NCBI GenBank assembly: GCA_951406725.2
Contig: OX597815.1
Location: 166,780,001-166,844,000, forward strand
Length of the DNA stretch: 64,000 nt
Direction: 5' to 3'
DNA from: Octopus vulgaris
Lineage: Eukaryota
Within the stretch, counting starts at the first letter, position 1; each line of letters starts with the position of its first letter. Position numbers and translations under genes: made by a program. The notes beneath the pieces are model-generated. The model had not been told where the DNA came from. It did not search any database and saw only the letters and a program-made list of their open reading frames with translations. Shown one piece after another: positions 1-64,000 of the stretch.

Positions 1-1020
1 CAGACAAAATAATTTTTAAAATTTTATTTCCTATTTTATTGACTATTGCAGTCTGCAGGATGTTTTATTCTGCAAAATAACCGTTTCCGTCTGTGCCTCT
101 TACCCGCACGTGTGTAAGTCAGTCTTTATTTTATTTATATTTTATTTCATTAAAATTTTTTTTTTGGTGCACAAATAAATTAAGCCCACATACTAACTGT
201 AACGATAATAAGAATACTAAATTTCCAGTCCCTTGAAAAATTGTCTTGCATAAAACCGCTGCGTGATACAAAAAAAGTCAGAGGGCCTCTTATGTAGAAA
301 ACCCAGTCTTTGAATACAAATTTGGGAATATTATATGAAGATGCTGTGAGATGTTGTCAGAAAACTTCCAATTAATGAAGGAATTAGGTGTCGTGCTCGT
401 GCGTAAGGAGTTGCTTCATTGACGTGTATAGTGATTTTGTCTGAAATCTCTGGTCAATGAAGCAGTAAACGTCATCTGTGTTTTAATTGCATGTTGAAGA
501 TACATATGCGTGGAAGGTTAAGGAAGAGCGAAATGTTGTATGATCCGAAATAGATGTGCGTGTTGCTCGAAGTGTTAGTGAACAGGTGGTTTATGTAAAT
601 TACAAAGTGTGTTGGTGAGGTAGCGGGCGACAAAACAAATCTGAGGCAGCTAGCCTTCACAGAATGTGGGTCAAACAGATTCTTTTCACTGCACTCTACA
701 GTGATGAGGCCTAAACCGTGAAATTTATGGTCCAAGAGGCAAGAAATTTATACGATTTCGTATGATTTTGTTAAAGTTATCAAAAATAAGGGAACAATGA
801 TTTGTAGCATTGCAAGTTTCCGGCAATTTTGGTTCTGAGAAAACCATAACTAATGGTCAGATCATAGACGAGAGAGAATGCGAAGTTGAAAATTGTGATT
901 GTTTAAGACTATTTTTTAGATCTTTATAGTAGTGTAATTAGATATGAAGGAAGCAAATATTGGTAAAAAGGTTGTCATTTTCGGGGATAGGCTGTTATGT
1001 GCTTTCAGAGATTGGGGTGT

Positions 1021-1230
1021 ATCTATTATATAAAATCCGTTCTGTCTATGTGTGTGTGTGTATCTTCTAGGATCTCGGGCATCCTCCATCCGATTGCGCT
1101 TAAATTTAATATGTAAATACTGACGGTATCAGGGCGTGTATAAGTCTTGAAAAAATTACAATGTGAGAATGCGATCGATAAAGTCGTTTTTGTCCTGCTT
1201 TTCTTTCGTCAACCTGTACATAACTGCACC
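1021..1230 (+). mobile_element. Non-autonomous Helitron-like element fragment
   Basis: Starts A|TCTATTATATAAAA followed by a TGTC/TG microsatellite and CATCCGATTGCGCTTAAATTT, the typical 5' TC Helitron/HINE layout. Confidence 0.45.
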
Positions 1231-1589
1231 TTCCATTTTTTGTTGTTATTGTACTGCTTAAAGGCACGTTTCTTTCCTGCCAAGTTTGCTGTTTAAACCA
1301 TGTTTGTGTTCTCCCAGTCAACAGCATTATCATTACTGGTACTTTAAACTCTTCAGTTGCATATTTGTGCGAATAAAATCGTTTTTCTTTGGAATAGAAA
1401 AAAAGTATATCTTTATTTCTTCTTTTGCCGGTGTCTCAAATTTAGGTAAATCAGTGTTTCTCAAAGGGGAGGCCTATGGGACGGTCGGACAAGTTGTTTT
1501 GAGAAAATTTGGTTTAAATGTTTGCAAACTCAGCTCCGTCCATTGGACGGGGGGCGTTTTGCTCGTTATACATATAAACTGGTATTGCG

Positions 1590-1775
1590 TCGGTTACAAC
1601 GACGGGGGTTCCAGATGATCCGATCAACAGAACAGCCTGCTCGTAAATTTAAAGGGCAAGTGGCCGAGTACTCCACAGACACGAGTATCCTTAATGTAGT
1701 ACTCAGAGAGATTCAGCGCGATACTGAATGAGACAAGACTGGCTCTGAAATACAATTTGCTCGTTTCTGAATATA
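1590..1775 (+). mobile_element. Probable SINE of a fourth family
   Basis: GATCCGATCAACAGAACAGCCTGCTCGT..GCAAGTGGCCGAGTACTCCACAGACACG. Recognised from memory as an octopus interspersed repeat; single copy in this window. Confidence 0.45.
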
Positions 1776-1977
1776 GAGAAAGATTGAAGCACTTTACAAG
1801 ATAATGAACTTTGTGTGGAGCAGAACGTCTGAGAATGTATTTTATCTTTTATCCTTTGCTTGTTTGAGTCTTTGAAATGCGGCCATGCAGAATCACCCCC
1901 CTCAACGTGTTTAGTCGAACAAATCGAGCCCATTACATATTTTAAAGCCTGGTACGCATACATTACTCATAGACACA

Positions 1978-2104
<127 letters not shown>

Positions 2105-2816
2105 GCGACGGGCTCCTTTCAGTGTCCGGCTACCACATTCACTCACAAAGTTTTAGTCGTTCCGATGCTATAACAGAAGGTCCTTTTCCAAGGTACCACA
2201 TGGTTAGCAAAGAAGTTCAAGTTTCTCACCAAAGCGACGGATTTGGTTGGAATGACCGGAGATGTTTTCGCATTTAATGACTGTGAAACGGCGTGGTAAG
2301 ACGGACAGAAGAGACTTGTATATATGATATGCGAAGTTGAAAGCAAAACGCCCAGTAAATACAAATTTTGATGAATAGAGATGATAATTACGGAATAATC
2401 TTTGTTGAATTGTTCAATATGTGGTTGGTAACATAATTCTGCAAAGTTTGCAAGAGGAATTAGAGATGCAGAGAAATGCATAAATGACAGTGTTTGCGTC
2501 CCTGATACATTTTTGCTACCACTACAGCGATAGGTTAACGTCTCTCAGTTTATGACGCTGTATGACTTTGGAAGACACAGAGATCAGAATTCTTTCTTTC
2601 CACACCTCCAGCGCAATTATTAAGCCGTTTGTTATTTAAGAGTAATAGCCTTGGTGATGTGAGAGATGTACAAAGTGACGATCAATTAATGGACCTGATT
2701 GAAAAGTATTGTTTCTGCCACGAGAGGACATTGCAATATCTCTGGATGTGACTATTTACAACAAACACAATTGAAGGAAATGAGAAGTTACTAGTTAACC
2801 TATCAATCAATTATTA

Positions 2817-3012
2817 TGTTGTGTCTGAGGAGAGCCATTTTCTTTTTGTGCCTTATAATTTAACACACTCACTAGTAAAATGACTATTGAAAAGGTTGCA
2901 AGACGCAACGAAAATTTTAGGAAAATAAAAATAAGAAATAAGTGGAAATTTTACCGGTGAGTGTGTTACATTATAAGGCACAAAAAGAAAATTAGTCTCC
3001 ACAGACACAACA
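2817..3012. repeat. Inverted repeat, ~65-bp arms (2817-2881 / 2948-3012), enclosing an HHR-like motif
   Basis: TTTTCTTTTTGTGCCTTATAAT.TAACACACTCAC versus GTGAGTGTGTTA.ATTATAAGGCACAAAAAGAAAA. Confidence 0.9.
2884..2920 (+). ncRNA. Hammerhead-like motif with U3:A8 core variant
   Basis: CUA-UUGAAAA-G-GUUGC aagac GCAAC-GAAA-AU-UU^-UAG. Stem II is a perfect 5 bp and stem III is palindromic AAUU. Confidence 0.5.
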
Positions 3013-4494
3013 CAACAGAACATGCTTCAACACACGAACTCATATAAATAATCTTGCAAACCAAATCCCAAAACGAAATAAATCAATTGTTAGAAAACAT
3101 CTTATTTCAATAGAGGTATTGCATATAGTTATACTGTTATTGGCACTGTTATACTATAAATCGTTGGTGTGGAGATGAGTCACTGCAATTTCTAGCGTCG
3201 AGTGTCCATCACTGACAAGACAAAGGAAATAGAAATCACGTGATCTGATGGTCTCAGCGCTGCAGATGGCGGGGATTTTTGTCCCCGCTAGAAATATAAA
3301 CAGGAGTGCATTTTGCCAATATGTGAGTTTCTCTCACGGAGTTTGTTTTAGCAGAATATTCACGTCTAAAAGGGGATAAATATTACCTCTCATTGCATAT
3401 AGTTTACTTCAATTCTTTTCCGTGACAGAAACAATACTTTTCAATCATTTCCTAATGGAGATGGTCTCAACTATTTAGCTATCTGAGATAGTTTAAAAGG
3501 TAAAGCATATATGTTATAAAGAAAAGTGAAATTAGTAAAACTACAGCATAAAATAATTGAAAGGATGGGGAGGCGAAGGTAGGAATTGTTCTGCAATAAA
3601 ATTATGTAAAGTATGTTGCCTTGATTAGGCAGCAAGCAAACCGTTAAATTATGCTGATCGCTGAGTAAAGGCAAGATTTGAAGGTAGAGAATTACTATAT
3701 TGGTCGGTGTAGGTGATGATTATAACTAATATAATTAAAAAAAAACAACAAACGATTCACCTCTACATGGGTGGAAGCAATGTAACAGAAGTTCGAGAGC
3801 CATGTAAAATTGTTCTTACTTAGCTACATTTTAGCCCTGGTTGAACAAACCTATTATCAAAGGCATTCAACTTTGGCCGCCATGTTCCTTTATGCATCTA
3901 GCATCACTTTGTTCAATATTTGCTCCTCGTTTTAAGTCAGTAGATGGTGATTTGAGGAAATTTAGCTGATATTTGTAACACCATGTTCAATTGCTAGCCT
4001 TGAACTTTCTAGCTAGTTCAATTGCTAGCCTTGAACTTTCCTGTTGTTACTGTATTAAACCAAGCTCAAATCTGAAATAAAAGATCTAAGCTCAAACCCT
4101 AAACTAAGAGATCTAAGCTTAAGCCGCGACTATTCCATATTTTTGAGGTTATCTAAGTTTATCTAATGTGGCCTCCCGTTTTTAAGATGATAGTAAGGTT
4201 TGATCGGAGTGAAATGTGTCTATTGTTTTTACAAAGTTGGGAAACAATGTGCCGACTACCTCGTCGCTTCTAATCAAGACGTTCGTAGTAAAATCACAAA
4301 AGTATGATTACTACAATGAGCTAGATAGTTTCGTTTCATGACACGAGATAGAGTCAAATGACTGTTAACGGTTAGTACTTGAGACAACAGAGAATGTTAG
4401 ATGAATCATGAAGAGAGTAATGTGTGTGCGCGTGTGTGTATGTACGTATGTACGTACATGCATGCATACATGCATACATATATACATACATACA

Positions 4495-4560
<66 letters not shown>

Positions 4561-5358
4561 TATATATATATTCCATGAATCATGAAGAGAGTAGTGTGTG
4601 TATGTATGTACGTACGTACATGCATACGTACATATATACACACATAAACGTACACACACACACACATATTTGCATGGATATCTATATATAATTTCTGAGA
4701 GTCTACACTCTGTTTTCTTTCTTTCTCCATCCCTCAATAATCCTCTACACTTTCCGTTTTTCCCCCTCCTTCTTGGCTGTACTCTTTCTTCCACTCTCAA
4801 CTATCTTTCGTTCTTTCTCCCTTCTCCTCACTTCCATTGTGTTGTTTCCTCATCCTATCACTTGTCCCCATTCTCCTCTGCCTGTAGCTCACACGTGACT
4901 ACTGGCCGTTTCTCTCACCCCTGTCTTTTCTGGACAAGACATTCACCGGCTGGACGTCAATTCTCTCGCCTCTCGGCACTTTTTCTCTTCTACTATTTTC
5001 TTCTCTTCTAATTGTTCTATTTCCTTGAAAAAATTTCTCCCAGGCGTTACCCATTACAATTCGTTTTAGCCTAACGGCCCTTGGTGTTTGTCTTCGACGA
5101 TTGTTTACTTTGTACGTTCACTCTGTTGTTGTTTGTTCGAAACCCTAACTTTCCCCAAATTTTATATTTTTAAAATTTCTAGATGCTGCTGTCTTATGAA
5201 GTCTTCCTTTTTTGTTAAGAGCAAGAAATAGGGAGTAGTAAAACAGTCGACAACTGACGAGCGAGTTAGTTTCCTTTTGGTATTTTGTCCTGTACTTATC
5301 TCGCGTGTGTTTACGTATTTTTCACCCGTTGGTGATGTCCTGTACTTAATGTGTATTT

Positions 5359-5445
<87 letters not shown>

Positions 5446-5493
5446 GTATATGTATGTATGTATGTATAAATTTATATAAATAGGGATAAGATC

Positions 5494-5536
5494 ATACAGT
5501 TTCGGCTGATATACCCTCCAGCTTTTATCAGGTATC
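5494..5536 (-). ncRNA. Degenerate copy of the 6519 hammerhead (G8A, stem III deletion)
   Basis: GAUAC-CUGAUAA-AAGCUGG agggUAUA UCAGCC-GAAAC-U-GUAUG. The flanks are homologous to 6525-6600. Confidence 0.6.
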
Positions 5537-5946
5537 TTGGGGAAATTTCGAACCTGAGTTCTCATTCCTAAGGTATTTTTCGGCGTACTTATTATTATTA
5601 TTGGGGGATAAACAAGATGAGGACAAATATCCGTCAAATGTAAATAATGTAAATATGGATAAGATCGTTATTTAAAATAGCGATTATATATAGGGGTCAG
5701 CATGGGAATAAAAACCTTATAGGTAATAATTATTATTAAAATTATAATTAAGTGTATCTAAAAGATACCACTATGCTAGAGATAGCAGTCAAAACTTGAC
5801 TTTAAAACTGCACCAAGTATTCATACAGAACCTGGAGAAAAGACAAATACACAAATAAACTCGCAAAAAATTATTGGATAATCCCAGATCTAAATATCAG
5901 GCTTTGCATAAAATGTACTTTGCATCATCACAGATAGTACATAGTT

Positions 5947-5993
<47 letters not shown>

Positions 5994-6518
5994 ATCCACA
6001 CACTTGTATTACATTAATCTCTTCATCATTCCTCTAGCGTCCTTTGTCTCAACATTAAGTATCACGTTATTTGATTCTCTCCCTCAGCTTCTGTCTGCTT
6101 CTATATGCACACGTACACACATATATATATATACATGCATATATACATAAATATATATTTACGAAAAAAGTGGAGGCACGTGGCTTAGTGGTTAGAAGTA
6201 TTCGACTAAATAAATGTGGTTTCGATTTCAGGACCGGGCGATGCGTTGTGATCGTATGCAAACACTTCATTTCACGTTGCTCCTGTTCCACTCTGCTGTC
6301 AATAATGAGTATGCCTGCGAGGGACCGGCGTCCTCTCCATGGGACGCTCCCCCCAAAAGAAAACTGGGAAACCGGTCTTATGAATCTACATGACTCAAGT
6401 TTATCCTCGCCTATTTTTTTTTAACACAAAACGGACACACAGTTCTATATTTAAGAGATGAAGAATTATGTACATAATTCGCATTTGACGGATATTTGTC
6501 CTCATCTTGTTTGTTGTT

Positions 6519-6564
6519 AACACAACGTTTCGCCTGATATAACCTCCAGCCTTCATCAGGTGTC
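6519..6564 (-). ncRNA. Minimal type I hammerhead ribozyme (PLE pLTR type)
   Basis: Minus strand: GACAC-CUGAUGA-A-GGCUGG aggUUAUA UCAGGC-GAAA-CG-UU^-GUGUU. Stem I GACAC/GUGUU, palindromic stem III ACGU. It lies downstream of a PLE RT/GIY-YIG fragment. Confidence 0.8.
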
Positions 6565-6644
6565 TTGGGAAAATTTCGAACCTGGGTTCTCATTCCTATG
6601 TTGTTGTTGTTGTCATTATTTTTATTATTATTATTATTATTATT

Positions 6645-6712
6645 ATTCTGGAATCGAACTCGGAGTCTGGGGGTTAGTAGCCCGCGCTTTTAACCACTAC
6701 GCCATATACCCG
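6645..6712 (-). other. tRNA-derived (SINE-head-like) segment inside the PLE 3' region
   Basis: TGGCGTAGTGGTTAA (A box) ... GAGTTCGATTCC (B box). No complete acceptor stem, so not a tRNA gene. Confidence 0.55.
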
Positions 6713-8139
6713 TGGGCAATTATAGAGTGAATTTTTAGGGCTTATAAATCTAATATTTTCCTATCCGCTCTTAATACCGGTTCCCATATGCTATTCATAT
6801 CTGCACTCGGTCTGCTTAGGAGGTTGTTGTGTCATAGCATATGTGCTGCTTCTTTTAGTTTTCGTATTTTCCAGTCTTTAATCATATTCTCTTCTATTGA
6901 AGGTTTTACCCGAAGGATATATTTGCGAAGTGTTGTTTTACTCTTGAATACTGTCCTGATGTCATATGGGCCGCATATCTTTTGTATCTTTTCGGAGAAG
7001 CCTTACACATAGAGTAGACCGAGTGGAGACAGTTTATTGATTTCATCCTCTCTTTTCTTCATAATTGGAGTAGATAGTATGTTTTTGGTGTAGTTGTTGA
7101 TTAATAAATTGCTACTGAGCTTGATCATTTCTTCGTGGTGGATATCATGATCGTTGCTTATAGTCTCGGCTCGATATTTTAGGCACTGAGTAATCTCTCT
7201 CTTTACACTGTATTGATGGTGGAAATTTAAATTAAGGTATCGTCCAGTGAAGGTCGGCTTGTGGTATACGGATGTCCTGAATCCATACTTGGTGCGTGTT
7301 ATTAATACGTCCAGGGATGCGAGCTGATTGTCTTTTTTCTTTTTACATTGTGAACTGTAGGGATGGCTATGAGTTCATATAATCTAATTGCACTTGAAAA
7401 TCTTCCTGGTGGGGCCATAGTATAAAGGTGTCATCAGTATATCGCAGTCATAGGGTTGGTTTTAAAGTTGAATAATGTAAAGACATTTTCGTCAGTCTTC
7501 CAGTTTTTCTCGAACTTATTATTATGGGGACACCATGGATATATACGAAATCATACCTCCAACCCACTCACATTGGCTCCTTCCAACTTGTAAATACCTT
7601 CTTGTGAGGAGGAGTAAATAAAAACTAGCAAAAACAGACACAATAAAAATGTTACAATGCTACATCCGCTCTGAACAAGCAGCACAATCATGACAACATC
7701 ATCGAACCTTTACCAAACTAAGATAAATCCCCAACAATAATTCTCCCATCACATACAGCCACCTCTACAAAACGAAAACACACACAAGATGAGGAACAGC
7801 AGGTAAACAAAAAGAAAACAATATCAACAAAACATACCTACCACAAACTTTGAGCTGATAAGGAGCTCTAAAAGAAAACAGGTGTCCTTCACCTTCACCG
7901 CACAAAGGGAGAATATTGAAACTGAGAAAGAGCCCTTCAGGTCCAGCGCTTACAAAGTGCCAAATGATTTGAAATTTAGGCAGGGCTTGGAAACATACGA
8001 AGAATTGAGGAAGAATTTCATCATTGATCTGGGGAACCCGAGTGCAAGTGACAGCAGTAGGCTCCTAAACGACTCCCCAAAGCAATCTTACAATTTGATG
8101 GAGACCGAGTTACTCGGTCTCTGGGTCCAGAAAACTGTC

Positions 8140-8825
8140 CGCACAGCTCCAGTGATTACAGGTACAGTTGCTGTTCTTAGGTGTTTCATTTTTAAAACCT
8201 ATGAACTTACTTTATTTTGTAAATAATTTTACAGAGGTGTTGCAGTCTGCTGGGATTGATATCTATAAGCAGACATATGTTGTCAACATGAATTGTTACC
8301 ACAATACCTGGTCTGTTGCCCCAAGAATAATAGGTAATGTTGTTGTTTTGAGATGCTACATTCTTCCGATTTCAATCTCCGGATCTTTATATTTACTCAG
8401 ATTTTCAAAGGTTTTCAGAGAAGTACTTTTGTCGGCTGGGCCCTGCAACATCAATCAGAAGACAAGTCTTTTCAATATGATTTTACACAATCAGATCAGG
8501 TTGGTTTGCTTGTATATCCTGATCAGTCGCAAATTAATAATCTCGTTTAATTTACTTTCTATCAAATTATGTAACCTCAGACAACACTTTCCGCAGGATA
8601 TTTACTGTTCCCAAAAATATTGTCTTTTAAAATGTGGTAATGTTGGGAGATTTTTTTGTTACCGACTCTCAAGTGTTCCAGTATCAATTGGTACCACTCT
8701 TAGTTTCATATTCCACATTCTCTCGACACCTATTTTCAAGTCTGCATATTTTACAATTTTCTCTTTTCTTTGTCGTTAATATAATAATCCGGGAAAGCTA
8801 CATCGATCAACAAACACCTCTTTAC
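8140..8825 (-). mobile_element. Three tandem decayed C-terminal REL-endonuclease fragments of R4/Dong-like non-LTR retrotransposons
   Basis: Minus translations: CLLIDISIPADCNTSVK..VPVITGA (8140-8285); QANQPDLIV..TCLLIDV..LSKYKDPEIEIGRM..TLPIILGA (8310-8560); CLLIDVAFP..VKYADLKIGVERMWNMKLRVVPIDTGTL (8665-8822). Confidence 0.75.
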
Positions 8826-8881
8826 AGCACAGTGTCTGACTTTACATGTTCAAATTCTCTGTCTGGACTGTTAAGTCTCTA

Positions 8882-9353
8882 GGAGATGGGCAGAATCGTT
8901 AGCACGCTGGACAAAATGCGTAGCAGTATTTCATCCATCTTTAAGTTTTGAGCTCAAATTCCGCCGAGGTCGACTTTGCCTTTATTCTTTCAGAGTCGAT
9001 AAAATAAGTACCAGTTGAGCACTAGGGTCGATGTAACCGACATATACCCTCACTTGAAATTTCTGGCCTAGTACCAAAATTTGAAACCATTATTAAGGTA
9101 GTGAGCCGGCAGAATCGGCTAGTCCCCTCCCCCAAAATCTCAGACAAAGTCGGAATCGTTTGCATTCCAATCAAAATGCTTAGCGGTATTTCGTCCGTCT
9201 TTATGTTCTGAGTTAAAATTCGCCTTTTATCCCTTGGTCTTTCATCCCTTGGGTGTCGATAAAATAAGTACCAGTTGATCACTGGGGTCGATGTAATCGA
9301 CATAACCCTCCCCCGAAATTGCTAGCCTTGTGCCAAAATTTGAAACCATAATA
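8882..9353 (+). mobile_element. SINE family A, tandem copies (others ~10763-10993+, 38480-38650-, 41010-41220-, 41381-41580+, 48170-48340-, 49115-49335-, 53640-54265- x3, 58830-59275- x2, 63352-63570+)
   Basis: tRNA-like head GAGCTGGCAGAATCGTTAGC...GAGTTCAAATTCC, core GTCGACTTTGCCTTTCATCCTTTCGGGGTCGATAAAATAAGTACCAG, often abutting (AAT)n. Confidence 0.85.
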
Positions 9354-9865
9354 GGTTTTAGTCGCTTCTTCTTCTTCTAGTGAACCGATCCTGCTGTCTC
9401 CTGAAGTTGTCAAGATGCTTTCTGCTGGCTTTCGCTTGTAAACGTTTGTAGAAAAACAACTGTCCTACGAATCTAATTACGATTATGGACCTATATTTGA
9501 CTTTGATAAAGCACACAGCCGAAAATTGAATAATATATTATTTCCGGAACACAGTGTTTATATTTGACAACATATAGTTAGTTTTGATTAATTTCGGAAT
9601 ATTTCTAGCTATATTAATGTCACCAGGAACAATATCATCATAGTGAAGTCTAAAAATATGTTATAAAGCTTTTAATAACATCATTTTATTTTAAATGCTT
9701 CAAATATTTCATTAAAATTTTCAGCACTGCCTCAACTTAGCATATAGTGCATCACGTTTTCACTCATAAATAGACAGATCCCTGGCTAACTTGTTGAATA
9801 GATTGGCTAATAAATAAGTTGAGGTCTGTATAACTTTCAGCCCAGACAGCAATCCCTATACACTG

Positions 9866-10333
9866 CATATTAGTTGCATTGAGACAACGAATGATCCTCT
9901 GTCTAGTCACTCAACCGGCTTGAAATAGCAATCAAATTACACTCATGTCATACCCACCGACTTAAAAAACGTATATATACATATATGTACATATATATAT
10001 ATTCATATATATACATATACGTATATATATGCATATATGCCCACATATACATACGTATTCTGTGGTATATGTATACAATTTCTTTCTACATGTTGATACT
10101 AATCGATGAAATAATATCGAATCATATGCAGACCGATGCACCACTCTCTAAATTTCATTTCATAGAGTTAAACATCTGAAGTGAAATAATCTGTAACCAA
10201 GATAAAAAAATCCCCCAAAAGACTCTATCATATTAGTTGCATTGAGACAACGAAGGATCCCCCGCCTAGTTACTCAACTGGCTTGAAATAGCAGTCAAAT
10301 TGCACTCATGTCATACTCACTGACTTACAAAAC
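9866..10333 (+). repeat. ~105-bp direct repeats (9866-9970 / 10229-10333) flanking a copy of 14340-14545
   Basis: CATATTAGTTGCATTGAGACAACGAA.GATCC...GACTTA.AAAAC occurs twice. The insert matches TCTGTGGTATATGTATACAA...GTGAAATAATCTGT.ACCAAG...GACTCT. Confidence 0.9.
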
Positions 10334-11881
10334 AGAAAGAACTTATTAGTTAATGTAAGTTTAGTTAATCCTAAAATATGCATGGTCACGCTAGAGATCA
10401 CTTCTTATCTACTCAATTGACATGCATTTTTTCTCAGACTAAAGAACATTGGTTTGAAATCGAATGTTTTTTTTTGTCTAATCTATAATGCATAATTATC
10501 TCTATCTTTGGTTGTTGACATGTAGGTAAAATTTCGCCAGTATACGCATTGCACGATATCAATTGACAAGATATCTTCTTACATCTATACCATTGGTAGT
10601 CTTATATTTTCTTTTGCCTTCTTTCACTTGTTTCACTCATTTAGTCGAATAGATCGATCTCAGTACTTCTTTGTCTTTTGAGTATAGCACTTAAACTATC
10701 GGTCACTTTTGCTGAGCTGCTAAATTAAGATGTAAGCAAAACAACACCAGTTGTTAGGTAGTAAGGCGAGCTGACAGAATCGTTAGCATGCTGGGCGAAA
10801 TGCTTAGCGGTATTTCGTCTGCCGCTACGTTCTGAGTACAAATTCCGCCGGGGTCGACTTTGCCTTTCATCCTTCCGGGGTCGATAAAAATGTACCAGTT
10901 ACGCACTGGGGTCGATATAATCGACTTAATCCGTTTGTCCGTCCTTGTTTTTTCCCCTCTCTGTGTAGCCGCTTGTGGGCAGTAAAGAAACAAGTAGGGG
11001 TGGGGACAAACACAAACACAAAATACACACACATAATGACTAACTTCAACATAGATTCTGTCTACCAAATTCACCGAGGAGGCACTGGGCAGCCCAGAGC
11101 GACAATAGAAAACACTTGCCCAGGATACCACGCAGTAAAACTGAACCCGAAATCACGTGATTGCAAAGCGAGCTTTTTAAGCACACAGCCATGTCTGCAT
11201 GTGGGTAAATTTTGAACTTGACTAGATTTTAAGGCTGTTATACTACTACGGTAATAGATTGTAAGTGCTATTTTTTCAAAATTCAAGATGAATTTTCCAG
11301 CTTTTCTGTAAAAACTTTAATTTCTTATTATGTATGAATCCTTACAAAACTTTTTTCATGGTCGCTAAGTAACAAGTCTAGTTTTCGGAATAACTAGGAA
11401 ACCAATCTACTTGTATTTGCTTTAGTTATAGAATTCCTAATAAAGATTCTAGATGTTTAAAGTCGTTCAATATTAGAAGTAGAAATTGCACATTTCAGCT
11501 ACCATTATAATCTTAGATAAAAACTGAGAGCGATCATGTGCACTTATTTGCTAGCAGAAAGTCAATGCCAAGGGTCCTACCGATGAAGTCTTTCTATACT
11601 AGATTCACTGAGATAAGGCTCAAGTCTGGCTTCATGCATTTTCAGTTCGCAAAATAACACACACACACACATGCACACACATATTCACACATAGTGAATA
11701 ATTCTCGACCGGTGCTTTCGGGGAATGACAGTCCCTGTCAATTCATATGTATACAATTATGTGGTTTGACTACAGTATTAGAACATTTTAGCTCTTATTT
11801 CTAGCAATGTAGGTTTTCTAACACCCTACTCATGCATAGTGATAATTATAGTTATACTTTTTGACAACACATTGCACACCG

Positions 11882-11935
<54 letters not shown>

Positions 11936-11950
11936 ATATATAATATATAC

Positions 11951-12033
<83 letters not shown>

Positions 12034-12526
12034 AGGCAACAGGTTGCTTGACCGCATACCGAAAAAATAAAAATAGCAGTCAAGAATGCTTATTTCTATC
12101 AAAGTTGGACAAAATTTTGGAGGGAAGATTTACGAATTCAAACGTCTATGTAGGTTTAGCTTTTGCTCACTTTCTTCAAATATTTTGATGTCGCATGGTC
12201 AGAAGGTTTGAGGTACGTAGCATTTGATAAATCTATGATAAATCTTTTTCAATGGAAAGCTGTGCTGAAGAAGGATGTGAAATATATATGCAATGTATAT
12301 GAAATATATATCAAAAATATATATGAAATATATATTCAATATGTTTATAATCCAGAAACATGATGTTCACAGATAACCACCAGACTTCGTTTTCGTTATC
12401 TATTCCTTCTGTTTTGCATATGTGAATTACAGGGTTTGTCGTGCCCGGAGTCCAACTTTGATAGAAATAAGCATTCTTGACTGCTATTTCTATTTTTTCG
12501 GTATGCGGTCAAGCAACCTGTTGCCT
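12034..12526. repeat. Inverted repeat, 77-bp arms (12034-12110 / 12450-12526), enclosing an HHR
   Basis: AGGCAACAGGTTGCTTGACCGCATACCG...AAAGTTGGAC versus its near-perfect reverse complement. Confidence 0.93.
12260..12372 (+). ncRNA. Type I hammerhead ribozyme with expanded stem II
   Basis: CUGUG-CUGAAGA-A-GGAU...(~73 nt AT-rich)...AUCC-A-GAAA-CAUGAUG-UU^-CACAG. Stem I CUGUG/CACAG is perfect, and stem III is ACAU/AUGU. Confidence 0.7.
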
Positions 12527-12719
12527 GTCCCTTTTTCTTATATACAATATATATACTGAACTTTTATCGTCTATTGTAGAAGACACTTGTCCAAGGTATC
12601 ACGCAGCGGGACTGAACCATGTGGTTGGTAAGCAAGCTTCTTACCACACAGCCACGCTTATAATTCACACAATACAAATATAATTGATTGATAGACGTCA
12701 ATATAAAAAAATTAATAAC

Positions 12720-13075
12720 AGAAGACGTTAAATTATTTTATTCTATTTTATTTAAAATTTCTTGCGATATAAAACAGATCTGCTTCATTAAGCTGTTTTT
12801 CTTGTTGAGATCTATATACACACAAGCTTAATGTATGATGTCAGCAGAATCCACACTCTCATCAAGCCTTTCTCTGTCCGTGTTTTTTTTTTGTAATTTT
12901 GTTATATTTGAGATACGGTTAGAAAACTTTAAATTAAATCAGTTCTCCTATACGTACAAGACGGTATTGTTTTTTTTTAAAACGTATATCTTTAAGAATA
13001 AGATGAATTGTATGTGACATGAAAAGACAGTTCCCGTTGAAATTCACGATTTAAATTCAAATGTAAAATATTAAA

Positions 13076-13135
<60 letters not shown>

Positions 13136-13287
13136 GATAATGATAATGATGATGATGAGGAATTCCGACAATGATGATGACGACGATGATGATGATGATG
13201 AGGAGGATGATGATGGTGATGTCATTGTTAATGAGACAGCTATATTTTGGGTAGAGCTACCGACATCGAATTTCACGATGCTTTTGC

Positions 13288-13335
<48 letters not shown>

Positions 13336-14181
13336 GATATATATATATATAGCGAGAGGGAGAGAGAGAGAATGAGTGTGTGTGTATGTGTGTGTGTGTG
13401 TGTATGTGTATGTGTGTGTGTGTGTGTACGTGTGTGTGTGTGTGTATGTGAGCACATCGTGTTAATAATATTTGAAGTGGGGCGGATTTAGGAAGACGAA
13501 TTGAAATTTTAGTCACATGTCATTTTGAGTGTGTGCGTGGGAGGGGGTGCGTCTGTGTTCGTATGCACTTTTGGGCGTTGTATTAAACAGAAATAATAAA
13601 AAATTCTATCTAAAGACAATTTTTCAAAAAATTATTTTAACCGTATATTGATTTCCATGTCAGAATTATTTTATGTTGTCCAAATATATATATCATAATA
13701 TACACCATAATATACGGCGACTGAATACTGAAAGCCAAGGTAAAGTCTCGAAGGTTTCTTACCGTAGGTTTCTGATTTAATTTCGAATTTGGTTTATTTT
13801 TGTCATAACATGATTTGAATAGTATTTTAGTTTCTCCAGCCAACAACAGATTTGCCAGCAACAGATTTGCCAGAATATCAGCCCCCATTAAAAGATTCAA
13901 TGGGTATATTTGGTTATAGTTTAACACAGGTCAATTTTATACCAGACTGTGAGGGACCTGTGTAGTGTTGGTTTACTTTAATATTTCTTCGTTGTATGTA
14001 TATATGTATATGTTTGTATGAATGTTTATGTATAAGTATACACATACACACACACATACGCACACATATATACATATATATATATTTACATATATTTATA
14101 CATATATACATATATATCTATATATACATATATATATCCATATATATACATATATAAACATATATACATATATACACATAT

Positions 14182-14224
<43 letters not shown>

Positions 14225-14290
14225 TATACATACATATACATACATATATATATACATACATATATATATATATATATACGTATATATACA

Positions 14291-14338
<48 letters not shown>

Positions 14339-14916
14339 TATATATGCATATATACACATATACATAGGTTTTCTGTGGTATATGTATACAACATCTTTCT
14401 ATATGTCGATATTAATCGATGAAATAATATCGAATCATATACAGACCGATGCACCACTCTCTAGATTTCATTTCATAGAGTTAAACATCTGAAGTGAAAT
14501 AATCTGTTACCAAGTTAAAAAAGAAAAAGAAAAAAGAGACTCTCCTGTACACTAAATTTGATTTCTTTCATTTGAAGAATATGTGTCAAAATTTTCAAAA
14601 CGTGTCAGCCAAACTGCATTAGATCGAACGAGAATCCACTACAAAACATCAAAATACTATTTGTGTTCATGTAGTTTGTTTGTTTGAAGGTATTTGTGCA
14701 AATGCTTTGGATAGTCTTACCCAAGAATTCATTTCCATGACCACTAGAATTATTTTCAATTTAGAATAAAACAAAAACCGAAAAAAGACAGTAAATTAAT
14801 ACTATTAACTGACAGATATAGATGTAAAGATTGAATTTTACACTCTGTGATATTTGCATCAATGTGATGGAATTTATAGCTTAATCTTGTTAAAAATCTG
14901 CTAGACAATTGTAGAA

Positions 14917-14961
<45 letters not shown>

Positions 14962-15906
14962 AATCATATTTTGTTTCTTTGAAAATATTTTACTTTTCAA
15001 CGTATTGAATAATTATTGATATATCATAGCTGTATTCATCTGCTTTAAAACATACATACGATGTCGTGATGTAGAAAACACTACAAAAACAAAGAAAAAA
15101 ATAATAACTAAAACAACGAGAAACTTACATGAAATTAAAAGTTTTTAACAGTCAATTGTATGATACAAGATATACTGTTAATTGATTTTTACATGCATTT
15201 CTAAGCACCAGTCTTGTTGTGCTGAATTGAAAAGTTCGAATATTTTGTATTCTTGGAATATTCCCAAGAAGTTCTATTTCAAATGATAATTTCTAATCAT
15301 CATTTATTATTGTTGATAAAACGAGAAAAGTTTTTCCTCGTCTTTCTTGTAATAGAGGCACAGTTTTACTTTAACTAGAATCTGATGTCTACTCTACACA
15401 AATGTGTGATTCATAAAAAAAATGTTTTTAATGAAACGCTTGGACCTGTACACAAACAACTCTTTAAATGTCATAGGATTTGATTTTCAGATTCATGTAA
15501 ATTAACATGCTTTTTGTCACCTTTTATTCAATTTGAATATCTCTGTTTAAACCCCGACTCTGCATTTTCCTCTTTCACCCTAGTCACACACTCACACATT
15601 CACATACACATATCTATGTATATATAAAAATCATTTGAAAGCATTAAAGTATCATTAGATTTTTTTCTCCGAAGTTTTAAACAAGTGTTTTAGAATGCTT
15701 TCTTTTTCAATTTCTTATATTTCACAATCACTAGTTCATATACACAAGGGGTTTTCATGTAATTGTACTTTTGAGATCAACTGTTTCCTTACAAGAGGAA
15801 GGAATTTCGATCTACCGAAGTTTATCGTCAATATTAATATTAATATCATTATTATATATTTATATATATTACAAATATATATATATGAAAAACGATTTTA
15901 AATGTT
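12720..15906 (-). other. SoxE: Putative SoxE 3' UTR (extent uncertain)
   Basis: AU-rich, SINE-free stretch after the stop. Minus-strand AATAAA at 15523-15528, 15303-15308, and paired at 12747-12752/12737-12742 followed by a U-rich tract. Confidence 0.4.
13074..13445. repeat. Compound microsatellite (AAT)n-(ATGATA)n-(GAT/GAC)n-(TA)n-(GA)n-(TG)n; representative of dozens of TA, CA, TATC and CATA tracts
   Basis: Direct reading. Confidence 0.95.
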
Positions 15907-16868
15907 TCATGTATAACGTTCCCATGGTTGTTCTCCAGGTCCTGCTGCGACGATGGGGTTAAAGGTTTGTCTAGCCATTGTGAGATACTGATAAGTCGGT
16001 GGAGAAGGATTAGAAACTACTTGTCCATTATGGTTTGAGTAATATGTTTGTTGGTGGTTTGTTACTGGGTATATCTGGTCATCGTTCATAGAATAACGAG
16101 ATGTTGTATTGTCATATTCTTCATATTTGTTTGTTTCGCAACGGAAGTGAGGCGGCAGTGGTTGCGGTTGCGCATGGGGTGCTGGTGGTGGGGGTGCTTG
16201 TAGGTGTTCCAGTTTGATGGTTGCCGGGGAATTAGGTTCGCGGAACTTACATTCGTTTTCAGCGGCTGTTGTATAAACTGGTCCGCGATGATGATGTCCT
16301 ATGTTATTAGCGACTGCACCATTGTTAGGGTTATTCGTGTTGTTCGAATTGTTCACATTAGCATTGTTGGCATTGTTGTTTGGTACCATATTAGAAGCCA
16401 TTCCTATGTGACCGTTGGCCGCTTGATGTGCAGGTGGTGGTTGCTGTTGCTGCTGTTGCTGCTGTTGTTGTTGCTGTTGTTGCTGTTGTTGTTGTTGCTG
16501 TTGTTGTTGCTGTTGCGATGATAAATCATAAGGAATGCTGGTTGGGCTTCCATTATTGAAAGGCTGCACGCAAGCACTTGCAGAAACTCGGTAATTGCTA
16601 GTCCAAGTAGGAGCAGTAGAGACAGCAGTCGGGCTGACCTGGTTGTAGCACGTATATCCGTTATCAGACTGGGCTGCTGCGGCGGCCGTGGCAGCTGCTG
16701 CCGCCGCAGCGACGTTATGTTGGTGCGAGAGGATGGCACCTGGATTCATTGCCAAATACTGGTCAAGTTCATGGTCATCAATGTTATCCAAACTCATTAC
16801 TTCATTTCCAAGTTCACGTAGATCTACCCGACTAAAGTCGATGGGGTGGGCCTGGGAATGTAATCCTC
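15907..16868 (-). CDS. SoxE: SoxE last coding exon: K2 domain, polyAla, polyGln, SUMO motif, C-terminal transactivation tail
   Basis: Acceptor tttcag ends at 16869. Phase 1 joins in frame with the previous exon (962 nt = 2+960). Translation HPIDFSRVDLRELGNEVMSLDNIDDHELDQYL matches the SoxE K2 motif (IDF..VD..EL..V......D..E.DQYL). It also contains IKLE and ends EQPWERYT*. Confidence 0.95.
16441..16515 (-). repeat. Coding CAA/CAG repeat, 25 Gln
   Basis: 25 consecutive ttg/ctg triplets on + within SoxE exon 3. Confidence 0.95.
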
Positions 16869-17964
16869 CTGAAATACATAAATATTTAGATCATGAGAAG
16901 TCTTCTAACCAATGATTATAAAAATAAATGAAGATGTTTCATATAACTAGATGCAACGTAAAGGATTGCCTTTCTTTATATCTATTATGTACTAAAGATA
17001 ATATTCTGATCTTCAATCTCTTTTATTGCTTTCATTTCTAATTTGCCAGTAGCTACTTGTCATACTGAAACCTAGTGTAATATTCCCCCTGTGCGTCATA
17101 GAAGGACTCTTTACTCGTGTCGGATAGAATGTTGTTTGATATAAAATAGGTGGTGGTTGGTTGTGAGGATTGAATAAAGAGGTGCATGGATTGCAATGAT
17201 CAATATATTTAAAAAAGTCATAAAAATTTTAACTTGTTCAACATCACAACAAAGGAAGATGAAATATGTAAATGCACATTCTATTTTGTTTTGTCATTAA
17301 TAAAGAGCGAATGTTGCATTTTGATATTTTTGTAGCTCTTTATTTTCTGAGTTCAAATCCTGCTAAGGTCAATTTTGCCTTCCATCCTTCCTAGGTCGAT
17401 GGTGTCGACTAACACCCTCACCGCAAAATAGCCGACCATGTGCTTAAATTAAAAATTCTTAATAAAGAGCAATGAGTAAAAAATTTTCCTATTATTTTAG
17501 AGGGGATGACCAATTATTTGTCAGTTTGAGAACCCCTTATCTAGAAAAGTAACGCTTACTTGTTCATGGTAGGCCATCATTACATGTATGAGTGACAAAA
17601 AAGGCCGCGTGCCAAACAAAAAGCCTTTATTTACGTTCGTTAACGTTCTTGGTTTGAATCCCACAAGAATCGATGTTGTCTTTCCCAGGATTGATACAAC
17701 GAATATCAGTCATAGAGATATCATCTACAACAATTGACCAAACCAACATCTCCTTTATTATTTATGAGTTCGTGCTAATGTGGGAATACTCAAATTTACA
17801 AATCAAATTCGGGAAGTCGACAAAAATAAGAACTTTATTTCTAAAGAAGCATATCCATTAAATATGCTATCCTATATATTTCTATAAAGATAGATTATAA
17901 CTAAAATCAAATGAACTAGGTAGAAGCACATTTTCGTTATTTTAAACTTCGTCGAGACACTTAC
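16869..17964 (-). other. SoxE: SoxE intron 2 (1096 bp, GT-AG)
   Basis: GTAAGT donor and TTTCAG acceptor join the two exons in frame. Confidence 0.92.
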
Positions 17965-18311
17965 CCATGCTTCTGAGACGTGAACGATCTGCCATGCATT
18001 TTATAAGTTCCTGCTGATTTGGTGTAGTTGGTGGAGTCGGTGGCCCATGTGAGCCGTTATGAGGACTTGAGCAATTGCTAGACTCGCCATCACTCATATG
18101 TGGAGTGGGTGAGTTCTGAAGTGACTTTAACATCATGCCTGGTGGGAGGTGGTGCTGTACATCGACTGATCCTGAATTGCTAACGCCAGAAGTTTTGAGA
18201 GGTTTCCGACGACGCGGTTGGTATTTATAATCGGGATAATCTTTTTTGTGCTGGACTCGTAGACGCTCGGCTTCATCAATGAAAGGTCGCTTCTCTTTTT
18301 CATTTAATAGT
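17965..18311 (-). CDS. SoxE: SoxE (Sox8/9/10-like) internal coding exon: C-terminal half of HMG box plus GPPTPPTTP motif
   Basis: Manual translation: (R)[37 protein letters not shown]...[15 protein letters not shown]...RSM(G). Acceptor tttttgtag ends at 18312 and donor GTAAGT starts at 17964. Length 347 nt = 1+345+1. The phase-2 intron at LWR/LL is the conserved SoxE HMG intron. Confidence 0.96.
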
Positions 18312-20726
18312 CTACAAAAAAAGGAAAGGAGGAAATAATTTTATTGAAGCTATATTAACTATCCAGTATTACAAACATGAAAGCAAACTGAAAATTAAGA
18401 AAAAATAATGCTATAAAACATTCCGCAAACTCTTAAATTATATTACTCATAAAAATAATTATTTGGGTCATCAGACATTTTTCCATTACTTTCTATAAAC
18501 ATCATTGTGAGAACAGTTGGTAAATATAATACATTAATATTATAAAAAAGGGAACTACTCAGGTTTATAACTGAAGTTGAAATAAGAAATTGTGACATGC
18601 ATGCCTTTCTCAATTTCTGAGGAAAGGTTTTTACTTGAGATCACTATTATGTATATTCATTTTCCTGTAAGTGTACCACCTTAACCTGGAGTTTAGCGAA
18701 TGCTGGAGCATCTGTTTCAGCAATACCCTTTTAACGGAAATCTAAGAAAGCTAAGATGATTGTAATCGCTTATTTTAAATTTTATAACGGTGGCATGTTT
18801 TGTCTTTAACCATGGATTCCATCCCCAAAGAGAATCTCACCTAGACTTATATGAATGTTAGACATCGATAATAAATTACATCACAGTCAAACAACGCAGT
18901 CTAATAAATTCGGTGGGGTTTATTAAATGATTATGCTTTAAAAGATTTTAGTTGTATCAATAAAATTACATTGACAGCACATGGGTTAGTGATCTAATGG
19001 ATAAAGATATCATTATATTTTAGAAGTAATAGTTCCTTGTTCGGATCCATCCTGGTACGGTTTACACAACCAAGAATAAGTTCTCTGATGGTGATCAGGG
19101 AACAGATTGAAACATAGTACAGTTGGAAAATCTTTCGTCATTAAAGATGACGATAAAATTTTATTGACAACAATTCATTTTAGATATTGAATGAAATTTT
19201 CTTTTTATGTAATTAGATATTGACAGTAAACCCAACATATGTTTCATTTAAGCCTCTTATAGAATGCAATTCAAATGAAACTCATGAGTAACTCTTTCTT
19301 TTACCTACTGATAAATTTCAATATAAAGAACAGTTGAATTATTGTTTTGGGTGGCTTAATTAAGTAATTAATAATCTATTCATGAAGATGACTTCACAGA
19401 AAAATGCTGTTAGAAGACAGAGTGTAAAAGTTCTTTCTCCGAAGTAAGCCAAGAGAGAGTGGTGGTGAGGGGCTGTGATCTTTAATGTAGAAGAAGAACC
19501 TTATACAAACTAGGATTTAAAACCAACAGAACGACTTTCTTTATACGAAGGCCTCTATCATATTCCTTTTACATATTCGTATAAATATGGATGTTTCAGA
19601 CAGCTAACGAATACACGCCAAATTCTTAGGTTTGCATGATTAAATCTGACCAGAGCTGCACAACAACAACAACACTAAACCTAAGCTTTGCAGAAGAATC
19701 GCTTTTCTGCTACTTCTATATCACAAGACAATCTTATAATCTATCTGAGTGTTTTAACATCTGTTGCTCCGCTTGAGGCCATCACTGATCTTAGCGGGAC
19801 AGAAATTCTAAGAAATTAATACGGAAATTTGTTGTTTTGCTTTTCTTTAATCTCTTGTACTACTATTCTTTCACAATATCGTGCCCATTTTTTTTTTATA
19901 ATCTCAAAATATAAATTGCAAAATTACAGAATTCCATTGCAAAAGCATATCAAAAGAAATCCAAGCTGGGAAGCCCAATTCATTTAAACTGCAATGTCAG
20001 TATATTATATATTTTGGCATTTGACCTATTTGCTATTAAGGGGTTTTAGTAATAATACTCCCGACTTATCTTCTTGATCATGAAGCAAAACGTGGTAAGA
20101 AATTTCATGTCACAACAGGAGCGAACAGACCCGGAAGTAGACGAGGAAATGTTTTATAAGTATCTTTTCCTTTCCTTCGGGATAGGTGTCCAGCTGGTAA
20201 AGACGACATTTAAAAGAGGATAGGCCGTCATCACATGTCATTATGGTTAAAAGCTGCACTATAATCTAACATTAGGACAGTCTGTTTCTTGGGCTTACGC
20301 TTGCTGAAAAATGGGTCATTTCAGCTACATTCAAACAACCCATTACCACTACCACCACATAAAAACAAATATAAAGCAAATAATGTAACAAGACAAAACA
20401 AAACAGGGAAAGAACGCTAGATATCTGTCAAATGTTTTGATAATAAGACAGGCGCACGTTCTCAAAATACAACTCAGAAAAGTGAATCAGTGAAGAAACA
20501 AAAAAGAAAAAGAAAAAAAAAACGACAGCAAACAGTGGTGTTTGGTTGGAAATCAAACTACACAGGCCACGAAACGATGTAAAAAAAAAAAATGAAAGAA
20601 AGAAAAAAACAGTCTATCGTATCAAGTGTTGATACATTTTAAACTGTCTCCCTTTTAATAGCCACATCCTTACTTACACGCATACCTAATACATACACAT
20701 ATCAGATTTATATTGATATAGGTGCG

Positions 20727-20805
<79 letters not shown>

Positions 20806-20822
20806 GTATGTATATATATATT

Positions 20823-20853
<31 letters not shown>

Positions 20854-20962
20854 GTATATATATATGTATGTATATAGTGTGTATGTGTATGTATAAACAC
20901 ATTTTTGTATATATTCATACTTACAAACATACACGTTTTTTATGTATATATGTATGTGTGTG

Positions 20963-21044
<82 letters not shown>

Positions 21045-22336
21045 GTATGTGTGTGTATAAACACATTCTTGTATATATTCATACTTACACATATACACGT
21101 TTTTTATGTATATATGTATGTGTATATATATATATATATGTATATGTATATATCACCATTATGTGTGCGTGTATGTGTTTCCGTCTTTGTGAGTGCTTAT
21201 GTGTATAAACATTTATAGTGGTGAAAATACATTTTCTTTCGTAAAAAACTGATATAATTCTCAGAGGAGAATCGTAAGAATAAATATATAGACCAAAAAA
21301 AAAAAAAATACCAGAAATATCGAAAAACAGGTAAACAACACTTAGATAAAGGACAACCGCAAGATCATTTGAAGAGTAGCAACTGTCGAAATATAAACAA
21401 CAACAAAAACGATGTCGGTGTTCATTTTAGACCTATTTTAGAAACTAAGATGGCGACCTAAATATTTATCATATTATGTATGACATTCAGCATTGTGTAA
21501 GATGAAAAGTAAACACCCGAGTCGAGATTGTACTTATATTCACTCGGTACAGTTTTTGGTAAGAACTAATTAATTTAACATGAACCATTTTGCCGTTAAT
21601 AATACTCTGTTTAAAAGAAGCTAACGTAGTCAGCTGATACACTAGCAACATCAACCAAATAAGCCTTAAATCACAGCCCATTGTTTTAAATACGAATAGG
21701 ACGTTAAGCCCCATTAAATACTGTGAAGCCATTTTGTAGCCCTAAATATTCCTAGAGACAGGGTATGCTCATGGCTGGTATGTGTTTGATAATAGCTTTA
21801 CTAGACTAAGGTTGGCTCAGGTCTGAACAACAATCGTCTGCTAAACGAGGCACTACATACTAACTCGATCTGCTAGAAATAGCAGCGTAATGTGTTACGA
21901 GATATCATAGTTCACTATATAACTTATTTCAAAGCTAACTCTACTGTTTTAAAAAGAGAAAGATTCGTAAGATAATGTAGTCCTAGACACAATATGTCTG
22001 GAAACGAGACACGGCAGATGAATAGGGCCGAAATATTCTTATATTCTTACGATGGTGTTTTAGTAATCCGGACCAGTATTCAATTTCAGTTCTTGGTTGA
22101 AGGTAATTCCCATTTGTATACTCGATAAAAGCAAGGACATCCCTCATTCTCTGGCGTAGAAAATTTGTGATCTACACTTGCGCCAGGGATTAATATATTT
22201 GGTTTCGATCTCCCAAAGGAGCAGCTTCGCTTCAATTCGGCCCCTTCACTATTTTCCTCGTCCTTTATTCGTACACATTACCCACGTGAGAAAATAAAAT
22301 AGTTGTACTGTAAGACTTCAAGAAATGGTCAAAAAT

Positions 22337-22404
<68 letters not shown>

Positions 22405-23291
22405 GCTCTCACACATAATACACATCCATACACACACATATACATATGTATATTTACTTTCAATAAATGTAGGACTAATGTTTGGGTGGTCATAAATAAG
22501 ACGATCGACTTAAGTTATCTTTTACTGATTCATGTGTTACGGGATATCATGGGAACGATGTAATTGGAGAGAATTTTTGGTAGAGATCACTATGCTGTGT
22601 AAATACCAGATAATTCTTAAGCACCAATTCGTAACTCAACTGAAGATCCGGAAGGTTAGAACAGATGAAAACTTTTTTTATATCGTGTGATTAGCTAAAT
22701 GGTTTTAAGAAAATAAACATATAAACACAAAAATAAAAAGAAGTTTTAAAATAAAATAAACTTGGAAAAATAATGTTATTTTTAGAAATAAAAAAATAAC
22801 TGTCATTCGGTTCTTTTTCGTCTTTCATCTTCTTGTGTACGAAGAAACTTAATAAAATATTTAATATGACCGAGAAGAGAGAATTTCTAAAACTGATAGA
22901 GTAGTGCAAAACTAAATGACTCTTGGTATTCTGTTTCATCTTGCTGCGTCCTGAGATCAACTTGGTCTAACGCATTCCTCTTCGGTCTTCTAAATGAAAC
23001 ACTAGTTTCGATTTAATATACCACCATATTAAACAAAATTTAACCTCTGGGTTCTATCTAAAATACCATAAACGTCAACAAACAAGAAAATATTCCAGAC
23101 AAATAAATAAAACAAAAACGTAGAGAGAAGCAATAAATGAATAGATGATCAGAGCCAAGACATTTGTACAGTACGTTTACAGAACAATATGGTGTATTAC
23201 CTATACTTAACATATAATGTTTGCATATTAGTTCGCTTCACAGAAAACCCTATACAAATATATTGCATTCCCCAGCAACATTCTGAAGGAT

Positions 23292-23497
23292 TTATGGAGA
23301 TATACTTGCATAGCAAGTGACCTGATCTGAGATCGTGTGCCGGAACGAAAACAATTGCAGCGTGGAAGGTGTTTATAAGCCATTTAAGAAACACACAAAA
23401 TCCGTTAGATTCACTACAACATTTAAATTTAATTTGTCAAAATACTTTCGTTACTTTGAGACCGCGACCTGTTCAATGACAAAATTCCGTACTGTAT
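23292..23497 (-). mobile_element. 206-bp non-coding insertion with 13-bp TSD carrying an HHR-like motif
   Basis: Direct repeat CATTCTGAAGGAT at 23279-23291 and 23498-23510. Confidence 0.7.
23433..23483 (-). ncRNA. Hammerhead-like motif with variant/decayed core (UUGAACA)
   Basis: Minus strand: UUUGUCA-UUGAACA-G-GUCGC ggucucaaa GUAAC-GAAA-GUAU-UU^-UGACAAA. Stem I is a perfect 7 bp. Confidence 0.5.
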
Positions 23498-24411
23498 CAT
23501 TCTGAAGGATGCTAACTTGATTATCTGCAGACCTCCAATTTTCGAAACAGTTATTATCATCTGTTAACTTCTTTCGATTTTGTCAAATTTCTTTTTCTAT
23601 TTCATATGAGATTCGTTAGCGGTATAGGATGCATTCTCTTTCCCTGAATCAGAAGCAAAACAAACAATATTGCTAACAGCAAAAAAGAAAAGAAAAAAAG
23701 GGTTTCTTGTTGTCCCTGACTTTAAAGGAACAGTCTTACTAACACTATTTTTGTTTTACTAGTTAGTCGTGGTCGGAAGTTCAGTATCCATGAACCTTTA
23801 TTTATCTTAGTTCCTCTCTAGCTGGTTGAAGGAAGGTACTTATCCTCATGTCGGGCACTTTGCTCGAACCCATACAACGGGGCAAATTACACAAGACATC
23901 CAAGGACCAGGCGGTTGGGGTTAACTCGAGCAGAAAGGTATCACCTAAAAAATCAGTGCTCAAGGTGCTGGACGCAAGTTCCCCAGATCCGTCCCTCTGG
24001 ATTAATATCATATTTTATTGACTTTAGAAAAGCCAAGAATTCCAATCTTAATTAACAGTGGATGAAAACCGGTTGCTTTACGTGATATATCAATACTATA
24101 AATTAGAATACGATTATTTTACAGAGGCCAAAAGCAAACAAAATAATTTTTAATTTTCCTTCTTTCATACGTTGTTCATTCAGTAATATAGTTTGCATTG
24201 TATTTTGCTGATTTGGTCAAGCTCTGGTAAGTTTGTATCTAAGTGAAAGCCTTTCCTTTTTGAGCCAATAAAAATTGAATTGAATTGAATTGAATTGAAT
24301 TAATTGTAAATATGTTGTGCTGATTTCAAAATTCACGCTCTAATATGCTTTCGTAATAGACGTTACTCACATGTTCTCTTACATATCAGAATGCAACCTT
24401 TTTCCCTTCTG

Positions 24412-24555
<144 letters not shown>

Positions 24556-24675
24556 ATATATATATATGTATGTATGTATATGTGCATATATATATATATA
24601 TACATATATATATACATACATACATATATATCTACATATATATATATGTATATTTATGTATATACATATATATAT

Positions 24676-24723
<48 letters not shown>

Positions 24724-24787
24724 GTGTGTGTGTATGTGTATGTGTGTGTGGGTCCCCCCGGATGTTTTGAGTTCTTGTCCTTTTTTG

Positions 24788-24848
<61 letters not shown>

Positions 24849-25544
24849 GTATATATATATATGCATTCATTCATGCATACACGACGAGTCTTTATCAGTC
24901 TCCGTCTACCAAATATACTCACAAATCTTTCGTCGGTCCATGGTCAGAGCAGAAGACATTTGCGTCAAGGTGCCGTGCTGTGGGACGGAACCCAAGACAA
25001 CGTAGATGCCGAACGAGCTTCTTAGCCATACAGCCATACAAACGCGTGGTGTGCGCGCACGCACGCACGCACGCGTCAGACACATGTCCTCCAATATGTT
25101 CTTAGCTGTAAACAGACAAAACAAACTAAACAGCTGACCGAGGCAAAAACCGGATGTAAGCGTGCACGATGAAGTGCATGTACACGAGTAATATTTTTGT
25201 CGTTCCCACGATTGTAACACACAGACAGATAGATTTAATTTAAGTGCATTAACATCATGCGACTTCAGACGCAAAATTGAAGCGCTCCATGAAGAAGTGT
25301 GTAGACATTCAGTACTTACATTAATAGCCTCATTTTAAACATGGCATATATGTGGCTATGCATGTAGCTTGTTCTTCCTGACCGGGGTTTTAGAGGGTTT
25401 TCACCGGCGGTTTGACCGGTGGTAAAGTTTTGAGGAACTGAATAATTAAGGTCTTTTCAAAGTCATTTATCCTTTGAATTAGGTCTTGCTAATTTCTGTT
25501 GCCCCCAGATATCATGATCATCTGTAATGTGTCGAATTTCTCTG

Positions 25545-25632
<88 letters not shown>

Positions 25633-25656
25633 GTATATATATATATATATATACAG

Positions 25657-25764
<108 letters not shown>

Positions 25765-25841
25765 ATAGACAAACATATACACACATATGTCCAAGACAAT
25801 CTTGTTTAATATTTGCTGCATTCTAATGTAGGCTAGAAACC

Positions 25842-25878
<37 letters not shown>

Positions 25879-26120
25879 TATGTATGTACACCCAAAGATA
25901 CACAAACACACATATCTTTGTCACGTGACGGATACAAGCAGTACTCTTCAAATGCCTTTCAGCGCTCAGAATTCTTTTATGATCTCACGCTAGGAAAGTG
26001 CAGGAGCAGAGAGCCACCATATAAGTATATGTAAATAATCACTTGTACAATCTCGAACAAACGCATTGCATACATCCATACACACACAAACTCAGAGATA
26101 GACATACCTTCGCATACACA

Positions 26121-26345
26121 TACGAGGTCTGATCAATAAGTATCCGGACCTTGAACTCTGCTGTGTATGCGCACTAAATTTTAACGTTCTAGCTCACTCC
26201 GCTGACCACAGCAGTGCTTAGAAGGAAGGTGTTTAGCGCGTGATCGTCGCATTGACCATGACAGAGAAAGTTGTCATGGCGATATCTACTCAGAGGCCTA
26301 CGCAAAGTTGCAGAAAATGTATGGAGAGGAGTGTATGAGCCGCAG
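26121..26345 (+). mobile_element. Mariner-type element 5' fragment
   Basis: TA-CGAGGTCTGATCAATAAGTATCCGGAC TIR-like end. Translation EAYAKLQKMYGEECMSR resembles the mariner N-terminal HTH. Confidence 0.7.
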
Positions 26346-26745
26346 AGATTGATATTGCTTTCCCCACTTTCGGGTCTATTAAATAAGTACCAGTTGAGTA
26401 CTGACGTCGATGTAACCGGCTAACCCGAACCCCTAAAATTGCTGGCTTTGTGCCAAACATTGATCGATGTTTCCCGACTAAACATGCGGTGTCTCAGCAT
26501 GGCGGAGACTAAAACAAGAAAAAAAAATAGAAGACAAAGGGAATTTAGTCACAAAGCTAGCAATTTTGAGAAGACGAAGTTAGTTGATGATAACGACACA
26601 TGTACTTGATTGATGATTTATTTCATCGATTCATCGATTCTGGAAAGTTGAAAGCGGAAAGGTAAGTAGACCTCGGCGGAACTGTACCTCAGAGCGTAAA
26701 GAACTCGAACATATATTGCAAAGCATTAGGTCCGACGCTGTAATG

Positions 26746-26996
26746 CAGTGGTTCTCAAAGGAGTTCCATATGACGCTTCGGAGGTACTGGCCACATAAGT
26801 TTCTGTAGTTAAAAATGTATGTGCAATAAATTGGTTATACTTCTAAAATAGACAAAATATTTCAACCATATCTTTTATATAATTCCTAATAATATTTAAT
26901 TATAAAACCAAATAGGATTTTAAAAAAATATTAAATGGCTGTGAGTAAAACAGGGGCCAAAGGGACAATCCCGGATCAAAGAAATAAAAACACTAG
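26746..26996 (+). mobile_element. hAT-like MITE (related decayed copy at ~52775-53090)
   Basis: CAGTGGTTCTCAA terminus. The internal AAA(A)C(C)AAATAGGA(A)TTTT segment is shared with ~52960. Confidence 0.45.
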
Positions 26997-27236
26997 AAAA
27001 CAAAGAAGTGTCCCACGAATTTATATATTCTCCAACAAGCAATCTCCTCAAAAGCAATAACAATATATTGGTAATATAGCCTAGAATGTCGGATTCATGC
27101 ACATAGTTTTAAAGCAAAATTATATAAAATGCATTAAAGAAGTGTGTAAGCGGTTCATAGGCGGTACGATTTAAGAGACACTTGCAAGCATTGAGATATA
27201 TATTTAGGTCAATCTTTATAACCTCTTAATACTTAC

Positions 27237-27270
<34 letters not shown>

Positions 27271-28018
27271 ATATATATATATATGTATGTATATGTATGT
27301 ATATATGTATATATGTATGTATCAATGTGTATAAGCATATGCAAACACATATACATATATACATACACACATGTGAATGTCTGCGTGTGCTTGTACACAA
27401 TGGTCGATGTCAAAGTCACAAAACGTACACCTACGCAAATAAATATATGTATACACACATACGCATATATATATATATATATACACACGTTATAAGTATG
27501 CGTGACTAAATAGTTACGTAAATTTATATCCAACACTCGTGTGTATGTGTGTATGTGTGTGTGTGCGAGTATGTGTGTTGTGTATATGTGCGTGTGTGTC
27601 TGCATGCTTTTATTCATAGATGGACCTCGACTGAAAGGTCGTTTTTCTTATGCTAACGCCGTATTTCATTTAGCTTTTCCATTGAATTGCATTAATAACT
27701 TTACCGTTGACGTGTTCTCACGTTTTCTCGCTGAAGTGACATAGTTCTACGAGAAAGAAAAAATAATGAGACTACGCAACTATCAGAGAAGAGAACGGAA
27801 TAGATGGGGGTGGAGTTTAAAAGAATATTTTAAGTGGTATGAAGGTGGGTGTTGTCAGCACAAATATGAAGCAAATAAATGTGATAATAACAAGAAAAAG
27901 AATGCCAGGAAGAAAAACAACCAGGCCCAACAAAACATTAAAATGTTTGACTCTCTTGCATTTTTTGTAACTGTATACATTTTTTATGTATATATTTAAT
28001 TATGTATATACGTATGTC

Positions 28019-28103
<85 letters not shown>

Positions 28104-28310
28104 TGTATGTATGTATGTATGTATGTATGTATGTATGTATGTACGTATGTATGTATGTATGTATGTATGTATGTATATTCCTTTATTCTTTTACTTGTTT
28201 CAGTCATTTGACTGCGGCCATAATAAGTCGAACTTGTTCTATCGGTCTCTTTTGGTAAAGACACCAACATCGGTTGTCAAGCTATGGTTGGAGGACAAAC
28301 ACAGACACAT

Positions 28311-28354
<44 letters not shown>

Positions 28355-28716
28355 TCACACACACACACATATATATACATACATATAAATGTATGTATAT
28401 ATATATATACGATGGGCTTCTTTCAGTTTCCGTCTACCAAATCCACTCACAAGGCAAGGTGCCACACAGCGGGATAGAATCCAGAACCATGTGGCTGGGA
28501 AGCAAGCTACTTACCACACCCACTCATATATATATGTATATATATATATAATACATTTATAGGCCATATACATACATATACGTATATATATGACACACAC
28601 ACACACATATATACATACATATATATACACACAAACATACCTGCATACACACATGCAAGCTATAGTAATGTTCAGTCTGTGTGTGTAAACGTGTGTGTAT
28701 GTGTGTAGGTGTGTGT

Positions 28717-28753
<37 letters not shown>

Positions 28754-29116
28754 AGTGTGTACATTTAGATTATAGCTAAGCAGAACATTACTTCCATCAA
28801 TGGGTGTGTGATTGTATGTGTGCATGTACATATATATATTTATTTATGTATTTATTCATATGTATATGTTTATGTATGTATGTATACACACACACATACG
28901 CATATATATGCACACACACACTCAGCAATCGGTTGTTTAAGTATATTTTGAACTAAAAGATAAGACGATTTGCCGGGCAAATAACTTCCGATAGCGCTGA
29001 AACCCTAGATCCCCGCATTTATGTATGCCTATGTATTTAAGCAGGCATACAGCCTGCGTATGAATGCATATATGTGTGTTGTGATATACATACATATATA
29101 TATATATATATGTGTA

Positions 29117-29151
<35 letters not shown>

Positions 29152-29720
29152 TTGTATGTATGTGTCGATGTTAGTGCGTGTATGTGTGTATGTGTATGAA
29201 TTTATATATGCACGTATACATGTATGATTACACTCACTATAGAACTATGATAATGTATATGTGTATGTGTATGCACTTGTTCGTATGTATGCGTGTGTAT
29301 GTACGTGTGTATATGCGTGAGTATATCTACTATTAATAGTATTTTGTTTACATCTGCTGGAAACACATACATGAATATAGCATTTCCCGTGGTATTTCAT
29401 GTTAACCCGCTCCGTACTTGTGTGTGTATGTGTGTGTGTGTGTGTGCTTGTCTGTGTATGCGTGTATATATGCATATGTAGGTATTTGATGATATTAGTG
29501 AGTTTGTCTATGTGTGGTAAGAAGTTTGCTTCCCAACCACATGGTTCCAGGTTCAATCCTACTGCATGACACCTTGGGCAAGTGTCTTCTAAAATAGCCT
29601 CGGGCCGACCAGAGCCTTGTGAGTGGATTTGGCTGACGGAAATTGAAAGAAGCCCGTCGTATATACGTGTATATAAATACACACACACACACATATATAT
29701 ATGTATATATATATATGTAC

Positions 29721-29776
<56 letters not shown>

Positions 29777-30030
29777 TATGTATTTTTGTGTCTGTGTTTG
29801 TCCCCCAACTATCGCTTGACAATCGATGTTACTTCCCTGGTCCATTAGCAGATCGGAAAAAGAGACCGATAAAATAAGTGACAGGCCCCGGGCCGTTTTG
29901 TTCGACTAAAGGCGGTGTTCCAGCATGACCGCTGTCAAATGACAGAAACAAATAAAGGAGCAAAAGAATAGATAATAGATGCATGCGTCTGTAAGATTCA
30001 TGTTTGTATGTATGTATGTATGTAAGTATG

Positions 30031-30064
<34 letters not shown>

Positions 30065-30321
30065 TGTATGTATGTATGTATGGTCATTAATAAATGAAAA
30101 TGAAGTTTCATTATTTTGTTATCTACTAATAAATATTTTGCTCTGTACGTATGTTGTCCTTTGTAAGAGAATCCAGATGAAAGGATACCTGTTAATTCAC
30201 GCTGACAAGTAGCCGGTCTTTATGAATATCAGATATTATATGTATATTAATTTTAAACTAAAAATGTTGTTTGCCCTGCTATTGGAAAGTAGAAATATCC
30301 ACACGCACACACACACACACG

Positions 30322-30437
<116 letters not shown>

Positions 30438-31162
30438 CACACATGTATTTGTATACATTATTTGCGGGTTAGCAAGTCAACCAATGGTTCCATGTGAAGA
30501 AATTTTTATAACTGTTTTGTCCAAGCGTGCTGTATGGAAGTGTTGTCACTCGTCTCCATTTTGGATAAGAATATTAGAGTTTACAGGTGTCTGCACAGAA
30601 TTTCGAAATAAATACACAGGTCACGGGAGGTAACTTATAAGAATATCTTAATCGTTCACTTCTGTTCCGTCTCGTTTCTCTCGCGCATTTTTCATCCAAA
30701 TATCGGAAATTATATTTTCCAATATTATATTCATTTTTTAATAGCATTTGAATGTGATTTGCCTATTATTTCTAATTGATATTCTGACATCGCAGCGCGA
30801 GCATGGACAACCTCTCTCGAGGAGAGGCTGCACGAGACATGACTCATCAACAGGTGGTACATATGACTAAAAACATTCAAGTTGAACTGTCGTCTAGTGT
30901 GCCTTTCAAAAAGTCCTGCCGACCGGAGTTCGGCCTCCAATAGGTTTTCAGCAGATGTCACTGCAGGAAAAAAAACAACAACTTTATAGTGTACTAGAAT
31001 GTCATCACAAATATATCAGCTGCATGCCATTGTGGAGGGCCCTTCAACTTTGTAGAGATTCCACTATTGCGGAAAGATGAGTCAGTTTTGCTCTAAAGAG
31101 GAAAGTTAAATTTATCAGTAGCACTTGTCAGATTGCGACTTATAGTGAAACCCAGGTTTTTG

Positions 31163-31280
<118 letters not shown>

Positions 31281-31361
31281 TATATTATTTATGTCTGTGT
31301 GTGTATATATATATATATGTACATATATCTCTTATACAGATTATCTAACTTACTAATTTGC

Positions 31362-31398
<37 letters not shown>

Positions 31399-31399
<1 letters not shown>

Positions 31400-32053
31400 T
31401 GTCACTGGAAAGCTGCTGCAATGGATCAAGTGCTTCCTCTCTAACAGAACCCAACATGTTGTAGTCGAAGGAGTCAAATCCAGCCCAGCCAAAGTCAGCA
31501 GTGGTGTCCCACAAGGCACTGTGTTGGGCCCACTTCTCTTCATCATCTACATAAATGATATTACTGACACCATCAAACACAGCAACATCAGAACCTTCGC
31601 TGATGATTCCAAGCTCCAGAAGGTCATCAATGGCGTGGATGACCGAATAAACCTTCAGTCAGACCTACTAGCTGTTGTCCAATGGGCGGAAAAGAATAAC
31701 ATGTTGCTAAATGAAGACAAATTCGAACTGATCCACTTTGGAAGGGAGGACGCTCTGAAACTCCCATACTCTCTTCCTTCTGGAGAAATTCTCATGGCAT
31801 CCAACAACATCAGAGACCTGGGAGTAACAGTGGACAACAACATAAGCTGGGCTACACATATAAGCAAAGTTGACATGGCCCGCAGAATGTGTTCAGCAAA
31901 GTTGACATGGCCCGCAGAATGTGTTCCTGGATTCTCAGAACCTTCCAGTCGAGAGATTCCCACGCTATTATCCTTCTCTTCTCCACTTTTGCCCGACCCC
32001 ACCTTGAATACTGCTGTCCACTGTGGTCTCCCTACACAAAACAAAATATTAGC
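31399..32053 (+). mobile_element. 5'-truncated CR1/L2-type LINE ORF2 (RT) fragment, young, frameshifted by a 32-bp duplication
   Basis: GKLLQWIKCFLSNRTQHVVVEG..SGVPQGTVLGPLLFIIYINDI..FADDSKL..RDLGV..RPHLEYCCPLWSP. No stop codons; it runs into the assembly gap. Confidence 0.92.
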
Positions 32054-32153
32054 NNNNNNNNNNNNNNNNNNNNNNNNNNNNNNNNNNNNNNNNNNNNNNN
32101 NNNNNNNNNNNNNNNNNNNNNNNNNNNNNNNNNNNNNNNNNNNNNNNNNNNNN
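32054..32153. other. Assembly gap (100 N)
   Basis: Run of N. Confidence 1.
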
Positions 32154-32206
32154 ACTCGGACTCGCACATATCCAGATCTATTACACACACACACACACAC
32201 ACACAC

Positions 32207-32249
<43 letters not shown>

Positions 32250-32514
32250 TGAATGAAGAAAGGAAGAAAAGGGAGACATACAGATGTCACTTTATTCAGT
32301 GATATTCAAATCCCAGGAATGTCATTATATGGTATTTGAATTATCTTTGAAAAAGAAATTATTATAATTTCTCTATTTTCTTCCTTTTCTCATTCCTAAG
32401 TATTTTAAATACCTATATATATATATCAAGGCAAAACTGATATATTTGGTTTTTACTGAACACTAATATAAACTGGAGAATTAGGATGCTAGCATCTCTC
32501 TAAAGGATTATAGG

Positions 32515-32859
32515 TTCTTGGTTCCGGGTTCAGTCCCACTGCGTGGCATCTTAGGCAAGTGTCTTCTGCTATAGCCCCGGGCCGACCAATGCCTTGTGAG
32601 TGGATTTGGTAGACGGAAACTGAAAGAAGCCTGTCCTATATATATATACATAAGTGTGTGTGTGTATGTGTTTGTGTGTCTGTGTTTGTCCCCCTAGCAT
32701 AGCTTGACAACCGATGCTGGTGTGTTTACGTCCCCGTCACTTAGCGGTTCGGCAAAAGAACCGATAGAATAAGTACTGGGCTTACAAAGAATAAGTCCCG
32801 GGTCGATTTGCTCGACTAAAGGCGGTGCTCCAGCATGACCACAGTTAAATGACTGAAAC

Positions 32860-32862
<3 letters not shown>
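32515..32862 (+). mobile_element. SINE family C with internal microsatellite (others ~1840-2200-, 10615-11195-, 24880-25040-, 28180-28525-, 29510-29970+, 33005-33175+, 39855-40030+, 44750-44870-, 57880-58190+, 62125-62475-)
   Basis: GGTTCAGTCCCACTGCGTGGCA..GGCAAGTGTCTTCT..GTGAGTGGATTTGGTAGACGGAAACTGAAAGAAGCC..(TA/TG)n..TTAGCGGTTCGGCAAAAG..GCTCCAGCATG.CC.CAGT.AAATGACTGAAACA. Confidence 0.87.
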
Positions 32863-32908
<46 letters not shown>

Positions 32909-33584
32909 CACATATGCACTACTACATTGAAACGAGTACATATGAATATTTATTACACACGCAAACACACATCCACACATATTCAGAAACACACACACAC
33001 AAACACAGGCGAACGTATTGCAGTGTGGTTAAGATGCTCGCTCTCCAGCCACGTGGTTTCAAATTCAGTCTCAGTACGCGACACCTTAAGCAAGTGACTT
33101 CTACAGTCGTCAAAGGCCGACCAATGCTTCGTGAAAAGACCTGGTAGGTGGAACTGTGTGGAAGCCGTCGTAAATATATATATATATAACATTTTGAATC
33201 GTTTCTTTAATCAAACATTGACATTTTTTCTTAAATGTGTGCGTATCTGTGTATCAGCACATGAAAGTTCATAAATTATATATAGACAATATCCATACAC
33301 ACAAAGGTGTGCTGGAATACACGCCACCTTGCCAGTTTTTTTAGGCTTGGTAATCAATTCCTATTGCAACTCCTATATTTTACGCAGTGTAAAACAATAG
33401 GCTAGAATGCAGAGTTGGAGCACCTTAAACAGTAATAAGGCACTCAGAAAATGTAACCAGTATTTTTTAGAACTATAATAATCGAACATTTCCGTGTGTG
33501 TGTGTATACACCCACACACCTATATGATATACATGCTTATTATATAACTTAAAAATACCAATTACGTTTTCTACCTTTCTTATT

Positions 33585-33617
<33 letters not shown>

Positions 33618-34921
33618 GAGGGTAAGATCGGTAATATAAATTAAGGACCATTTAATAAATCATTAATGAACCAACAGTTGGTGGATGACAGAATAAGACA
33701 GCGGTGAACAAAATAACGGAATTAATCATATTAATTTATATTCTGACCAAAATTTCAATGGAATCAAACTTGCTACATCCCACCAGTTTTTTTTTAATTC
33801 TCTAACGTGGCCTGATGAAAGTCGCCTAGACGAATGAGATGAATGCAATTAACGTTTGCTTTGAACCTTTGTAAAGGGAGAGAGCTCCCGAGTACCGGCG
33901 TTCTGAGGACAGACAGGATGTATTGATTAGTATGAACCTAGGATATGGTACACACAAGGCTCATGAAAGTGGAAAAGGCAGATCGGACAACTGAGTGAAG
34001 AGGGCATATACCTGAGCCAGCTTCACAAAGCAGATGTTTTTTTATTGTAGCTGTAGAGAAAGGCGGTAGCACACTTGACGCCCAGAGGCTTCTGTGGGTT
34101 ACTTAAGTCAACCAGTGGGGGACCCCTTTCTCAATGCAGTCTGTGACGCTGTTGTTTGCAATAGCATCACAGTCCCAGCTGCGAGAGCAATATTACATTG
34201 TGGGCTTTAATTTACCTGAGCTTTGTAAACTATCAGTTATTGTTTGGGGCTGAAGTTTCTTCTGGATTCGAAGAGAAAGCTTCTGTTGAGGATGGGCTTT
34301 TGCCAGAAGTGATCTCCGTGCGGGTTGTTAAAATATGGACTAGTCAGATAAAATCACCTGATTTAATCGACTTTGACCTTTTCTTCAAACTATCTAGTTG
34401 CATTGCGTCAATGATAATAAAGAGAAAACATCATACAAACAAATATCTTACATTGTAAATGAAATAATATCATTACTTGAATACATCAGAATTATTGATA
34501 TTCATGTTTTTCTCAAGCAAGAAATCAAAAGTTACAAAGTATGCAAACCTTTTCCGACTCAGTAGGAAAAAATAAAAGCATAAAGGCGAGTGGAATATAT
34601 ATATGTTTATTATTTATGTAAAATATTTTCTGCTTGACTAATCAGAAACTTGACGTTTTTTAAAGCTAAACATAAATATATTCATGTTAACATAACAATA
34701 AAATATATTTTGTCCTAAATATGTAGACCTAACACATTACACTGTTTAACATCACTGTTTTGGAGACGAGTACCTTTAACAAAATTCCTTCTCCTGCAAG
34801 CATTGAAACTAGGTCTCTTCTTCCCATTTCCATTTACATTTTTGCATGTCACACCAATTTCATTAGTAACGAAGGAAAGGTGAAAAGTTTGGACGCTATT
34901 CACCATCTGAAAGACTTGTGT

Positions 34922-35712
34922 ATACAGGGTGCGATGGGTAAACTGTCACCATTTTATATTTTTAATTTTGCGCATTGTTTGTTTTTGATTTTGTCGACTA
35001 CACAGTATAGTAGGATCAGATGGGCACCGTCTGTGAGAAAAAGCAGCACCATGATGGAATTCACTCAGCCAGAAATTTGGAAACGACATATTGTACTGCT
35101 TGGCATACGCACTGGGAGCTCCAATACGAACATTTCAGAGTGTTAGGGTGTCAGTCTGAGGACAGTGCTAAAGATTCGGAAGAGCTAGATAAGTCTAATG
35201 GTGATTACAAAGGTACGGCAGCTCGAAAAACTCACCCTGATCATTCTGATAAGAAAAGAACTCTTGGATTTGTTGGTGAGATCCAAACCATGATTGACAA
35301 CGATCTCTCCAAGACAATCAGGTCCATCGCCATTAACATGAGAATGTCTGAGCTTCTTATCAGGGAGGTAGTGCATGAAGACATTCAGTATTCTTCATAC
35401 AAGATGAGAAAGGGCTAATTTTTATCCCAAGCCATCAAGGACAAAAGAAAAGACCGCCATACAAAGATTTTTTGAACGAACTCAAGTATCCCATCCAACC
35501 GAACATGCTTTGGTTTTATTCAGACGAGAAAAATTTCTGCCAGGATCAGATAGGGAACATACAGAACAACCGTTGGCTTGCCGTTTCCCGAAAACACGTA
35601 CCAAGAGTGATAAAAATCAAACATCCAGTCAACATCATGGTGTTTGGAGTGATCACTAGTGATATCGATGTTATGCCTCCATTCATCTTTCCACACGGTC
35701 TCACACTTGAAA
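34922..35712 (+). mobile_element. Tc1/mariner maT-type transposon, 5' part, decayed
   Basis: TA-CAGGGTGCGATGGGTAAACTGTC terminus. Transposase pieces KTIRSIAINMRMSE..REVVHEDI and WFYSDEKNFCQDQ..NNRWLA..KHPVNIMVFGVITSD. Confidence 0.88.
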
Positions 35713-36022
35713 CGTTTGTGCATTGTGACATGTGCTCGCTTCACTCTTTCAATCTTTATATGTTGCCAATTAAATTTCTTCACAAGAATATAATCAGTCC
35801 ATAAAGCTAGTGAATGTAGAGAAGCAAAAATATTTTAGCCACTCACTCGGCGGTTTCCCACCAAAAGGGTGCCGCTAACTGCAGGATATACATATCCTAA
35901 TTTCAAATGTTATCACACAAACAGAACCTGAATAAAACAATCGGAAGTGAGGCTTTATGATTTCCCTTTATGAGATTGAACTCGATTAACTCAACTCCGG
36001 AATATCGTCATCATACATACTA

Positions 36023-36098
<76 letters not shown>

Positions 36099-36600
36099 TT
36101 ACACTTACTCTAATCGTTTAATCGCTCGTTGAATTTTTATTTTCGCACTTGGAAAACGTTTTTTTTTTTTTAAAAATCACAATATAAGCTACATCGACTA
36201 CGAAAACAACAATAATAAAAACGGAAATGACTGTAATGATAATAGATGTCCCAATAACAAAAACTGAATTTTCTATACAACAACAACAACAACAAGCACA
36301 ACGACGACAGCAACAACTTCAACAGCAGTTTGTACATTTAATACAACAAATAACATTTAGCTAACAAAAAAAAAAACCTGTCAACTTCAGTGTCAAGTGC
36401 TTACCTTAACAACAACATCGACAACAATAATAAAATTGGCAACAACAAGCATAACAACATTAGCAACTACAACATTGACAGCAATATTGAAAACAGATTG
36501 GTGACGACGACAACGACGACGACGACAAGAGCAAGAGTAGTATGTAGTAACATATATATATATATGTACATAGTAACATATATATATATATATACATACT

Positions 36601-36686
<86 letters not shown>

Positions 36687-37042
36687 ACTATAATATGTAA
36701 TTTTCTAGATGGTATAATTTAATTTTTCATTATTGAATTGATAAAAGGTGGGGGGGGGGTCTAATTTATATATATATATCTTATATTTTGTGAAGTTTGA
36801 TTTAGTATTTCTAAATTGAATTTTTCCCTGTAAGTTTGGAATAATATTCCCTCATATTATTATATGTATGTATATATATATATATATATATATATAGGTA
36901 AACAGTAAAAATAATTACAGACATGGACAAGAACATGAAACACACAGAGACGACACAAGAACCACAGGACGGGACATTCGAAGCCCTCAGTCATCAGTCA
37001 AGAACCAGATCATCTTAGCAATTTCGGCTGATTAATCTTGAC

Positions 37043-37178
<136 letters not shown>

Positions 37179-37838
37179 GAACATACAGGCTTTGGAGGGA
37201 GGTAGAATAAATACGTAGGTAATTAAAATGACGGGAATAAAATTACAGAACTATTTCAGTTCGGCTGGAATTTGAAATCTCAGTATAATTATAATGAAGC
37301 TAGGTACTGTCTAGAAGGCAGTGTTTTTTCTTCTTCTGCATATGCTACTGCAGGAGTTCTAGGAAATTTAGTTGTTGAGTTTCGATGAGATGAGAAGATC
37401 CACGGTGTGTTAGGGAGTGGAGGGAGTGTTGAGGTATTCGTATTTCGAGTTTTTTTTTGATTTACATACAACAGAAAAATCACTATAAAAGGAAAAAAAA
37501 TAATAAACGATAATTATGATGACGGTAAAAAGGGAGGGGAAAGGGAATGAAAATGGAAAGAAGAATCTAGGATGGGAGTAGTGGAGATGATTATGGTGAT
37601 GATAATGATGATGAGGATGATGATGATGATGATGACGGTTGTGGTAGTGGTGGTGGTAGTGGAGATTTTTATCATAACGATGACCGTGTTAATCATGAAC
37701 ATCCTGATTATAGTTGCCATAAGCAAGTGACTAACATGGCGATGATGATGATGATGATGTTACTGCTACTTGGTCCAAATCGACCCTGATCAAGCAAACC
37801 TGTCATCAAATGGTTTCCTGCCGAGACCATCCCGTCTT

Positions 37839-37869
<31 letters not shown>

Positions 37870-39502
37870 TTCTATTCATTTATTTATGCTACTTATTTAT
37901 TTGTTAGACATTATAACTACAGCTATATTATTTAAAGTAATCTTTTTGTTTCTAAAGACGGTAAGACCTAATTTGAGGGAGCTTTGCCTGTTATTTCTAG
38001 CATCCCCAGTGACCGTTTTGACAATGACAACGACGACAACGATGACGACGACGACGACGATGATGATGATGATGAGATTGATGATGATGAGGCGGAGAAG
38101 GAGGAGCGATAAACAGGATATGAAAAAGATGTTGACAGTACGGTTAGAAGACATTTAAAATTTACGTCAATGACAAATTTCATACTACGAAGATAAGAGT
38201 GAAGAAAAAAACATATATTAAAGTTCTTTGAAAAATTAGGTGGTAGTAAAAAATCTTAACGGATTCTAGCTGACAGAACCCCCGAGAAAAAAAAAAAAAA
38301 CTCGTTGAATCCAGTTAATATTTAATGCTCTGACCGGAAATATGTTTACACAGATTAAGAATATGTTATACTAAGCAACCAGTGACTAAAACTGCTTTCA
38401 TATAGTCATGTGATATAGTTTCCAAAATAACATCGTCGACCACCCTACCTAAAACCGCTATATACTACAGGCAATAATAATGATTTCAAATTTTGGCACA
38501 AACCTGAAATTTTGGGTGAAATGGTAAGTCAACTACATTGACCTCAGTGCACAATTGGTACTTATTTTATAGACCCCGAAAGAATGAAAGACAAAGTCGA
38601 CCCGGGCGAAATTTGAACACGGAACGTAAAGACGAACGAAATGCCGCTCGTTCGAGCCAACGATAAAAAAATCATGTTAATGACATATAGCAAATCCTAA
38701 TCCAATCTTTGAGGGAACCACTAAGTGACGAAGCAACCTATGTAAGGTAGCAACTAAATTTCTCTCAGAGTTCAGGTAGAATTGCTTTTGAAATGTAGGA
38801 CTATTCAATAAAGCCAACCTCAGGTAAAACAACAAGAGCTTCAACAAATCTGAATCTACTGGTAATTTCACAGCAGTTCGGTAATTCCTTCTAGTTCTTT
38901 AAATTCTCATCAGAAATCGTCAATAGTCAATAGTACAACTGGAAAATGTATGACAGCCACCGATTCCCTTTCTTAACTCCTTAAAACGTAAAGTACGATG
39001 ACTTTGTAAATAAATAGCTAAATTATGAAACAACGAGGTGTTTCAAGCCGTTTCTTTAATTTATGCATGAAACAATAAAAGCGATGGGTCGACTTCGTCT
39101 TTCAACCATTCAGGGTCGATAAAAATAAATACCAGTTCAACACTGGGATAAATGTAATCGACTTATCTCCTCCATTAAATTTGCTGGCCTTGTGTCAACA
39201 TTTGAAATCAATATCTAAAATAACTTTGGGTACCGTTAAGTACATGGTGACTGAAGAGGACAGGATGGTCATGGTCGGATCGCTTTTGATTGCAGGTTTG
39301 CTCAATCACCGTTGACCTGGCGCTAAACAATATCAACAACAGCAGTAGCAACACAAATAAATTTAATGTCATACAAGCTCGTAGATTTGGCTCAATTGAT
39401 AGCAAGTTGCATGACATATTTAGCTGCATCCTGTTTGGTGAATTTATATGCAAGTAGCATTAATAATAAAATTAGTAATAATTCAAATCTGTCAATGACT
39501 TG

Positions 39503-39750
39503 TGTGGAGGTGCGAGGGTTAGTGGTTAGGATGCTGGATCGTAAGACTATGGTTTCGATTTCTGGACCGGGTGACGCGTTGCTTTCTTGAGCAAAACACT
39601 TCATTTCATGTTGCTCCGGTCCACTCAGCTGGCAAAAATGAGTAATCCTGCTACGATCCGGCGTCTCGTCCAGGTAGGAAATATATACACCATGGAAAGC
39701 AAGAAACCTGCCCTTTGAGCCTACATGACTCGGGGATGAACTTCTATTTT
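39503..39750 (+). mobile_element. SINE family B (others ~6170-6400+, 40058-40305-, 41735-41990+, 50375-50712-, 50744-50995+, 56110-56320+)
   Basis: tRNA-like head GGAGGCGCGTGGCTTAGTGGTTAG...GGTTTCGATTCCTGGACC, then TTGAGCAAAACACTTCATTTCACGTTGCTCCAGTCCACTCAGCTG. Confidence 0.85.
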
Positions 39751-40057
39751 TTACTTACAATGACTCCTAAAATGCAACGTAATGTACAACATTGGTTCTC
39801 AACACTCACTTTCATAGAGTGACTTTTTATAATAAAAGGGTAAATATATCAAGGCAGACGTGGCTGTGTAGTAAGAAGCATGCTTCCCAAACTTGTGGCT
39901 ATAGTGGAAGACATAGCCCATGTGTCACTGCGTGACACCTTGGCAAGGTGTCTTTCACTATTAGCCTGGGCCGACTAAACTCTTGTGAGAGAATTTGGTA
40001 GGCGGAAACTGAAAGAAGACCGTCGTGCATATATAATATAATAAAATAAAATAAAAG

Positions 40058-40305
40058 TGCCCTTTTAAAGCTTAGCCAGGCTCATGGGCTCGGTTTCCCG
40101 GTTTCTGTGGAGTATGTGTTCCCCAACTGGACGGGACGCCAGTCCATCGCAGCGTTACTAATTTTTGCCAGCTGAGTGGACTGGAGCAACGTGAAATGAA
40201 GTGTTTTGCTCACGAACACTACGCGTCGCCCGATCCAGGAATCGAAACCACAATCTTACGATCATGATGCTGCCACCCTAACCACTAAGCCACGCGCCTC
40301 CACAT
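40058..40305 (-). mobile_element. SINE family B, near full-length, inverted relative to the 39503 copy
   Basis: Reverse complement of the family B consensus. Confidence 0.88.
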
Positions 40306-40319
40306 ATAATATAATATAA

Positions 40320-40393
40320 TGATGCAATTCACTCGGCCCGAAATTTGGAAACGATATGCTGTACTACTTGGCATTCACGCTAGCAGCTCCAAT

Positions 40394-40397
<4 letters not shown>
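40320..40397 (+). mobile_element. Small fragment of the same maT transposase 5' end
   Basis: Matches 35052-35128 (ATG.AATTCACTC.GCC.GAAATTTGGAAACGA...GCTCCAATACG). Confidence 0.8.
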
Positions 40398-40438
<41 letters not shown>

Positions 40439-41220
40439 TGCGTTCCCACCGTCGCTAGACAACTTGGGTTGGCCCATTAACGTTCTCATCAACCAGCGGC
40501 TCGACAAAAAGACACCGATAAAATAAGACTGGTGATCTCACACGTCCCGCAAGAGTGCACAACCACCTAAGATCCATTGCTCTACAACACAATTCAAAAC
40601 TCATTCAAAACAGCTAAGAATACATTTCAAATAGCTACTATCAATCCATCAATACTACCACAAGTTGTTTGTGAAGCACTTTAAGTGTGTTTTTCTGGTA
40701 AAAACATAGTCATGTATAAACAATGACAACAGATAACATTAAATCCAATAATTGCAACACGCACACATACACACAAACACACACTCACATATGGTTACAT
40801 ACACACATATACATGAAAAATAAAGCAAATTTAAGTGTCATTTACTCCTCTTTCGCCGACTAAATGCGTTTGATAATAGCTTTTTTTAGCATCAGGAAAT
40901 GAGTGACTTTGTGGTTTCATGGAATTTGCAACTTCTGTCGAAGCACCATGTTTTGAAGCCTGATGGGAAATGATTCATATTTCTATAAAATTATTATTAT
41001 TAATAATAATAATGATTTTAAATTTTGGCACAAGGCTAGCAAGATCGGGTAGGAGGTAAGTCAATTACATCCACAATAGTGTTCAACTGGTACCTATTTT
41101 GTCGACCCTGGAGAACTAAAGGTAAAGTCCACCTCGGCGGAATTTGAACTCAGTTTGTAATAACGGATGAAATACTACTAAACATTATGTCCGACGGGCT
41201 AACGGTTCCCCCCAGCTCAC

Positions 41221-41292
41221 CTTCTTCTTCTTCTTCTTCTTCTTCTTCTTCTTCTTCTTCTTCTTCTTCTTCTTCTTCTTCTTCTTCTTCTT

Positions 41293-41375
<83 letters not shown>

Positions 41376-41380
41376 TACTA
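41221..41380. repeat. (CTT)n(TAT)n microsatellite between head-to-head SINE A copies
   Basis: Direct reading. Confidence 0.95.
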
Positions 41381-41650
41381 GGTGAGCTGGCAGAATTGCC
41401 GGGCAAAAAACTTACATAGTCAATTTTTACGTTCTAAGTTTAAACTCCACCGAGATCAACTTAGCCTTTCGTCCTTTCGGGATCGATAAAATAAGTACCA
41501 GTTGAGTACTGGGGTCGATGTCATCGACTATCCACCCCCGCCCCAATTTCAGGCCTAGAGCCTTTAGCAGAAAGGATTATTATCATTATTAATAATAATA
41601 ATTAAACAGTTTCTAAACAATATACCACACACTACACAGTTCCATATATA

Positions 41651-41682
<32 letters not shown>

Positions 41683-42400
41683 GATAAATTAACACACACA
41701 CACACGCAAGTATATACACACAAACACACACAGGTAAGTGGTTTAGAGGTTAGGGTATTGGACTCATAATCGCAAGATTGTAGTTTCGATTCCTGGACCG
41801 AGCGACGCGTTGTGCTCTTCAGCAGAACACTTCATTTCAAGTTGCTCCAGTCCACTCAGCTGACAAAAATGAATAACCCTGTGACGGACCGACGTCCCAT
41901 CCAGGTGGAGAATATATACGCCGTGGAAAGCGGGAAACCGGCCCTTATGAGTTAGCATGACTCGGGAAGGTAACTTTACCTTTACCTTTATATATATATT
42001 TGTGTCTTAGCAAAAGGACAGTAAGGATGTATGCGAGCAGATATCATTGCTGTGCAGTAATAGCTTCAATACTAAATCAAGAAAGAATCTGGCCATCATT
42101 CGAATAGGGTTGCGTGTGAAACCTTTATTAAATTCACCGGAAACCGTGTGATTATGTTACAAGGGCTCTTCTTTCAGGTTTTCGCTATTTAATCTTTTGT
42201 TGATTTGACACCGAGAAGACCTACTGACATCCTGTATACGCAAAAAGGAGCAGGATGACAAAATTGAAAGTATTAAGTATTAAATGTGATAAAACACACA
42301 AACTTACATAGTTACTATATCGATAAGTAAAATAGTCTTTAGACGTCTCTGCAAACAGATGCGAAAATATCTGTCTATCTATCTATCTGTCCAATATATA

Positions 42401-43290
42401 TACAGGTGAATAAACTGTGGTCTAAATACGCAAAAATAAAAAATGACACTGACATCTCATTTTAACAGATATATTTACTAAAATTACATAAACATATCTT
42501 GAAATACTAAAGAATAAATTTATTCAATAAAATCGCTATTGACTTCAAACACAGCCTCCAGACGACTTCGGAATTTCCTGCAACTCTTCTGGACGCTCTC
42601 CTTATTTAAATTGGTAAATGCTGCCATAATCTTTGCCTTCAGTTCATCTTTGGTGTTACAAGGAGTTTTGTCGGTCTTTCGCTCAACTGCGCCCCACACA
42701 TAGTAGTCAAGGGGATTGCAATCTGGGAGTTAGCTGGCCAGATGTTAAGGGTGACATGGTCGCAGAAATTGACTGGCAGCCATGACTGGGTTCTTCTGCT
42801 TGTGAGGCATGGTGCAGAGTCCTGTCGCCAGACATAGGGTCTTTCAGTAGCCACCCTTTTCACCCACGGCAGCACTACCTCCTCCAGGCACTTGATGTAC
42901 GCTTCCGTATTGAGTGTGGAGCCGTGTGGGAAGATGCATGGAGGTGTAACGTAACCATCACTAGTGATCACTCCAAACACCCTGATGTTGACTGGATATT
43001 TGATTTTTATCACTCTCAGATTGTCATGTCCTCAGATTATCATGTCCTCAGATTGACACTCAAACACTCTCAGATGTTCGTATTGGAGCTTCCGGCGCGA
43101 ATGCCAAGCAGTACAGCATGTCGTTTCCAAATTTCTGGCAGAATGAATTACGTCATGGTGCTGTTTTTTCTCACAGACGGTACCCAACTGACCCTACTAT
43201 TCTGTGTAGTCGAGTAAAATCAAAAACAAACAATGCGCATGCGCAAATTAAAATTGTAAAACGGGGACAATTTATCCATCGCACCGTGTA
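42401..43290 (-). mobile_element. maT (DD37D) transposon, internally deleted copy of the same family
   Basis: The terminus at 43262-43290 is the reverse complement of 34922-34950, with a remnant TACAGG end at 42401. WRQDSAP...WPANS(PDCNPLDY) has 37 residues between the last two Asp after a frameshift correction. Confidence 0.88.
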
Positions 43291-43608
43291 TGAAAGAAGT
43301 ATGTATAATTGTGAATGAATCATAATTATAACGGAGAGTGTTGCAAAAACCCTTACATGTCTAGAAATAGTAACCAAAACCGCTATAAAGCTACTGTAAC
43401 CACTCATATTATAGAGGACTACCCTTTTATTTAAGTTTTGAATTTTATGTCATGTCGCCCGCCGACACCTCTATTGTGAAGGGATATAATATGAGTGGTT
43501 ATAGTGGTTTTATAGCGGTTTTGACTGCTATTTCTAGACATGTAAGGGTTTTTGCAAACTTCTCCGTTATAACTATGATTTATTCACAATTACATACACT
43601 TCTTTTAT
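43290..43608. repeat. Inverted repeat, ~124-bp arms (43290-43413 / 43485-43608)
   Basis: TGCAAAAACCCTTACATGTCTAGAAATAG...ACCACTCATATTATA versus TATAATATGAGTGGT...CTATTTCTAGACATGTAAGGGTTTTTGCA. Confidence 0.92.
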
Positions 43609-43715
43609 GAAAATATTTTTTGATTGCATGTTCTAGCCAATGATATATTCGTAAATAATTTTGAATTGTTTATGATATATCTTTCGCAATGTAATTTAAT
43701 ATTCCCCTATAATTA

Positions 43716-43804
<89 letters not shown>

Positions 43805-43832
43805 GTCTAATATATATATATCTGTCTGTCTA

Positions 43833-43881
<49 letters not shown>

Positions 43882-43887
43882 TGTCTA

Positions 43888-43957
<70 letters not shown>

Positions 43958-43962
43958 GTCTG

Positions 43963-44024
<62 letters not shown>

Positions 44025-44399
44025 CAGACAGGTATATATATATTTAGATGGACGGATAGATTGATAGATAGGTAGGTAGGTAGGTAGATAGATAAATTAT
44101 ATACACGAGTGTGTGTGTGTGTGTGTGTAAGTATATAATATGTGTATACATATATATTCATATTTTAATATGTATATATGTGTGCGTGCTCGCGCTCGTA
44201 GGTGTGTGTACTCTCACAACGCATTTCTACTTCAATCAGGAAGGTATTTGCCAGGTAGATGTAACCCCAACGTAAATGGAGCGTAGCATCAGTGACGGGA
44301 AAGTTGTTCATTTATCTAAATATTTACATACACGCATCCCAGTAACATACACATATAATCCTGCGTACATGTATATAAGATTGTATGTGTTTGTGTATG

Positions 44400-44430
<31 letters not shown>

Positions 44431-44509
44431 TTTTCCGATTGGTCAAACTAATACACTTGCTTGTTGTTCCTGCACCTATTTTTGTCTTTTGTTTTTCTAT
44501 CAATTTCAA

Positions 44510-44602
<93 letters not shown>

Positions 44603-44652
44603 CACATATATCGAGAAAGAGAGTCTTTCTCGATATATATACATACTTACAT

Positions 44653-44740
<88 letters not shown>

Positions 44741-45721
44741 ATGTATATATTCCTTTATACGTTTCAGTTATTTGACTGCGGTCATGCTGGAGCACCATCT
44801 TAAAGGATCTTAGTCGTAGAAATCGACCTTAGGACTTATTCTTTGTAAGCCTAGTACTTATTTCATCTGTATTATAACCCCGTATTATAACGCACACGTT
44901 ATGATACAGAGTTTGCTGCACTGATTTTCGCGAGTGCCTACGGAAGTGACCCCCACCTGCCCACCTGACACCACGGTACATTATGAAAATCTCACATGAT
45001 TCATGTACAGTTGACCATATATTTATATGCAACACAATATCTGCTACATTTGTACTCTATCTTCGGACTTCGTTGCGACTCCCATTGTTTTTGATAAGCA
45101 TTTCACTTATGAATGGACAATTTTAGCATCAGATGCTAAAATAAGACTTAATATGTTTCACTTCAAGCTCATCTCTGACCAGTTCATGTATATGAAGATG
45201 CATCTATCATGACAATTTTATCTTATTTTCAGACATAGTGTACTTACGAGTACATTAACAAATGCATCAGTCTTTTTTCTTAGGATTTTTCTTAACATAT
45301 GGTGCGAAAAGAATTTAGCTACTATTTCTAACATGGGACGCAACCCCCATAGAGATCACTGTGTTGGCTTCTTATTGTATAAAGAAGGTGACGGTGGCTA
45401 TGTGTAAACGACAGCAATTCTACGTACATTAATTAAAAGTAGGCTCTATCAGTAAATAATGGCTCAATATATGTTTATAAGTTTATTATGTAATAATTGT
45501 TTTATGGGCGAGTAATCAGCAAGAACCACCAAATCAATCGACTTGATGGTACAAATATATTACTGGTATTTTATTTGACCGGCTCTCTTTTGTAGAGAGA
45601 AAGATAAAGTCGACTTCAGCCCCAATACATAATATGTAAAGGTATTTTGTCTGGCGCTTTACTCATTTTTTTCAACCTGCAGCCATTAATAGTGAAGGGT
45701 AGCAATTTGGCAGAATATATT

Positions 45722-45821
<100 letters not shown>

Positions 45822-46724
45822 CGAAGCTTATTACCCAGGCTGCTGCAGCTACTAGTGGTGAAGATGAAGAAGACGATTATGAAGGTGCTAATTTTTTGAA
45901 TACTGATGGTTCTCGTAGTGCTAGATAGAGGTTATGACAGCCGTAGTGGTGGCTGTTACTTAGTCCCAAATCAACCTCAGTCGTACGGGATTTTATGATT
46001 AAAAGCATTGCAGCTGTGAAGATCTAGTCGTGGGCCAAGGATCTGACTATCCAAACCGCCATTTTCTTAGACAGTGATGTGGTATAATTTAAGGGAGATC
46101 TGGCAGCTATTTCTAGTATATCAAGCGACCATATAGAAGCTCCCTAGTGGCTGAAACTGTTGCTTGATGCTTGTGGTAGTATATACAACATAGAAGTTAT
46201 CTACAGGAGTGCACAGTGACATTTTAATTCTAAACATGCTTAAGCCATTTGATATGTTTGGAAAAACAATACAAGTATGCAATCATTTATTATGTTCTTC
46301 ACATGTAACACATCACATAAGGAAAGTATTAAAAAGTGTAACGCACACATGAATATGTAATTTCACACATACATGCGACATACATACACGCATATACAAA
46401 TATTTCTCAAATCTTTTTTTCTGTATTTTCTTCCTTTAACAGTATACCATCCCGTTTCTCCTCACATACTACAAAGAAGAATTTGATTTTATATGCAATG
46501 CATTACATAATATTGAAAACTTTATAATTAAATTAACATTATCATCCATAAGATCAAACAAAAAAACAGCAAAAACAGTATGAGTAATGACAGAATATAA
46601 AAAAACAAAACATTTGCAATCAGAATTTGCGCAATGGAATTTCCACTCTTGCAATTTCCCGCAAATTAAGAATCGCGGTCTTACATGTACACAGAAAATC
46701 CGCGCAAATACAGACACGTGTGTC

Positions 46725-46759
<35 letters not shown>

Positions 46760-47055
46760 ATGTGTGTGTGTGTGTATGTATATGTATGTGTATATATATA
46801 TGTATATATGTATATCTATATATGTATGTATATGTATATATATATATATATATGCATATATGTATATGCATATATATATATGTATGTATATATGTACATA
46901 TATATAAATATGTATATATATGTATGTATATACGCATATATATATAAATATGTATATATATATATATATATGTATGTATATATGTATATATATATATGTA
47001 TATGTATATATATATATATGCATATATATATATATATATGCATATATATACATAC

Positions 47056-47109
<54 letters not shown>

Positions 47110-48094
47110 ATGTGTGTTGGGTAATAATTTAGTTCAATATTAAATTGCTTTTAAATATAACTTCCTATAGAAATAAACGCATAAACACGTATATATTTAT
47201 GCATGTATGTATGTATGTACGTATGTATGTATGTATGTATGTATGTATGTTTGTATGTTTGTATACATACATACATGTATATTCGTATGTATTCGTGTGT
47301 ATATCCGTAACTATATCTTTACATATAAAATGGGGACAGTATAAATGCATAAATGCATGACTTCATTTATTTCAGTAAGTTTGATAAATGGAGTTAATTG
47401 CTTGATCGTCTGTAATCAAAACGCATTCATATATGACGAGTTTGATTGACTTTGTGGGAGAAGATACTCATTCCCTCTTATGTCTATCTTTGGGGTGTTT
47501 AATATCAGCTTAAAAAAACAAATGAAACAATGAGGAGAATATACAATGATCCAATTCTCTACAATAGTGAACTGCCAAGTCTTGTCTTATTATAGCATCT
47601 AGTTATAGTTTTGTAGTGTGTGGTTGGACCATTGATATTCAAATGTGTTTTTGATGAGACCATATTTTTTGTTGAATAGACAACGTAAAACTAAACAAAT
47701 TTAGATTTGGTTTCGTCAGAAAAAACAAACAAACTTATACATGCTAATATCTTTGTAATTTGTAAATTGTTGTTGTTGTTGCTGTTTATTACCTGGTCAG
47801 CCATTTTTAAGCAAACCTTTGATAGAAAGTGCTCCGACCTCTCATTTTGTCTTTTTTTTCTTTCACCTCAACCATAACTTTATCTGCCATCCTATATAAC
47901 CATTATTTTTTTTCAAGGCTTCAGAGTGTGGTTTGAGGGACGTTTATTTACTTGTTGTAGCAAACGGACAATCTAATGACTATTTAACAAGTGATATACA
48001 TCTACCTGTCATCAAATGTTCAAAAACTTATATTTATTACAGCTCAATATTTTAAGCTTTAGTATAAATTCTTGGAGAAAACCTGACTAATATT

Positions 48095-48161
<67 letters not shown>

Positions 48162-48639
48162 GTGATAATCGTTTCTACTATGAACACAAGGCCTGAAATG
48201 TTGAGGAGTAGTTCTGTTGAAGACCTCGTCTCCAGTATTCAACTGGTACTTATTTTATCGATCCCGAAGCAATGACAGTCAAATTTGACCTCTGCGGAAT
48301 TCGAACCGAAAAACGTAAGGACAAGCGAAATGAAGCTAAGCCCGCAAATAAACTGGTATCATATATTGGCTTCTGATGGTAGGAATGAGATAATATAACA
48401 CAATTACTTCTTGTCCTCTTGACAACATTTGATAAATTTGGATGATTTCACTAACGGCATGAAAACTTAGTAAAATACTCCATTCAGCACGAGTCCACTT
48501 TGAGCTGTACAGTACTTGACAAGTGTATCATATATCAAACACTTTACACCGGTGAGAAACATTATGCTGTTATCCGAAGAAGTGCTAGAGAACTTTGAAG
48601 TAATTAATGAAGCAAGCAACATCGCAAAAGTAGACAGTA

Positions 48640-49070
48640 GTGCAAACATTGGGAACCATACTAAATAATGTATGCAGACGCTTAAAAATAAAACCACACA
48701 TGGTGCCAGCAAACATGCTGAAGAAATTATTAGTGTTCTGTACAAGAGAAGTATCCTTTTGATGTTTGCCAGATAAATTATATAAGCAAGTAGATGGAAT
48801 AGCCATAGGCTCTCCCTTAGGATCCACGTTCGCAGCATTCTATTGGACACAACAGAAAGTGGTACGAAGGCATAAACATACGATACACATAAGTTTCGTG
48901 GACGATAAATTCGTTGTAAAGTACAGACCAAAAGACTGTACTTTACAGCGAATTTATCATCCAAATGTTCAAGGAAATAACTCCGAACTAAAATTTAACC
49001 TTTGGCGCAGTAGAAATAAAACTCCTTGCGATACAGTAACTCTGTTTTTAGATGCAAGATTCAGGTAGAA
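48640..49070 (+). mobile_element. Penelope-like RT fragment (decayed)
   Basis: LYKQVDGIAIGSPLGSTFAAFY (PLE YxQxxGxAMGSPL motif), SFVDDKFV (YVDD) and LFLDA. Confidence 0.75.
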
Positions 49071-49114
49071 AATACAAATACATCATGTCGATTTCCATTA
49101 AAGGCGCAAATATG

Positions 49115-49335
49115 ATTCTTTATTACCCACAAGGGGCTAAACATAGAGGGGACAAACGAGGACAGACAAACGGATTAAGTCGATTACATCGACCCCAGTG
49201 CGTAACTGGTACTTAATTTATCGACCCCGAAAGGATGAAAGGCAAAGTCGACCTCGGCGGAATTCGAACTCAGAACGTAGCAACGGGCGAAATACCGCGA
49301 AGTACTTCGCCCGGCGTGCTAACGTCTCTGCCAGT
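49115..49335 (-). mobile_element. SINE family A, well-preserved copy
   Basis: Reverse complement of the family A consensus, including the CGACCCCGAAAGGATGAAAGGCAAAGTCGACCTCGGCGGAAT core. Confidence 0.88.
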
Positions 49336-50277
49336 TTTACATACACAGAAATGACGAATGTTCATAATGATGCAGAATGGAATGATTAGATTTTCTCCCA
49401 CAAACGAAGCACATAATAAAAGAAATACTCAGAATAAAACGAACACTAATAGGCAACTGATATTCTGACAAACTAATGAACCATGATAGAACAAATGCAA
49501 CGAAACAAACGCTTCAAACACTACATTCATTAAAAATACATAAATTACATACGAAGAGTATTACATGAATTCAGTGTATGGTAACTATATAATGAACACA
49601 TTACAAAAGCCTAGTAAAACTGAACATAAATGTACTACACCAAATCACAAAAAAGAAAAGCGCAAATAATGTTCTACAAAAACACCGAAAGAAAACAATG
49701 CTATCGATAGGTAACCACAAGTGTGTAAGCTCGAGAATAAAGTACAAGTAACCAAAACGATTAATTAATTCGACTGCAAACGTGGAAGTTGTTAACTTCA
49801 CAACTCCAACAGTTTCACTGACCATACAAATACGACACACTTCCACCGTCTCACCCTGAAGGGTAATAGCAATGAAATACACCACACATCAAAACAAAAC
49901 TAAAAAAGAAAACCGCTGACGGACAACACATCAACTCTCTCTTGGATTCTTTATTGGCTAATGGCAGACGTGATATTCATGATAATATAATGCTTACACA
50001 CACACAAACGCACACACACACACACGCACACATACACACAAACACAAACACACAGACAAAGACACACGCATGTATACACACACACATGAAGACAGACAAA
50101 ATAAACTAATGGCGAACAAAAATAACCACCTGATTGTTAACAGATAAATCTAACGGTCAAAATTCAAATATAGCTGGTAATATCGAGAGCAATTATATTA
50201 ACTCTGCCTACTATAAAGACGTAGTAACGTTGGGGGCGGATTCTGAAACTGCCTCATACAGGCAGCAAAGGACTTTT

Positions 50278-50356
<79 letters not shown>

Positions 50357-50712
50357 TATATATATATATAAGGGTAAAGACCTCCTTCGGTCATGAATGA
50401 CCATGGGATTGCACCTAGAAAGTTACCCTCCTAGACACAAGTCCGGGCAAGGTTGTTTATGGAAGACCAGCAGTCGCCCATGCATACCAGCCTCCCCTCT
50501 CCACGCCACCAGTGTTATCCAAGGGAAAGACAAAGGTCGATACAGCTTGGCACCTGTGACGTCGCAACACATTTCTACAGCTGAGTGAACTGGAGCAACG
50601 TGAAATAAAGTGCCTTGCTCGAGAACACAACACGCAGCCCGGTCCGGGATTCGAGCTCACAACCTCACGATCGTAAGCTCGACGCTCTAACCACTGAGCC
50701 ATGCGCCTTCAC

Positions 50713-50745
<33 letters not shown>

Positions 50746-51022
50746 GAGACGCGTGGATTAGTGGTTAGGGTGTCAGCATCATGATCGTATGGTTGTAGTT
50801 TCGATTCCTGGACCGGGCGACGCGTTGTGCTCTTGAGCAAAACACTTCATTTCACTTCATTTCACCCAGCTGGCAAAAATGAGTACCGCTGCGATGGACT
50901 GGCTGTGGTACACATACGCCAGCTGTGGTACACATACGCCATGGAAACCGGGAAACCGGGCCCATGAGCCTGGCTAGGCTTTAAAAAGAGCACATTTATT
51001 TATATATATATACATACATACA

Positions 51023-51058
<36 letters not shown>

Positions 51059-51076
51059 TGCATGTATGTATGTATG

Positions 51077-51110
<34 letters not shown>

Positions 51111-51480
51111 TGTATGTATGTATGTATGTATATGAAGACTTCATTAAAAAGAAGTAAACTGGAATATGAAGATGTTTAAATGAATAGCTGGTACCCCTAT
51201 GCATAGACGCACGTAAATACCAGCCCCCCCCTCCACACACACTTGTATATGTATGAATGGATGTGTGCGTGTATGAATGTATATAAAAACTTCAAATGAA
51301 TTGTTTAATCCTCTCTAATATATTTGCAATAAAACCTATTAAATACGTATGTGCGCGTCCATATGTGCTTACATAAAAATTTGTGTGGGTAACGCTACAT
51401 ATCTGTACTTGTATATATATATATATGTATGTATATATATGCATACATACATACATATATATACATATATATATATATAC

Positions 51481-51576
<96 letters not shown>

Positions 51577-51586
51577 TGATATATAT

Positions 51587-51647
<61 letters not shown>

Positions 51648-52018
51648 CGGGTGTACGAAAATGTATGCATGCAATGTATGGGAACCTATAGATGTATATT
51701 TGCCACCCATAATAATGTAAGCGTTTATGCGGAGTATGCGTGTGTGTGAGTATGTGTTTGTTGGTGTGTGTTGGTGTATGTGTGTTGGTTTGTATGTGTG
51801 TGAGCGTGTATGTGCACGTCTATGTGCTACGCTCAAAGATCCAAAACTGCTATTCCGTCTCCCATACATAAGCACCTTCAGGTGTACGAAGGCTAATAAT
51901 GTAAGACGTTTACAGGTGTCTGCTGAATGGAGCAATTTATGTTGTAATTAAACTATTACCGGACTCCACAGTGAAGAGGGACAGGGGACAGCCAGTGGCC
52001 TTATCACCACGACCAGCG

Positions 52019-52083
<65 letters not shown>

Positions 52084-52294
52084 GTATCCGATATTTTAAT
52101 TGCTTGCATTATCTGGAAACGTAAGATTTACATTGGAATAATGATTAGTTGTGTTGCTCATTACACTCTGTTAAGGACATAAATATATGTATGTATGTAT
52201 GTATATATGTATTTATGTATGTATATGTATGTATATATACATACATACGTATATATATATATATATATATATATGCATATATATATATACATAC

Positions 52295-52339
<45 letters not shown>

Positions 52340-53177
52340 TATATATTTACACATGTATTTACAATAAATATATATACATATACTTCAATATATATACATA
52401 TATATGTATATAAACATATACATATTTACACATTCATCTATCCACCCATCTTTACACACATACATATAGGCAGTTAGACAGACAGACCGATAGATATACA
52501 GCTAGATATAGATATATAATGAGATATATTTAAAATGCTTATGCGAAATCCTTAGCCCTTAGTCCTTAGTTTCTATAATTACATTTCAAGTTGGCACAAA
52601 CCATGGAATATAAGAGAGTTGGGTGCTAGTCTTTTACATTGTCACGTCAGCGCTGGTTGACTAGTAATTTATTTTATCGACCCTGAAGTGATTAAAAGTA
52701 ACAATCAATTATTAATACGGAGATGTTTAAAATGTTTCATTCATTTTCGAGCCCACAAGTTCATTGCCTATTCCTGTTGTTCTTCATATGGTACCCGAGG
52801 GCCCCATATATGATTGGGTGGGGAGACACGTAACAAAATAATAAATTGGGGATTCACAATAATATTTTAAGGGCTCCTTAAAAATACTTTGCTTTAGATG
52901 TGTGTATTGGTATGTATTGCAAGAAACAGCTAGGTTTCTTTCTCAAGCAATGTATGAAAAACAAAATAGGAATTTTGAAAAAAATATCTGTAAACCTTTA
53001 TTTTTTTTTTAACATTACATGGCAATGGGAGTCCACCAGAATAAATTAGTAATCAAAGGGATACATAGATAAAAACTGGTTGAGTGCAATGCACACTTCG
53101 TTGGACGGGATGCCAGCCCGTTGTAAGATAAATCTCCACCTGTCGTTAGTAATAATATGTGCATGTGTGTATGCATG

Positions 53178-53234
<57 letters not shown>

Positions 53235-53639
53235 GTGTGTGTGTATATATATAATAAATGTTTTGGGGTGAGGCAAAACTCCCTGACTTGAAAGTGTTCA
53301 ATGAGCAATTACAATTCCTTATTTATGAATAATTCCATATTACTCGGGGCAATAAACTAAATCTATGGCAGAATTAAAAAAAAATGAAATAAAATTAGGG
53401 GAAAAGATCTTCATTTTCGTCTGTCAGCGATAACTTGTAGACGGGGGCGTAATACGGAAAATGAAGACGATAAGGCCTCGGAGTTTGCTGGTCATTGCTC
53501 CCACGTGACAATGATTTTGCGCTATGCAATAAACTCGTTGAACCTAGCTATATATTCATCGCTACTTAATTCTATTAAAACATTATTTGCCTAGTTCCTA
53601 ACATTGTCTATCATTTATTGTCTCTGCACGCCAAAATAA

Positions 53640-54012
53640 TACAGTAATAATATTTGATTTAGGCTCAAGGCCTGTAATTTTGAAGTATATCATTTTGACC
53701 GGTACTTCATTTTATCGATCCAGGAAAGGTGAAAGGTAAATATGATATCGGCGGGATTTGAAGACAAATCCTAAAGAGCTTGAATAAATACCGCAAGGTA
53801 TTTCTTCTATCTCTTTAACGGTTCTGCAAACATGCGCAGCCCTCCGAATAATAATAATAATCTTTTCTATTAAGGGCACAAGGCCTGAAATTTGGGGAGG
53901 GGATAAGTCGATTACTTCGACCCCAATGCGAAACTGGTGCTTATTTTATCGACCCCGAAGGATGGAAGGTAAAGTCGATCTCAGCGGAATTTAAATAATA
54001 ATAATAATAATG

Positions 54013-54048
<36 letters not shown>

Positions 54049-54261
54049 GCTTCAATTTTGTCACAAGGGCAGCCATTTTGGAGGAGGGTATAAGTCGATT
54101 ACGTAGACCAAGGGTGTTTCACTGGCACTTAATTTATCGATCCCGAAAGGGTTAAAAGCAAAGTCGACCTCGACGAAATTTGAGCTTAGAATGTAGCAGC
54201 AGACGAAATACCGTTAAGGATTTCGTCCGGTGTGCTAACGATTCTGCAAGCTCACCGCATC

Positions 54262-54329
<68 letters not shown>

Positions 54330-54580
54330 TGATGATGATAATAGGCACAAGATCTGAAATTTTGGGAAAAGGAGATAATCCATACCAGTGTGAAAATGGT
54401 ACGTATTTCATCGATCAGTACGTAACTGGTTCAAATTTTATCGGTCAGGAAAGAGAAACAAAGGCAAAGAGGTCGACTTCGTCTTTCAAATTTTCAGGGT
54501 CGATAAAGTAAGTACCAGTTGAGCATTGGGGGTCATTGTAATCGCCTAATCTCTTACACGAATTTTGAGGCCTTGGTCAG
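53640..54580 (-). mobile_element. Cluster of SINE family A copies separated by (AAT)n
   Basis: Three to five copies of the core interleaved with AAT repeats. Confidence 0.8.
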
Positions 54581-54843
54581 AAAGGACATTTTACGAACGT
54601 CAATGCAGGGTTATGTGGTAAAGAATAGTTAATGAAATTTATCAATATTCATAAAGGTTAATGTGGTAATTTCAGTACTTTAGCAATTACCTATTTTAGG
54701 TAACCAATATTATTGCGATCTGTAGGATAAATTCATATTTCTAGAGGTTCGCCTTCGTCTAATTTATTATTACAGGCCGAAGAGTGGTGTACACTGGTCA
54801 TACCCGCATACAGACCGACTTCATTCAATGTGTTCGACAGTGA

Positions 54844-54929
<86 letters not shown>

Positions 54930-54941
54930 CCTATCTATCTC

Positions 54942-54994
<53 letters not shown>

Positions 54995-55045
54995 ATACAT
55001 TCCAATAAAGGCACTGGTATACAGACATACACATACCTATGTACG

Positions 55046-55077
<32 letters not shown>

Positions 55078-55096
55078 TATATGTATGTATATGCGT

Positions 55097-55157
<61 letters not shown>

Positions 55158-55575
55158 TTCATACACACATACATATGTTTTTGCTAATATGAATATACAT
55201 ATCTACACGTATACACAGAGAGAGAAAAAAAAACGCACCTATGAGCACATTAATTAAAACATCGTAATGCACCAGTGCATACATATGTGTTCTATTCATA
55301 CGCGGTCCCTTTAAGAATTATCAACAATAGCCAATGTGGTTTTTATGTGAAAAGTCGGTCAATAAATGAACGAGGGCAGAGTGAATTTGAGATTCTATAA
55401 CAAAACCTGGATCGCATGCGCGCGCGCACACATACACACACACACAAACACACACACATTGAGGTGCGTAAGAACAGCCGAGTAACTTATTAAATACGCC
55501 TAGTTAGCTAATCTTTACCTCCAATCAAGCCAACCAGTTCTAATATCGGGTCATTTTGTTGCACTAACTAAACAT

Positions 55576-55637
<62 letters not shown>

Positions 55638-55660
55638 TATGCATATACATACATACATTC

Positions 55661-55691
<31 letters not shown>

Positions 55692-55715
55692 CATACATAC
55701 GTACACACATATCTG

Positions 55716-55782
<67 letters not shown>

Positions 55783-55806
55783 CGCTCTCTTTCTCTCTCT
55801 CTCCCC

Positions 55807-55837
<31 letters not shown>

Positions 55838-56454
55838 TATACATACATATATATTTATATATATATACATATATATACATACATACACATACATACACAC
55901 ACACACACATATATAAATATATGCATGTATGCCTGTATGTATGCATGTATGTATGTATGTATGTGTATATATGTGTACGTATGTATATTTATATAAATAT
56001 ATATATATTATAGACCACACATACTCAACGTATGTGTTTTGCTTCACTGGCGCCGCTTCTAAATCATATTTGAATATTAGTGCGCGCGCGCGCGCGTGCT
56101 TATGTGTGTAGGTCCTTGGTTCAGTGGTTAGGAGTGTTGCGCTCATGATTTGGGCTTCGATCTCTGGACCGATCGACGCTTTTGCGCTTTTGAGCAGAAC
56201 ACTTCCTTTCAATTTGTTCCAGTCCACTTAGCTGGGGAAACTAAGTAATTCTATGGCAGACCGGCGTCTCATCCGGGTGGAATATATACGCCGGAGAGCC
56301 CGGAAAACCGCCCTATGGCTCATAATAGAAACAAACTGACATTAAAGTGTGGGATTAGCCAGTCTTTTTGTAGAGTAGTTATTCATTATTCATTAAAAGA
56401 ATAATGTTTATTACAGTGCCGGCCTGTTTAACCTCAATCGGACATCCGATATTC

Positions 56455-56486
<32 letters not shown>

Positions 56487-56640
56487 GTATATATATGTGT
56501 GTGTGTATTTCATACGTATGTGTTGTGTATGTAAGAATATGTAAATAATAGTAAGCAAACGGTATAATGTATGAAGCCTTGAACGCCCGTTCGTTATCCT
56601 TTCCAAATAATAGTGAACACACACACATGTATACATATGC

Positions 56641-56689
<49 letters not shown>

Positions 56690-57045
56690 GGAGTAAGCAC
56701 ATATCTGCACCTTCTGTGTATACATACATACATATATATATCTCCACGTGCATACATATGTTTTGACTATAGCGAAATGCATTTTGTTCTGAGCGATGAC
56801 GTTAGAGACACAAAATGTATTGTGTTGGAGGACGATTGATTTCAGTAAAACAAATATTGATGCTCAGACATGGCATTCTTTATTCTTCATTCATTAATCT
56901 TAATAATCTTTCAAAGAGGTTTCCTCAAGATTTATGTATGTATGTATGTATGTATGTATGTATGTATGTATGTATGTATGTATGTATGTATGTATGTATG
57001 TATGTATGTATGTATGTATTTACCTAGCTAGCTAGGTAGGTCTCT

Positions 57046-57091
<46 letters not shown>

Positions 57092-57986
57092 CACATATAT
57101 GTTTGTGTATACCATATTCTTTATACATGTTTATGTTTATATACATAAACGTATACACACACACACCTAATATATATATATAAACTTTCTCATAACCTTC
57201 TACATCTGAACGGTTGTAAAGTAAGGCCGGTCATTAGGTTAATTGCCTGGGGTAATTATCAGATTGTATTTTGTGTATACAGAAATTTATACACGTTAAA
57301 TAAGATTTCATGTTTAAATTGGAAACTGGTTAGTGTTGTTGAATGCATATTTCGTTCCTTGTGTCTCGTCAAATGTTATCCATTTTAAGTTTAAATTTTT
57401 AGACCGCTAATTAGTACTACAATATTTTGTTTGCTATCGTTGTTGCTGCTAATTATAAAAAGAAAAGCGTCTTGATAAATCCAAGGTTTTTAAGTTCAAA
57501 TTTCGTAATGAAAAATAGCAAAACTATTAAAGGTAATCAGTGTAATATAAATATAAGTACATGAACAGACAATGAAAATGGCGTCTCTAATGTTTATACC
57601 AAGACTGAGCTGATATCAAACGCTCATTATAATTATGAAGTATTATGATTGCATAGCTGTGTACATGTAGATTAGAAGAAATAAATACTTAGATATAAAC
57701 GAAGATGGGTCTCCAAGCGCTTTTTGGATTTCGGAAAATTTGACGTAGTTTAACAATACTTTCTCCAGGAAATTATAAAACAAAGTTAGAGCAATAGAAA
57801 ACGGCAGAAAAGCTGAAATAGTAAAGCACTTTAAATTTTTATGAATCTCTACCAAAACAAAAACCGATTCCATAATTGTTAGACGGAAACTGTATGGAAG
57901 CCCATCGCATATATACATATGTGTGTGCGTGTGCTTGTGTGTGTGCGTGCTTGTCTGAGTATGTGAATGTGTATGTGTATGTGTGT

Positions 57987-58018
<32 letters not shown>

Positions 58019-60404
58019 TGATATATGTGTATTTTTGTCTTTTTGTTGGTGAACCGGTAACGGTTTGTTTACGTCATAGTGAGCTAGCGGTTCGGCAAAG
58101 AGATAAATATAATATGCCCCAAACTTAAGCCTTCAATGCAGTACTCCAGCATGTCCGCAGGTCAATGACTGAAGCACATGAAAACAAAATAATAATAGCA
58201 GATAAACACAGTGACCGCTTGAAAACTATTAGGACATTTAAACGAATTCAGTGTCGTAATTAACCTTCAACAAAAATTTGGTTTTGTCTTCCAATTAAAT
58301 GTATTATATAATTTAATGAAAGGACAGAAAAACATTGGTATTGATTAAGGAATATGAATGACAGCTTTTTCGATTATTCGAATAACCAAGAAATGAAAGA
58401 AGAGTAGGGGACATTGAATAAGGAAGGCAATGACACTTTGTCATTGAAAACGATGTAATTGATTGCTGCAATGATTAGGGTCAACTGAAGTATAATGTTT
58501 CTACCAGGAACCTTTCACCAACTGTCAATATAAATATCAAAGAAAAGTGAACCATCGAGGGATCTTCCAAGCGGCCTCTTTAGCTTCTAGAAATAGCAAC
58601 CGAATTTTACTCAAACAATACATGGTGTGCTTTATGATTATAGAACCTAGCAAAAAAGAACTACCATGCAGAAAAAAACGATAACTACGAATTAATGAAA
58701 TAATTGCAAATGTTGAAGTCAGGGATTACAATTACAGAGAAGACAAATGATAACTTCGTCGAATTCAGTAACACAGTGAGAATTACTTCAAAGACTCGGA
58801 TAACAACATCAGCAAGGAAGACGATAGTTGCTTCAAATTTTGGCACAAGGCCAGCAGTTGGGGAGGGTGCAGTCGATTAGATCGACTCCAGTAGTTTACT
58901 GGTAGTTTATTTTATCGATTCCGAAAGAATGGAAGGTAGAGTTGACCTCGGCGGTATTTGAACTCAGACGGCAACGAGACGGAAGAAATGCCGCTAAGCA
59001 TTCATTTTGTTAGGCCAGTTCACCGCTGTTTTGTTCTATCAGTTCACCGCTCTAATAACTCTTTCTACGGGAAGCACAGAGCCTCAAATTTGGGAGAAGG
59101 GATCAAGTCGATTAGAACCATCCCAGTGCGTAACTGGTACTTATTTAATCGTTCCCGAAAGGATGAAAGGCAAAGTCAACCTCGGCGGAATTTGAACTCC
59201 GATCGTAGCGGTAGACAAAATACCGCTAAACATTTCGCCCGGCGTGTTAGCGATTCTGCCAGCACACCGCCTTTCACCGCCCTAATAATGGTTTCTGATT
59301 TAGGCACGAAGCGAACAATTGCTAAAGCGTAAGGTCTTAGTTGACACCATCGATCATAGTCTTTCACAGCTTTATTTGTCTTCATTTCATCAGCCCTGAT
59401 AAGTAGACACGACAGATTGGTTTAAAGTTTCTCTCCACTCAGGACATCTAAGCATTTGCCGATAAAATATTGTATAAAAGGCAAATTTGAGTCCAGCGGG
59501 ATTTGAACCCAGAATGTAAAGAAACGGGGGAAAAAAAATTATTAGGCATAATAATAATAATAATAATATCCTGATGCTGTAACGATTCTGCCAGCTCGCC
59601 AATCACGAGTTTAAACTATGAAATGAGAATCCGTAAACAGTCTGGAACGAATCATTGACATCTCATGAGAAAATGATGAAGAGTGTAGAGAGGAAAGGGA
59701 CACACGATGAAGGGTGTACACATGATAATGGAATTGCCAAACAAGTGTGTTCTTTAATTCGTTTTTAGTATACTATTTTTTTGTCTTTTTCGCTTTTTTT
59801 TTTTTTGCTTCTTCCCTATTTTATTATATATGATTTTTTTTTATTATTCTCGTTCCTTCGTCGTTTTCGCAATCACATCTGGAAAATGTGAATACCTTTG
59901 GGTTTGGTTGTTTACAGAGATGTTGGTCGGTCGGTCGGTCGGTCGGTCGGACGGTCGGTCTGTGGGATGGAGGGTGAGGTGTTGAGAGAGAAATATGGTG
60001 AATGTGAACTGAAATGCTTCCTTGTGTGTGTGTGTGTGTGTGTGTGCGTGTTTGTGTGTGAATATTTGCGTATGAGTGTGTATTTGCGTGTGTGTTTGCG
60101 TGTTTTTCTGTATGTATTTGAATGTGTGTGCATTTGAGTGTGTGCGTATTTGAATGTGTGTATGTCTATGTGAGCGTCTCTGTGTGTGTCTATGAGTGCT
60201 CTGTGTGTGTGTCTATGTCTGCGTCTGTGTGTGCGTGTCTATGTGTGCGTCTGTGTGTGTGTGTGTCTATGTGTGCATCTGTGTATGTGTCTATGTGTAT
60301 GTCCGTGTGTGTGTATAGTTGATGCATGTTTCTGGGTAGGTGGGTGTATGTGTGTTTTCTGTTCATGTTTTGATGCTATACATTTTGATTGTTGTTGCTG
60401 CTGT

Positions 60405-60580
60405 TCTGTTTAGCCCCAGGTAAATCCTGAGTGAACAGAGCTATGATCAAAGGCATTCCAAGCGTGACCAACACGTTGTTTCCTATGTGCATAGAGCTCA
60501 GGAACTCATTAAACGATAAGTTCTTATTTGAAGAATATTTGGCTGCTGTTTCTAGCAGGTTAGGTAGCCAGTTAAAGGCA
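60405..60580 (+). repeat. Old dispersed repeat family E (others ~3830-4270, 21780-22010-, 37770-38010, 39230-39330-, 45960-46150, 47780-47970, 63620-63870)
   Basis: Shared TTTAGCCCCAGG..ATGATCAAAGGCATTCCA..GATTTGGCTGCTATTTCTAGCAGG motifs. Confidence 0.6.
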
Positions 60581-61543
60581 CTTTCGTTTCTCGTTGTGTG
60601 TGTGTGGGGGTGGGCATATGCGTATGTGTGTATGTGTGCGTGTGTGTGTATGTGATTGTGTCGGTGTACGAGTTTTGTCATGTTTTGTATGTGTTTGTGT
60701 ATGTGTGTTTGTGTGTGTGTGTATGTGTGTGTGTGTGTGTGTGAGTGTGTGTGTATGTGTGTGTGCTTGCTTCGTTTATGATATAAATATTTTATGTCAT
60801 TTGTATGTGTTTGTCTGCGTATAAAGTAGAAACGTATATGTTGGTGTATGTGTGCACCTTTTAAAAAGTATACGTTGTAGGTCCAGCAAAAAAAAAATGT
60901 GAATAAATAAATAAATAAATAAATAGGGGCAAGGAGGAGGAGGGGAACGAGAAGAAGAAGAAGAAGAAGAGGTGAAAGAGAAGGAAGAGGAGAGGACACT
61001 AAAAGGAGTGATGGCAGTAGAACGGGAGCAAGATGGGGCACTTGCTACGGAGAGGCGGGAAGAGAATATAGAGAGAACAGAGGCTGTTCAGAGTGAGATA
61101 ACGATTACGAGAGGGGTGTGTATATATGTGTGTCTACATATAATATATGAGTGTGTGTTTATGGGTGTATATGTGTGCGTGTGTGGATTTATGTGTGTGT
61201 GCGTATTTGTGTGAGAGAAAGTGACAGGGTGAAGGAGAGAAAACGGAAACGAAAGAAGTAGGGAAATGAAAGCAGAAGGGAAAAAAAAATAGTGAGAAAA
61301 AGACAAAGAGACAGGTGGGAATAAAAGAAAGAGAGAAGAGAATATCGTGTGGGCATGGGGAAGATGAAAGGGTGTGTAATATATTCTGGAGCAAAAAAAA
61401 ATGCCCACCGAGATTTTTGTAATAATACTTTCTCACATAAAAATAATAAATTCTATCGTGGTTTCAATGACGAAAGGTTGTTGGCCTCGAAATGGAGAAA
61501 GGGTGAATGAAAGTGGTATGAGAGAGTTTCACAACGTTTGTGT

Positions 61544-61608
<65 letters not shown>

Positions 61609-61829
61609 TGTGTGTGATTGAAAGGGAAAATGAGGGAGAAGTAGAGAGAGAGAGAGAGAGAGAAATGATGACCAGGTCCTTACGGTGAGAAACCATGTGT
61701 GCATTTGTGTTTGTGTGTGGGAGTGTGTGTATATATATCTTCAAGCAAAATCTGCCCGACGTAATTGTGTATGTATATATATATGTGTGTGTATGTATCT
61801 CTGTGTGTGCACGCTCGCGTATGTGCGTG

Positions 61830-61860
<31 letters not shown>

Positions 61861-64000
61861 GTGTGTGTGTGTGTGTGTGTGTTTATCAATGTGGTTACAA
61901 TATTCAATATCTCTTAGTTGTAGGGTACTTTGATTTTCCACCCCCACGAAGCTGCAGGCTGCAATGCAGACAATTGCATAGAATGTGAAGGCTGAGGGTT
62001 TTTGCTGTTGAACACTGCCCTGAGTGTCTTATTACCTATACATAAATACATGCATATACAAACAAACACACATACATACAGATAGATAAATCCATTGATG
62101 ATATATATATATATATATATGTACTTTTATTCTTTTACTTGTTTCAGTCATTTGACTGCGGCTATGCAGGACTTATTCTTTGTAAGCCTAGTACTTATTC
62201 TATTGGTCTTTGTGCCGAACCGCTAAGTTACGGAGTCGTAAAATCACAAACATCGGTTGTCAAGCGATGGTGGGGGGGACAAACACAGACACACACACAA
62301 ACATATATGTATATATACGACGGGCTTCTTTCAGTTTCCATCAACCAAATCCATTCCCAAGATTTTGGTCGGCCCGAGGCTGTAGTAGAACACTTGCTCA
62401 AAACGCCATGCAGTGGGACTGAACCCAGAAACATGTGGTTGGTAAGCAAGCTGCTTACCACACAGCCACTCCTTCCACCCCTCATGATGTAACTGGTACG
62501 TGTAGTACGATTTTTAACGTTTTATATCTAAGAAAATTCACTCTGTTCCTCTAATCACAAATTATTTAAGATAAGTTTTGATCAGTTGCCCTTGTTGATC
62601 TAAAGGTTACCTTTCCAATTATCGCTTTGCAATTTTAGATAATTACCTCCTTTATAGGGGGCATGGCTCTCTGTTGCCGCCATTGTTGTTGATTTTTGTT
62701 GCTGGTCCAGATCTGCTTTGGATAAATACTCGTAGGATTAAAGGTTCGCTCGATCAAAATTGACCAGGGTCAAATGACAACAACGCTACCAACAAGGAAG
62801 TTGTTTGTTTTGCTTGGAATAGCGGGTAAATCCACCAAGAACCCCACCCTTCCAAAAAGTCACACCCCAGCTATCACGCGTCTCGTTTAAAATGAAGACC
62901 CCTGAGGTAATGTGAATCGTCCGTAATATTAAAATATAACGAAAAAAACAATTAAATAAGGACAGAGTACGCTTGCCAGGAGCCAGGGTGTAGCAACAAC
63001 AATAATTATCAACAATAACAGCAACAACAACAATGAAAACAATGCGATTCCCTCAGAGCCATTTGTCTGCCGCCCTTTTTAAAAACCACCACCATCACCG
63101 CCTCTACCACTACCCCTACAACCACTACCACTATACCACCGCTCACACCACCACTTGGTCCTTCTGCCTGTTCATTTGATTGTAAGTATTCCAGACCAGG
63201 TCGCAGACCCTTTCTTACCCTACTCTCGTTTATACGAGCCCTGCTAATATAAAGATCCATGGATGCAACCTCTTATAGTGTCAGCTAAATGGTTAAAAGT
63301 AAGATAAAATAAAACAAAAATAAAATAAAATAAATGATTATCACTGAATATTGCAAGCTGACAGAATCGTTAGTACACCAGGCAAAATGCTTAGCGGTAT
63401 TTTGTCCACCTTTACATTCTGAGTTCGAATTCCGCCCAGGTCGACTCTGCCTTTTATCCTTTCGGGGTCAATAAAAGAAGTACCCGTTCAGCACTAGGGT
63501 CAATGTAATCAATTTCCACCATTCCCGAAATTGTTTGCTCTGTGCAAAAATATTGAAATCAATATTGATATTTAAAGCCCCATTAAACCCATGATCACAA
63601 GACACGTCATCCGTGACAGTCCAGATTAATCTTATTGTTCCCGCTATAAATTAATATTCGACTCTGCAAGCACTGTTAACTAATATGTACATTAGAGAGA
63701 ATCTTATTCAAGATTATCTAATGTGTCCCATTCTTGTTTAAGAAAAGAGTCTTGTAATTTCAATCAATGAGACAGACAGACAGACAGACAGACAGACATA
63801 GACGAAGAGGAATTTGGCTGATATTTCTAGCAAGCCGCGCAACCATTTAGTGGCATCACTCATTGGCTCGTGTTATTTAATGTAAACAAAAACGTATGTG
63901 ATTACATTTCTTCGCGCGCGTACACACACGCACACACACACACACACACACATGCACACACATACATACGTACGTACGTACACACGTGCACACACACACA

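Follow-up and report, generated by a model that had tools for sequence, protein, structure and literature searches.

Hammerhead ribozyme cassettes at an Octopus vulgaris locus as probable 3' ends of truncated Penelope-like elements

Hammerhead motifs and their cassettes

The DNA analysed here, a 64-kb stretch of the Octopus vulgaris genome that we call the window, carries four complete type I hammerhead ribozyme (HHR) folds and one partial fold, every one of them mutated. The hammerhead-like cores lie at 2887 (+, U3A8), 5531 (-, partial), 6559 (-), 12265 (+) and 23476 (-). All five had been named in an earlier, sequence-only reading of this DNA and all prove to be real, the one at 5.5 kb being partial and the remaining four complete but mutated. 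A strict descriptor finds zero complete hammerhead folds in the window, and a relaxed descriptor, which was drawn up once the candidates were already known, recovers four of the five named cores plus one weak extra at 9763. With stem I of at least 5 bp, the relaxed descriptor gives three matches; over 100 block shuffles the average is 0.16 and the highest count 2. Hammerheads are absent among the Rfam matches listed for the window (150 of 447), and Rfam reports none on 6400-6800. The motifs follow the minimal plan of Penelope-like elements (PLEs), with a base after A9, unlike the canonical type I HHR, which by the definitions in PMC4209133 and PMC7229834 is that of retrozymes and has a 6-bp helix I, a 4-bp helix II and a loop-loop contact. 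The sequence-only reading had further placed the motifs in four unrelated contexts sharing a layout of inverted arm, HHR and direct arm. The contexts reduce to three lineages, since a weak alignment connects the 2.8 kb and 23 kb cassettes (score 41; the best of 100 shuffles reaches 39), and the layout is present in full in two of the five cases; an inverted arm is missing from the copies at 6.5 kb and 23 kb, and the 5.5 kb copy has one but lacks the direct arm behind the HHR. TSDs were found at three sites, 2.8, 5.5 and 23 kb.

In the 2.8 kb cassette, a type I minimal hammerhead (2884..2920, +; U3-A8 core 2887-2893) has a 5-bp stem II, a palindromic stem III, U at position 17 and a stem I down to 3 bp. 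It is followed by a 3' segment (2921..3077, +) made up of the arm, 2948-3015, and an A/C-rich extension (3018-3077, A+C 73%) that is limited to the 3' side of this cassette. The inverted copy that had been noticed 5' of the ribozyme is indeed there (2814..2881, -), 68 nt long and 88% complementary to the arm. A candidate TSD has its left copy at 2802..2816 (+) and its right copy at 3078-3092, with 13/15 matches and about 0.003 expected by chance. The 23 kb cassette is bounded by the 13-bp TSD previously described, at 23279..23291 (+) and 23498-23510 (about 5e-4 expected by chance). Its hammerhead (23433..23483, -), also type I and minimal, has a 7-bp stem I, a U3, C8 core with the 3-8 pair broken, a decayed stem II, a near-palindromic stem III and U at position 17; the insert starts 14 nt upstream of it, and its 141-nt 3' segment (23292..23432, -) is the part weakly related by sequence alignment to the 2.8 kb cassette.

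The 12 kb cassette is built around a type I hammerhead (12260..12372, +; C3-G8 core 12265-12271) whose shape is that of the minimum-energy fold (z -2.57), with a 5-bp stem I, a 4-bp stem III with a 1-nt loop and U at position 17. This ribozyme closes only at 12354-12372, past a stem II that an 11-13-nt repeat has lengthened to about 80 nt, and there is an extra A on either side of this stem, including one before GAAA. The 3' arm (12450..12526, +) has the expected inverted copy 5' of the ribozyme, at 12034..12110 (-) within (TA)n, over 77 nt at 99%; a protein search with the arm gave no match. Arms so nearly complementary, possibly ending near the same point on both sides and set in (TA)n, could also be the terminal inverted repeats, of about 80-90 bp, of a MITE at a TA site that had captured a hammerhead or contains one by coincidence. 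We consider this very unlikely. Between the arms there is a full type I fold, positioned and oriented as a PLE 3' end would have it, and its stem III, with a 1-nt loop and U at the cut, follows the plan of the Hydra-clade PLE hammerheads, which prefer (TA)n.

The 6.5 kb element and its link to Penelope-like elements

A decayed, 5'-truncated PLE frame (6742..7490, -) retains RT motifs 5-7, the thumb, the linker and the end part of the endonuclease; about 60 GIY-YIG codons are deleted from it at 6875/6876, and other copies carry sequence at that point, as seen from a loose end at 6875 in all four of the sequencing runs described below. The relatives of the frame are RT proteins with a C-terminal endonuclease, and in one of them, P0082, both RVT_1 and GIY-YIG are over the Pfam cut-offs. 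RT 5-7, thumb and endonuclease tail are collinear with P0033 and P0064, and the RT-EN linker, which contains one cysteine, is collinear with P0033 by alignment. A type I minimal hammerhead (6519..6564, -; C3-G8 core 6559-6553) lies 180 nt past the stop of this frame; it has a 5-bp stem I, a 4-nt palindromic stem III, one mismatch in stem II and an additional base after A9, and its predicted cut falls between 6524 and 6523. The interval between frame and ribozyme holds a tRNA-like module (6646..6717, -) and an (AAT)n/(AAC)n microsatellite (6596..6647, -), and behind the ribozyme come the 3' arm and optional tail (6439..6518, -), with family ends at 6465 and 6439.

The 5.5 kb copy combines two pieces of this family in opposite orientations within a single TSD (left copy 5477..5493, +; right copy 5650-5666, 16/17 matches, the first bases of the right copy possibly being derived from the arm). 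One piece (5499..5602, -; 84% to 6527-6629) runs from microsatellite and spacer through the hammerhead to GAAAC, and its core, 5531-5525, has G8 changed to A and is accompanied by incomplete stems III and I. The other is the 3' arm in reversed orientation (5610..5655, +), matching 6512-6467 at 91%, which bears out the inverted arm reported at 5610-5652. This is an internal inversion like that of L1 twin priming, the model to which we liken it, and it differs from the published inserts of PLEs of the Penelope/Poseidon clade.

The 5.5/6.5 kb family represents the 3' terminal part of a PLE, probably one of Penelope/Poseidon type. The cassettes had been proposed to be non-autonomous, retrozyme-like families mobilised by PLE RT from decayed ORFs at 6.8 kb and 48.7 kb. 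The PLE link is even stronger than that, the 5.5/6.5 kb HHR belonging to a PLE itself, and the retrozyme-like description is not supported for this family, which is continuous with a PLE ORF. The 6.8 kb frame holds up as a decayed PLE ORF, and that at 48.7 kb is no more than a weakly matching remnant of a PLE-type RT (best E 5e-8) with no HHR attached. Among 152 RT relatives fetched, six open with an antisense sister HHR/arm fused at varying points to a sense RT, five of them with scores of 48-70 and the sixth with 42, where shuffles of the same frames reach at most 32-44, and one further relative runs from the RT into a sense HHR.

We think it likely that the cassettes are 3' ends, each a pseudo-LTR (pLTR) with hammerhead, arm and tail, of several PLE families, 5'-truncated and often 5'-inverted. 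A PLE gene is directly linked to the 5.5/6.5 kb family; the cassettes at 2.8, 12 and 23 kb, to which no parent ORF is attached within the window, are assigned by inference. One or more of these three could instead belong to ORF-less, retrozyme-like families whose short or circular RNAs serve as templates for PLE enzymes; retrozymes have been proposed to derive from pLTRs (bioRxiv 2026.07.22.740005) and are found in mussels (PMC7229834), and the 23 kb insert begins as close to its HHR as a unit-length copy might. We regard this as rather improbable. Self-comparison of the window reveals no tandem HHR units, the hammerheads are of the minimal type that PMC7229834 gives to PLEs and not canonical, the 5' junctions vary (5, 14 and 150 nt upstream of the HHR) as under random truncation, and the sole family open to testing proved to be a PLE end.

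Truncation, strand-switch joints and the tRNA-like module

Depth, ends and joints were taken from contigs of four public runs matched on 6400-8200 (X3, X4 and X12, which are DNA, and X9, guessed to be RNA). Depth over the HHR exceeds the single-copy level about 10^5-fold, which is not a copy count. In X3, summed depth relative to a single-copy contig is about 88,000 over arm and HHR, 13,000 over the tRNA-like module and 11,000-8,000 over the ORF end, then 2,300, 900 and 180 farther 5', reaching single copy above 7498; the same stepwise fall from the 3' end is repeated in X4 and X12. HHR/arm depth is thus 7-9 times ORF-end depth in the three DNA runs, a ratio that varies with how well the diverged 6.5 kb copy catches contigs and whose HHR bins may be swollen by sister families. 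The microsatellite region 6596-6654 was left out of the count, and because the step between HHR and ORF end lies within it, a distinct short family whose 5' end is fixed at that place may exist. Two discrete 3' ends, 26 nt apart, stand at 6465 and 6439 (139 and 225 contigs in X3), where the contigs pass into unlike, AT-rich flanks; X4 and X12 have the same end sites. Five of the 15 joints listed (out of 164) are strand-switch joints that connect arm or HHR to points at 6706-7447, of which three fall within the ORF. The short contigs of this family show no tandem ORF-pLTR-ORF unit. The strong 5' truncation that the depth gradient of the three DNA runs displays, the discrete 3' ends and the inversion joints into the ORF together make dead-on-arrival, 5'-truncated or 5'-inverted PLE insertions the most likely account of the 5.5/6.5 kb family, rather than retrozyme families.

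A mechanism can be proposed from the anatomy of the inserts and from PMC11167929. The GIY-YIG nuclease would nick both strands of AT-rich DNA in a staggered manner, giving the 13-17-bp duplications, and RT would begin in the arm that follows the hammerhead, at one or the other of two fixed positions, giving two 3' ends, and mostly halt after 100-300 nt. The second nick would prime another short cDNA that joins the first head to head, so that a second cDNA from the same start site would yield an inverted arm and one from an internal start the 5.5 kb geometry. Templates would mostly be uncleaved RNA, and the ribozyme, predicted to be weak and to act as a dimer in tandem parent transcripts, would be a passenger of the pseudo-LTR. 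The single mutated hammerhead copies are probably inert.

It is also conceivable, if rather doubtful, that self-cleavage shapes some insertions, with RT copying the short 3' cleavage product, the second nick priming on the 3' end that cleavage creates on the 5' product and joints clustering at the cut. The break in the 5.5 kb copy surrounds the predicted cut (6524|6523), lying between positions that correspond to 6512 and 6520-6527, and in four of the five strand-switch joints among those listed the short side lies at 6506-6521, which has p of about 0.02 for an assumed uniform range of 6495-6600, or 0.07 if two joints are one event. However, the joints listed are 15 of 164 and were selected by software, depth is equal on either side of the cut and no loose end occurs at it among the rows listed. 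The arms at 2.8 and 12 kb end 30 and 83 nt before their cuts, the six inverted pieces in sister-family proteins enter or cross the HHR, although longer pieces are easier to detect, and no RNA reads ended at the cut in PMC11167929.

The tRNA-like module has box A at 6704-6694 and box B at 6659-6651, both intact and at tRNA spacing; the D arm is retained and the anticodon and T stems are decayed. The box A/box B pattern, taken from the usual consensus, has 1 match versus 0 in 100 shuffles; ARAGORN and Rfam make no tRNA call on 6646..6717. Bridging contigs in X12 and X9 join the module to the ORF end. Beside ordinary truncated copies of the 6.5 kb family there might exist a Penelope-dependent SINE, in which the module would serve as an internal Pol III promoter for an RNA of about 280 nt (head, microsatellite, HHR and arm) that the PLE enzyme would copy in trans. 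This reading is in our view unlikely. The boxes have stayed intact although the tRNA stems decayed, and one T4 run (6573) occurs in the 279 nt of sense strand between head and 3' end, with none there in the 5.5 kb copy. Over the module, depth exceeds that of the ORF end by a factor of 1.2-1.8 in the DNA runs and of 2.6 in X9, the ratio of HHR to ORF end is 21 in X9 against 7-9 in the DNA runs, and Schistosoma has promoter-plus-hammerhead SINE-like elements (PMC6765202). On the other hand, there is no loose end at the head (about 6717) among the rows listed (24 of 2,037), and plain 5' truncation accounts for the modest depth excess. X9 is presumed RNA and contig depth cannot order expression, and the module may be a passive SINE that inserted into the 3' UTR of the parent. 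We give a small chance to the fuller proposal of a very abundant cephalopod Penelope/Poseidon family whose pseudo-LTR holds, immediately ahead of the hammerhead, a functional Pol III promoter of tRNA origin, with a head-HHR-arm RNA copied in trans and 5.5 kb-like inserts that record cleavage in vivo. If true, a Penelope-dependent SINE would have arisen within its own autonomous parent, offering a traceable path from PLE to retrozyme or Schistosoma-alpha-type elements.

Relation to known hammerhead-bearing elements

Nothing indicates a role near SoxE: PLEs make up 6.83% of O. vulgaris, so that some 4 kb would be expected in 64 kb, and the pieces identified in the window total about 2.3 kb. Nor does the description of them as undescribed in cephalopods hold in general: an Octopus bimaculoides PLE hammerhead is tabulated in File S2 of PMC8557442, and 235 hammerhead loci have been reported in the giant squid (PMC6962438). 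That octopus element, Hydra-1_Obim, resembles the 12 kb motif in its 1-nt loop III, U at the cleavage site and (TA)n target but differs in sequence from the cassettes of the window, and five short cassette motifs have 0 exact matches in File S2. Minimal HHRs, U3A8 cores, inverted 5' copies and one octopus PLE hammerhead are already in print. The paper of Cervera and de la Pena (2014; PMC4209133) describes single minimal HHRs from truncated PLEs, with an extra base after A9 and U3-A8 cores. The pLTR hammerheads of metazoan PLEs given there share with ours the type I fold, short stem I, base after A9, palindromic minimal stem III, U3-A8 variant and mostly single occurrence; the families of the window were not found in the accessible parts of that paper, and the 12 kb stem II of about 80 nt, grown by local repeat expansion, and the extra A before GAAA differ from it. 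On this reading the cassettes are ordinary PLE debris, and a lone hammerhead flanked by inverted arms marks, in animal DNA, a truncated Penelope insertion.

An inverted 5'-truncated copy and an optional tail are known features of PLEs (PMC8557442), and Anolis Poseidon has two RT start sites, priming on both strands and uncleaved RNA as its main substrate (PMC11167929). The 6.5 kb family shares with these EN+ elements of the Penelope/Poseidon clade an RT followed by a C-terminal endonuclease, an apparent lack of a cysteine-rich linker, an HHR near the 3' end, strong 5' truncation, an inverted 5' copy, two 3' end points and AT-rich targets. Its tail measures 26 nt, compared with 30-40 bp for the published optional PLE tail, and it differs in adding a tRNA-like module and a microsatellite between ORF and HHR. 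Animal non-LTR retrozymes (PMC7229834; bioRxiv 2026.07.22.740005) likewise have a short non-coding stretch, a type I HHR and a tie to PLE pLTRs. They consist, however, of tandem units with canonical HHRs and circular RNAs and are independent of a coding region, whereas the window has single minimal mutated motifs, inversions and TSDs, and the 5.5/6.5 kb family runs on into an ORF.

Being so numerous, the insertion joints of the 5.5/6.5 kb family could show at little cost whether reverse transcription ever proceeds on RNA that a pLTR hammerhead has cut, and whether a SINE driven by Pol III can move with the help of PLEs. A tRNA module in a PLE pLTR was not found in the literature outside Repbase and subscription journals, and the box A/box B module between ORF and HHR of the 5.5/6.5 kb family is new to our searches. 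The nearest parallels are the Schistosoma alpha SINE-like elements (PMC6765202), with a Pol III-type promoter module ahead of the hammerhead, and the tRNA-bearing Helenus TRIMs (PMC10886601), with a Pol III-type module inside the terminal repeat. In the accessible parts of these papers neither is described within an autonomous PLE, whereas the 6.5 kb module lies in the 3' region of a PLE that encodes its own RT.

Hammerhead motifs and their lineages

All five hammerhead ribozyme (HHR) or HHR-like cores proposed by the sequence-only reading are present in the window, at 2.8, 5.5, 6.5, 12 and 23 kb. A strict HHR descriptor finds no complete hammerhead over the window. A relaxed descriptor, which was designed after the candidates had been seen and tolerates an extra base behind A9, a single mismatch in stem II and a long loop II, recovers motifs at 2887+, 6559-, 12265+ and 23476-; it also gives a weak additional match at 9763. 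In three of the relaxed matches stem I is at least 5 bp long (100 shuffles gave 0.16 such matches on average and never more than 2). The four recovered motifs all share U at the cleavage position and a stem III that is palindromic or nearly so. Damage to these motifs includes a stem I down to 3 bp at 2.8 kb, one mismatch in stem II at 6.5 kb, an extra A ahead of GAAA at 12 kb and a broken 3-8 pair at 23 kb, while in the 5.5 kb copy G8 is replaced by A and the motif stops after GAAAC. The minimum-energy monomer fold is a hammerhead at 12 kb only, where stem II is enlarged to ~80 nt; the non-hammerhead folds of the 2.8, 5.5, 6.5 and 23 kb motifs are expected because these motifs are minimal or decayed. 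Within loop II of the 12 kb HHR, an 11-13-nt AT-rich repeat has expanded (12276-12349), and the expansion folds as a single long hairpin without disrupting the core junction. Rfam over the whole window gave mainly microsatellite matches to miRNA models among the 150 of 447 matches listed, and only chance matches on 6400-6800; exact pattern scans of metagenome contigs (two) and of viral contigs (one) gave no matches.

The cassettes had been placed in four unrelated contexts, a count that our sequence comparison reduces to three lineages: 5.5/6.5 kb, 2.8/23 kb, whose members are weakly related and both carry U3, and 12 kb. No ORF could be linked to the 2.8, 12 or 23 kb pieces; the 12 kb arm (an arm being the segment 3' of an HHR) had no matches as a protein query. 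A shared inverted-arm/HHR/arm architecture had also been suggested. Inverted arms do surround the HHR at 2.8 and 12 kb, but the 5.5 kb insert differs, consisting of a sense arm and an inverted upstream piece within one target duplication (16/17 matching). This geometry is like that of L1 twin priming. The 13-bp duplication reported at 23 kb is confirmed (13/13), and the 2.8 kb cassette probably has one as well (13/15). In a structure test of the arms, none was significant (z -1.4 to +0.75).

The 6.5 kb copy and its tRNA-like module

On the minus strand, the 6.5 kb copy reads as a decayed frame (~7490-6742), a tRNA-like module (6717-6646), a microsatellite, a spacer, the HHR (6564-6519) and the arm. 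A search among 1.84 billion representatives gave reverse transcriptases (RTs) of the Penelope-like element (PLE) type as the best relatives of the frame. With two of these (P0033 and P0064) it is collinear through RT motifs 5-7, the thumb, the linker and the last endonuclease helix, with ~60 codons missing. Pfam gives no match for the frame's own 123-aa RT piece; a longer relative, P0082, exceeds the cut-offs for both RVT_1 and GIY-YIG, and another, P0122, falls just below them. The linker between RT and endonuclease is without the cysteine motif that, in PMC8557442, defines Neptune and Nematis, an absence that tentatively points to Penelope/Poseidon. The decayed PLE ORF claimed at 6.8 kb thus stands, whereas at 48.7 kb we find a weak RT remnant (48703-49065, plus strand, E 5e-8) with no HHR beside it. 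Another weak and old PLE-type RT remnant lies at 57159-57347 on the minus strand (E 4e-4 against the fetched relatives), without an adjoining hammerhead. One candidate for an inverted 5' part of the PLE, 7500-8150, was rejected because it is at single-copy depth in the public runs X3 and X4 and is matched by none of the 152 fetched proteins.

The tRNA-like module, between the PLE ORF and the HHR, has full box A and box B sequences, a combination matched once in the window and never in 100 shuffles. Its stems are decayed, and neither ARAGORN nor Rfam calls it. It recurs in many copies, from runs carrying three different organism labels, and contigs of X12 and X9 span both the module and the ORF end. 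On the sense strand behind it there is one T4 run, which is missing from the 5.5 kb copy. The module may be either a SINE carried along passively or a functional Pol III promoter, two readings that its depth, 1.2-1.8 times that of the ORF end, does not tell apart.

Truncation, inversion and a possible role of cleavage

Contigs of four of 24 public runs were aligned to 6400-8200 at 80% likeness: the DNA runs X3 (organism A), X4 (B) and X12 (D), and X9 (A), presumed to be RNA. Three organism labels had high shares among the listed runs; no listed holder of the sequence was given as an RNA run, which says nothing about expression. Relative to a single-copy contig, summed depth in X3, usable for shape and as an order of magnitude and not as a copy number, is ~88,000 over the arm and HHR, 13,000 over the tRNA-like module and 11,000-8,000 over the ORF end, falling further 5' to 2,300, 900 and 180 and then to single copy above 7498. 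The corresponding values in X4, from 3' to 5', are 113,000; 24,000; 13,000-7,000; 2,000; 1,000; and 150. This profile is that of a single retroelement whose copies start at the 3' end and are for the most part truncated. In the DNA runs, HHR depth is 7-9 times that of the ORF end, and the step between them falls in a microsatellite skipped by the depth analysis; a short derived family is therefore also possible.

Loose ends whose AT-rich flanks differ from one another pile up at 6439 and 6465 in all three DNA runs. These ends fit the optional tail of PLEs and two RT start sites, although the tail here is 26 nt, compared with 30-40 nt in published PLEs. A further loose end, at 6875 in all four runs, marks the site at which the nuclease core is deleted from the 6.5 kb copy. 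Of the 15 joints listed (of 164), five switch strand, joining arm/HHR to 6706, 6707, 6875, 7153 and 7447. In sister families, antisense HHR/arm is fused to sense RT at varying points at the start of six of the 152 fetched RT relatives, and one relative reads from RT into a sense HHR. Together, the strand-switch joints and the antisense starts identify the inverted arm as the general PLE 5' inversion, in which the direct copy breaks off at any point from inside the ORF to just a few bases ahead of the ribozyme.

A mechanism for such inversions is suggested by work on Anolis Poseidon. As described in PMC11167929, its protein nicks both strands of AT-rich DNA and extends both, reverse transcription has two internal start sites, both behind the HHR, HHR cutting requires the protein, and insertion is independent of that cutting. 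By extension from this account, staggered nicks would leave the target duplications, a first cDNA would give arm, HHR and truncation point, and a second cDNA, primed at the other nick, would give the inverted arm. Whether ribozyme cleavage also shapes some inversion joints is a minor lead. The break of the 5.5 kb insert falls around the predicted cut, and four of the five strand-switch joints listed end 2-17 nt behind the cut at 6524|6523 (p 0.02-0.07 under an assumed range). However, depth is equal on either side of the cut, none of the 24 loose-end entries listed (of 2,037) lies there, and sister-family inversions extend into or through the ribozyme.

Genomic setting and relation to published systems

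The window consists of animal DNA rich in microsatellites and has several other repeats. A decayed frame at 8160-8780 (minus strand) may be the end of a LINE that carries the restriction-like endonuclease, and a LINE-type RT fragment at 31400-32030 (plus strand; Pfam RVT_1, E 6e-12) adjoins an assembly gap. Related pieces at 34898-35707 and 42639-43316 carry transposase-like reading frames and are DNA transposon remnants, one pair being 84-87% alike. An inverted pair at 43290-43608, with arms of ~115 nt, may be a MITE or another PLE end, and no hammerhead was found between its arms. Further inverted pairs lie at 33431-33587 and at 50578-50872, the latter formed by a SINE-like repeat present twice in opposite orientations.

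A SoxE gene (Sox8/9/10-type; named relatives molluscan Sox8/Sox9) lies on the minus strand with exons at 17966-18328 and 15910-16878; its first exon was not located in the window. Relative to this gene, the cassettes are found 3-13 kb beyond the stop and 5 kb ahead of the HMG exon, and cassette-derived RNAs near SoxE had been suggested. PLEs make up 6.83% of the O. vulgaris genome, in 190 families, according to PMC13282606. Five stubs per 64 kb therefore need no special cause, and with no enrichment here we reject a tie between the cassettes and SoxE.

The cassettes resemble published elements in several respects. PMC4209133 describes minimal HHRs, the additional base behind A9, cores of the U3-A8 type and single motifs left by truncated PLEs, and PMC8557442 covers the PLE tail, truncation at the 5' end and inverted 5' copies. 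The suggestion that such elements are undescribed in cephalopods is not upheld, since the O. bimaculoides element Hydra-1 has a hammerhead, tabulated in PMC8557442, that carries U at its cleavage site, and 235 hammerhead loci are reported in giant squid (PMC6962438). Nor do the cassettes match retrozymes as described in PMC7229834 and bioRxiv 2026.07.22.740005, where these are tandem units with canonical HHRs, an arrangement absent from the window. The motifs are genuine, the likely mechanism is a known one, and the cassettes are new family members. Repbase or an O. vulgaris repeat library may already contain these families. What is unusual in the 6.5 kb family is the promoter-like module. Among the papers listed by our literature search, none reports a tRNA-derived module in a PLE. 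Related combinations are known elsewhere: SINE-like elements of Schistosoma combine a promoter with an HHR (PMC6765202), and TRIMs carry tRNA modules within their LTRs (PMC10886601).
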